Below are positions 1 to 64,000 of a stretch of 64,000 bases of DNA, piece by piece. The stretch is taken from assembly GCA_024137785.1 (NCBI GenBank), contig JAHRHZ010000017.1, positions 10,727,990-10,791,989 on the forward strand, read 5' to 3'. Source of the DNA: Ginglymostoma cirratum (taxonomy: Eukaryota). Below the pieces are notes generated by a model. It saw only the letters and a program-made list of their open reading frames with translations. It did not search any database and was not told the DNA's origin. How positions within the stretch are numbered: the stretch's first letter is position 1; each line of letters opens with the position of its first letter. The position numbers and the translations under genes are program-made.

Positions 1-34
1 AGTGGCTTTTTCACTGACCTTGCAATTAGGAAGT

Positions 35-805
35 GGGGAAAATCAGATCAGGACTTATACATTGAATGGTAAGGTCCTAAGGGATATTGCTGAACAGAGA
101 GACCTTGGGGTGCAGGTTCATAGTTCCTTGAAAGTGCAGTTGCAGGTCGACAGGGTGGTGAAGATGTTTGGTGCACTTGCCTTTATTGGTCAGTGTATTG
201 TGTACAGAAGTTTGGAGGTCATGTTGTAGCTGTACAGGACATTGTTTTAGCCATTTCTGGAATTCTGCATTCAGTTCTGGTCTCCCTGCCATAGGAAAGA
301 ATGTTGTTAAATTTGAAAGGATTCAGAAAAGATTTACAAGTATGTTGTCAGGTTTGGAGGGTTTGCACTATCGGGAGAAGCTGAATAGTCTGTGGCTATT
401 TTCCCTAGAGCATCGGAGGCTGACGGGTGATGTTATAGAAGTTTATAAAATCATGATGGGTGAGGGCATGGATGGGCTGAATTGACAAGGTCTTTTCCCT
501 GGGTGTGGGAGTCCAAACCTAGAGGGCATAGGCTTAAGGTGAGAGAGGAAAGACTTAAAAGGGACCTAAGGGGCTACCTTTTCATGCAGAGGGTGGTGTG
601 TGTATGGATGGACTGCTGGAGGAAGTGGTAGAGCCTGTTACAATGACAACATATAAAAGGCCTCTGGATGAGTATATGAATAGGAAGGGTTTAGAGGGAT
701 ATGGGTCAAATGCTGGCAAATGGGACTAGATTAATTTAGGATATCTGGTTGGCATGGATGAGTTGAACAAAAGGGTCTGTTTTTATGTTGTACAATTCTG
801 ATTCT
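35..805 (+). mobile_element. CR1/HER1-like LINE, 3' fragment (RT C-terminus plus 3' tail), decayed
   Basis: Translations QRDLGVQVHSSLKV and FERIQKRFTSMLSGLEGLHYREKLNSLWLFSLEHRRL are typical CR1 ORF2 C-terminal motifs. Closely similar to 28320-29068 and 61480-62472. Confidence 0.9.
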
Positions 806-1159
806 AAGCAAAGAAGGGCCTGAGGGCTCTCTGGAGCAGCTACACAGCCTGCTTCTGGGTTCCCACCTTAAGGCTGTTGATCTGTCCTTGATTGCACTGA
901 CTGGAAACAGACTGGAAAAAGCCTATTGACCTCCTTAACTTATTCTTGACAAAACTCTAATTGCCTATCAGCCACTGCACCCCCCCCCACCCCACTGAAA
1001 ATGGCCAATACTGGGTATGTGATTAGGAAACAAGTGCAAAAAACCTAGTATTGTCACTTTCAAATGATCTACCTCTTCAGTCCTAATGTCACAACACTTT
1101 CTCTTAGTAACTATATGTATCATTAATTTCCTATGGAAGCTTTGAAAAATTTAAAATCA

Positions 1160-1310
1160 ATAGATGGATTGGTTATGTTAAATTGCCCATAGTGTTCTGG
1201 GATGTGTAGATTAGGTGGGTCATGGGGGATGGGTCTGGGTGGGATGCTCTGAGGGTCAGCGTGGACTTGTTGGTATGAAGGGCCTGTTACCACACTGTAG
1301 GGATTCTACA
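1160..1310 (+). mobile_element. HE1/V-SINE 3' half
   Basis: taaattgcccatagtg...gggcctgttaccacactgtagggattcta matches the 3' part of the copies at 40061-40373 and 14729-15008. Confidence 0.7.
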
Positions 1311-2256
1311 TATGAAATATTCTTGTATAATAACTGATATTTAGGTACTACCTGAGGTTGCTTTTAAGATTAAATTCCTAATTTACAGCTTTTTTGGAGG
1401 TCCTCTGTTGTAATCTGGCTTTTTTTTTAGAGGAGTCTGGTGGTTTGCAGTGGGTACTGCTGTTTCCATTCTACACATTTTGTCTGAGGCAAAATGGCTA
1501 CAATGTCACCCCCTTGGAGTGAAGAGAAAACCTGTGAAGTTAACAGCAATGCTTTATTACATTTAAATTGTTATTTAAGATCAATTTGTTATTTTGCCAT
1601 CCAGCTGCAATTGCAGAGGACAAAGGAGACAATTCAAGCCCCTACAAGTGTGTAGAGCCACAAAGCTGATCCCTACCAAGGGGCAAACCAATTAATAAAC
1701 ATTAATATTTGGAAATCAGCATAATCATATTGGTCCTCCCATTTTTAAGTATACAAGGTGAGTTGGACTAGTATGTTTCATCCCCAGCTTTACTGGGTTT
1801 TTTCCCCTTCTGGGTGGATTCAAACAGTTTCTCTTATGAAGAGAGAAATGATAAAACCTGCACATTTCAATCTGAAAAAGTGATTGACAGATAGTAATAT
1901 AGAGGTATGAAAGCATCCATGACAATGGAATAGATTAAACAAGAATATTGTTTAAATTAAATTGCTGAGGTTTTACCAGTCTGTCTTCATAATTTAGACT
2001 GTTTGATCCTACCCAGAAGGAAAAACCAGTAAAACTGGAAAATGATAGATACTGGTCCAACTCATCTTGTGACAAACCAGTATAGACAAGAAAAACATAA
2101 ATTTTGATCTAATGTGATAAACTATTTTCCCTAGAGTGTTTAGTAGAAGCAGACCATTCCAATGCTGAAACATGAGAACTTTGAGATTTTACCATTGTTG
2201 AATCGTGTGTAATTGATTTGTTCTAGGTGTCAGGAAGCTGCTATGCTGGAAACTGG

Positions 2257-2875
2257 ATCAGAGACAAAAGGTACTGCAGATGCTGGAGAATCCGAGATAA
2301 CAAGCGTGGGGCTGGATGAACACAGCAGGTCAAGCAGCATCACAGGAGCAGGAAAACTTGANNNNNNNNNNNNNNNNNNNNNNNNNNNNNNNNNNNNNNN
2401 NNNNNNNNNNNNNNNNNNNNNNNNNNNNNNNNNNNNNNNNNNNNNNNNNNNNNNNNNNNNNNNNNNNNNNNNNNNNNNNNNNNNNNNNNNNNNNNNNNNN
2501 NNNNNNNNNNNNNNNNNNNNNNNNNNNNNNNNNNNNNNNNNNNNNNNNNNNNNNNNNNNNNNNNNNNNNNNNNNNNNNNNNNNNNNNNNNNNNNNNNNNN
2601 NNNNNNNNNNNNNNNNNNNNNNNNNNNNNNNNNNNNNNNNNNNNNNNNNNNNNNNNNNNNNNNNNNNNNNNNNNNNNNNNNNNNNNNNNNNNNNNNNNNN
2701 NNNNNNNNNNNNNNNNNNNNNNNNNNNNNNNNNNNNNNNNNNNNNNNNNNNNNNNNNNNNNCCCTTCATCAGAAAATCATTTTCTGATGAAGGGTTTAGG
2801 CCCGAAACATCAAGTTTTCCTGCTCCTGTGATGCTGCTTGACCTGCTGTGTTCATCCAGCCCCACGCTTGTTATA
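2257..2875. mobile_element. Penelope-derived fold-back (palindromic) mini-element with hammerhead core; spans a 400-N assembly gap
   Basis: The arms are reverse complements. Direct repeat CTGGAAACTGG at 2246-2256 and 2876-2886 (TSD). CTGATGA-AGGG-TTTAGG-CCC-GAAAC at 2784-2808. Confidence 0.85.
2362..2761. other. Assembly gap (400 N)
   Basis: Run of N in the sequence. Confidence 1.
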
Positions 2876-3859
2876 CTGGAAACTGGTGTCAGGCACTGAT
2901 GGGTTATTCTTCACAGGGCACCCTGGGCACAGACTAAGCTGCAAAAGTGAGGCAGGCAGGCAAAATTTGCACCCCCGTGGCGATATCAAACCTTGGCTTG
3001 AGGATGGACACTGTATGCAACCCTCATGTAAAAGGCCCACAGGAATGGTGTCTGACCTGACTACCGCTTCTGCATTGGGTGTCTGAAGATGAGGAGCAGA
3101 TTATGTACATACGTTGCCCAACTCCTTCGGTATTTCCAACAGATTGGTTTAGCTTTCACCAAGTAAAAGAATGCCAATCAAATAATAAGTACCCCACCAT
3201 GACTTGCAATGGCTCTTGGTTTCTATTGTCTCAAATTTTGGTTTGTGAAGTATTCATTGATAAGGATTAAATACAGGAATAAATGAATTAAAGCACTGTT
3301 AACACTGTACAGTACTTGATCTTGTTTTTAGTGACTGGACTTTTGCTGCCTTTCTGTACATTCACCCAGAAGAACCTGTAGTTTCAATGAAACACCCATT
3401 GACCGCGGGAAATAGTCTCTGGATTCCAGGAAAACATCACGGTGCGCCAGCCAATAGGCATCGACCAGCAGCGTCACAATGGAGAGGCTGTGGCTGACGT
3501 CAACTCGGATGTGCGCGCCGGCAAAACAGGTTCCGGGCCTCGCTCCCTCCGCAGTGGTGAAGCGCCGAGAGACTACCCAGAAATTACGTCACGGCATTTC
3601 CCCGTCCCCGTTGCGAAACCCGGAGTGTCACCTCGTGCAGCCAGAGTTTGTGAATCACGGAACAAATCGAAAGAGTGATCCCGGGATTTGGGCGCCTCCG
3701 AGGTAGATTTCAAGGCGTTTTCCTCGCCGGTTTTTGTTGTTTTGGGGCGGATCTATATTCTGAGGCGTGTTGATACAGCACGTTGTCCTGTGGGGTTAGG
3801 CGCCGCGCACTGCGCCTGCTCCTTTCTTTTCCCCATTTTATTTTTTGTTTCAAGACAAG

Positions 3860-4063
3860 ATGGCGGCGGGTGAGGGCATTCTGATCGGAGACAAGGTTTA
3901 TTCGGCTGTCTTCCTGACTATCGACAATTCCCTCATCCCCGAGGAGAAGCTCTCACCCACGCCGTCCATGCAGGATGGCCTGGACCTGGAGGTGGAGACC
4001 GACCTGCGGATCCTGGGCTGTGAACTGATCCAGTCGGCCGGGATCCTGCTGCGTTTACCGCAG
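3860..4063 (+). CDS. CCNL1: Cyclin L1 coding exon 1
   Basis: ATG 3860; MAAGEGILIGDKVYSAVFLTIDNSLIPEEKLSPTPSMQDGLDLEVETDLRILGCELIQSAGILLRLPQ; donor GTGGGT at 4064. Confidence 0.97.
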
Positions 4064-4178
4064 GTGGGTGGATCTTGGCGGGCTCCGGCTCAGGCCGCGA
4101 CGCGGAGGCCGCGCCTTATCCTCGTCTCTGGTTGCTGACACTCTGTTTTCTATGTCCTTTCTCCCCTCCCCCCGGCAG

Positions 4179-4253
4179 GTGGCCATGGCGACAGCTCAGG
4201 TTCTTTTTCAGCGGTTCTTCTTCTCCAAGTCCTTCGTTAAACACAGTTTCGAG
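4179..4253 (+). CDS. CCNL1: Cyclin L1 exon 2 (75 nt)
   Basis: Polypyrimidine tract and CAG acceptor; VAMATAQVLFQRFFFSKSFVKHSFE; donor GTGAGT. Confidence 0.97.
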
Positions 4254-5508
4254 GTGAGTCCCATGGGCGGGCCGCTCGGCGTCAAGTGGGGGAGGGGGAA
4301 CCTCTGGGCCGATCCATTCCGTTTTCTGGATGGTTTGAATTCGATCGTTTTAGCCCAGCTTCGGCCGAAACCACCCGGAAATGGAGGCCGGGTGGAGTCG
4401 GTCAACCAAAATGGAAGTGATCCACCGTTTAAGGGTGGGTGGGGGCGGGGGGATAGGAGAGGCATCTTCCCCCAACGTGGGGGTAGCGTGAGGATCGCAA
4501 TTTCAACTTTTAAACATACTCTGAATACGTGTGGTGTTGTATTCTTGCCGTTAGATTAGGTTTGAAGTGAAATGGGTCTAACGTTTCAGATTCAGTATCT
4601 CTTGTGGTAAACGTAAGTGGCTGTTTGCGATGTAGCTAAATTTGATGGCGCTGATTTGTTTTAATTCTTCATTGCCTTGGTTACATAACCTTCGTGTTCT
4701 TGTCTGACAGATTACTGTTTTTTATGCGATCTTCAGTTGATCTTTACATTAGTTACTTGGAATGGGTTTCAGTGAGTTTTAAAAGTTCCATCACAATTTG
4801 TGACGTGGTGCTTCTGATCACATGCTTGCATACCGTAGATTGTCTTTTAGACATCAAGTAAGGAATAGAGCAGAAAGGGGGAAATGAGTGGGTAATGAAG
4901 GTGGATTCAGTTTTTATGCCAGTGGTAACCACCAGGGGTGTCAGACAATTTGAACTGCTGTTAGTGATCTAATGACCTCTGCTGTAATCATTGATCCTCG
5001 AACTACATTTTATTCATAAACCTCAAATGTAGACAGTGGAAACGTTTGCCTGCATTGCAGGAGAATAAGAGTCTTCTGATGCTGATCTAAGCACTAGTTT
5101 CAGCAGGATTCCTTCCTCGTACTTCCTCAAACATGCAGTTTTGTGGTGTAGAGTTTAAGCAAATCTTTGTACAGTTATGCTGTGACTTCTAACCCTGCTT
5201 TAGCTTCACTCCTACGCAATGCTACTTTAGGTTAGTGATCTTTCAAACTTTGGGTTGTGCCTCATGCTGTGGTATAACACATGACGCAAGATGTTTAGCT
5301 TTAAGAAAAAGGTTAACATTGCCTTATGTTGTGAAGAGAACAAAAGGTGCTACTTAATCTCTGGACGCCCAAATATCAATTTGCCTTTTGAAAGATGGCC
5401 TACAAGGATTGTTTTAAGTGGTATGTTGCTTTTACTGCAAAGTATCCACTGACTGTGGAGTTAATATTTTGGTCAATTAGCTGGTAATCGAAATGATTCT
5501 TTTTACAG

Positions 5509-5618
5509 ATTGTTGCAATGGCTTGTATCAATCTTGCATCCAAAATAGAGGAAGCACCTCGTCGTGTGAGAGATGTGATAAATGTATTTCATCATTTGCG
5601 CCAGCTAAGAGGCAAAAG
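5509..5618 (+). CDS. CCNL1: Cyclin L1 exon 3 (110 nt)
   Basis: TTTTTACAG acceptor; [36 protein letters not shown] (cyclin box); donor GTAAGC. Confidence 0.97.
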
Positions 5619-6612
5619 GTAAGCCCTTTTCTTCAAATCCAGTGTTTCTTAATATTCAAAAAAAAATTCCTTAACTTGACCATGCTTTCAGGGTTCCTCC
5701 TCATCATTTGTATCTGATCTTCACTGTTGACCGATTGAGGAAAACAGTGATGCTATGAGGTATACTGATCAGCATAGTCCTGGTACCACTGCTGCTATAC
5801 TTGGTCACAGTGGCAAATTTTGGGGAAGGATGAACAGGAAGAATGTATTACTGCCCAGTTATTCCTGCTAGAATATGCTTGGGGCTGGCATAAAGTTTGT
5901 GATCAAGTAGCCTGCTAATGCTTCTGCCCTAAGCTGTGGAAGACAAATGGTGACTTGTGTAGTGCAAGTGATTTCTCACAGAAATCTCTACTTAGTGAGT
6001 TGTAATCCTTGAACACAAATTGGAGCGAGCATGAACTCAAAACAAAAATAACAATGGCTTGTCTGGTGAAAGGAAATTTTGTAATTTAGATTGGGAATAA
6101 AACATTAATTAGCACAAATGAGAAAGTTAAGGTAGGAAGTCATAGTACTTTTGAGTCATACTGTTAAATTCATAGCTGCTGAACATCAAATTAAGTTAGA
6201 GAATATTTCTCTTTTGCCATAACATTCTGAAATAAGGTGGACAAGAATGATGTGTCATTGTTAATGAACTTTGTTCTGTTGTGATCAGGTATAATTGTTT
6301 TAAGTACTGTATAGGAGTGTTGCTGTTGGAGGGAGACTGGGTTTCCTTCTGAAGATTGCACTCTTCTTGTATAGTGTCAAGTTCCCAACCTAAAGTATGG
6401 GCTCTACCACTGGGACTTTGAATTTTGTTATAACAATGTAAGTGCAAGGAGGGAGCAGACACACATTGGTTTCTTTTGTAACTGAGACTGAAACAACTGA
6501 TATAAAGGTACCTTCACTTAGCTTGCAAAATTGCTGACTGAAGTGTGGAAGTTTGAGAATTAATCAAATAGATGAGAGGAACTCGAGTAAAACGAACTGA
6601 CAATGTTCTGGA

Positions 6613-6799
6613 ATAGTAGGAACTGCAGATGCTGGAGAATCTGAGATAGCAAGGTGTAGAGCTGGATGAGCACAGGCCGAGCAGGAAAGCTGACATTTCG
6701 GGCCTAGACCCTTTCTGAAGAAGGGTCTAGGCCCGAAACGTCCGCTTTCCTGCTCCTCTGATGCTTCTTGGCCTGCTGTGTTCATCCAGCTTTACACTG
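6613..6799. mobile_element. Penelope-derived fold-back mini-element with hammerhead core, in CCNL1 intron 3
   Basis: Inverted arms around ...GACCCTT-TCTGAAG-AAGGGTC...; CTGAAGA at 6715-6721 and GAAACGTC ending 6742. Degenerate 15-bp TSD TGACAATGTTCTGGA (6598-6612) / TGATAACATTCTGGA (6800-6814). Confidence 0.85.
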
Positions 6800-7500
6800 T
6801 GATAACATTCTGGATCTCATTGAAGTGTTCATGAGTTATGCAATATTTTGATGCTATTTCCCATCTCGGAGGAAGGCAGCCTGGAGACGCCGGCACAAGG
6901 AACACATAACTAAAAACTTGGCAGTATGAGTCTGGGTGCAGAAGGGTGTTAGACCTGAATCTATTTAAAACTGCTCTGAATACATTACCACTATATGAAC
7001 ATGTAGTAGGAAAACAAGAAATAAGTTACAAATGTTGATTTTCTAAAGTGCGAAGAGTTGTAAGAAATGCTGCATTGTTAGAATTTGTATATCTGATTAA
7101 TTGAAGCTAGTAACTTTTAATTCCATAGAAATGTGTAAATGGGAAAATGGAACAAATGATTTCTTGAAATTGAAAGGCTGCTCGTGATCGGAAATTTAAA
7201 TTCTTAGCCTGTTATGTCACTGTGTGTGGGGGGGGGATGTTGGGAAAGTGCATTCCCTTTTCACTATATTGACTAAGTGGTGTATCGAGATGAATTCTTT
7301 GTTTAGTCAAAAAAAAAGTGACAGGGCACAATTTCACTAGCTTTAAGCAAAAAGCCTTGGTAGAAAATTTTGTCTTGAGTAACACGAATGTAAAAATTTT
7401 TCTTGGATTACTTCTTACTGTGATCGTTTTTACTATTGTGCATGAAGTTAAAATGCAATATTGACTTTTATTCTTTTTTCCCTTGCAACCAACCTAACAG

Positions 7501-7540
7501 CGACCAACTACATTTACCAAAGACTGGGTGATGTGGAATG
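7501..7540 (+). CDS. CCNL1: CCNL1 alternative premature-stop (poison) exon in intron 3, cyclin L1-gamma-like
   Basis: Acceptor ...CCTAACAG at 7499-7500. Spliced to exon 3 it reads S-D-Q-L-H-L-P-K-T-G-stop (TGA 7529-7531). Donor GTACGT at 7541. Matches the recalled human isoform tail SDQLHLPKPG. Confidence 0.88.
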
Positions 7541-8169
7541 GTACGTAAAGATGAAGCTGTCGACATGGCAACAGTGAAAATAAGAAGTGCCGTTTGATCC
7601 CGATGGAGAACCAGTGCTCTTTGAACGGGTCACTGGAATCGGGGGCTTTGGAAGGTTGGGCACAGCACCATTAAAACCTAGGAACTCCTGTACTTGGTTC
7701 TCAGCTTTTTGTCTTTGCTGTCCAGATGGTACCATCACATTTTTGCCTTGGTTTTTTAGTCATCTATTCTGAATGAGAGGGAGGTTAGTATGCTTCTTCA
7801 GAAATTTAAAGCTTGGAATCACTTTCTTTTCCAACTTCTTAAAATGGCCTCTGAAAGCCTGATTTAGTGAAGTGCTGGAGAAGTTAGATCAATGTGCTTA
7901 TTTTTATACATTCCTTGAATTTTAATACTTAGTTTAGAGAGTAAAGATTGAATTTGTGGAAAAATAAGAATTTGCTAGGGCTGTCATTCATCATACATGT
8001 CCTCATACATTTTGAACTTACGTAAATAGGTTCATCTTGCTTTATGTTCGATGCAAAAATTGTCCAAAATATGGCAAATGGATTCTGGTTGGGGTGACAA
8101 ATTGGATGGAATTTTTATCTTGCAAAAAGTATCTTTACTGAGTCAGGCTTGGATATTTAATGCCAACTG

Positions 8170-8840
8170 ACAAGTTTCAACAAGTGAAGTCTGGCAGGCA
8201 TCTGTGCAGGGATGTCTGTTTTTACAGTTATCAATGACCTGGATAGGGGAAGTGAAGGGATAGTAGATGACACACAGATAGTTAAGCAACGATGTTGTGA
8301 AGAGGTCATAAGGAAGATGCAGGTGTATGCAGATTTAATGAGTGAGCAATGAGTGAAAAGCAGCCCTTTATTGCAAGAGGAATTGAGCATAAAGATAAGG
8401 CTGTTATGTTTCAGTTATATAAGACATTGAGACCACAACATCCGTACTATGCAATTTAGGTCTCAAGGTCAGAAGTGTTTTATTTATTCATTTGTGGAAT
8501 GTGGGTGTCGCAGGCTGGCCAGCATTTCTTGCCCATTCCTAGTTGCCCTTGAGAAGATGGTGGTGAGCTGCCTTCTTGAACCGGTACAGTCCTCCTGTGG
8601 GTTGACCCACAATGTTATGAGGGAGGATTTTGGCCCATGAATGTGAGTGCATGGTAGTGTTTCGGAAGAGGTTTATTAGATTGATACCTGTATGTAATGG
8701 GCCCCCTTACAGGGAAAGATTGGAGCAACTAGGCTTGTTTTCACTGGAGTATAGAAGAGTGACAGGTAACTTTTTGAAGTATATCAGATGCCAAACAGAC
8801 CTGATTGTATGTGGAATCGATGTTTCCTACTATGGTTGAG
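8170..8840 (+). mobile_element. Highly decayed CR1 LINE fragment with an inserted SINE/LINE tail (about 8487-8640, minus)
   Basis: RKRFIRLIP..YRERLEQLGLFSLEYRR motif; attcatttgtggaatgtgggtgtcgcaggctggccagcattt tail in reverse. Confidence 0.7.
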
Positions 8841-10289
8841 CGATTAATAGCCATCTTACACTGCCACTAAACTTATTGTGAGTGCAGCCACATTTCCTTG
8901 GAGTGTCAGAACTACAGAAAGACTGTCCAGCAATGAAAGTCCAATAGCGTGGAGAGATGTACCTAAGTTTGCTGAATCAAACTTTATTGTATCGTTATCT
9001 TGAAAAGATTTATTCTTGGTGTTGAATCTCTGTTGATAAAATCTTACCTGAGTTAATGAAGAAATGGTGCTAGATCAAACAGTTTTCAAATTCAAATTGG
9101 TAAGCCAATGCCTGGAAAATCCTGGTCAATAAGTTAGGAAGACTGGAGGCATTGAAATGATATATGTTAGTACTGGTGTAGGCAAACTTCAACCTATACC
9201 CCTGAAAATGGTGTTAAGTAATGGTTTAGAAACTTAAATGGCTGAAGGTAGGAATGTACCTAAACTTGTTCAGACCAAAATAGCAACAAGAAAATTGACA
9301 TCAAAGCGCACTAAATTTTGGAAGATTATGTTCCCAGAGTATCTACCATTCGCAATGTTCATTGGTAAAATAGAATTTGTGGCGAATCAGTTTGTAGCGC
9401 CCTGCACTACCAGTTTTATTTAAATGCGTTGTTTGTAGATTTGGATTTTAACGAAGTCTGTATATCACAGACATTTTGCATGGAATCAGAAAAAAATAGC
9501 TTAATGCTTTTAATCCAATACAAAAAGTGTAAATTGCATTTTAAGTATCAGCATATTTTCTTCTGATTCCTGAAGGGTGAGGATTAAGACAAGTGTATGT
9601 ATAGATATGATTTGCTTTCTTTTTAGGTATATATTTTAAATCTATTTATTTGAATGTGTAACAGTTTAAGACAATATTGAGATCATTTGCAGTGCGGATT
9701 GAAAAGTACAGGGAAAATAACTTGTAGGGAAAGAAATTGTAATTACTGCACAGCGACTTAACATGGACAGTTTCCATTATAGATTGCACATCCCACATTC
9801 CTCTAAACAGAAAACTTTGCACTGACAAGACAAAGCAAGCTCTTCAGATAGTTACTGGTAGATGGATAAATGTGCAACTGTTATTTAAAATTGATTTTAA
9901 AACTTTCGTTATGCATATTTGCTATGAATTTTTCATTTTCTCACTTCAGCTTTTGGGGAGTGAATCCATGAGTAAAAACTTTGTGTCCTAAAAGTGTCTT
10001 CAGGTAGTGACATTTGATGAATTGGCTATGGGGACCGCACTACTAACAAGTGAGATCTTTGCCAATATTTACCCAAATCATAAGGAAGAACCCACCCAGG
10101 CTGATATTTTTGTTTTTCCTCATGCTTTCCTACCAAATCCATTTTTTTGCAAATACTGTCTTACTGAGCTCGGCCTAGCTTTAAACCACAGGGCTGCTGG
10201 TGTGTACTTCCCAATGTTGCACACAGGTAGTGGTTTTATCAATCTTCAGCATTAGACAATTAATTTAGTCAAGAAGAAATAATGTAAGC

Positions 10290-10352
10290 CTGCTCCTGCT
10301 CCTATGATGCTGCTTGACCGGCTGTGTTCATCCAGCCCCATGCTTGTTATCT
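10290..10352 (+). mobile_element. Truncated copy of the Penelope-tail mini-element
   Basis: Matches 2820-2874. Perfect 11-bp TSD ATAATGTAAGC at 10279-10289 and 10353-10363. Confidence 0.85.
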
Positions 10353-12673
10353 ATAATGTAAGCTCATCAGTCTGTTGCACATTGATGGAAACCTAGCATA
10401 TCAGCTCCATATTGATGACTGGTAAATGTTTAAGTGTCAGTGCTACTTGGAAAATTGCTTATTTACCTGTGTAAATATTAAACTGTTGGACACAAGTCTC
10501 TAGCTAAACCATTCAGCTTTAAAAGTTAAGAAATTATGATAAACTTTGTAGTTTAACAGTTTGTATCTGAAAAACCATTCACGCATTTCCGTGTCTTTAT
10601 GAATTTAAATAGTAGGTAAGTGAATGTGTGGAAAGTGAAATTCTTCCGGTAAAGTTTCCAAAATCCAAAGTATTGTCAGTGTGAATAATTGCAAATTTTA
10701 TTGAGAGAGCTTTTCACTGAATTACTTCTTTTACAAATTACTGATTTAGTGCTTAGAAGTAAATAGAATAGCCAGTCTGAGTAGCCCTAAATAGCAGTTA
10801 CAAAATCATTTCGACAAGCACTGTTGACAGTATTAGCCTCTGCCACCTTTTAATTTCAGCTTGGCAGAAGAGAATGAATCCAATTTCAGGGATACAAACA
10901 GCCTTTTAGAGTTTGTGTCATGTAATGTAGAAATGTATAGGTCATTGTATCATAGGCATTTTTAAAAAAAAGTATTAACAAATATTTCAGTGCGAACAAA
11001 TTTCTACGGCCTGGATTTCTAACTTGCCAATGTATGTGATCTTTTTGGTGGCTTTTTCTGTTTAGTAACTTTCCTCAGTGCCCTTGCATGTAGCGCCTTA
11101 ATGCTTTTAGCCTTTCATGTAGATTTTGGGCATAAATTTATAAAATGTAACTTTTCCTATCTGAAGTATTTCATTACCAACTTAAATGTTGCTGCCTGGA
11201 TGGAGTGTGTTAATGAGACTGTCCTGAAGTCCAGTATTGCTAGTTGGCTGCTGATTATTCTTCCTAATGTGCTAGCCTTTCATGTAAAGGTCAGTTTTGA
11301 TTCACTGACCATTCAACTGGTAACTTTAAAATCAACAATCAGTTTAGCACCTTCCAGTGCGTATGAATGTATGCATTTTCTGAATGTTAAAATTCTGTAG
11401 AGGACTCTGAAAAATCTTGTTTAGAAGTAGAAGGCAGATAGGATAACTTTCTAATTATGAATCTGTAACTGTTGAATCTGTAGGAAATAATGTTAAAAAC
11501 ACATCCGAAGAAGTGATTTATATAATAGATCTGTAGGGCTATGACGGGTATAAAATGTAGGTGTTGCTTTTTAATGTTGACCTTAGAACCGATCTATTTT
11601 GAGCCCTTGAATTAATCCTGAGAGCTTTGCCGTAACCACATGTTGAACTGCCACAGCACTGAAATCTAACATGCAGTGTCTACAAGCTCAATTGATTCAA
11701 ACAGAGTTTTAAGCCAACTTCTTGAAAAGCTAACCTGAGCTATTTTGCCCATGGTTAATGTATAGCATCAGTAAGTGTAGCTGCGTACAGTGTAAAAATA
11801 CTCGCTGTTAACTTTTTTAAAAACACGCTTGGAAGGAACAACAATCAAGCCTTAATGTCAACAAGTGCACCTCTACATAGTATAAATTTGGAGTTTAGGC
11901 AGGTGTAGCTTGCAGGTGAATAGCAGCTTTATTTTTTTTAAGTGACTTGGAAACGTTTGGTCAAAAAATACAGTTGATTTTCTTGGATGATTTCCATGGG
12001 GTGAATGATGCAGTCCATGTCCAAACAAAGTAAAAGTAAGAGTATTCTAAATTTTAAGTGTTTTACAAAATGTATTTTCCATGGTTTAAGATGACAACAT
12101 TGGAAAAAAGACTTCTAGTTGTGTGCCTTTTTGAGCAGATTGGCATCAGAAGAAAGAACAAAAGCATAAAGTTACGTGAAGAGATTATGATCAGAATGAC
12201 GTTTGCATTGTGCACTTGAATTGTATCCTAATTGGCAGGTCTTCAGCGATTTGATATTTATTGTAGCATATGAGTATGATGTTGATTAAAATGTGAAAAT
12301 TAAGAAAATGCAAATGGTTTAGTTTTGAATTTATGTAGATATGCTGTGTAATTCTTAGTATATGTTTACAAAAATTACTAACCACCAATCTAATTTAATA
12401 GTCTTATTTCTTGGATAGGCTCAACTACTCTAGACTATTATTTCCCTCATTGCTGGTGGTAACTGCAAAACAGGCTGTTCAGCATATTTGCTGCATAATT
12501 TTCAGTTTGAAATGGACAGCACAAGACCAAGGCTTTGGAGGCAGTTACAGGAGTTTCTTCTGATGGTTGGTTGGAAAGGAAAAAGGCCCTTTTGAAATAG
12601 AGTATTAGAAGTACAAACTAATTGCAAGTGTTTCTGTTTTAGACTGCAAATAGTTTTAATTTTTTTAAACCAG

Positions 12674-12794
12674 GACTCCAACACCACTGATACTTGATCA
12701 AAACTACATTAACACCAAAAATCAAGTGATCAAAGCAGAAAGACGAGTGCTAAAGGAATTGGGATTTTGTGTTCATGTAAAGCATCCACACAAG
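12674..12794 (+). CDS. CCNL1: Cyclin L1 exon 4 (121 nt)
   Basis: CAG acceptor; [40 protein letters not shown]; donor GTAAGT; phase fits exon 3. Confidence 0.97.
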
Positions 12795-12901
12795 GTAAGT
12801 TGGTAGATACTTGAATTTTCTTTTGTATAGAACTGGAAATGTAAGGTTTTTTTTGTTCTTAAAAAAAAAATAACCTGTTTTCCCCCTCTCCTTATTTCTA
12901 G

Positions 12902-12966
12902 ATAATATTTATGTATCTTCAAGTGCTCGAGTGTGAAAGGAATCAAACACTTGTCCAAACTGCCTG
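12902..12966 (+). CDS. CCNL1: Cyclin L1 exon 5 (65 nt)
   Basis: TAG acceptor; IIFMYLQVLECERNQTLVQTA(W); donor GTAAGT. Confidence 0.97.
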
Positions 12967-13259
12967 GTAAGTTGCTTCTTTGACTTGGTAAAGCCATGGA
13001 AACTGTATGTGGAATTGAAATAATGTGTTTAAGATTTGTAGTGTATATCAAATTTAATCAGCTAAAAGTTCTGACTTTTGTATCCGTACAGAATTGGGTG
13101 CACGTTTCAGTGTATGTTTTCAAAGGTGTACATTTGTACCTTAAACTTATGAACATGGTACTGTAATTTCTGCATACTGTTTTCATGGCTTGTTTGTTCA
13201 GTATCATAAAGGAGAACTCAATTTAACTTTGTTCTTTTTTCTACTCTTTTTAATTAAAG

Positions 13260-13284
13260 GGTAGTCCATGATGGTAAGTCATAG
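13260..13284 (+). CDS. CCNL1: CCNL1 alternative premature-stop exon in intron 5, cyclin L1-beta-like; includes a 14-nt micro-exon 13260-13273
   Basis: Long T-tract and AAG acceptor. Reads W-V-V-H-D-G-K-S-stop (TAG 13282-13284). Internal consensus donor ATG|GTAAGT at 13274. Matches the recalled human isoform tail VVHDGKS. Confidence 0.9.
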
Positions 13285-14728
13285 AACTCAAAGAACTCTG
13301 CCCTCTGAACTGCTTCTCAACTTCATGACCTAAGGATGGCCTTTGATTGGCTACCCCTTCAGCCAATCCAGTGCAAGCTCTCATCCGAGACAGCTATTCA
13401 CTGAAGTGGTCACAAAACATCTGGCAACATCATCTAGTTCTGGCGGGGTTTTGAAGGATTTGTATTGACTTCTGGATATTCATCACGTACTTCCAGTAAT
13501 TTAGATTATATATCGAATGTTTCTAGTCAACTAAGTTTTAGAATGTGAAATTTTAAAGCATGTTGAAGAGAAGGACCTAAATCACGTTAATTGCTACAGC
13601 ACACTGTAAATATTTAACTGGTACAGATAGATATTGCAGCATTCTCATTATTCCCAGTTTTAAACTGTTTTACGGGCTGCAATCTAAACTTGATTAGACC
13701 TTCCAACCAAGAATTCTGTGGATGTTTCCTGGATGAACGTAAATTTAGCTCACTGCCTGAGCGTGGTCTGGGTGGAAGGGAAGCAGATGTGGCTTTAGGA
13801 ATCTGACAAGTGAGATTTCTAATGCAATTGCTCCTAATGTTTTTAATTAATCTCTCGTTTTAGTTATTTGGTGTAGTTAGTTTGTAGATTGCTGAGTTAT
13901 TTCTTCACCAGTTCCCTATATACTAATGCAAATTCTTTGATAAATGGGAGGTGCCATTGAATCTATTTGTCTTGCATTCAACACAAGATACTGAATTTCA
14001 AAGGGAACAGCGAATTACACTGAGACAACATATTGCATGTGCTATAAAGTTGGCCTTATCAACAACCTTGTAAATGGAGCACAAGCCATTTGCTTGCTGT
14101 GCCAGCTTGATGTTGAACTCTGGTGCATTAAAACAGTTCCAGCTTATCTCGGTGAGATAATTGCTTACTGAATATTGTGCAAGTTGATGACTGGGATCCC
14201 AGCTGCTATGTTTTAAACTTGTGTTCAGTCTACATCAAATTACACTAGAAGGATAAAGAACATGAAAAAGGTGTGACCGAAAGTGATATTAGTCATTTTA
14301 CACAGTATTGATATGGTTAGTATTCTCTAACAGCGTACGCAAGTAAAATTGAATTTCTGTGTGATGCCAGTTCCATGGATCACATATATTAATTACAGAT
14401 GGATTGTATCAAGCAGCACACCTATTCACTGTCCATACCCCTCCATCCTGTGCTTGGAAAACTGACCACAGTGTCCAACTTCTGATGTGATTATGCATTT
14501 GAGCAGTGCTAATCTGAAGTGCAATTCTTGCCACACTGTCGACCAATTACATATTCAATTCCTCAAGCAATGTGGCTTATGTATAATTGCTTGAAGTTAC
14601 ATGTATTCGTGGAGGGCTTGACCGTCTGCATATGAAATAAGTGGTGTTTACAGTTCCCTGGTGCAGTCTCCAGAGCAGTACCTCGACCATTAAGCTTTGC
14701 CAACCACTTAGCACCCTGTTTGACAGTA

Positions 14729-15008
14729 TCATAGAATCCCTGAAGTGTGGAACAAGGCCATTTGGCCCTGTGAGTCTGCACCAACCCTATGAACAGCACT
14801 CCCCCCTACCATTGCCCCACATTTACCCTGTCTGTTCCGCCTAATCTGCACTACTTTGGACTGTGAGGAAACTAGACTTCTCCGCAAGAACCCACACAGA
14901 CGTGGAAAACTTGCAGACCCCATTCAGGCAGTTACCCAAGACTGAAATTGAACCCAAATTCCTGGCGCTGACAGGCAGCAGTGCTAATCACTAAGGCACT
15001 GTGCCACC
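14729..15008 (-). mobile_element. HE1/V-SINE, near full length
   Basis: Minus strand starts ggtggcacagtg.cttagtgattagcactgctgcc (tRNA head), carries the V-domain gtctgtgtgggttc...cacagtccaaag, and ends gggattctatga. Confidence 0.85.
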
Positions 15009-15636
15009 ATTAAATTGTTATTCCATTTGGTATTCTTTCATCTGTCATGATGCATGCAAACTGAAAGGTTTCATGATCGTGACATTTTCTAGCAATGATT
15101 ACGTTCTACACAACCAAGCAACTATTTTTTCTCCCTCGTCATCACATACAATTTGGCCAGAATTAGAGTTGGATGTAGTATGCAATGTGCAGGCTTATCC
15201 ACAGCATTCTTTTAATCTCAACAGACTTTTTGTTTCTGCTGCTACTCTTTCTGACCTAAACGGTTCAGGTAATAGATTGTGATTTGACCTTTTCCTTTTA
15301 TGGTTGCTCCCAATTGATTGAAGGTGTACCCCCAATCAATAAGAGTTTTTCTTGAGATAATGAGTGTTGCTATTGTGGTCATTGTGAACAATACGTATTA
15401 TTAGTGTTTAAAAAATTTAAATTTAATGTTAGTGTGATAATCTCAATCTGTAATTCAAACTAATCACGACCAAGTCAACTTTCTCTAGGCAAAATGCATG
15501 CTGTGAGTTTACATTGCACCTATGTAGCAAACAATACGTGTTCAGATTGCGGGTATGATCACTGATTAACATGAGCATTGAGATAGTGAGTAGCAGGTGA
15601 ATTGAAAGCTTTAAAAGAAAACCCATGCTTAGACGA

Positions 15637-15968
15637 GGAGGCAATGGCCTCGTGGTATTATTGCTGGACTGTTCATCCAGAGACCCAGATAATGTTCTGG
15701 GGACCTGGCTTTGAATCCCGCCATGGCAGATGGTGGAATTTGAATTCAATAAATGTCTGGAATTAAGGGTCTAACGATGACACTGAATCCATTGTCGATT
15801 GTTAGAAAAACTAATGTCCTTTAGGAAACGAAACTGCCATCCTTACCTGGTCTGGCCTGCATGTGACTCCAGACCCACAGCAATGTGGCTGACGGTTAAC
15901 TGACCTCTGGTCAATTAAGGATGGGCAATAAATGCTACCTGGCCAGCGACACCCTCATCCTGTGAATG
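15637..15968 (+). mobile_element. tRNA-derived SINE with LINE-shared tail
   Basis: A-box-like tggcctcgtgg and B-box-like tttgaatccc; tail ggatgggcaataaatgct...catcctgtgaatg. Related copies at 29335-29652 and 20990-21340. Confidence 0.8.
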
Positions 15969-17312
15969 TCTGTCTTTTTTTAAAATCAATGTGAATTTTC
16001 AGAAATGGACTTGTGCAGTGTAGGACTGAGTGCCCCATAATCTGTACATTTAGACGTGCAAAGGTGTGAAGACATTGAAACTGAGCTTTCTGTATGTGTT
16101 GTAATATCAGATCAAAGCTGGCAGTTATCCTCAGTTTTGAAAATGTTTTGAATAAATGCTTTTGCTTCTGTAGCTCTGATAGATTAAGCATCTTTACCCG
16201 TTCTACTTTTTTTTTGTACACTCTAATGTTATTGCAATGACAGAGGCTTACGACCTGGTTTGTTACTTAAAACGGGTCACTTTACAAGTATAGTTATCCA
16301 CAGAGCTTATATTGAATACTCGCAAAAGATCTGCTAGATGAGTCTCGATGGCATTTTTGTCTTATACAACAGCATGTTTTTGGAGATAAAGTAGAGGCCT
16401 TGTGAGCCCTGTAGTTATTTCTGGATTGATCCACACTTACAAGGCATGATTAACTGAAAATCCCTTTGCTGTCAAGTGGCAGGCACTAAGGCCAGTGGAC
16501 ATTTTTTGATATGTGAATTTGTGCAGTGTATCATAAACATAATCACAGTGGAGCTTTGCAATTATTTATCTTTCTAGTAAGGGATTAGAGTAGGAGCACT
16601 GCACATCCTTTTGTGTTGGAGAGGCTCTTTGCTTTTGTTGAATTGCTTCTGACAGGCCCACACTGAGGATTGACTGTAATTATGTTTGTACTTTGCATGG
16701 TGCCCTGTTGTCTCTCATGATGCATTTTCCCACTGAAGAAACTTGAGAAAAACGTGAGTTAATCTTGATGTTCCATTATGCATTTCCAATAAATATTGAA
16801 TGTAGTGCTGATTAAGTTGGTCCCTTTAATATAAGGTCATTTTGTAGTTGTAATTCATTGTGCCATTGGGAAGTCATGGAGTGTGAGCACACATTATGTA
16901 TTTTTTCTCATCTTTATTGCTCAGTTTCCAGAGCTGCATGTATTCTTCCTGGGGTTCACCTTAATTTGAATGCTGCTTTTCCTTGATAGCTGCCAGAGAA
17001 TGTCAGCTGACTACTTTGGAACATTACATACAGTTTTTATTCAAGTTGTACTTACAGAATCAAAATGTGGCTTTATAATGGTCTGTATTGTATGTTTCAT
17101 GTTTCACATGATGCCTTTAGTATTCTTTTAGTTTTATTTTGTATTCTAAATATCTAAATATTTAATATTTAGATATCTTCAGCGCAGACTTCTAATATAT
17201 CAGAAGACATATTGTTTCAACTAAGAAAAAAGAACAATGTCACGAGTCTCCTTTCTTCTGTAAACTTGAAGTTGATTAATTTCTAATAAATCTTATCTCT
17301 AATGTCTTTCAG

Positions 17313-17412
17313 GAATTACATGAATGACAGTCTACGCACAAGTGTATTTGTCCGATTTAAGCCAGAAACCATAGCATGTGCATGCATCTACCTTGCAGCT
17401 AGAGCTTTACAA
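17313..17412 (+). CDS. CCNL1: Cyclin L1 exon 6 (100 nt)
   Basis: TTTCAG acceptor; (W)[33 protein letters not shown]; donor GTGAGT. Confidence 0.97.
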
Positions 17413-17817
17413 GTGAGTGCAGAGAGATTGATTTAAAAGAAAAAGCATCTGGAAATAGTTACAATTTATTCCCAAATTATTTAGATGGTTAAAGCTTAAT
17501 CAGATCCCGATAATTTGAATCTGAGCTGTCTAATTTTAACACCCAGTTGCATGAATGCCTGATGAAATGCTGATATTTTACCCCATGCTAATCTAAAGGC
17601 AGAGAAGTGCCTGTTTTAGGTCTCAGTGCTTTCCAGATGAGAACTTGATAAATCTAAATGATTCTCCTTTTGTTTATCCCTGAGCAAAACAAAATTACAG
17701 AATGGTTAGGAATCCCCATAATTCGCAATAAATAACTTAACCAATAGACAGTTGTAATCCAGTGTTGTATGGGTTGATGTATTTGGTGTTCCTGAGTTTA
17801 TTTTTTTCTTTACTCAG

Positions 17818-17922
17818 ATTGTTTTACCAAATCGCCCTCATTGGTTTGTGCTATTTGGTGCAAGAGAAGAGGAAATCCAGGATATTTGCATCACGACTTT
17901 GAAACTTTATACCCGAAAGAAG
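17818..17922 (+). CDS. CCNL1: Cyclin L1 exon 7 (105 nt)
   Basis: [35 protein letters not shown]; AG and GTCAGT boundaries. Confidence 0.97.
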
Positions 17923-18047
17923 GTCAGTTAAATATTACTTTAGTTTTGAGAAAATGTTATTGGTAAACATGAGGTCTCTCTAATACATAGTGCTGAATCT
18001 GGTAACTTTTAGTTTCTCTTAAAGTATAGCAAATTATCTCTTAACAG

Positions 18048-18189
18048 CCCAACTACGAGCATGTGGAGAAAGAAGTAGAGAAAAGGAAAGTCGCATTACA
18101 AGAAGCTAAGTTAAAAGCTAAAGGATTGAACCCTGATGGAACTCCTGCACTTTCAACTTTGGGAGGCTTCTCTCCAGGTTCTAAACCCT
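18048..18189 (+). CDS. CCNL1: Cyclin L1 exon 8 (142 nt)
   Basis: PNYEHVEKEVEKRKVALQEAKLKAKGLNPDGTPALSTLGGFSPGSKP, a CCNL1-type rather than CCNL2-type sequence; donor GTAAGT. Confidence 0.97.
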
Positions 18190-19161
18190 GTAAGTATATA
18201 AAATGTAAGGGCATGTTTAGGTATCAAATTTCTTTAATGAAAAACATGCTAATTTTTCATGCTTTCTATCTTTGCACTGGTCTGCTTCTCATTATCATCT
18301 TGCTCCACTGGCTAGACCAAAGTAAGGAACATATATATTCAGCTGAGTTTCTTCCTTTCACGGAGTACTCAGTCTTTCAATTGATTAAGCATCCTCACAG
18401 GGAGACACAAACTGGGTCCCTCATGGCCCTAGGATAAAGTTTCAGAGGAATTCTGAGGTGGTTTGCTGCTGCCCCCATCCCAGCCATGTAGTGTGCAGGC
18501 TGACATAGACATTCCCTGCCACCCATGAACTGATCTCTTGTTTATCAGTAGTAGGTATTCGTAAGACAACAAAGCTCTGAGAGTTGAAGGCTAATGGAAT
18601 AAACCCTGACAGAAAAGGTCTGGAGTTGAATGCATTGTCAGGCTAATATATAATGGTGTAATCTTTCCAGCAGTTGCCACACTTAGCGGAAGGCGGGCAT
18701 TGTGCTTGGCATTCCTTTGATTAAAATGGGATGGTTGAGGTTGGCTGTGATATTTATGCAGCCCATGGTGTTTGTAATTCTTTTACAGGTTTGTGACCTG
18801 GAGAGACCACTTCGCTTTCGTTGCACTGAGTTAATACTACACAGGAGAGAGACTCAATAATTAACCACTGCAGAACAATTAATCTGTGGCAGATTTCTGT
18901 TTAAGACATTAGACGTTGATTAAATATCCAAACACAGCCCAATGAATTCTGGCAGGCTAATTGTCCAGTCCCAGGCTTTTCTGTTGACTTACAAACAGCT
19001 GTTCCAGTTTACTTACTTGGGTGTCCATTTGTAAATTGAGTTTAATAAACATTTTGACTTTTTAGCATTTGAAGTTATTTATATTGCTAAATATTCTTCA
19101 GTATTAACGTGCTGTCTAAAATGCTTGGAATTTCAAATGAAATTAGGTTTTTTGTGTTTAG

Positions 19162-19273
19162 GTTCACCCAGAGAAGCTAAGGCTGAAGACAAGACACCTG
19201 GAATTCAGAATCCTAAAGCAATCAAAAAGGAGCCCGAAGACCGTCAGTTGAACTCCAAAAGCCCGTACAACGG
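19162..19273 (+). CDS. CCNL1: Cyclin L1 exon 9 (112 nt)
   Basis: (C)SPREAKAEDKTPGIQNPKAIKKEPEDRQLNSKSPYN(G); TAG and GTTAGT boundaries. Confidence 0.93.
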
Positions 19274-19601
19274 GTTAGTAATTAAGTATTTCAGTGTATT
19301 TAGAAATGGGAGTTTGAAGTGTCAAAAGGCGACCGAAGTGAGGGGGAAAATTCTCCATCGCAGTCTTGATGGATAAGTGGATGTTAGCACCACCACCAAC
19401 TCCTCCCCCCCCCCGCCCCCCCCCCCCCCGCCCGAATCTTTGAAAGAGCTAATTGTTTAGTGTCACTCCCCACACTTTACATACTATTGCAAATTTTGGT
19501 TATTGAAGTGCTGTTACTGAAAATTGTCACTTTATAGATCTGATATCAGCGCAACCATGTCAGCATAATACTTCAAAAATCCTGTTTCCTAAAATATATA
19601 G

Positions 19602-19694
19602 GCTGAGAAAAGAAAGTAAACAAAGCCGAAACAGTAGGAGTGCCAGTCATTCAAGGTCTCGAACAAGATCAAGGTCCCGTTCACCACGAAGGCA
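19602..19694 (+). CDS. CCNL1: Cyclin L1 exon 10 (93 nt), start of RS domain
   Basis: LRKESKQSRNSRSASHSRSRTRSRSRSPRR; TAG and GTAAGT boundaries; phases fit. Confidence 0.93.
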
Positions 19695-21784
19695 GTAAGT
19701 AATCGTGTCTGATTTAGTGGGTCTAAGAGATTGTAGCTTGTATTATTTGGTGAAATTCCTTATTCCAGGATTAGCATTTTTATAACTCATCTGTTACTGA
19801 AAGTAAATGACTAAGAAATGGGATTTAAAATGCATGAATCCAGTTGCTGTATATGCTATAACTTGATTTTTGGCATTCAGTTATATAGAACAGTATTTAT
19901 TCAGTAATCCAATGCTCGGTATTGTAATTTTATACAGAACTAACCAAGAGTAGTGAGAATAATTGGATCATGTTGCTTAATGTATTTTGCTCCTTTATTC
20001 TGAAATTGTATTCTGCTTGTATAATTAAGCTTCCATGGTAAATGCAAACATGCTCTAATGTCAAAATCTCAACAATAGTGATGATCCTTTACACAAACAC
20101 TTGGTCGAGGTAATAACAGTTATAAGCTTTTTGTTACATTTCTGCTATATAGCACAAAATGTTGACAAGAAATGTATACCAAAGATTTAACACGTTACTT
20201 GATCTGTTGCATTGCTTGTTGTAGGGTATGTAGCCAGTGTATCCTGAGTTATTGAGATAGGGAAAGATTACAGTGACAGTAAGCAGTATTTGGGTGGGAG
20301 GTAAAGAAAAGAGTTTCCTTATCCTTCCTTTCCTGTTCTGAGCATTTAGTTTGATGTATTTACAAGACCTTCTCCTATTTATATATATTTCTCTTAAACT
20401 TTTGCCCCCAATTTTTTTCGGACGCAATATATACATGTATAACATATAGCAGTTGTGCAAGCAGAATATTTAACATTTTATGCACTCTTCTGTATAGTTT
20501 AAAATGTAGCATTTTTAAAGGTATAGTTTAGTAACTAATAAATGTAGGGAAGCAAATACTAAGGTTTGTTTTTAAAAAAAACCTTTTGACTGACGCCGCA
20601 TTCGGGTATACTGTATAATCTGAATTGAGTTTGGGTAAAATTTAAATATGCAAGATTGTGAAGGCATCAAAAGACAATTTAGGTAAATATTAATTGGGAT
20701 TTTTAACTTTAAACCTCATTTCGAACACTAGAAATTAAAGTTAGAGAAAAAATTCAAAAGATGGTGAGCAATTTGTTGGGCACAATAGTGAGATCATATA
20801 AGTAGGATACTCAACTAAAACCTCGAAGGTAAGCATAGTGTGATAAAACATGCATGCCTATTTAAGATTCTTCACATTTTGGGGATGTGCATGAAAATCT
20901 TAAGCTGGTAAAAGTGATAGGGTATTGTTGGATTTCTAGCAATCATTATTGCTCCATTGGCCAAGTTTTGTTTTATTTAGAGGCAAAGCTGTAAAACCAG
21001 CATTTACTCATTTATTGACTATGCCTAATTGCCTTAAATACAACTGAATAGTTTGTTAGGATGCTTGAGGTTAGTTATGAATCACCTGTATTGTTGTGGT
21101 ATGTATTATTGTGGGTATGGAGTCATAGATATACCAAAGCAAATAAGGATAACGAAGTTCCCTTCCTGAGGGGACATGTAGTGAACCAGAGTTTATCTTA
21201 GTTCACGGTTGGCGTTACTGATATTAGTCTTTCGTTTTATTAATTAAATTTAAGTTCCACAGCTGCTGTTGCAGAATTTGAATTGCAGGTCACTTTGCAG
21301 GCCATTAGATTACTATAGTAATGACCACCATGATACTATACCCTACATTCTTTAATTGTCTTTTTATCAAGTTGTAGTAGTAGTGGTGGTAGCCAAATAT
21401 ATCATCCCTTTGTAATTACCCAGAAAAGCTACAAAGTCACAGTGTCCAAATATGAGAAGTCCAATGCCTTTCATAGAAACATCAGATAAAGAGTTTGCAG
21501 GAGCATCACAGCTCCTTGGTAGTACCTGGTTAATGTACACCTGAAGTATGAAGATGGGTAGTGATCAGTAACCTTTCTCTATTATTCCCCATCCTTGTAT
21601 TCAATTCTAAATTAATTGAGGTTAGATATATTGCTAAGGAAGACATAATGAAATTCTGTCCTTGTGTTTACACTTGTTTTTGATGGATTTAGAAGCTCTT
21701 CTCTTAATGAAGCTGAGTCTGTTTTCAGTAATGCTGGTTGTTTGGTTTTGCAATGTTTTTCATTTTTTTTCTGATTTCTTTTAG

Positions 21785-22139
21785 TTACAATAGAAGAAGT
21801 AGATCTGGGACATACAGTTCTCGATCAAGGAGCAGATCCCATAGTCACAGCATGTCCCCTCGTCGACGTCATAATCATGTGTCACCACACATCAAATCAA
21901 AACCTCATCGCAGTGAGGAAACAAAAATTTCTATAAGGCATAGTCACAAAAGGAAGAAATCCCACAGTAGATCCCACAGCCGTAGTAAGTCCAGGGACCG
22001 CTGTGATCTCGTAAAGAAACGACGTCATGAAAAAGAACACCATAGGGATAGACATGAGCGATCGCGTTCTTATGAAAGATCCCATAAAAGTAAACATCAT
22101 AGCAGTAGTCACTCAGGACATAGCAGGCATCGTCGGTAG
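21785..22139 (+). CDS. CCNL1: Cyclin L1 terminal coding exon 11 (RS/His-rich domain)
   Basis: (H)YNRRSRSGTYSSRSRSRSHSHS...HSGHSRHRR stop. The 11 exons sum to 1482 nt = 493 aa plus stop. Confidence 0.96.
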
Positions 22140-22538
22140 ATACTAAGTTAATTTAATTATAATGCCTAAATGTAATTGCGTTCAACATGTAGAATATTGA
22201 CCTGTAAATGATGCTTTTTATAAGTGGTTTGTTTAAAAAGTTACTTGGTTTATGCAAAGATCATTAATGGAAAAACTAATGGAAAAATTTTTGCACATTT
22301 TCAGAAATATAAAAATACTTTATTTGACTGTATAGTTAACCATGGACAAATTTATGTATGCAGAACTTTTCTCTATTCTACAGAATTTGAAAGGAGATTG
22401 CTGTAGACATATACCTTATTTTTATACAATGAAAATGGACACCGGGTATATTTAAATGAGTTCATTTGTTAAAACTGTGGTGATTACTTTGTTAGACTGG
22501 TTTTTAGTCTGCATGTGGTCATACATTTTTTACAGAAA

Positions 22539-22544
22539 AATAAA
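22539..22544 (+). terminator. CCNL1 polyadenylation signal
   Basis: AATAAA 400 nt after the stop, followed by a GT/T-rich tract (tgcttgtgtattgttatttgt). Confidence 0.75.
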
Positions 22545-22618
22545 AAAAACAAATGCTTGTGTATTGTTATTTGTATTAAGTTGAAGTCCAAGAATATTTA
22601 CAGTAAACAAGTAAATTT

Positions 22619-22761
22619 GGTTGAATAAAAACGAAACTGTGGATGCTGTAAATCAGGAAACAAAAGTTCTGAGGAAGGGTTTCCAGACCCGAAACGTTAA
22701 CTTTTTTTCTTCACAGCTGCTGCCAGACCCGCTGAGCTTTATCAGCAATTTCTGTTTTGTT
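22619..22761 (+). mobile_element. Penelope-tail mini-element (second family) with intact minimal hammerhead motif
   Basis: TSD AAGTAAATTT at 22609-22618 and 22762-22771. AAAAGTT-CTGAGGA-A-GGGT-TTCCAG-ACCC-GAAAC-GTT-AACTTTT. Body matches the 3' end of the Penelope copy at 55035-55139. Confidence 0.85.
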
Positions 22762-23999
22762 AAGTAAATTTAATTAATGTGCTCGCTCAAATTGACAAGA
22801 CTTTTCATTTCATTGCACCTTTTGAAAGCCATATCGAATCTTCTAATCCCATTCTTTTAAATTGAGAGTTGTGCAGTTCTCTTGAATTTTCTATCATAAT
22901 TTCCATTTGTAGCAGTTTAGTCATAGAAAATTCTTCTGATTTTTGCTCCAGTTTTCTTAATAGAGCGTTATTTTGCTTATGAAAGAGCCTGTGGTGTGTA
23001 ATGCCTCAGTTCAACTTGTACTTTCATTAATGGTTGCATTCAGTAGCTGAGGATAAATTGAAGTTCAGGCCAGCAACAAAAGGTGGTGGGGTTCATTAGC
23101 TGCAGCTTTTCAAATGATAGAAGAGCAAAAAGAAAGTGACATCACAGATGGGCTGACTAATTTGTGTTGCGGCTGTTGGGGACAGTATATTGGAAAACCA
23201 TATTTCTAAGCCATTTAAAATGCCACCTATTAATAAATGCAAACTTTAACCAACACTAAAGAGCTTTGCTGTCAGTATTAAAATGGGAGGTAATTATAAA
23301 TTTAAAGGTTTAATCAACACAAAGATTGTAGGATAGGTAATGCGTTGCAACTGTACATTTTTAAGCCATTTGATTTGGCCAGAGACAGGATGCAGCTGCA
23401 GGTGAGGGGAACAGTCTTGACCTTTTGGAATTGTCTCAATAATTGAGGTTTTTAAAACTTGAGGATGCATAAAAGCTGTAGGATCAATCGACTAACTGAC
23501 ACGTGCTATAGTGAAGGAACTCGTCAAAAGAAATGGGAGCAAAAAGGGATGTAATGGCAGGGACTTGTATTGTAAATGGGATTGATGCTGTTTTTGAAAG
23601 TGAGGCCAGGCATCTGTGTTGCAAGGCTATTTGAGATCTGCTCTGGACCAGAATTTGCAGTAGGATGGGGGGAGGTTTTAGTTATCTACCCATGTCAGTA
23701 CCAGAATAGTGTATCTCCTGAAGGTGTATGAGAAACTGAAAAGTGAGTTACATTAAACTTATATAATGAAGTTGAATTAATTACCTCAGTAAAGGCACCT
23801 CTGCACAGCAGCAACTGTAGTGGTCCATTTTGCATCCAATTTGCAAGATCAATTATATGGGTATGAAAATTGAGCAAGCTGCTGTGAAATGGGACTGTGA
23901 GCTGGCTGTGATATCTATAGAGAATCAGTGGTGGATTTGAGGATATTTCAGGCTAAAGTCTTCCTGCTATAAAAATACTTCCTATCTGTGTTTGACTAA

Positions 24000-24830
24000 A
24001 GTTAAAGGAAGCATTAAGTATGAGGAAGAACACGTGAAGGTAATTTGGTGATTTGAAAGAATATGTAAGCAAAATGCCAAAAAGGGCAACAAAGAAAATT
24101 GGAGCATGAGAAGAAGCCAGCTAGCCCTTTTACAGGTTTTTAAAAAAGGAAGAAAACATTAATTAGAGTGCTGATCATTTCAAGAGACTGAGGAGTTAAT
24201 GGCAGGCAAACAAATATGTTGCTTCTGCCTTCCCTATGCAAGATGCAAACCAAAAACCCAGTAGTAGTTGAAAGTCAGGGGGAAGAGAGGGACTTTGAAA
24301 TTTCAATCACCAGAGAAGTTGTACTGTATAAATTGATGTCAGTTGCAACTGTCAAGTCCTTGGGTGCTGGTGGATGTCATCTTAGGGTCTTGAAAGAATG
24401 TGTTTCATAAGCTAGTAGCTCAATTAGTGTTAATTTTCTAATAGTCCCTAGATTTTGGGACTGGCAAGTATTAAATAAACATCCTGTATCGAAAATGGGA
24501 GGGAGACTATATACCAGTTAGCTTGACCTCTGTTATGGGGCAAATGTTGCAGTCAATCATGGAGGAGGACATTGCTGCACCTTTAGAAAATTCAATGTGT
24601 TTTGATGCAATAGCATGAATAAAGAGAGTTCTTTGAAATACTGTACTTGGATTTCCAAAAGATATTTGACGAGATGCCATGTGAAAGCTGATTGCACACT
24701 GTAGAAGCACGTGGTGAAACAGGTAACATACTCCTATGGATAGAGGATTGGTTGATGGAAAGTAGAAAGTATGCATATATGGGTCTTTTTCTGATTAATA
24801 TGATATGAATGGAATCCCTCAGAGTGCTTT
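24000..24830 (+). mobile_element. Old CR1 LINE fragment
   Basis: ITREVVLYKLMS..VKSLGAGGCHLRVLKE, ccagttagcttgacctct and tacttggatttccaaaag are CR1 RT-region motifs. Confidence 0.7.
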
Positions 24831-25209
24831 GATTTTTTGCCTGTTGTCTTCTGCCTAATTAAGAAGCACTGATGTCTGCAATTAATGTTTTACTGGTTTG
24901 GTGTGGCTAGATGTATAATGGAGCAGTGATGTTTGTTGGGATATTAATGTTCTAATTCTGTTTTTGTGTTTGACCAAATTCCCTCTGCATTGACAGAATA
25001 ATGTTATTAAGTGGCTGCACTACCCAGTTAATGGGACTGAAAAAAAGACCCTGGAAATTAAAGTAGCACTTGAGAGGAAAAAAAAAAGTGGGGCCCTCGT
25101 AGAAGGAGGTAGTTATCCAAAAGCTGTGCAACCTTCTGTGACTTCAACTTGACAGTTTTTTTTAAGAAATGATGGTCTAATGGCCTTATTAAATTCAGTG
25201 GAAAGAATT

Positions 25210-26140
25210 CTCAATGTCTAAAAACATACAAACAAGGAAAAAGAGTGAGTCACTTGCACTGCCCTTCCATAAGATCCAATTTTAACCTCCATTCTACAAT
25301 CTTGCATAGTCCACATTAACTTTCACCCCTTGGTAATTAAGAATCTATCTACCTCTGCCTTAAAAATATTTAAAGATTCTGCATCCACAGAATGTGTTTC
25401 TCTTGTCTCAAATAGATGACCCCTTAAACAATGATCTCTAGCCCTAAATTCTCCTACATAGGGAACATCCTCTCAACATCCACCCAGACATGTCTTCAGG
25501 ATTTTGTATTTCACTTAACTCACTCCTGACTCTTCTACACTCCAGGGGAATGTGGCCTAGCTCGTCTACCCCTTCCTCATAAGCAATCAGTTTATTCCAG
25601 GATTTGAGTTCTGTTTTCTCGTTCATAGATGCTGCCAGACTTGCGGGGCTTTTCCAGCAACTTTGTTTTTGTTCTTGATTTACAGCATCCGCAGTTCTTT
25701 TTGTTTTTTCATTCCAGGTATCAGTCTAGTGAACCTTCACTGAACTGCTTCTAATGCATTAACATTCTTCTCTAAGTACGGTGACTAGTACTGCACACAA
25801 TATTCCAGGTGCACTCTCAACAATGCTCTGTATAATTGAAGCATAACTTCTCTACTTTCATTTTCAGTTGCCCTCATAGGAAGACAGAATATGCTATTAG
25901 TTTTTCCTGTTAAAGCTACATCTATACCTGTAAACTAACCTACTGCAATTCAAGTACTAGGATCTCTGTCCAATCTGAAAGCTCTGTGACCTCTCACCAA
26001 GTAGATTTCTTTAAATTATTCTGCCACAATTGACAGTTTCCAACATTACACTCCATTTGCTAAATCATTATCCACACACTTAAATGGTATGGATAGGTTA
26101 TGTCCTCGTCACGACTAATTTTCCTACATTATCTTTCTGT
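25210..26140 (-). mobile_element. Old CR1 LINE 3' fragment with a Penelope-tail insert at about 25602-25710
   Basis: Minus strand YEEGVDELGHIPLECRRVRSEL. The insert is flanked by ATTCCAGG on both sides. Confidence 0.7.
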
Positions 26141-26914
26141 CTCTAATTAAGGTGTTTTAGCAGCTTGCCAGAGTTGACAGAACTGCAGAGCCAAGATAGA
26201 TTTGGGATTATTTTTTTCTTGAGCCTGTGATCAAGTCAAGGACGTAGCTTGGTGTCGACCTTTGTGTAGATGTTCCTGACCTAGATAAGACAGCCTTTTG
26301 TCAATATGTCTAAAATAAACTGGGAGAAAGTGCACTATCTGCTTAGAAGAGATAAACAAGGGGGTGACATGCCCTGGTGCTGGCATAGGAGGGCTTCACC
26401 TTAGGCACTTATCTCCTGAATTAACAGAAAAATGAAATTGTGAATGATTGGTTTAAGGTATTCACCTGCTCTCAAAAAAAGCAAATAGGCAATGGAGGAG
26501 AAACAATCATATTGGACATAACAACTGTTCTCTTGAGGTTGATCCGTGCTGCCTTCAGTTCAATGCTTTGCTCGACTATTACCCACTGAGATAGGCCCAT
26601 GTCAGCTAAGATTTGATAACTCCATCCGGCATGAAATTGAACCAAAAGAGAGATTGTTATCATGTATTATGAGAGTCAGATCACCTGTTCATGTGTGTCT
26701 GTTCCGGAACTGGCATGTTGTTATAGGTCGGATATCTATTTTGGCCTGATTGTGTCATGTTTGAACTTCTGCTGTATTGATTCTCATACCACTTGTGATT
26801 CCATGACTGAGTATCTGTGACCCCTGATCAAATGTCTCACTCCCTTTCATGGGGAGCACTCTGGGCCCAGTGGCCGTATTTCTATTAGTTTTAAAATGTT
26901 GACAGAACAGGCTA

Positions 26915-29068
26915 GACGGGATCTAAAAGTTAAAGTTATAAGTTGGAGGAAGACCAATTTTGATTGTATTAGGCAAGAGCTTTTAAAAGTTGATTGGGGA
27001 AGATATTTGCACGTTAAGGGATGGCTGAAAAATGGGAAGTCTTCAAAATGAGATAACGACGGTCCAGAGACAGTATTTTCCTGTTAGGGTGAAAGGTAAT
27101 GCTGGTAGGTGTAGAGAATGCTGGATGATGACAGAAATTGAGATTTTGCTCAAGAATGAGAAGGAAGCATATGTCAGGGAAAGACAGCAGAAATGGAATG
27201 ATTCCCTAGAAGAGTATAAAGACAGTAGGAGTATACTTATGAGGGAAATCAGGAGGGCAAAATGGGGGCATGAGATAGCTTTGGCAAATCGGGTTAAGGA
27301 GAATCCAAAGGGATTCTACAAATATATTAAGGACAAAAGGGTAACTAGGGAGAGAATAGGGTCCCTTAAAAATCAGCAAGGCCAACTATGTGTGGAACTA
27401 CAGGAGATGGGTGAGATACTAAATGAGTATTTTGCATTGATGTTTACTGTGGAGAAGGATATGGAAGAAAGAACATGGGGAAATAAATAGCAATCACTTG
27501 AAAAATTTCCATATTACACAGGAGGAGGTTCTGATGTCTTCAAACACATAAAGGTGGATAAAACAGGTCCTTGGGACCTGATCAGCTGTACCATAGAACT
27601 CTATGGTAAGCTGGGGAAGTGATTGCTGGGCCCCTCACTGAGATATTTCCATCAATGATAGCCACGGGCGAAGTGCTGGAAGAGTGAAGGTCGGCTAGCA
27701 TGGTGCCACTATTTAAGGAAAAGCCAGGAAACTATCAACCAGTGAGCCTGACATTGGTAGTGGGCAAGTTGTTGGAGGGAATCCTGAGAGACAGGATTTA
27801 TGTGTATTTGGAAAGGCAAGGACTGAATCGGGATAGTCAATGTGGCTTTGTGTGTGGAAATTTATGTCTCCCTAACGACTGAATTTTTTTAAAGCAGTGA
27901 AGAGCATTGATGAGGATAGAGCAGTGGACGTGATCTATATGCACTACAGTAAGGTGTTAGAAAAGGTTCTTCATGGTAAACTGGTTAGCAAGGTTAGATC
28001 ACATGGAATAGAGGGAGAACAAGCTATTTGGATACAGAACTGGCTCAAAGGTAGAAGACAGGGGGTGGTGGTGGAGAGTTGCTTTTCAGACTGGAGGACT
28101 GTGACCAACAGTGTGCCACAAGGTCATTTATATAAATGATTTGGATGTGAATGTAGGAGGTATAGTTAGTAAGTTTGCAGATGACATCAAAATTGGAGGT
28201 ATAGTGAGCAGTGAAAAAGTTTACCTCAGAGTACAATGGGTTCTTGATCAGATGGGTCAGGGAGTGGCAGATGGAGTTTAATTTAGATAAATGTGAGGTG
28301 CTGCATTTTGGTAAGACAAATCAAGGCAGAACTTATACATGCGATGGTGTGGTCCTGGGGAGTGTTGCTGAACAAAGGGACCTTGGAGTGCAGGTTCAGA
28401 GTTCCTTGAAAGTGGAGTCGCAGGTAAATAAGTTAGTGAAGAAGGCATTTGGTATGCTTTCCTTTATTGGTCAGTGCATTTTGTGTAAGGGTTGGGAGGT
28501 CATGTTGCAGTTGTACAAGACCTTGGTTAGGCCATTGTCAGAATACTGCAATTCTGGCCTCCCTTCTATAGGAAGGATGTTGTGAAACTTGAAAGGGTTC
28601 AGAAAAGATTTACAAGGATGTTGCCCGGGTTGGAGTGTTTGAGCTATAAGGAGAGGCTGGATAGACTGGGGCTATTTTCCTTAGAGCATGGGAGGCTGAT
28701 GGGTGACATTATAGAGGTTAATAAAATCACGAGGGGCATGGATAGGTTGAATTGACTAGGTCTTTTCCCTGGGTGTGGGAGTCCAAAACTAGAGGGCATA
28801 GGTTTAAGGTGAGAGAGAAAAGATTTATAAAAACCCTAAGGGAAACCATTTTCATGCAGAGGGTGGTGTGTGTGTGGAATGAACTGCCAGAGGAAGTGGT
28901 ACAATGACCACATTTAAAGGTGTCTGGATGGGTATATGAATAGGAAGGGTTTAGAGGGATATGGGCCAAATGCTGGCAAGTGGGACTAGGTTTATTTAGG
29001 ATATCTGGTCAGCATGGATGAGTTGGACTGAAGGTTCTGTTTCCATGTTGTATATCTCTATGACTCTA
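26915..29068 (+). mobile_element. CR1/HER1-like LINE, 5'-truncated ORF2 with stops and frameshifts
   Basis: KENPKGFYKYIK, PGNYQPVSLT, AVDVIYMHYSK, VPQG, FADD (tttgcagatgac) and WQMEFNLDKCEVLHFG; ends ctctatgactctat. Confidence 0.95.
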
Positions 29069-29334
29069 TACCACCAGTTCTGTCCTTTATTACTGAAGCT
29101 CTGATATTCCTTTCCTAAAGTGTTCTGACTTCACCTTTTAAAATTCTAAAATCTATCAGAACCCTCGCTCACCTGATACTTCCCACTTGTGTATATTTTC
29201 TATGTTTGCTTGGCTTGATTGTATCTCAAGCACAGGCAATTTTCCACGTTTAGTGCTATAAGTGGCTGTGTGGTTGAGAAAAAAATGCTGCATCAAGAAA
29301 AAAAATCACTAGAATCAATATAGTAAATTTTAAA

Positions 29335-29652
29335 ATTCATTCACAAGATGTGGGTGCTGCTCGTTGGGCCAGCATTTATTACACTTTCCTAATTGCCTGG
29401 GATGGGGGGCTGGGGTTAAGCGTCAACCCCATTGCTGTGGGTCTGGAGTCAACATGTAGGCCAAAGACAGCAGACATGAAAGTGATGGGGTTTTGTTTAG
29501 AGCAGTTCCCTGGTAATTGTTAGACTTCCAGATGTGTATAAAATTCAACTTCCAACATCTGCCATGGCAGAATTCAAACTTGGGTGACCAGAGCATCACT
29601 TAGGTCTCTGGATTAATGATCAAGTGATAATACCACTGAAGCATCTCCACCC
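29335..29652 (-). mobile_element. tRNA-derived SINE, same family as 15637-15968
   Basis: Reverse-complement similarity along its length, e.g. attgctgtgggtctggagtc and catctgccatggc. Confidence 0.8.
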
Positions 29653-30658
29653 CTGAGTCTCTGTTGTAATACTGACATAGAGACCTGGAAAAGCACAGCT
29701 GCAGCAGCGAATTATATCCGTAAGTCTTTCAGTAATCAAAATTTGAGGAAACATTGGATCCTGAGAGGTGTTGAATTGGAAATATTTTGGAAGATGCATT
29801 TCAAGATAAACCAGAAATTAGACAATATATGTATACAACAGGGCTGGTGCAGGTAAATTTAAAATATTGTTCAGTGTATGTAGGTGTATATATAGGAAGA
29901 GAAACATACCTACTCCATGTTGAACAGTGTTGGAATTGTTGGGGAACATCAAGGAGTCTGAGACTTCATGCTGAACATGTCTCACCAATTCATATCAATA
30001 ATTCTGAACAGGGGAGAGGTTCAGCTAGTGGAGGCATTCCAGAGAAAAGCCATGTGGTTTGTCCTCACGTACTTAGAATATAAGGAGGAAAGTGGACTTC
30101 TACATCTCAAAGGAGACATCTGGGAGATTGCTTTATTAAGATATACATGATAGGGGAATGGAAAAATAAATTTGGAATATTTTCCTGTCAAAGTCAGAAA
30201 TTGGAACATGGGTTCAAACACGTTAAAGGTAAATTTAGGACTGGTAAAATATCTGGAAATATTTTACAGAAATGGTGATCACTTAGAATAATGCAGGATT
30301 CAAAAAAAGCAAGTTATGTTTCCAGAATCATCAAAACAATTGAATGCTACAGTTTTGGACTGGATTGTTTTAGATGGATGTGTCAAGATGGCCAAAATAG
30401 CCTCCCTTAACCATAACTGTATTGTAACTATTTCATATAGTTATCTTGTCCTTTATGAAATCTGAAACTGCTGATGTCTCATCAACCGTAAAAGTCTATC
30501 ATGTTAGGTGAAAGCAAGCATAACTTTGCATTTCATTGCAAATATCTGATCTCATAGTTCTTGTCTTGCAGAAAATAAATTTTCATTTTGAAATTGAATT
30601 TGAAAATAAGTTAAATTGAAATTCTCGTTTAGAAAGTGTAAAGGGACCTTTGGTAATC

Positions 30659-30781
30659 TGAAGAAGGGTCTAGGCCCGAAACGTCAGGTTTCCTGCTCCT
30701 CTGATGCTGCTTGGCCTGCTGTTTTCATCCAGCTCTACACCTTGTTATCTCAGATTCTCCAGCATCTGCAGTTCCTACTAT
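30659..30781 (+). mobile_element. Penelope-tail mini-element starting at the hammerhead core
   Basis: Perfect TSD CTTTGGTAATC at 30648-30658 and 30782-30792. CTGAAGA-AGGG-TCTAGG-CCC-GAAACGTC at 30658-30685. Confidence 0.9.
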
Positions 30782-31714
30782 CTTTGGTAATCACTTGTTT
30801 AGTTCATAGATCAGTGTTGGACATGAGAAAACATAGAGCCATGGATGACCTACCTCTAAGTGTTTGATAGGGACAGGAAGTCTACCATTGTTTCAAGAAG
30901 GAATGTAGATTATTTGTGTAGTTCCCAAATCAAAGAATCTAAAAGCACCTTTACATCAGAATTTCTTCATGTAACTAGCATGTCTAGAAAAAGGACTGCT
31001 AACTCCATTTGCCTTTAAATTGTTCATAAAGGTCATGGACTCAAAGTAGTATTTTTTGGGAATTAAGTTTAAATTTTTGTTTGTAACATCCCTGGTATCA
31101 TGTTGCCACGGACGTTTGTGGTAGCAAACTGCCATTTTGGTGTAGGATTTACTCGTGTGTTTTTTTCACAGAAACAGGCATTTAGCTTGGGAAATCTGGA
31201 AACTTTTTGGGCTTGAAGCTGGAAGCACTATGTTGGTGTTTAAAACCCCAAGTTCAGAAGACAAAGGAAAATATTCACAAGCGCTATAGACCAGGAAAAT
31301 TGATTTATTAGAAACCAAGGGTGCTTCTAATTTTCTGTTCAAGTCACTGCACAGGAATTATGATTGAAGTTATGGTGGAGATGAGAAATCTAAGACCTTA
31401 GATGAAAAAGTTTGAAGTTGGTCCTAAGAAAGTGGATAATTCATGAACTTGTTAAGTAACCAAAGACTTTAATTGAGTGTCATAATGGAAATGGGGCTCT
31501 TCAGTTGGTGATTTAGTCTAAAGTACATATGGTTGTGTTATGCTGTACTTTCTAATGTTACAAATAAGTACCCAACAGTGCTTTACCTAATTTTTGTACA
31601 GCAGAATTCATTTGTTTTAAACCATGGAATCTTATGGCTTCATTCTTTCAATAGATAACTGGGATTTCAAATTTCTGTTTAAATACTTATCACAAAGGAG
31701 ATCATGACAATACA

Positions 31715-31810
31715 TGACGAAGGGTCACCAGACCCGATGTATTAACTCTGATTTTTCTTCAAAGATGTTGCCAGGCCTGCTGAGCTTTTCCAGCAACTTC
31801 TGTTTGTTCA
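31715..31810 (+). mobile_element. Decayed Penelope-tail mini-element (second family)
   Basis: gaagggtcaccagacccg...ctgctgagcttttccagcaacttctgt; imperfect flanking repeat catgacaataca / cataacaatata. Confidence 0.7.
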
Positions 31811-32419
31811 TAACAATATATGGTTGAGAGTTTTCAATTAGGAGTATTTATATGTTAGTTATACACATGCGTGTCTGTGTAATAGCTATCCTAATACTGC
31901 TTACTGTAAACTATAATTTAGATTGATCAGTAACTCCAGTTCAGCTGCAACCGGAGAACCACTTCAATATTTCACCAGGTGGCAGTTTGCTCTTTCTGTC
32001 TGCAATTTAAATCAGGAGTTATTGCTTTTTCCCAGGCATATAACAGGCAGGCATCATGAAAATTACTTTCAGGTATGTCAATGGAAATATCAACAGTTTT
32101 AGAATGAGAGGAAAATATGCATTTCATTAAATACTCAGTGCCCAGCTATTTTTTTTAACCAAAAACAGGGATGAAATTGACCTTGAGGCAGTAGTGGAAT
32201 AAGAATGCATTCGTTAAGTATATTCAAGGCCAAAATAGACAGATTTTCTATCAATCAGAGAATCAAGGGGTATGGGAAAAGGTGGGAAAATGGACTTGAG
32301 GATTATCAGATCATCCATGATCTCATTGTCTCACATGACTGGCTAAATATGCTGGAGCAGGAAACGTCACTAATAGCTCTCAGTTTGTTCCAAATTGACC
32401 CTTTTATGCCAGTGAAGGG

Positions 32420-32950
32420 GTGTACATTTCATTCTCTCAGGCCACACAGAAGCAGGTGGAGTGTGCATATGGCTTTGCCAAGATAGCGGGACTCCTTGTT
32501 GAAGTGGGTGCCATCACCTACATTCACGTGGCCTCGCAAATATTAGAGCAAAATTCAGAAAAAATACAGACCAGAAAGGCTTGCATTCCATAATTGTCTG
32601 GTATCCTAACAACTGTGATGATGCTATTATTGAGCACCAGTTTGCTGCACCGTCAGTATTTGGGACATTACATCAAACCATGGCAGGGCTACAAGGACAA
32701 TCTACTGACGTCTGATCGATAACTCTGAGGCACAACCCAAACATGTGGGCAGTACACTTTTAATGACAGTGATGCTGCAACATCAAACACCACTGAGCCA
32801 GACCATTGACATGCTTAATCAATGCTTTCACTTCCCTGACCATTTTGGAAGAGTCTGCAGTAGTATTCAGAGCACATATCACAATTCATTGTGGTCTGCT
32901 GCTCGAATCTCACCTTCATAACAATATACCAGCTGCTACCAGGTATACGG
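32420..32950 (+). mobile_element. PIF/Harbinger DNA transposon, decayed HARBI1-like transposase
   Basis: Frameshifted pieces YGFAKIAG..VGAITYIHVA, KGLHSI, YPNNCDDAII, FNDSDAATSNTTE/QTIDMLNQCF and ISQFIVVCC follow the order of the Harbinger motifs GAIDCTH, RKGFHS, PGS.HD, R..IE..IG.LK.RF and CC.LHN. Confidence 0.8.
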
Positions 32951-33845
32951 GGATAAGTTGAGGGAAAGGAATTAACCAAGACATCCACTTTCCAGCTGGA
33001 CTGTCTGTGATCAATTCATCTGTCTGTGATGCCAGTGAACATGAACTATATATCCCATTGTCAAAAGTCCCACACCTTATCTTCCCATTGTCACAATCAT
33101 TGACCATCATGCTCTTGCCACATTTGCTGAAGTAAAGGTTTCCACAAAGCAATAACTCCAAAGCAACTTTATCAAACAAACCGTCTAATATTCCACATGT
33201 AAGGTGACAAAACACATAACTCTGTAACATCTGTCATCTGTGTAACTTTACCTTTGTGACAGATGGAAGGCTACTGACTTTTAGTGGGTTTGGGCTGCAG
33301 ATGGTCTTGCAGATGCCCTTGAAGAGCTCTAGCCGTGAAAATTATAGTTTCAGACAGAAACAACTCAACGTGAGTGGCAGCAGTTTGCTGAGCCTGGCAG
33401 ATAGGCAAAGGTACTCACACTGTCAAAGTGCAACTGATGAGAGGACAGCGGGTTTGTGATCCATGGAGCACTGGCATCTAGCAATCCTCGTAATCTGTTG
33501 AAGAACAATTGCTGGACTGCTGTGAGACCCTTTTGAATGTTAGTGACCTCCACATATTTGCAGCAGTCTGAAGCTGCAATGCAACAGTCTGGGACTTTGT
33601 GTCTCATCTGTACTTCCACTACATTTTTCAGACATTGGTGACTCAGCTAAAACCTTTCTGTCAAGTGGTAACAATCATACCATGCTCTTTGAAATCACAG
33701 CTGACAAGCCTATCAATGCACCAAACATTTCTTTGAGCATAACTGTCAGTCTTTTTCTGTGCAATTCTCATGAAATTGTTCAACTAAATCCTCTGTAATA
33801 GAATCAGCATGCAACGTCACTGATACATGACCCAGGGTACCCTTT

Positions 33846-34379
33846 AAGACCATAAGACCAGAGGACATAGGAGCAGAAATTAGGCCATTCGGCCCACCGA
33901 GTCTGCTCCGCCATTCAATCATGGCTGATAAGTTCCTCAACCCCATTCTCCTGCTTTCTCCCCGTAACCCTTGATCCCCTTGATAATCAAGAACCTACCT
34001 ATCTCAGTCTTAAATATACTCAATGACCTGGCTTCCACAGCCTTCTGTGGCAATGAATTCCATAGATTCACCACTCTCTGGCTGAAGCAGTTTCTCCTTA
34101 TCTCCGTTCTAAAAGGTCTTCCCTTTACTCTAATGATGTGCCCTTGGGTCCTAGACTCTCCTACTAATGGAAGCATTTTCCCAACATCTACTTTGTCCAG
34201 GCCGTTCAGCATTCTGAAAGTTTCAATTAGATCCCCCCTCATCCGTCTAAACTCCAATGAGTATAGTCCTAGAGTCCTCAAACATTCCTCATATGTTAAG
34301 CTTTCCATTCCTGGGACCATTCTTGTGAACCTCCTCTGAACCTGCTCCAGTGCCAGTACATCCTTCCCGAGATATGGGG
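33846..34379 (-). mobile_element. Relatively young CR1 3' fragment
   Basis: Open ORF YEECLRTLGLYSLEFRRMRGDLIE...FSQRVVNLWNSLPQ; (CTTATGGT)-type tail; flanked by CCCTTT at 33840-33845 and 34380-34385. Confidence 0.92.
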
Positions 34380-37194
34380 CCCTTTCTCCCTGCCTTGAGT
34401 GGAGGTCATTTTAGCTCACTACTGCAGATCCTGCTTCTACTCAGTCCTGTAAAGTATGCACAGTATCATTATCTGAATTAGTGAAAGTGAAAGTGGGAAG
34501 GAGTATTTCTTCATCATCCATCTTTTCTGCCTCTTCCCATCCTGCAGAAAATTAGGAGAACTAAGGGACTAAAGGAAATGACAAAAAGGGGCATGAGGAG
34601 AGGCTAAGATGAGGAAGAGATGAAACTGGACCCATTTTCCTTAATTTCAGGACAGCAGCAATTCTGCATACATAATAGAGCAGGAATCAGTCAAGGCAAT
34701 ATCACTGCTTGAAACAGAAGACTGTTTAAGAAAACCCAAGAAAATATGGATAGAATCTGCCCAGTAAAACACAGACTAAATCAAAATTCTTCTTGTTGAT
34801 CTGAGCACTGATCATTCCTCCCGCAGTTATGAACATATTTTTTAATCAGTTATTCCTGGCAAGAAATATTTCTAAAGAATATTGATTGAGAAATAATTGG
34901 CCAAAAGCCTTAATTTTTGGTCCATCAGTGCCTGTCAGTCTGTGATTTCTTAACCAGCAGTTCCAGTGAGTACAATTACTCAGAGCCTGATCAAGGAATT
35001 AACCATTTAGATGAAAGTCTTTCATTAGGAATCCATGCTCCTTAAGGTCTTTCATCCTATGGCATTGTCAGCACATATGTCAACGTGAGATACTTTTCAC
35101 TGATGGCTTTTATCTAATATATCATTGCACACTTTTGAAATATAAAGCATGGATTTTCTCTGACTAAGGCTATTGCCTGGACAGCTCCGTGATGCAGGAC
35201 TTTGTGCTCTGTGGGCTAATCTCAGGAATGCACACCAAGATAACCATCAACTCTGGCTGAAGGACCATCAACTCAGTGAAAAACGCTCTTCAGTCTGCCA
35301 AAAACATGCTTGGCTTCCAGTGCAAAGATTTGTCAATGGCCAAGTGTTGCAGATTTGCACATTCCAAAGTTCAGAATTACACAAAGCATACTAAAACTTA
35401 GGACAGCTGCTTCAGGTTCTTCAGCTGTACGAAGTTAAAAATTAATAAAACCCTGGGGCTGTATATTTGTCAGCTAATGAATGCTCTAAATGTTAACTGT
35501 AATTGTAAGCATAGTGTGTAAAATGCAGTTTTGGAAGAAACTGATTTGATTTGGACATTAATTGTAATGTAACATAAAATTTGGATGGTCATTTAACTTA
35601 TGCTTACAGGTTTTATCAATAAAGAATACTTAGGAAAAGATCTGACCAAGGCTAATGCTGTCAAAGCCACATCAATAAAAAATGCAGTCATCCAGAATTC
35701 TACATCCCACTGAGAGTTCGAACAGAAGCTTGTTGCTTGGATTATCCTGTCAGATGTTTTTAATTGTTCACTGCCAAAGGTCAGAGACTCAAAGGGCAAT
35801 TACAAAGTTTGAGATGTTCTACTATTCCTTTTAAATGTTGCATACTTACTTTTCTTATTTCCCAACTCCCAGAGTAACGTATCGTTCCCAATGTCAAGGC
35901 ATACAAGTCATTTTTTTGCCAGGTCACAATGTTACTGTTATGTGCTGTCCACAGGAAGATGAGTAACGGTTGCCTTAAATGGTTCATCCACCATGTTTCC
36001 CTGTTTACAGCTAATACCCTAAGGGTAGACCTTAGAAGTTAGAAAGACATGATCACAGAACCATTCCCTATCAGTCCATGGCCCAGTATGTTGGAATGCC
36101 AAGGCATTGTGCTACAGGCATTTGCAAACTAATCATCTAATAGTTATAAAACTTTATGCTGGTGTTCCAAATTCATTTGTTTTGGATATTTATTTCCATG
36201 GCTTGTGGCTACAGGAAGGACTTGAGTTTGAATTATAGTACTACTGGTGAATAGTTAGCCAGCACAACTTCAGATATTTTCCTAATCGACCTGGTCAGAA
36301 ATGCTATTACACACTTCTGGCACATTTGGGGCTTAAAACCAGATTGCCTGCCTTAAAGGTAGGAGCCCTCCCACTGCACCAAAAGATGCCTCCTGCATTG
36401 ATTTAGATTTTATTATATCCAGAAGTTCTACCATACACAACTGAATGACATTTGCCACCACCACATTACCTATGGCAATTTTCATCTATTAACCACCACC
36501 GTCAAATTATCCATGTTTCCAGTTGTTCAATTTACATGCAGAGCCCATTAAGGGCATTGCAATAACATGAGAAGTATGGAGACAGGGAGAGGGATAAATC
36601 AAAACAGAGTTGAAAGAAGACACTCTACCCCATTTGAAGCCCATCTTTCTCTAATAACGTCCCTACACCACATTAAACTAGCTGAACTAGCTGAACGAAT
36701 CGCTAAACTCTGTTTCAAGTTGATATTTATTGAATAGGCTTTATCAAGCAATTGTATTTGTACCTTTTTCATGTTAAGAAGAAAGGAAGAGAGAAGACAA
36801 AATAATTTTTGGTCAATTTAAATAAGTAGGAACCTAAAGGTTGTCGGATCTGTGATTTCTCAATCAACAATTCTTCTGAGTATAATTACTCTGGGAATGC
36901 CCCTAATAAGGGAAATAGCCATTTAATCAATAGACCTCAGGAATTTGAGGTCCGTAAGATCTTTCACCCTGTGGTATTGTCAATACATTATTAAAGATAA
37001 GCTACTTAATTTTGACTAAAAACAATCAATTAAAAAAAACTTAACTGCGCATTTTGTAAATACAAGGCAAGGGTTATATCTGTCCTAAGCTATTGCTGCC
37101 AATATGAGCCACAAACAATAATTACACAATTTAAAATCTAAATGCAATTAAATATAATCATTGTTGGCAGTTGCACGCTAATGAGTACGATTAT

Positions 37195-38650
37195 TCACTT
37201 AGAAGATTCTGTGTGACTGGTCTTACGTTCTGTGGGTCCTGGCATGGCTGGTGAGCCCAATCCCAGAGCCAGCCCTCCAACCACACATTTGACAGGTGTT
37301 TCCAGGAGGTGGAATCAGTCCTTTACTTCAAGATCAATAGCATTTCTTTCTCTGGTTCCTTTTCTATACTTCATCTTACTAAAGTGTGTTCTTGAAGAAT
37401 TGTGTCCCTTCATTCTGGATATTCCTCCAAGTTGGTTTCTTCTCAATGAAGATCTCTCAGGCATTGACATCTATGTTGCATTTCTTGAGATAAGCCTTCA
37501 GGGAGTTTTTGAAATGCTTCCTTTGTCCTCCTCTCAGTTGAGTGCCTTCCATGAGCTGAGCAAAGATGATTTGCTTTGGTAGTTGGAACCCAGGCATCCT
37601 AAGCACATGACCAGCCCCAACAGAGTTGAAGCCCAGTCATTTCAAATAATCATGACCTTGCTGTTGGTGCTATTAGATGCTTCAAGGATGCAGATGCTAA
37701 TACATCTCTCCTCACAGATTTTGCAGAGAATCCATCTCAGACAGTGTTAATGATACTTCTTCAGGGCCTTGAGGCATCATAGCCCAAATTTAGAAACTAT
37801 TTAGAAGAGTCAGAAGGCTGACGACCCTATGCACAAGAATCTTATCAGTAAGCATGTCACAGTTGTTGAAGACTTTCATCCTTAGGCATCTGATGGCAGG
37901 ACTTGTTGATTGAATGGGGTGTTGGATTTCTGCATCGATGTTAGCCTTAGATGAGAGCCAGCTCCCTAGGTGGGAGAAATGTTCCGCATTTTGGAGATTT
38001 CTCTGTTGATCTTATCAGAAGGATAGATGCGAACTTGCCATGAGATGGGTTGGTAAAGGACTTGAGTCTTCTTGAGGTTGAGACTGAGACCAATTCTCTA
38101 ATGCAAAGGCATGAGACCAGACTTGAAGAATCTCTTCCAAGAACTGACATGATCATCATGAACATTTGTGTGAAGTTCCATGAGCAATGCTAATGATTTT
38201 TTTCTTGGATTTCAATCGGTTGAGGTTGAAAAGTTTTCATTCCATCCTGTAGACAATGTCTGCACCACAGGGAAGTTTGCTCTTGATCAGATAAAAAAGG
38301 GTGGGGTTGAAGATAGAGAAATGGTGGGGACAATGACATACCTTTGCCTGATCACTGTCTTGACCTCAAGGATTCTGTCTTGCTATTGTCACTGTGCACA
38401 ATCACTGACGTCTTGTTGTGAGGGAAATGGAGGATAGTAATGAATTTCTCTGGACAGCTGGCCTCTGACAGTGTCTTCTATAACTCTTCCAATGGAGTCA
38501 AAAGCCTTGGTCAAATCAAGAAAAGTCACATAGAATGTTATGTAGGTCTTGGCATTTCTCTTGGAGTTATCAAATAGTGAAAATCAAGCTTATAGCTCCA
38601 GAGTTTGGTCGGAAATCACACTGACTTTCCAAAAGGATTTCTTCAGTGTA
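37195..38650 (-). mobile_element. RTE-clade LINE fragment, decayed
   Basis: Minus strand FYVTFLDLTKAFDSI (about 38495-38540), plus an RTE-like C-terminal region and tail. Confidence 0.75.
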
Positions 38651-39139
38651 ATATAATGTGATACAGTTAACTGCTCCATTCTCAACCCAAACAACATTGT
38701 CAACAAGCTCTTTAGGTACAATAGCTTTGAAACACATTGATGACTCCATTAAATGTGATTTGTAAATTCAGTGGAGTGAACCAGAAAAACTGAAACAAAA
38801 TCCTGGTTGCAACAGTACATTTTACAACCCTTTGGGTGTTTTCCTAATCAACCCCTTCAGCAATGTTATTACATACATCTGAAGCAGATGAGATTTGAAC
38901 CCAGATATCCTGACTCAGGGGTAGAGACTGTACCACTGTGCCACAAGACCCCTAATGCACTGTTTTGTTTTTTTTAATGACAATATTCATCACCTGTTTC
39001 TCCTAAATACAAAACTACCCCCTTCAACTTTCCATTACTCTCCTGGAATTATAGTAACACTCTATTCAATCTTCCAATGTTGCTACACAAATCCCATTCT
39101 TATTATTACCCCTCCCTTTTCACTTCTCCCTTCTTTCAT

Positions 39140-39530
39140 CAGCAGCACTATTCTTCCTTGACTGGCAATTTTTCACAACTTCCATCAAACCTGCGTGTCT
39201 CACAACTCAGCCTTCCACCCAGCTTTTTGTCATCTGCAAACATGGAGATTTTACATTTAGTTCCCTCATCTAAATCATTGCCATATATTGTGAATAGCTG
39301 CAGTCCGAGTACCAATACCTGTGTTACCGCACTTGTTACTCCCTGCCCTTCAGAAAAAGACCCATTCATTCTATTCTTGTTTCCCACCAGCTAATCAATT
39401 TTCTATCCATCTCAATACTCTACTTTAATTTTACATATCAGTCTCTTGTGTGGGACTTTGTCAAAAGTCTTCTGAGATTCCAAACAAACCATATCCATTG
39501 CCCCTCCTGATCAACTCTACTAGTTACGTA
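39140..39530 (-). mobile_element. CR1 RT fragment
   Basis: VTSAVTQVLVLGLQLFTIYGNDLDEGTKCKISMFADD. Confidence 0.85.
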
Positions 39531-40060
39531 CTAACTCAAGAGAGGATGCTCACATTAATATGCCTACCCTTCCAGTGGATTTGCAGGATTTTGTGAAGGC
39601 AATACTGCCTTCTCCAGGATAAATTCTCTGATAATTCTCCAGGAAGTCTGCTGTACTTGGTGCATATTTCTGATGCATACAGGAGGTTACGAACCACACA
39701 TCTCTGCCAGGATCTCCTGCATCGTCACACCGGGTCTTCTAAAGAATAGGACGCCTTTCCTCCTATCTCTGTCTTCCTCTCCAGGAATCATCTGCAAGCT
39801 AGCTCTCTGATCATTCTTCAGATCCTCTTACTTGTTGTTGTATGACAACAGCATAGGAAAATAGAGAATATAATGTTGCCAAAAGAGGTTAATTTCTGCT
39901 CGAAATAGGCCTCAGGCCATTGCTAAAATTTGCACAAAGAAGAAGTGATGGCTCAGCATTTCCCAATTTGAAATTATACCACAGAGCCGCATCACTGAAC
40001 ATAAACAGCACAGTGTGGGCAGAGTTAGAACATTCTAGAATGAAAGAATCTTGAGAACAT

Positions 40061-40373
40061 GGCCAACACAGTGGCTAGCATTGCAGCATCACAGTACCAG
40101 GGATCCAGGTTCAATTCCACCCTGGGGCAGTCTGTATGCAGCTTGTACATTCTCCCTGTTTCTGTGCAGGTTTCCTCCGGGTGCTGCAGTTTCCTCCTAC
40201 AGTCTAAAGCTGTGCAGGTTATGTGGACTGGCCATACTAAATTTCCCATAGTGTCCAGGAATGTGTAGGGTAGGCAAAACGCAGAATTACAGGGATCGTG
40301 TAAGTCAGTGGGATGCTTTTTGTAGGGTCAGTGTGGGCTTGATGGGCTGCTTCTATGCTGTAGGGATCCTATG
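40061..40373 (+). mobile_element. HE1/V-SINE
   Basis: B-box ggttcaattcc; V-domain cattctccctgtttctgtgcaggtttcctccgggtgctgcagtttcctcctacagtctaaag; tail tgtagggatcctatga. Confidence 0.88.
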
Positions 40374-40459
40374 AACTTATGCAATTGAACATGTGAAGAA
40401 GATAGATTAGTTGTTACCTGAAGTAAACATAAATCAGAACCTAGTGTATTTAAATATGC

Positions 40460-40695
40460 TGAAATAAATGCACAGAGGCCAGTACCCCATTACCCACTCA
40501 TCCTTTATTTACACAAGGATAGTACATAAACTCTGACCAGCTATCTCAAAGCCAGTCCCTAGAATGAGGAGACTGGCAGAGACTCCTGTTTATATCTGTC
40601 AGCCAGCACTCCCTGATTGGTGTAGGTTTACAACCCCAATCAGGCATCACATGCTCAACAAGATCTACCTGACTAACCTCATTCCAATCACTACA
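40460..40695 (-). mobile_element. Probable solo LTR
   Basis: TG...CA termini. The minus strand has a TATA-like GATATAAA followed by AATAAA. The TSD is not clean. Confidence 0.5.
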
Positions 40696-40699
40696 GTTG

Positions 40700-40885
40700 C
40701 CATTGTCCTATCACAGGCCGCTCTCATTAGGAAGAGATGATTAATGGTGGTTTAACCTGAGGGTCACCACGCTTCAGGCAAAGGGCAACATTGAGAAGGA
40801 GAGTCCTTCAATGATAACTTTAACTGGTGCAGGAATTGCTCCCACACTGTTGGCATCTCTCTGCATTGCAAACCAGCCAGCTTCC
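40700..40885 (-). mobile_element. tRNA-derived SINE family (other copies 49358-49545 and 51255-51435)
   Basis: Three mutually similar copies. The 49xxx copy on the minus strand begins ggttagctcagttggctgg (A box). Confidence 0.7.
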
Positions 40886-40887
40886 AG

Positions 40888-41407
40888 TATAACAAGCATG
40901 GGGCTGGATGAACACAGCAGGTCAAGCAGCATCATAGGATGCTGCAGGAAAACTTGACGTTTCGGGCCTAAACCCTTCATCAGAAATGGGGGAGGGGGAG
41001 AGGGTTCTGAAATAAATAGGGAGAGAGGGGGAGGCGGATAGAGGATGGATAGAGGAGAGGATAGGTGGAGAGGAGGCAGACAAGTCGAAGAGACGGGGAT
41101 GGAGCCAGTAAAGGTGAGTGTAGGTAGGGGGGTAGGGAGGAGATAGGTCAGTCCAGGGAGGACGGACAGGTCAAGGGGGCGGGATGATGTTGGTAGATAG
41201 GAGATGGGGGTGTGGCTTGGGGTGAGAGGAAAAACAGGTTAGGGAGGTGGAGATGAGCTGGGCTGGTTTTGGGATGCGGTTGGGGGAGGGGAGATTTTGA
41301 AGCTTGTGAAATCCACATTGATGCCATTGGGCTGCAGGGTTCCCAGGCTGAATATGATTTGCTGTTCCTGCAGCCTTCGGGTGGCATCACTGTGGCATTG
41401 CAGGAGG
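40888..41407 (-). mobile_element. Penelope-like element 3' end (GIY-YIG C-terminus plus tail with hammerhead)
   Basis: RRLQEQQIIFSLGTLQPNGINVDF. Minus-strand ATTT-CTGATGA-AGGG-TTTAGG-CCC-GAAAC-GTC-AAGT at 40952-40987. Confidence 0.9.
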
Positions 41408-41751
41408 TTGCCTGAGTCTATGCCTGATGATACTCCTTGACCGGTCTGTCTCAAGCACAAAACTCATAGAGTGGCATCATCTGGTCCGATCAAAAGAGCC
41501 GTCAATCTTGTACAAATGAGGAATATTTTCAAAAATCACTTAGGCCTTCTGCTGGCAATGTAAGGACAGTTTGCCAGTTTCTATCCTGTCCAATATTGTC
41601 TTTCAGGTAAGATTTGGGCTTCTGTTTTTTAGACTTTATTTGAAAAGTATATTTAACATCTTAATCCTGTATTTGTATGCACTAAGATAAAAAATAATTA
41701 ATGACATCCATTCAGATCCTGTTTACTGTAAAAACAAAGTTTAAATTAGTA

Positions 41752-42167
41752 GGGCTATTTTCTCTGGAGCATTGGAGGCTGAAGGGTGACCTTATGGAGG
41801 TGTATGGAATGAGGGGCTTCAAGAGGGTAAGTAGCCAAGGTCTTTTCCTGGGGTAAGGGTGTCCAAAGCAACAGGGCATAGATTTAAGGTGAGAGGGGAA
41901 AGATTTAAAACGGACCTAAGGGGCAATTTTTTTCACACTGAAGGTAGTGCATGTGTGGAATGAGCTGCAAGAGGAGGTGGTGAAGGCTGGTACAATTACA
42001 TAATTTAAAAGGCATCTGGATGGATACATGGAAAGGAAGTGATAGAAAGGTATGGGCCAAATGCTGGCAAATGGGACTAGATTAATTTAAGATATCTGGT
42101 CAGCATGGATGAGTTGGACTGAAGGGTCTATTTCTGTGCTGTACGTCTCTATGATTCCATGACTCTA
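41752..42167 (+). mobile_element. CR1/HER1-like 3' fragment
   Basis: Aligns to 28670-29068; tail ctctatgattccatgactctat. Confidence 0.9.
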
Positions 42168-42479
42168 TTTAAAAAAAATTCTTCATCAGCTTCACTTATC
42201 CAATGCTTCTTTGTTTATTCATTCCTAAGTTTCTTGCGCGCATATTATACATTGATTTATCTTCATTGTGTTACTGACAATCAAGCTTTGCGTGAAATGG
42301 CACAAGTAATAATTAAACTCCTGCAAATGGATGTGTAGGATTTCTTGGTATGTGTACAACACATGTACTACGATCCTAACCATCCTTTTTGCTTTTAAAC
42401 ACTGTATGATCGTTGTGTCTCTTCAGATTTCTGTGAATTATGTTGTAAAGGTTTGAAGCAAATAATTTGTCATCAACAC

Positions 42480-43040
42480 AAAAGTAGTTGCTCGTGAAGA
42501 TGATGGCTGCCAGCTGCAGGATGCTATCAATGGTTTTCTTGAATGGAAAAATGGCAAAGGGAATTCGGTTTGGAGAAATGCAAGGTTATGCATTTGGGAA
42601 GGGAAAGAAACAAAGGAAATAATTACTGTAGAGAGAATACAGAAGAGATTTACAAGAATGTTGCCAGGACTTGTAGGTATAAGGAAAGATTGGATAAGCT
42701 AGGGCTGTTTTCCTTTGAACAGAGGAGACTGAAGGGCTGTTTAGTTGAAGTGTACATGATGAGCATCGATACAATGGACAAGGAGCACTTGTTTCTCTTA
42801 GCAGAACGGTCAATTCCAGGGGGCACAGATTTAAGGCAAAAGGTACAAGAATTAGAGAGGTCATGAAAAAAAACATTTTTTATCTAGAGGGCTATGGGTG
42901 CCTAGAATTCACTACTAGGTTTGGTGGTGGAGGCAGATAACCTCAAGTCATTTAAAAGGAATCTGGATCCGCACCAGAATTGCTGTAACCTGCAAAGCTA
43001 CAGACAAGGGGCTGGAGAGGGGATTGGAATGGTTGGTTCC
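42480..43040 (+). mobile_element. Decayed CR1 fragment
   Basis: EKWQREFGLEKCKVMHLGR and YKERLDKLGLFSFEQRRLKG. Confidence 0.8.
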
Positions 43041-43519
43041 TGTGTAACTTTTCTATAGATCAATGATGAATGCATCGTTGACAAAGTTTAATATATCTTG
43101 TTTGGGGAGAGGTTATGTGTGTAACACCAAATGTTCTCATTTCACTGCAACTCATTCACAGATAATACAATATTGCAGCTGATGTTTCCATTGAATCTGA
43201 TCTATTTCAAAGCAGTAGTGAGGAATGGATTAACAGATGGCACCAAGCGGGGAATGTGCAGTCGGCAGGAAGGTTTACTCTTTTGATGATGCCACTAACC
43301 AGCCCAGCCACCTGGATAGGCAGAGATTCTCACAGTCACATGAGCCTGAAGCAAGCTGCATGTGATTTCAGCTTCCACATTTTTCTGACTATTATCAATT
43401 TTTATTTTATATTCAAGCATTTGTTCTGAAACTACCCATTTTGTTTACAATACCAGCAGAGATTGTTTGAAAAAAATTCATTTCATTTTGTTCTAAGTAA
43501 TACATAACCCTGCTCCTGA

Positions 43520-46110
43520 CAAGGGGCGGGTGACTTGTTTCCACATCTCCACCGATGCTGCTTTACAACAGGGAAGGGTGGCTGGGTTGGATTTGTCCTG
43601 CTTTTTGTGTAGAAGAGATACCTGGACAATTTTCCACATTGTCAGGTAGATACCAGTGTTGTAATGGTACTAGAAGAGCTTGGCTAGGGGTTGCTGCAAG
43701 TTCTGGAGCACAAGTCTTCAGTACCATTGCAAAAATGTTGTCAGGGTCCATAGACTTAGCACTATCCAATGTCTCCAGTTGTTTCTTGACAACACATGGA
43801 ATTGAATTGCTTGAAGAGTGGTATCAATGATTCTGGGGATCACTGGAGGAGGCGGAGATGGATCAGCCACTCAGCACTTCTGGCTGAAGATCGCTGCGAA
43901 AGCTTCCGATTTATCTTTTGCACTGCTGTGCTGGGCTCTTCCATCGTTGAGGATGGGAATATTTGTGGAGTGTCCTCCTCCAATGAGTTGATTAATTGTC
44001 CATCACCATTCACAGCTGGACATGGCAGGACTGCAGATCTGATCCTTTAGTCGTGGGATCACCTATCTCTGTCTATCACATGCTGCTTATGCTTTTTGGC
44101 GTTCAACTAGTCCTGTTTAGTGACTTCACCAGGTTGACACTTTATCTTCAGGTATGCCAGGTGCTGCTCCTGGCATGCCCTACTACACTCTCCATTGAAC
44201 CAGGGTTGATCCCCTGGCTTGATGGTAATGGTTGAGTAGAGGATATGCTGGGCCATGAGCTTACAGATTGTGCTGGAGTACAATTCTGCCGCTTTCGATG
44301 GCCCACTGAGTCTCATGGATGCCCAGCCTTGAGTTACAAGATCTATTCAAAGTCTGTTCCATATAGCACAGTGCCATACAATATGATGGAGGGTCAGCGT
44401 GAAGGCAAGATTTAGGTCCCCAAGGACAGTTCGTAGTCACTGTTACCAATACTGTCATGGACAGTTGCATCTGCAGCTGGCAGTATGGTGAGGATGAGGT
44501 CAAGTATGTTATTCTCTCACCACTGCATCACACTCAATCTAGCAACTAAGTCCTTTAGGACCCCCCAGCCGACTCAGTAGTGCTGCTGCTGAGCCACTCT
44601 TGTTTGTAGACATTGAAATCATAGTTTTCCCATTTTCTGTTGTATTCTATTGCCCTATCCACATCAATAGACAAACCACTAGCAAGGGAAACAATGACAA
44701 TACTACTTGAACAAGAGCACGACCCCAGTGAAACCATCTCCAAAGACAACATGCTCAAACTATTGGACCTCTGCCTCACCACACACTTCACTTTCAGTGG
44801 CCAAGCATACGAGCAAATCAATGGGACACCCATGGGATCACCTATCTCCGGACTCATAGCAGAAGCGGTGATGCAAAGACTAGAATGGGCTGCCCTTCCG
44901 CAAATCCAACCTGAACTGTGGATACGCTACATAGACGACACCTTTGTCATCATTAAACAGACCAAATGAGAGGAGACACACAAACTTATAAACAACGCCC
45001 TCACCGAAAAAAAATTCACCACAGAGGAGGTGAAGAACAAATAGCTCCCATTCCTGGATATCATGGAAGAGCGCAAGACAAATGGGGAACTGCAAACAAA
45101 GTACACCGAAAAACCCCACACACAGACCAGGTACTGCACTAACCAGTAAACATCCCCACACACACAAATGAAGCTGCGTGTGAACACTATTTAAAACAAC
45201 ACACTGCGGCAACACGGAACTACACGAAGAAGAAGAAGAATACCTCTTCCAGGTTTTCAAGGATAATGGATATCCAAAAAACTGGGTCAGAAAATGCCTA
45301 CACGAACAGCATCAGAAAGAGACTTCATGACCCGACACACTCATCACACTACCCTACATCAGGAACACGTCGGAACTCACCACAAGACATCTACGACCGC
45401 TGGGCATCAGAGTGGCACACAAGCCCACGTCAACCCTATGACAACTGCTCACCCAAGGACCCACTCCCCGCCATGGACAGGACCAATGTCATCTACAAGA
45501 TCCCCTGTGAGAAACACTGCATCAGACAAACAGGAAGGAAACTAACGACAAGAGTACATGAACACCAACTGGCTACAAAAAGGAACGACCAATACTCACT
45601 CATCTCAATCCACATGGACAAGGAGAACCACCACTTCGACTGGGACAACACCAAGATCCTGGGACAGGCTAGGCAGAGACAGGCATGAGAATTCCTAGAA
45701 GCCTGGCACTCCACAAACCATGCTATTAAGAAATACATTGAACTCGACCCCATATACATTCCACTACGGAGGAAAACTGGAAGTGAGGCAATCCATCGCA
45801 ATAGACCCCAGAGTTTAAAAACCAGGCGGGAAAACACACAACGCTTCATCGGAGGCTGCACTGAGGATGTTACCCAGCATGGCAACAAAACGTCTGCGAA
45901 ACAAGAAACCAGCTCGGCAAGCCAACCAACTTCAACCTCAAGACATTGAAATCCCCAACCCACCGTACATTTTGTGTCCTTGCCACCCTCAAAGTTTCCT
46001 CCAAGTGTTGTTCAACATGGAGGAGTACTGATTCATCAGCCAAAGGAGGACAGTACGTGGTAATCAGCAGGAAGTTTTCTAACCCTAGGTTTAATCTGAA
46101 GCCATGAGAC
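43520..46110 (-). mobile_element. CR1/L2-group LINE fragment (APE endonuclease to RT start), interrupted by a Penelope insertion
   Basis: (G)DFNV..QEWL, IKPGDQPWFNGEC and KSMDPDNIFAMVLKTCAPELA. The sequence resumes after 45941. Confidence 0.8.
44621..45940 (+). mobile_element. Penelope-like retroelement (RT plus GIY-YIG), 5'-truncated and disrupted
   Basis: YEQINGTPMGSPISG, WIRYIDDTFVII and NVIYKIPC...QTGRKLTTRVHEH. 13-bp TSD AGACATTGAAATC at 44608-44620 and 45941-45953. Confidence 0.93.
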
Positions 46111-47311
46111 CAGTTAAGGATGGCATCCTTCTTTCTTTAAAAAATATTTGTGAATGAGATAGGATTTTAAGGACGTTCAACAGTCATTTTATGGCACCAT
46201 TATTGAGACCAACTCTATATTCCAAAGTTACTAAGTGAATAAATTCCACCAGCTCTCTTGTTGGATTTGAACCCAGTCACCCCAAAGCATTACTCTATGA
46301 ACTGCATGACTAGACAACTGACATTAGTCCCATTCATTCACAAAATTTCTGGATGAACTAAATTTCTTAACATAAAACATTAATGTGAAACATTTTGCAA
46401 TGTATGTACTGATCAGCGTAAACATACACTGTGGCTGTGCTGTGCAAAGTTATTGTTTCATATACAAAAAAACATAACATCCAGACCAGAAAAAAAGCAA
46501 AAGACAAACTAAAATCTGTTTGTCACAGGCAACACTTTTGAATATTTTTTCTCTATTTTGTCCTGTAAACATCGCAAAAATATTTTGGATACTATCTTTA
46601 TTTTCTCAACAATTATTGTGGAATAAACAGGTTTACGCACTAACTCATCAGCACAGAGCACATTGAGGCACTGTCAGGTTCATGAACATGATTCCAGTAT
46701 GTCCACATAATGTACGGACTAGTACTGATGCTCATCTCAGTGGAAAAGAAATTATTCTTTACAATGTCATAATGTAATTTAAATAACATTATGCATTAAT
46801 ATAATGTATCGCCAATTACAGTTAAATTGCAAAGTCTGACAGATTTTGCATTTGATTTGCATAGAACTCTATATTTTACTGTCATTCCATAATAATGAGA
46901 TCAGGCCAATTAATAATGCTGTCTGTGGGGAACTGCTCAGTGGTTGCTGATTCTCAGTTCTTTGATTAAATTTGAATGGTATTATATTCCTATTTGATAC
47001 CAAACTCTGTATTTTGAAAACACTTATGCAAATATTATTGTGTACTGGAACTCATTTTGACTTTCATTACTAGTCATGCAAGAAATTGACATCTGGAATT
47101 CTGTGGTATAAACTCAGACCAGTCTCATTTCAATGTGGACTTGTGGAAGTCAGTATTGGTCTGTCTCTGTAGTTGCACATTAAAAAATAATCTCTGTATC
47201 TTCACTCATTGTTTAGTTAAAAGCTGCTGGATTTCATTTGGAAATATTTTAACTGTCGGTGGTCTGTTCGATAAGTTTGAAAAATACGGGCAGCTCCATG
47301 GTTTTTGCACT

Positions 47312-48300
47312 AGAGTCAGAGTCGTACAGCACAGAGAAACAGACCCTTCGGTCCAACCTGTCCATGCCAACCATAATCCCAAACTGAACTAGCCCTACCT
47401 GCCTGCGCTTGGCCCATATCCCACTACATATTTCTTGTTCATTGCAATTATCCAAGTGTCTTTTAAATACTGTAACTTCACCTGCATCCATCACTTCCTC
47501 CGGCAATTCATTCCACACACGAACCACTCTCCATGTAAAGGAATTGGCCCTCATGACTTTTTAAAAATCTTTCCCCTCTCACCTTAAAAATATGCCCCCT
47601 AGTCTTGAAAGCCCCCACACTAGTGACAGGTCACCTGCCTTTCACCTTATCTATAGCCCTCATGATTTTATAAACCTCTATAAGGCCACCCCTCAACCTC
47701 CTATGGTCCAGTGGGAAAAAGGTCCCAGTCTATTCAGCATCTCCTAATAATTCAAACCCTCCACTTCCAGCAACATCCTGATAAATCTCCTGTGAACACT
47801 TACCAGTTTAATAATTTCCTTCCCATCACAGGCAACCAGAACTACACACAGTATTCCAGAAGAGACCTCACCAATGTTCTGTACAACCTTAACGTAACAG
47901 CAAGCCTCCTCAAGGGTCTGAGCAATGAAGGCAAGAGTGCTAAACACCTTCTTAACCACCCTGTCTACATGTGACGCAAACTTCAAAGAATTATACCTGA
48001 ACTCCTAGGTCTCTCTTGTTCTATAACACTACCCAAAGTCCTAATTTTAATTGTATAAGTCCTGCCCTTGTTTGTTTTACTAAAATGCAATACCTTGCGC
48101 TTATCCAAATTAAACTCCATCTACCACTCCTCAGCCCATTGACCCAATTGATCAAAATCTCTTTGTAATCTCAGATAACCTTCTTCACTGTCCACTATAC
48201 TACCAATTTTGGAGTCATCCATAAACTTACTATCCATGACTTCTATTTCACATCTAAAACATTTATATACATGACAAACAAAAGTGGTCACCGCACCCAT
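47312..48300 (-). mobile_element. CR1/HER1-like LINE 3' fragment
   Basis: SKFMDDSKIGSIVDSEEGYLRLQRD..QLGQWAEEW and FTWRVVRVWNELPEEV. Confidence 0.9.
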
Positions 48301-50216
48301 CCCTAATCTATGCATCTTCTAATCACAAATTTCAACTTCTGTGTTGCACACAGGATGATGACAATTTAATTTAAATTATCCATTCAATAGTGTTTCACTG
48401 TTTTCCATCAAATGTTGCCTTCTTTTAGTCATGAAGTTAAAGTCACCTGGGTCACATCTCTTATTTCATTTATTCTCCACATAGGCTAACTGAAGTCACA
48501 TTCAATAGCAAGCCAAAATGGGACTCAACCCTGAATATCTTTTTCACTGGAATTAATTCTGATGTTTGCCTTTGACATTTAAAAAAAGAAATAAGACAGT
48601 AGTCTAATTAAAATGTATCTCAGGGGATAAATATAAATGCAGCCAGCAAAACCCAATCTGACATTTATTTGTTTGCCAAGTTTGCACTTTGAGTGTGCTA
48701 GAAGGTCTGTGTTGTGATTTGTGCTTTTATGATATTTTTAAGGCCGTGGGAGGATTCTAGTCATACCATAGGCTAAACCTAATTAAAAGGACATTTGGTT
48801 TCTACAGATAACCTTGTGAGTAGAGCAGGCTTGTAGTTGTGAATATTTCCCATTTATTGCTTTAATTTTCTCTCCTGGGGACATTTCCTACATGTACATA
48901 TTTAATGGAGCAATCAGGATGCATGCCTGATGTAGCTAAAAGATGGCCCAAACCAATTTGATGATCAGGTTCAAATTCCGTGGAAGTGGTAAGTAACAGT
49001 TGTAATCCACGTATTGATGCACAGATTGCCAATTTGGGAGTGGGACATGAAGTGGCTCAGGGTACAGCTAAGTTGGTAGAAAAATAAATTAGAGGGGAGT
49101 CTAAAGCTGATGGGTGTTTAGGCAGGGAACGAAGATGATGATAGACAGAAAAGGTAACAGCAAAATGCAAGAAGAGCAGATTTATTGAAGACTTCCTAGT
49201 CTCAGGAACAGCAATAATGCATATTCAGTTACTAGAAAATCTTCACCAATCCCTTTTTCTAAGTCTTAATATGCAGTCTCCAACAATTTCATAAGGGAAT
49301 ACTGTGAGCAATTTCAGTTGGAGAGAAATGGGCAGATCCCCTACTAAGGAGTAAGCCGCCATTGTCCCAGAGGGCTATTCTCTCGTTAGAGAGAGATGAC
49401 TGGTGAGTCACCATACCTCAGGCAGGGGGCAAGGTTGAAAAGGGACCTTCATGGTGACCTCACCCAATACAGGAATTAAATCCACACTGTTAGTGTCCCT
49501 CTGCATTAGAAACCAGTCATCCAGCCAACTGAGCTAACCAGCACCCACTGAGGAGCACTATTGCATTTACAGTCAAAAATGGCCAATTTGTCTGGCTAAT
49601 GAGGTTTTTGTATGTTTTCAGTGGGGGAATGCTGACTGCCTATCTCAATGCCTACTCAAAAAAGGCAGCTGGCAGGGCTCAGGTGGAAAGATGATGGTAA
49701 GTAGTATGTTGCAACTTTGGCCCTTATCTCTGTTCCCAGATGAAAGTCATGTTGCACGACAATCAAAAATCAGATCAAAATCAGGTCCACTGATTTGAAA
49801 TGAGGTAAATGTTCTTCAATGCATGAAACCTTCTGGTATTTCATCTGTGGTCAATCCTAACTCTGAGCCTAGACCCTAGCTGGTAAGCAGCAGCAAGCCA
49901 CTCCAGTGGATAGTATGGAGGCGTATGTGAGTTGGGTGTGAAGAGTGGTTGGTGTGTAGGGGATTGGCATATTTATGTTGTAACGACAGCCAAATCCTAT
50001 TGTACCCTACTTGGCATTCACAAACAAGCAATTAGAGTTGACTCAATACTGATCATAAATAGTAAAGCTGCCTTTCTTAGTCAAGGTGCGTCAATTAGAT
50101 AGTTGTCACTAACGTTCAAGTGAGATCAGCAAATTTAGCACAGCCTGTGTATTAGTCCGAAGATTATTCCACTCTCTCATCCACTAGATAACCGAATATA
50201 TTAGCAAAGCGCATTA

Positions 50217-50444
50217 CAGGTATTACTGCTATAACGATGTTATGTTAACGCGAATTGGCTGTAACGTGATTGTTGAATAGTGGACATTGTTTGGATAATG
50301 TGAACTTTCTACTGTATTGGTATAATGATTTTCTATAGTGGTTTCCCAAAATGCGATTTTCTATGGCGATTTTCCATTGCATGATTTTCCTGTAGTGCAA
50401 GGTCACACACGAATGCAACTATCACGTTATAGGAGAAATACCTG
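50217..50444. mobile_element. Tc1/mariner-pogo type MITE
   Basis: TA flanks at 50215-50216 and 50445-50446. TIRs CAGGTATTACTGCTATAACG / CAGGTATTTCTCCTATAACG (18/20). Internal degenerate GATTTTC(T/C)AT repeats. Confidence 0.88.
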
Positions 50445-51712
50445 TATTACATTACAGAAATATTCCGTAGTAGCATATGTATTTTTAAGTTCAGTAGCAG
50501 TAGAGTTAAGAAACATTTCTCCAATTCAGTTCAAAAACAATACTTTAATCCATCAGGTTGAACTGACATTCCTTTTTCAGTAAACAATCTCTCCAGGCAG
50601 TAAAACAAGTCTGGGCTAAAGCGGAACCATATGTGACAGACTGAAGAACACACCCAACTGAATGCATGCAAATCAGGAACAGTGTGAAGGTGCACACATT
50701 GTACTCAATGTGATGTTACTCTGTGTATCAAAATGTTATTTTGATAATACAATACAAATAGCTTTGTAAATGATATTGACCAGGATTTTTGATCAACACT
50801 AATGCTTGCTGTGACCCATAATTTTAATGTGTCGGTGCCAGTGTTAAATAACGGCAATTAGTTAATGCATTTCATTTATCATTTAATTTAATAAAGTAAA
50901 ATAATTGATGTTTTCTCAAAATATTTGCTCATCAGACTTAATTTTGGTTTTGGTGAGCTCATCTTTCTTCCTTTTCTAAATTACTTTGCTAAAATAATAT
51001 CTCATTAAACACTGATACATAAAGTAAACGTCTTTTTAAAGAAAGTTTCTAATTAAGAATGATGGTTATACATGCATTTTTTTCTGATCACTAATGTAAG
51101 TCAAAAGAGAAATTTTAAGAAAAGGATATTCATGTTCTGTATTGCTAGCAATGTCAGCGTTAATTACTCACCTTGAATTGGCCTAAAGGAGGTGGTGATG
51201 GGCCATCTTCTTGAACAACTGCAATGGAAAGGAAATGTCACCAGAGACTTATCAGACCCTCAGGCTGCCCTCTCTCATGAGAGAGAGGTAATTGGTGTTG
51301 ATTTTACCTGAGGATCACTATACCTCGGGCAAGGGAGACGTTGAGAAATAGCATTCTTCATGGCAACTTCAGCTGGTATGGGAATTGAATGAACACTGTT
51401 GGTATCACTGCATCACAAATCAGCTAACTGATCCATCCACTGCAGTACAAAGTTCTGTTTGATACACTGGCCCAGGATTTTGATACTGTGATGGCACTGA
51501 AATTGCAATATATGACAAAATTAAGGTGGTGTAAGACTTGAAAGTGATGGCAAAACCATGCATCTGTCGACATTGTTTTTCCATTGGGTGGAGGTTGTAT
51601 GTATGTGAGTTGCTGCCAAAGAAACATTGAGCTTCTGTGGTTCAAACTGTGACCGCAGGACATAAAGCCGGGTATCCAAGCTAGTGGATAAAGTGACAAT
51701 CAAATACACTAC

Positions 51713-51800
51713 TTTCAAAAACAGAAGTTACTGGAAAAGTTCTGCCAGCATATGTGAAGAGAAATCAGTGTTAAGATTTTGGGTCTGGTGACCCTTCCTG
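51713..51800 (-). mobile_element. Decayed Penelope-tail mini-element (second family)
   Basis: Minus strand aggaagggtcaccagacccaaaatcttaacactgatttctcttcaca. Confidence 0.65.
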
Positions 51801-52419
51801 TTCTGTTGGTGGTAAAGTGACTTTGTAGAATCATGAATTTAACTATTTGCAGGGGAGTTAGACTACCTTTGACCTAGACTACTAACTCTAACATTTAATT
51901 GGCTGTTTCTGGTAAATTGTGACCCTCCACTTCCTTCCCCAGGTGTTGGTAATAGGTGATTCAACAATGATAATGCCATTAAGGTCATAGGAAGGTATTT
52001 AGCTGCCTTCTTGCTGGCAATTGTCATTGGTTGACACTGATGTGTTTGAACTTTACTTACCACCTATCGGCAAAGTCTGAATGTTCTCCAGGTTTGGTTT
52101 AAATGTTTCATTATAGCAAAAATTGTGATTGGAGCTATATGCATTATACAAAACCTGCATTTGCTGACAATGCAGAACATTGCCTCTATTTCCTGCTATT
52201 ATGTGCACGTGCATCAGCATCAATAGATGCAACTGTGAAAAAGGAATGTTAGGGAAGGACCAGATGGTGGTGGAGGAAGAACATTGTAGGGGAGGGAGGT
52301 GGTGGTGGGGAAGAGAGGATTGAGCCTGGTTGGGTGGGGAAGGGTGTTGTTAAATCCAAGACTAGGGGGTAAAGATTGTTAAGAGCAGAGAGTGGGGCGA
52401 GTGGATCGACATGATTAAT

Positions 52420-52755
52420 AAGACCATAAAATATAGGAACAGGAGTAGGCTGTTTGGTCTCTTGAGCCTGCTCCACAATTCAATTGGATCATGACTGAGT
52501 CAACATTACTCAAGTTCACTTTCCTATGTTTTCTTTGTTATCCTTTATTTCCAAACATTTCAAACAACTATCTATCTTGACCTTAAATATACACAAGCAT
52601 TCTGCCTCCACAGCTCTGTGGCAAGAAGTTCCAAAGACACTCAGCCTTCTGAGAGAAGAAATACCTTCTTGTCTCAGTCTTAAACTGGTGCTCCTTTATT
52701 CTGAGACTATGTCCTCTGGTCGTAGAGCCTCCCATAAGGGGAGACATTCAGCATA
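52420..52755 (-). mobile_element. CR1 3' fragment
   Basis: Similar to 33846-34200: taagaccataa tail and ctccacagctctgtggcaagaagttcca. Confidence 0.75.
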
Positions 52756-53559
52756 CTCAGGGGTGCAGGGGAACAAGATTGAGCCAGGGTGGGGGGACGG
52801 AGGAGACTGAGGGAAACCCAGTCCCATCTTTTCTCTCTTCCCTCACCCCACCATGTCAATGTTGCACTGTTCTGTAACATGCACAATGTGGACTTTATGT
52901 ATGATGCAGTGACGTAAATGGTCAGGAACCCTTGCCCCACATTTGCAGTGTCAGCAGACACTGCTTCATGTGAATGGCAAAAAATGTCCTCCTTTCTGGG
53001 AAAATGCAGAGTGTTATTTGTGAATCAATGACAGATGATTGTGCCTGGGGCTTTGCCCAGTAAACAACTCTTTCATAATTGTGGAGTTGAGATGAACCAA
53101 ATTGGTGGAACCAAACTGAACAAATGTAAAATGTAAAATAGAAAAAACAAACATTTTTGCATTATTATTGATGCACGATTTCTTCATTCATAAAGGGACT
53201 AGAAGAATATGTGCATAATAAATCACTTTATTTTAAGAGACTTTATTTCCAAAAACAAGGAATTTAAAACATAATTCAGTACTTACTGGTTGTCACATTT
53301 AATGACCTATTCGGTCAAATGTTTGATAAGACCCATTTGAAACCATGAGAGATGTTATATAAGGTAAATAGAGAAAAATCTATTTCCATTGATAAGTGAA
53401 TCTCTCTACAGAATGTATAAATATAACAACTTTCTGAAGGGCAATTAGGGATGAACAATATAACTGGTCTTGGCAACAACATAACATTGGGTCATTAACC
53501 TTTTAAAATTCATTCTCACAACAAATCACATTGAAGAAATCTCATAAACAAAAAATGAA

Positions 53560-55139
53560 AGGCCTCTACCATATGGCTGAGTTTCTTTTCACACTGAACA
53601 ACTTCTTTTTTAACTCCTCATTTTCTTCAGATCAGGGAGTGGCCATGTGTACCCGCAAGGGCACTACTTATACTTGTCTCTTTGTGCAGTACATGGGACA
53701 TTCCTTGTTCCAGTCCTATTCTAGCTCCCATCTACATCTGTTTTGCCAGTATATCAATGATATCTTCGGTGTTGCTTCCCTCTCTTTTCCAGAATTGGAA
53801 ACATTTATAAATTTCGCTTCCAATTTCCATCCCACTCTCACCTTCACTTGGTCTATCTCTGACTCCTTCCTTCACTTCTTCAACATCTCTGTTTCCATTT
53901 CTGGGGATAGACTGGCCACCAATATCCATTATAAACCCACCAACCCCTACAGTCACCTTGACTATACATCCTCACACCCTGGTTCCTGTGAAGATTTCTG
54001 TTTTATTCTCCCAGTTCCTACATCTCCATCATATCTGTTTGAATGATGCCAACTTCAACAAGTGGGACTCTGAAATGTCCACCTTCCTCTTCAACTAAGG
54101 ATTCCCCAGCATTCTGGTTGACAAGGCCCTCAGTCGGGTCCAACCCATCTCCCGCACTTCAGCCCTTAACCCCTCCCTTTCCTCCCAGAACAGAGATATC
54201 TTACCTACCATCCCACCAACATCCACATCCCAAGGATCATTAGCTGCCATTTTAGCCAACTCCAGTGAGATGCCACCACCAGACACATATTCCCCTCCCG
54301 TCTCTTGGCAGCCTTCCGCAACGGCCATTTCCACCAGGACACCCTGGTTCACTCTTCCTTCACTCCCAACAATCCCCCCAAAGCCCCACAGCACCTTTCC
54401 CTGTAACCAGCGAAGGTGCAACACCTGCCCATTTACCTCCTCCCTCCACAGTATCCAAGGGTCCAAACACACCTTCCAGGTGAAACAGCACATTACATGC
54501 ATCTCACATACTCTAACCTACTGCATTCACTGCTCACAATGTGATCTCCTCTACATTGGGTAACCGAAGCATAGAAATCACTTCGCAGAACATCACAAAA
54601 AAGACTGTGATCTTCTACTTGCCTCCCACATTAACATACCACCATGTTCCCTGGCCAACATCTCTCTCTCAGGCTTGCTACATTTCTCCAGCAAAGCTCA
54701 GTGCAAGCTGGAAGAACAGCACCTTATTTTCCACTTGGGAACTCTACAGCCTTCTAGACTCAACATTGAGTTCAACAATTTTGACTTTGTCACACCTTCT
54801 CAAATGTCCTTACCCCAACATCCACACCTTCGGGTCTTGTTATCACGTCGTCTGCTACTGTACTCAACACATTGTTAGCCGCTAACTGTTCCCATTAGTA
54901 GTTATTCATTCTCCCAGGCTGATCATAATCTAACCCTTGCCCAACTGCTCTCTCTCTTTGGGCTCTATCTCCACCTATCACTTCCTCTTTACCCCCTACC
55001 TTCTGCATAAAACAAGCTTTTCCTAGCTACCATCAGGTCTGAGGAACAGTCACTGGACCCAAAATGTTAGCTTTGATTTTTCTGCACAGATGCTGCCAGA
55101 CCTGCTGAGCTTTTCCAGCAATTTCTGTTTTTGTTTCAG
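53560..55139 (+). mobile_element. Penelope-like retroelement (second lineage), decayed RT plus GIY-YIG plus tail
   Basis: LTLNNF-like FTLNNF, QGVAM.TR.G..Y.CLFV, YINDIFG, IHYKPT, TYCIHCSQCDLLYIG and LEEQHLIFHLGTLQP. Tail has a degenerate CTGAGGA...ACCCAAAATGTT. Confidence 0.9.
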
Positions 55140-57917
55140 GATAAGAGGGCTTGCTTGCCTATGTTAGAATTGACGTCATAAGACTTCATAACGTCTGAAC
55201 TAAATGCTGAGGACTCTAAGGACAACTCCCTGCAGGCTATCTGTCATTTTTTAGTCACTTTCAGTGGGACAGGATACACTTGGGGTTAATGATGATGGTG
55301 CCTAGGACTTTACTATTGCTTCAACCAGACCATGGTTGAGGGTCTCTACGCTATTTTGGTTCCCATTGGATGTTCCAACTGATTAACATCTCAGATGAGG
55401 AGGGATAAACTGGCTCACGTTTTTAATTTACCTCCCCCTCAGTTTGGTTACAACAAGGTTAATCAAAAACAGATCCCTTGTTTATTGATGCCTTTCTTCC
55501 AGACCAAATGAATTTAAATTTTAGATGGAGCCAATTTAACAAGGCTTCCTTCAGTGAACAGAAAAGTGAGTTTATCAGTTACTGCGCAAAAAGGAATTAC
55601 TGATGCAGCACATGTACACATGTTTGTATAAAAATTTAATCCAAAAAGGATAAAAGTTAAAAGATACAGAGATCAATTTCTCTGGGTCTTTTGTGAAGAA
55701 TAGATAATGAAGCAGTTGATAATTGAACAGTCAATTTCAGAATTCTTTGTTTTTTGACAGGTTAGTTGAAATCATTTTGTCCTGTTTCATTTTTGACAGT
55801 AGTTGGTTGGCAGCATTCAGAACAAGAGAATCCTTCTGTTGTTCGGTTTCCTTTGAATTAATTTGTTAGCTAGCTGGCTTCTAGGTCTCAGGAAAACAAT
55901 AATTTTACCTGCAATGCAGATGTGATTAGTGGGTATTTCTTCCACTGAGCTTAATATAATATTTGGGCTCAAACCCAGGTTAGTACACCCAAACCTCAGT
56001 CCACTAGCACACTCCGTCCAGTGTTTTGGTTTATAACCCTTTTTTTGAATATTTCTGGGAAGGCAAAGCTCAAAAAAATGTCTGCTAGAGATAGATTTCC
56101 GCTGTGAGGGAAAGTCAGACTTCTCAACGTTTCTTCTTCTTTCCATGGGGCCCACACAGGAATTTGCCAGACAGTACTAAATTTATATCTGCAGTGCTTT
56201 TTATTTCATCTGTAGCAATTCTCTTTTTAATTAAGCATTTTGAAATTAAATGTTAAAAATTTCCTGTAGTATGTTGAACTCCTGATCTGTCATCATGACA
56301 TTATGAACTTATGGCACCATAAAGGGTCCAATTCTAGCTCATTCAACAAATATAACTTTTTGAAGTGTTTTTACCACAAATCCAATTGTCCAAAAGTGGA
56401 GGTTCATATCCAATTTAGAAGAATTTAACATACAATGTCTTCAACAGCCACCTTTGTTAGAAATTCCCCACTTCTCCAAAAACATGAATTTCTGCATTTA
56501 ATGGCATATTTGCAGATGCCAGAAATTGCTGTCAGCTTTATAGGAAAGAATCTTGTGCTGCTTCTAGGAAGAAGGCAGGCAGGTGAATTTAATTGGAACA
56601 GGGGCCAAGGAAACAGTTCTGTGAGTTTGCAATTAAAATGTCAGAACTTTAAATGTGAATTGAGCTTCCCTGCAGAAGGAATCACAAAGACCTTTTGCAA
56701 GCATTTGCACGTCACATATGACTATCAAACAGCTAGTTCACCCGAATTAATTTCCCTTCCCAGTTAAAGTGTCTGGGTGTGAAGTATACATGCCTTTTGA
56801 TTCCTGATTGCATATAACAGGCAAGGCATAATGCTGCCCAAACTTTGGAGTGAGTAACTACAGCTTGTCCTCTTTGGGGAGTGTTTGTTTATGCCATGAT
56901 TGAGATCATGCGGTAGTAATCTAAATTACAGAGGATGTCTGAGTGAAGGAGGCTGGAGTAATAGACACAGGTCAAGGAGGTTGGCTAAAGACAGAAGTCT
57001 ACCTGCCAAGAGAGACAGGCAGGCTGGGGAAGAATGGAAGGTCCAGAAGGCTCAGCTGAAGGTGTCCACTCCAAAAGCCTGAATGATGCTCCTGGTTTGC
57101 AGGCAACATTTCCTCTAGGTTGTGTGACTGCATGGTTGATGGGAGATTGCGTGAGGGTCAATTCGCGAGCCAATGCATGGGCTTCTTACTACAGAAGCTG
57201 TTGCCACACACGGACATTACAGATCTATATAATGGAAAAATAAATTTGAGGAAATGTCAGTTGCAAGGAATTAATGCTTGTCCTGGTGTGTCTTAAATAC
57301 TATTGCAGAACATTTAACTGCTTAAGGCAAAGCGCCAACATCCAGTTAGCCCTGTTTACAGGATTTGCCATGCTCCTCATGCATGTACATGTAATGAGAT
57401 GAGATCTGCATAATTGGAGGAGAAAAGCTGATTTGCATTTAGAAAAAAGTGATATTGGCATTCGTGGTTGCCTTTGAACGTAGACTGCATTATGACAGTT
57501 TCCAATCACAATTATAATAAGAACAAACACTGACAATTTTCCCATCATTACAATTGCAAAGCAGTCCATTGTATGACTTTAAAAATGGAACTGAATTACA
57601 TCTACATACTTGGGTCTGATCATTCGTGCTCTCTGAACCCACTTCACCCAGACACTGCACATAGTCTTGACTCCTTCCATACATTATCAGAGGCTGCTGG
57701 CTTCTATTCATTATAATGTAAGGTCATCCGGAAGCAAAGATATGAGCACACAGACCCCAGAGAGCAGTGCTCCTACCATCACTGTTCCAGAATTGCATTA
57801 TCTGCAATACATTTTAGTTCATGAATTTTTTTGATAAAATCATACATGCCATATGCATGTTGGGAATTACAATTGACAGAGTTAATACCAGACAAGGTTT
57901 ATTTCATAGCAACCTCC

Positions 57918-58310
57918 TGTCTGAGTCAGAAGGTTGTGTGTCCAATACCCATGCCGGAGCACACATCAAGGCTGAAACCAGGTCCGTACTGACATAGAGC
58001 TGTGCTGTTTTGGATGCTGATGAAACATAAACCAAGGTCCTGCCTGCTCTTTCACAATGATCTCCTGGCACAGCTTTGAAGATAAATGAAGTTATACCTG
58101 GTATGCTGGCTAATATTTATCCCTCAATCAATACTGCTAGCTACCTGATCATTATTATAGTGCTTTTTTTAGGAGGTTGTTGTGTGCAAATTGGCTACTG
58201 TCATTCCCACATTATAATAGGGACTGCACTTTAAAAATACTTAATTGGCTGTACATCAGTTTGGTACATCCTGAGGTTGTGAAAAGCACTTTAGAAATGT
58301 AAATCTCTTT
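57918..58310 (+). mobile_element. DeuSINE-superfamily SINE (SacSINE1-like)
   Basis: Deu-domain-like tggctaatatttatccctcaatcaa and gtgcaaattggctactg; tail cctgaggttgtgaaaagcactttagaaatgtaa. Confidence 0.75.
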
Positions 58311-60889
58311 GTTAGAGAGGTGTCTGAAAACTTAGACACATTAAAGTGGATTAATTTATTTGTTCATTCATTCTTCTTCTTAATCATTCATTGTAAAAGG
58401 AAGGTTCCCTTCATCATTTTCACTGTTAAGGCAGAATTAACCACTATGTAAATTAAGGCAGAAATTCCTGCTAGTGCTACGACAGGATACTGCTGCATGA
58501 TCAGAAGAGGTGGTAAGGGAGTTTGAAAGAGAGGTTAGGATATATATCACTCTAAAGGCCTTGACCACAATTAGTAACGTTAGCAGGCAAATGGTTTGAG
58601 TCAGTAACCTCTCCCTTTGTTAGAGGAACCCAGATCCTTTACCAGTACTTCCTGGTGTCCATTGTCACTTACCAATAACAGTGCTGGGAAGTAGTGGGAG
58701 GTTAGACGGATGAGAGGGAAATTTCCTGATCATTCCAGTAATGGTACTCCTCCAACTTCATACTACCTATGCGCATATTAGGAAGCACTTCTATACACAA
58801 AGAATGGTAATGAGTTTGGAACTCACCTCCATAAATGGCTGTGGATGCTAGATGAGTTGATAATTTTAAATCTGAGCTAGATAAAGTGTAGTTAAGGAAG
58901 TGTTTTAAGGGATAAGGGCCAAAGGCAGGTATATGGAGTTAGGCCACAGATCCAGCCATGATTTCATTAAATGGTGGTACAGGCTTGTGGCTCCTGTTCC
59001 TATATGTGATGTGTGAAAAAGGAGAAGCCAGTAGTGACTCTGAGGAGACAAGAATAGAGAAATTGTGGCTGGGGAAGTGAGATAATGGTAGCGTCACTGC
59101 CCATTCACAGCAATGATCCCACAAGATATAAAGTGGGGTCACTCAGGAGAAATCCCTCTTCCCATTATCGCTATTTATGTGCCTTTATCATTCCAAACTA
59201 CTGTAACCCCGTTTGTATGAGTGGCAATCAGCCTTTGACTGCATTACATATATTTGCTTTGAAATGTGTCTAATTGCAGCAGTGATTGCCATTGCATAGT
59301 AAATTGTGAATTAATTAATTTGTAAATAATAGTTTAAGTGATGAATACAGTTGCACATAAATATGTTTATACTTCAAATGTAAACCTATCCCACCAAAAT
59401 ATGTCATTTAAAATTCATTCATAAATCAACTTGCATTCTTGATTTCTTTTAATTTAAATTTTTGAATACATTCGGCAGATTTAATTGATCAATCACTACT
59501 TTGGTTCATTTTTAATTAAATATATTTAATATAAAACTGTAAATTGACCAATTAGTTTCATATTTCAAACATGCTAATAGTCTCATTTTTGAAACAATGA
59601 CATTTTGGTTTGAAATATGTTTTTGTTAATGTCTAGTTAAATCAGAATTGACCAAGAGAGTGTTCATAAATCTTATGCTGCAATTGAGTTTTTTAACTTT
59701 TTAAATAAAAGATCAGGCTTTGTATTTTATTATTACAGAACAAAAAGTCACAACATTGTACAGAGTGTTATCATCAGAGAACATGCAGTTCTCCTCAGCA
59801 AATGTCAGATGTTTATACCTTCCCTTAAGGGCCCTACACAACATACTCTGTGTTGAAAAAGCAAAGTGATTTTAGAAAGAGGGAGGGCATAGAAAACATC
59901 AGTAATGTGGGAGAAAAGGCAAAGAGAAGCATAAAGAACTAAAAGTACTAAAAACATTTTATAGTAATCTAATGTAAGATAGGAAGATTAGTGCAGCATT
60001 CCTCTGAGGTCATCTTCTCCTTCTCTGGTGCAGAGATTGACTGGGATAATACCTTACTGGGGCAATTCCATGTTTTAGACAATTGGATCTACCCCTTTGT
60101 GGGTTATATCTGTATGCATTCAATGCCACTTTAAAGGTCAAAATAGCAAATTTAGTCCCACTGTACTTAATAGAAGTATAGGATCTTTAGCAGGACTATG
60201 CTTTACCGGCTATTTTGTTAGATGAGAATTCCTACACAATGCTTTGAATTCTTTGATTGGAATCACTGCAAATAAACCATTTGGCAATATAGAATGAAAC
60301 ATTCAAAATACAAATACAGAATCGTGAAAGCTCCCACTTCAGTAGGATTCTAATTTGAAGTAGATTGAGAGTTTAGAAGTCATTGATCACACAAACCATT
60401 GACAACCGGTTTCGACCAAAGGATTAGCCACATCATTTCAATATAAGGATATGTAACATTCTTATTTATTCATCTATTCCCTGACTTTCAGAGACTTTTA
60501 TTTCACTTTAATGTATGGGCAGATTTGCACAAAGAGCTGTGGGGAGGAAATTGGTTGCATCTTTACTTTATTCCGCTGTGCTGAGAGTAAGTGTCGCCAT
60601 TGCCCTTCTATTTGAGCAATGGATATTGATAATTTTCAAAATGCTCTCTCTAAATTCTAGTATATGGAACTCGGCAAATCCTAATTTACAAAAATAAAGT
60701 GATCAAAGGCCTTGATTAAATTTAGGTAAGTGTAACAGCAGGTTTTACAGATAATAGTAATAATCTCTCCACTGTCCTTGAAGGCTTTCCCATAAAATCT
60801 TTGTGTAATTTTTATCTGGGTATCTGATTAGTTCAGTTAGCTAGCAGGCCAGAGTGTGGTGCAGCAAAAAAAATCAACAAAACATCAAT

Positions 60890-62472
60890 ACCCAGTGGTG
60901 GGTAAATCTTTGGAGGGGATTCTGAGGGATAGGATTTACATGTATTTGGAAAGGCAAGGAGAGTTTAGGGATAGTAAACATGGCTTTGCTTGTGAGAAGT
61001 CATGTCTCACTAACTTGGTTGAGTTTTTGAAGAAGTGACAAAGACGATTGATGAAGGCAGAGTGGTGGATATTGTCTATATGGACCTCAGTAAAGCATTC
61101 AACCAGGTTCCGTGTGGTAGACTGGTTAGCAAGGTCAGATCACGTGGATTCCAGGGAGAGCTGGCCATTTGGATACAAAATTAGCTTGAAGTTAGGAGAC
61201 AGGAGGTGATGGTAGAGGGTTGGTTTTTGGATTGGAGCTCTGAGACCAGTGGTGTGCCACAAGGATCGGTGCTGGGTCCACTGCCTTTTTGATTTGGATG
61301 TGAATAAAGGAGGTATTTTTAGTGAGTTTGCAGATGACATCAAAGTTGATGGTGTAGCGGACAGTCAAGAAGGTTATCTCAAAGTACAATGGGATCTTGA
61401 TCAGATGGGCCAATGGGCTGAGGAGTGGCAAATAGAGTTTCATTTAAGTAATTGCAACATGTTGTATTTTGGTAAGGCAAAGCAGGGCAGGTTAAATTCA
61501 TGGTAGGGTCATGGGGAGTTTTGTTGAACAGAGACCTTGAAGTGCACATTCATAGTTCCTTAAAGGTGGAATCACAGGTAGACAAGGCAGTGAAGAAGGT
61601 ATTTGTTATGTGTGCCTTTAGTGGTCAGTGCATTGAGTATAGGAGTTGTGTTGTCATGTTGCAGCTGTACAGGACATTGATTAGGCCACTTTTGAATACT
61701 GCATTCAATTCTGGCCTCCCTGCTATCGGAAAGATTTTGTGAAACTTGAAATGGGTCAGAAAAGATTTACAAAGATGTTGCCAGGGTTAGAGGGTTTGTT
61801 CTATAGGAAGAGACTAAACATGCTGGGGCTATTTTCCCTGGAGCATCAGAGGCTGCGGGGTGACCTTATAGAGGTTTATAAAATCATGAGGGGCATTGAT
61901 AGCCAAGGTCTTTTTCACAGGGTAGGGGAGGCCAAAACTAGAAGGGCATAGGTTTAAGGTCAGAGGGAAAAGATTTGAAAGGGTCCTAAAGGGGTAATGT
62001 TTTCACGCAGAAGGTGGTGTAAGTACGGAATGAGCTGCCCCAGGAAGAAGTGGAAGCTGGTGCAATCACATTATTTAAAAGCTATCTAACTGAGTACATG
62101 AATAGGAAGGGTTTAAAGGGGTAGTATGAACTGCTGGTGCTGGAGAATCTGAGATAACACGCTGTAGAGCTGGATGAACACAGCAGGCCAAGCAGCATCA
62201 GAGGAGCAGGAAAGCTGACGTTTCGGGTCGAGACCCTTCTTCTGCTTGGCCTGCTGTGTTCATCCAGCTCTACACCGTGTTATCTCAGATTCTCCAGCAT
62301 CAGCAGTTCATACTACCCCTTTAAACCCTTCCTATTCATGTTTAAACAGGGTTTAAAGGGGTATGGGCCAAATGCTGGAAAAATGGGACTAGATTAATTT
62401 AGGATATCTAGTTGGCATGCATGAGTTGGACCAAAGGGTCTGTTTCCATGCTATACATCTCTATGACTCTGC
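60890..62472 (+). mobile_element. CR1/HER1-like LINE, 5'-truncated, with a fold-back insertion in its tail
   Basis: GKSLEGILRDRIY, EFADDIKV and QKRFTKMLPGLEGL; tail ctctatgactct. Confidence 0.93.
62097..62340. repeat. 99-bp-arm inverted repeat (Penelope-tail element plus inverted host flank)
   Basis: Arms 62097-62195 and 62242-62340, two mismatches by eye, 46-nt spacer. Direct repeat AGGGTTTAAAGGGGTA at 62108-62123 and 62348-62363. Confidence 0.93.
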
Positions 62473-63109
62473 GTCTTGTGAACAGACTGAAGAAGGGCAC
62501 CCGTGCATAAATTGGGAACGGCCAGCCGCAAGTGCAACAAATGACCAGCAGGGGGAGCTGAGTGCTATAAGAACAGCCAGTTCTGAAACGTGAGAAAATA
62601 TCCTAAGTCAACAGCCCCCTATCACGTCAAAAACAAATAAAAAGTTCCTTCAAAAGAAAAAAAAATCCACGGAAATGGAAATCAGGCCACAAAGAAAAAG
62701 TTCAAGAATTTAAAGCTGTAAAGCAAAATGTGAAGATAAGATTCCAAGGGGAGGTCAGAGAGTCAAAACAGATTCTGAGGCATCAACTTCAAGGAACAAA
62801 GGTTTCCATCACAACATAAAGTTGGCACATGAGCTGTTTCAAAACTGGTGACAGCTTGCCATGATTGAAGACTATTAGAGTTTATACGAGCAAATATGAT
62901 ATTCCAAAGGCCAGGAGGCACAAATGCTCAGGTGTGTGGGTAAATCACCAGGAAGCTTAGTCACAGAAGACAAAATGAGAATGAAAGATTATATATACTG
63001 AAGCATCAGAATACCTCAGTGTTGATCAGAAATGCTCATATTCATCTCTCAAAAGAGAGTGGATACAATGAAGACAGGAAAGAATTTCGGCAAGAATCTC
63101 CAAAGCGAT

Positions 63110-63930
63110 TCAAAGATTGAGGCAACAGTATCATATTACTCTGCAAGAATATGCTAAAGTCACCTGCTTGTACTTTGCCAGGAAGTTTCCTCATTGTTTG
63201 ATAGGAAAAATAAAATCTCAGTTAGACAGCATGTTTGAAAGTGGGTTCATCTCCCCAGTGTTAGAACCAACACAGGAGTGCTCAGGGCTAGTAATTCTTT
63301 CAAGAACAAATAGAGAATTAAGACTGTGTGTCAGAGCATGTTGGGGACAACAATTCAAGAGAAATATTTTAAGGTTGAGGTAGATAGATTTTTGATAACC
63401 AAGGAGATGAAAGATTATTGGTGAAATGCAGGAATGTAGAGTTGGGGTTAAAATCAAACCAGCCATGGTCTTATTGAATGGCGGAGCAGGTTTAAAGGGA
63501 TGAGTGGCTTACTCTTGTTCATATATTTTGGATTTTTTTTTGTGAATCCCAATAACTTAGACAAAGGAGTTAGGAGAGAAATCCATCCTATTTTGTCTGT
63601 TGATAATAGTTTAGCAAATTGGCAACAAGCTTGTTTTCATAAAATGACTTGCCAACCATGGGTCCTTGCAGATATCCCTCAACCAAGAGTCAAGATTACT
63701 AATTACATTTATTACACTATTCAAGTGGTCTTACCTCAACAATGTGCCATTTGTGATCTCCTCTGAACTAGAGATTTTCCAATGGGCAATGTCTAGAATC
63801 CTGGAAGGGAAGCAGGAAATATGTTGCCATGTGCATGACATTCTAGTGCATGGTAAGATAAAGATCATGATCAGAGGATCAGGGATGTGTTAAAGACACT
63901 ACAGAACACAAGCCTTAAACTTAATGAACA
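63110..63930 (+). mobile_element. Ty3/Gypsy LTR retrotransposon RT remnant, interrupted by a CR1 tail (about 63335-63530)
   Basis: GFISPVLEPTQECSGLV...LRLCV, VRREIHPI and QISLNQESRLLITFIT...PF.ISS..EIFQ..M..IL.G...HVHDILVHG. Confidence 0.85.
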
Positions 63931-64000
63931 GTTAATGGCAGGACCCTGAACAGCATTGATGTACAAAGGGATCTTGTGGTTCAAGTCTAAAGCTCCCTGA

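Follow-up and report, generated by a model that had tools for sequence, protein, structure and literature searches.

Minimal hammerhead ribozymes have been described in the pseudo-LTRs of Penelope-like elements (PLEs), and in that work (Cervera and De la Pena 2014, PMC4209133) solo copies, scattered and tied to truncated PLEs, number about 4,000 in coelacanth and about 9,000 in Xenopus. The consensus given there comprises the core boxes, a bulge after A9, a G-C pair opening stem II, a two-base palindromic helix III and a short stem I, with opposite-strand pairs also reported; the portion of its supplement at hand names no shark. Neptune EN+ PLEs (Craig et al. 2021, PMC8557442; Arkhipova et al. 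2013, PMC3846280) carry a reverse transcriptase (RT) followed by a GIY-YIG nuclease with a Cys linker, and their insertions show 5′ truncation, an inverted 5′ arm, an optional 30-40 bp tail, palindromic junctions and target duplications. For Poseidon_Ac of the green anole (Frangieh et al. 2024, PMC11167929), the hammerhead is followed downstream by two internal start sites, extension takes place on both target strands and uncleaved RNA serves as template. Non-LTR retrozymes (PMC7229834; bioRxiv 10.64898/2026.07.22.740005) are also short non-coding carriers of type I hammerheads akin to PLE pseudo-LTRs, and their defining traits are tandem units, circular RNAs and hammerheads that are mostly canonical.

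Here we analysed a 64-kb window of cartilaginous-fish DNA surrounding the cyclin L1 gene (coding exons 3860..22139, plus strand) and found twelve PLE insertions: nine short ones (E1 to E9), two coding remnants of Neptune type whose tails match theirs (P1 and P2) and one Poseidon-type remnant (P3). Judged by sequence, their cores are the minimal hammerhead published for PLE pseudo-LTRs (PMC4209133), sharing each of the features listed above down to the opposite-strand pairs, and the shark family would be an addition to this known class. A sequence-only reading of the same DNA had proposed a Penelope origin and a minimal type I hammerhead anatomy, both of which our analysis supports, and its nine short pieces and two coding remnants all lie where it placed them; it had passed over P3 (hammerhead at 45857-45898), the inverted arms at four of the nine short copies and a common 5′ boundary. 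We consider it likely that the short pieces are solo pseudo-LTRs, that is, very short dead-on-arrival insertions made by Neptune-clade PLEs of at least two families.

The coding remnants anchor this interpretation. P1 (40888..41427, minus strand, family A1 tail) consists of the end of the endonuclease region (41427-41287), a pyrimidine-rich 3′ UTR and a complete minimal hammerhead (40952-40987, core base C3 at 40983); it had been taken for an RT/GIY-YIG copy ending in the shared tail, and the tail holds, but the coding part has no RT and consists of ~47 codons from the end of the endonuclease region. The broken P2 (53560..55139, plus strand, left end approximate, family B tail) comprises the RT core and thumb, a CX4CxxC linker, the GIY-YIG region, a 3′ UTR and a decayed hammerhead (C3 55039). 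The linker appears to fit the description of Neptune, an assignment made from this motif and similarity rather than from a tree. Both remnants match ray and other PLE proteins that have RT and GIY-YIG matches; in two relatives of P2 (P0001 and P0003) the RVT_1 and GIY-YIG matches fall below Pfam cut-offs, P2's own pieces gave no Pfam match, and scanning 12 window pieces against Pfam returned one real match, RVT_1 in P3. This broken Poseidon-type remnant (44621..45940, plus strand) contains RT, a GIY-YIG region without the Cys linker and a minimal hammerhead of its own (45857-45898, C3 45861, with A in place of G12), and is flanked by a 13-bp duplication (44608-44620 / 45941-45953). No target duplication was found for P1 or P2.

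Two tail families, A and B, are present instead of the single common tail previously supposed, and the short insertions form four sub-families tied to the two coding remnants. Tail identity is 84-97% between family A and P1 and 72-82% between family B and P2. In both families we found two alternative 3′ ends about 33 nt apart, giving tail-less and tail-bearing copies, a spacing in keeping with the optional 30-40 bp tail and the two start sites described for PLEs.

Family A1 includes E1 (2257..2875, no overall strand), a head-to-head pair in which the tail-bearing inverted arm (2257-2777) is interrupted by a 400-N gap (2362-2761) and the direct arm (2778-2875, C3 2784) is tail-less, with one palindrome base changed and a stem I of 3 bp. 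Both arms begin 5 nt before C3 and are identical at 65 of 65 positions, and the gap falls where 15 nt of the inverted arm are missing; the gap probably stands for these ~15 nt, giving a real length of ~234 bp. The other A1 copy, E3 (10290..10352, plus strand), lies in a cyclin L1 intron, is coreless and tail-less, and starts at +34 relative to C3, i.e. 6 nt beyond the base immediately 3′ of the cleavage site. Family A2 consists of three short copies without a coding parent in the window. E2 (6613..6807, no overall strand), also in a cyclin L1 intron, joins a tail-bearing inverted arm (6613-6713, ending at about +6, with a 17-nt deletion) to a direct arm that starts at about 6712-6714 and has an intact core (C3 6715) without stem I. 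E6 (30658..30781, plus strand) is a tail-bearing single arm with an intact core and no stem I, whose C3 (30658) doubles as the final base of the target duplication. E9 (62124..62347, no overall strand) sits inside the 3′ end of a LINE; its tail-bearing main copy (62124-62242, minus strand, start +2/+3, without stem I) is followed by a fold-back copy of its own 3′ 72 nt (62242-62313), an inverted copy of 28 nt of the left host flank (62314-62341) and a 6-nt filler. E2 and E9 start where the sequence-only reading had them, and their ends move to 6807 and 62347.

Family B comprises four short copies. E4 (22619..22761, plus strand), 80 bp past an AATAAA at 22539, combines a short tail-bearing inverted arm (22619-22664) with a direct copy that contains a complete minimal hammerhead (22662-22705, C3 22669, predicted cleavage after 22698), with a stem I of 4 native bp, or 7 bp counting the junction. 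E5 (25602..25707, plus strand) is coreless and tail-bearing and starts within ~5 nt of the cleavage site, while the tail-less E7 (31715..31808, plus strand, start +1 to +3) and E8 (51716..51799, minus strand, start +3) have decayed cores. A further blastn match (3826-3864) was dropped, as it does not align as a tail and is not recovered by the profiles.

Target duplications of 10-16 bp, which had been claimed for most copies, are exact at five of the nine short insertions (2257, 10290, 22619, 30659 and 62124): E1 (2246-2256 / 2876-2886), E3 (11 bp, 10279-10289 / 10353-10363), E4 (10 bp, 22609-22618 / 22762-22771), E6 (11 bp, 30648-30658 / 30782-30792) and E9 (16 bp, 62108-62123 / 62348-62363). 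Those of E5 (11 bp, 25591-25601 / 25708-25718) and E7 (15 bp, 31702-31716 / 31808-31822) carry one and two mismatches, respectively; the 7 bp at E2 (6606-6612 / 6808-6814) are at chance level, with 53 of 150 random pairs scoring equally well; and the candidate 9 bp at E8 (51689-51697 / 51813-51821) is uncertain, with unexplained bases remaining on both sides. Head-to-head inverted arms occur at four of the nine. The optional 30-40 bp tail, the inverted 5′ arm and the target duplication of EN+ PLE insertions are all present here. Within the 64 kb there is no full-length or partial-tandem PLE copy, and truncated copies are not expected to show a pseudo-LTR pair. In E9, the copy folded back 28 nt into host DNA. 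Described LINE-1 inverted duplications (bioRxiv 10.1101/2024.12.14.628481) likewise duplicate the target in inverted orientation after priming by a self-annealed 3′ end; the examples cited from that work concern the reciprocal end, whereas in E9 the cDNA end itself is folded back through the primer.

The hammerhead core is far more frequent in the window than expected by chance. The exact core pattern occurs five times versus none in 100 shuffles, a structure descriptor gave four matches versus a mean of 0.055 in 200 shuffles, and a covariance model gave 11 matches at E<=2e-5 (ten being its own training rows and one the inverted arm 6686-6723), with the next at E 0.57. An Rfam scan returned no hammerhead family at E<=5; its microRNA matches at 62146-62291 correspond to the E9 hairpin, all below gathering scores. 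Stem II is paired in 94% of cells, its first pair is G-C in 12 of 13 rows, the bulge after A9 is present, and the helix III palindrome ACGT is found in six of the ten window rows of our alignment A3 (P1, E2, E6, E9, E4 and P3). Stem I has 3-5 bp where the upstream sequence is native (P1, E4, P3 and E1; three of four pairs in P2).

Covariation in stem I, a check put forward by the sequence-only reading, is clear across six independent PLE-type loci: 23 of 24 pairs are kept, matched by 1 of 720 strand permutations, with 20 double changes (0 of 500 shuffles). For the window alone the signal is weak, with 15 of 16 pairs kept and 2 of 24 permutations doing as well; taking all nine loci together, 32 of 36 pairs are kept. 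The additional loci come from a scan of prokaryote genomes that returned five (L001-L005) without DNA similarity to the window; upstream of L004 and L005 lies PLE coding sequence, and the two are probably binned contigs of eukaryotic origin; L002 shows a complete stem I without a coding match; and A3 omits L001 (stem I, bacterial context) and L003 (without stem I).

Most copies have nonetheless lost what a hammerhead needs, and "ribozyme-bearing" overstates their state: stem I or core bases are missing from nine of the 11 core matches. All core bases, stem II and the palindrome are kept in four, stem I as well in two (P1 and E4, the two complete hammerheads); the CUGANGA and GAAA boxes with an NUH cleavage triplet are intact in four and decayed or cut in the other seven, and stem I is absent from five truncated copies. 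We infer that nearly all genomic stubs cannot fold as hammerheads and are inactive. Folding energies of four cores are no better than those of shuffles (z -1.7 to +0.95), which is evidence neither way, and RNAcofold homodimers form non-catalytic pairings, which says little as RNAcofold cannot model the core.

Given that E4 lies on the gene's strand with its predicted cleavage site 159 nt past AATAAA, and that its lowest-energy fold is predicted to be the hammerhead fold, some copies could in principle have been co-opted by the host, with E4 assisting cyclin L1 termination. We regard this as extremely improbable: published tests found no cleavage by minimal monomers, E4 has no partner copy, and 50 of 200 shuffles reach its fold energy.

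We also examined whether the insertions could be retrozymes, i.e. tandem or circular RNAs cut by dimeric hammerheads and then reinserted, as the sequence-only reading had offered next to heavily truncated PLE insertions. Retrozymes are related to PLE pseudo-LTRs and have been found in one chondrichthyan genome, and the two coreless copies begin within ~6 nt of the cleavage site. However, the window holds no tandem array of the units and no adjacent cores on the same strand (neither P1 nor E4 has a same-strand tandem partner), the cores are minimal in all rows and not canonical full-helix type I, and seven of the nine short copies span the cleavage site without the upstream part expected of a cleaved monomer or circle; cleavage products are accordingly rejected as the source of these seven. 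A retrozyme origin is thus very unlikely, and it is the truncated PLE insertions that the two 3′ ends, inverted arms, target duplications and sub-families tied to the remnants support.

The cited part of PMC4209133 is silent on where solo copies end, whereas the shark copies mostly end at the ribozyme 5′ edge, without stem I. Seven of the 11 Neptune-type insertions end within -6 to +3 of C3, a 10-nt window, and not at the cleavage site (+27/+29). This clustering, seen in four sub-families, has a simulated P of 0.002 to <5e-6 across six truncation means, for 11 insertions from one window; the 10-nt width was picked after the data were seen, which the scan simulation allows for under an exponential model only, and the offsets are uncertain by 1-4 nt, native upstream sequence being known for P1 and P2 only. 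The two arms of E1, which have different 3′ ends, have stop points no more than 1 nt apart. Furthermore, two whale-shark gene-model matches (P0133 and P0141) read through a similar junction within ~6 nt of C3, predicted splice joins masking the boundary in eight of 13 protein matches (a fourteenth, P0138, was dropped as an unrelated repeat). Because the cDNA ran through the cleavage site, the template was uncleaved by the ribozyme.

We propose that the parent RNA has two internal sites at which reverse transcription would begin, ~92 and ~125 nt downstream of its minimal type I hammerhead, and that the GIY-YIG nuclease would cut the target with a stagger of 10-16 bp. One or both target strands would then prime cDNA at the internal sites, giving tail-less or tail-bearing ends and, by such twin priming, head-to-head inverted arms; ribozyme-uncut RNA would serve as template, most cDNAs would stop at the ribozyme 5′ edge, host repair would join the cDNA ends, and the genomic stubs would be by-products. 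Internal initiation, and dimer or protein-assisted cleavage, are taken from the literature and may apply here by analogy. The Poseidon_Ac site, 111-118 nt into an ORF beginning at stem II, would by our arithmetic correspond to about C3+120 to +126, near the shark tail end at +123, although that element belongs to the Poseidon clade, like P3 and unlike the short copies, and its pseudo-LTR extends 145 nt or more upstream from the start of the ORF, so that no C3 boundary is described for it (PMC11167929).

The boundary may well reflect run-off at an RNA 5′ end lying just before stem I, with synthesis starting in the 5′ pseudo-LTR copy, a reading that we hold with a little less than even confidence. 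Start sites of PLEs have been located in the pseudo-LTR, and in vitro the anole PLE enzyme reached the template 5′ end, with hammerhead mutants leaving product size unchanged. Somewhat more tentatively, we suggest that the transcript of these Neptune elements starts at the stem I 5′ edge and that vertebrate solo minimal hammerheads could be strong-stop-like cDNAs, from the start site to the RNA 5′ end, inserted alone. Not every PLE starts at its ribozyme: the D. virilis start site is position 371 and its C3 position 496, taking the two numberings as equal. A candidate initiator before C3 in P1 and E1 was set aside as weak (1.2% of positions match the consensus); P2 has no match and its sequence upstream of C3 resembles a splice acceptor instead.

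This acceptor-like sequence in P2, a pyrimidine tract and CAG|G with AG at -4/-3, is what one would look for if RT coming from the 3′ pseudo-LTR were instead stalled either by splicing factors sitting on an acceptor just upstream of the hammerhead or at the 5′ side of the hammerhead itself, folded or bound by protein. The scatter of ends from -6 to +6, the D. virilis intron that ends at the helix I 5′ end, the protein required for cleavage by the anole hammerhead and the hairpin closing at C3 into which family A monomers fold are compatible with such a block. We judge it rather unlikely, as the stem I 3′ strand is copied before C3, so that a fold-based block would be expected at +28 to +33, where only the two coreless copies fit; moreover the anole element shows no hammerhead stop in vitro and P1 has no AG at -4/-3.

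Under another hypothesis, a few master stubs starting at the hammerhead would be self-transcribed and copied in trans by the Neptune protein, as SINE-like non-autonomous families. Short copies outnumber coding remnants nine to two, A2 has no coding parent in the window, its tail occurs in 13 whale-shark gene models (source looked up for ten), and putative non-autonomous PLEs have been reported. On the other hand, the 5′ ends spread over as much as 10 nt and come back in four sub-families, the coding remnant P1 shares 95-97% identity with E1 and E3, and tail presence and inversion vary copy by copy, as if made anew at each insertion, which makes this origin improbable.

Collectively, the lead that emerges is a mechanistic one, on how PLE pseudo-LTRs and inverted arms form and on the role of the hammerhead. 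Counting minimal hammerheads by motif in genomes of this kind would mostly count truncated fossils, and these hairpins give rise to gaps in assemblies and to spurious calls of microRNAs or exons. The sole unexpected point is that most fragments stop at the motif's front edge, which may mark the start of the element RNA; lying at C3 and not at the cleavage site, this boundary points to an uncleaved template and to a defined RNA end or a block. If the transcript does start there, this would account for the many copies without stem I, for the fixed length of pseudo-LTRs and inverted arms and for the LTR-like look of PLEs.

We found all the short Penelope-like element (PLE) insertions and coding remnants described in the sequence-only reading at their places in the window. 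The nine short insertions, E1 to E9, begin at 2257, 6613, 10290, 22619, 25602, 30658, 31715, 51716 and 62124, respectively. The exact hammerhead core pattern has five matches, compared with none in 100 shuffles, and DNA profiles built from the copies give 13 matches at E<1e-7, all inside 11 insertions, with nothing further in the window under E 0.02. In a covariance-model search, 11 core matches reach E<=2e-5 (10 are rows on which the model was trained), and the next match in the window lies at E 0.57. The 10-16 bp target duplications claimed for most pieces hold in part: five of the nine short insertions have exact ones and two have imperfect ones, the one at 6613 does not exceed chance level, and 51713 gives an uncertain case (among random pairs, 4 of 150 scored 10 or more).

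The tails fall into two distantly related families (cross-matches E 1e-3 to 1e-8). Family A is the tail of the Neptune-type remnant P1, with E1 and E3 at 95-97% identity to it and E2, E6 and E9 at 84-87%; family B is the tail of the second Neptune-type remnant, P2, at 72-82% identity. P1 (40888-41427, reverse strand), previously read as a reverse transcriptase (RT)/GIY-YIG copy, retains only about 47 endonuclease codons. After its 3′ end comes a sequence that resembles a tRNA-derived SINE head (40777-40876, reverse strand). P2 (53560-55139) has PLE protein matches across RT and endonuclease and carries the CX4CxxC linker described as a mark of Neptune (PMC8557442). The earlier inventory did not include a third remnant, P3 (44621-45940, forward strand), which has zebra-shark protein matches, a 13-bp target duplication and, at 45857-45898, a minimal hammerhead of its own; its missing Cys linker, taken by itself, suggests the Poseidon type. 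The P3 hammerhead has A in place of G12. The related protein P0007 reads through the same stretch, and that relative presumably has G12, because a Glu codon stands at this position.

The window motif agrees with the published minimal hammerhead consensus (PMC4209133). Of the 11 core matches, 4 retain every core base together with stem II and the palindrome, and stem I is present in addition only in P1 and E4 (2 of 11; none in 200 shuffles). Stem I positions pair at 15 of 16 across four window loci, a value equalled by 2 of 24 permutations, which is a weak indication of pairing in these sequences. Covariation of the stems had been proposed as a check, and for stem I it is present: with six loci, three of them from outside the window, 23 of 24 positions pair (1 of 720 permutations). 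For stem II it is thin, because this stem is nearly invariant inside the Neptune families. Furthermore, 13 aligned rows hold 20 double changes, matched neither by 500 shuffles nor by slid partners, a control that takes no account of relatedness among the rows. Folding energies of the cores were no better than those of shuffles; E2 and E9 are predicted to fold as long hairpins, and in this model the E2 core is buried. Within 22539-22761, E4 places a complete sense-strand hammerhead shortly past a cyclin L1 AATAAA, and its inverted arm brings a second AATAAA, at 22624.

Both families show two 3′ ends, 91-92 and ~123 nt past core base C3 of the hammerhead, and the stretch between them is the optional 30-40 bp tail of PLEs (PMC8557442). 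In the anole element, internal starts at two sites have been shown to bracket this tail; both strands of the target are extended there, mainly on uncleaved RNA (PMC11167929). Head-to-head arms are found in four of the nine short insertions; the tail in E1, E2 and E4 is confined to the inverted arm and missing from the direct one, which agrees with two separate priming events. The sole assembly gap of the window, a 400-N run (2362-2761), lies within the palindromic E1 where the arm is 15 nt short, and probably represents ~15 nt.

The second arm of E9 repeats 72 nt from the 3′ end of the first arm and then runs through 28 nt of the left host flank, followed by 6 nt resembling a snap-back on the target and by a 16-bp duplication. 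The inverted copy matches at 98 of 100 positions, giving a near-perfect 100-bp hairpin within 62096-62363, which also scores on microRNA models. Because the arm runs on into the host flank, and because the host LINE end occurs in three further copies with an uninterrupted target site, we infer that the end of the cDNA folded back, and that synthesis then went on through the cDNA's own primer. Such a route yields head-to-head repeats without any antisense RNA template, unlike the route proposed in PMC3846280, and has a known analogue in the inverted duplications at LINE-1 sites (bioRxiv 10.1101/2024.12.14.628481).

Other flanks also show likenesses. E1 and P1 share their terminal base and are followed by 11-mers agreeing at 10 of 11 positions (2876-2886; 40877-40887, reverse strand); CTGGA is present in the E2 and E5 duplications too, on either strand. 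This likeness was spotted post hoc, and 0.28% of positions match; target preference or priming microhomology is possible. E8 has 12-15 nt of extra sequence on each side (51698-51712, 51801-51812), up to a candidate 9-bp duplication, and 7 of the flanking nt repeat its 3′ end in inverted orientation.

The 5′ ends of the Neptune-type insertions cluster at C3. Taking the longest arm of each, with an error of 1-4 nt (larger for P2), the starts relative to C3 are about -5 (E1), -2 (E2), -4 (E4), +1 (E6), +3 (E7, E8 and E9), +24 (E5), +34 (E3), -444 (P1) and -1450 (P2), and the predicted cleavage site falls after +27 or +29. Seven of the 11 thus start inside one 10-nt span, for which the chance in any such span, under exponential truncation simulated from both 3′ ends, is P 0.002 (mean 40 nt) to <5e-6 (mean >=300). 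A translation search with E6 gave 14 proteins, 13 bearing this tail. At the protein level, P0133 and P0141 read through E1-type junctions within ~6 nt of C3, P0135 and P0139 are joined to LINE-like sequence at about C3, and P0128 has upstream Pro-rich residues resembling the native 3′ UTR; the other 8 of the 13 are uninformative on the boundary, as predicted splicing may create the join. These 13 predicted proteins (within P0128-P0141) hold translated family A2 tails, and the 10 looked up are whale-shark gene models: gene predictors mistake PLE stubs for exons.

The likeliest reading, still somewhat short of probable, is that the enzyme would begin reverse transcription within the 5′ pseudo-LTR copy and its cDNA would run off the RNA end immediately before stem I. 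PLE start sites are reported in the pseudo-LTR, both arms of E1 stop at most 1 nt apart, and the anole element shows no stop at the hammerhead in vitro (PMC11167929). Against run-off, the reported D. virilis start lies ~125 nt ahead of C3 and a D. virilis Penelope intron ends at helix I. In P2, a pyrimidine tract and CAG|G stand directly ahead of the family B core (54995-55038), an acceptor-like site at the boundary that resembles this intron end. Together with the D. virilis start and intron end, it keeps a roadblock in play, as an unlikely but serious rival to run-off. An origin from master copies is more doubtful still, being a poorer fit to ragged ends across four sub-families. Retrozymes, the alternative offered by the sequence-only reading, fail: the window holds no tandem units, their defining test. 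In a machine-read supplementary figure (PMC4209133 Fig. S4), several of the large families from coelacanth and Xenopus show N along one strand of helix I; the figure's columns are unreliable, and it serves as a lead only.

The host setting is a window of 39.5% GC in which the Mustelus asterias cyclin L1a protein maps to forward-strand exons from 3860 to 22076, with 98% identity at the exon at 18045. Retroelement matches in the window are named from a devil ray, the zebra shark and whale-shark gene models. We take the stretch to be DNA of a cartilaginous fish. Numerous LINE 3′ ends of several families, presumably CR1-like, lie at 155-799, 27757-29059, 33940-34410, 41752-42150, 47331-48232 and 60895-62462. 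In a scan of prokaryote genomes, contigs in bacterial bins (L004 1-2583, L005 1-1095) carry PLE coding sequence and then a minimal hammerhead, and, like L002, are probably eukaryotic contamination. On a 3.5-Mb Flavobacteriales contig, a motif resembling the minimal hammerhead, its stem I 5 bp long (L001 1496-1530), may be a chance match, of which we estimate that about four are expected.

Published accounts of scattered minimal hammerheads from truncated PLEs include those in fishes, coelacanth, Xenopus and reptiles (PMC4209133), and a 2026 preprint includes one chondrichthyan (bioRxiv 10.64898/2026.07.22.740005). Among openly accessible papers, our literature search listed none that deals with hammerheads of shark PLEs or with a C3 boundary at the 5′ side; subscription papers and Repbase entries may hold both. 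The shark elements join an already published kind, and the new part here is one testable lead.
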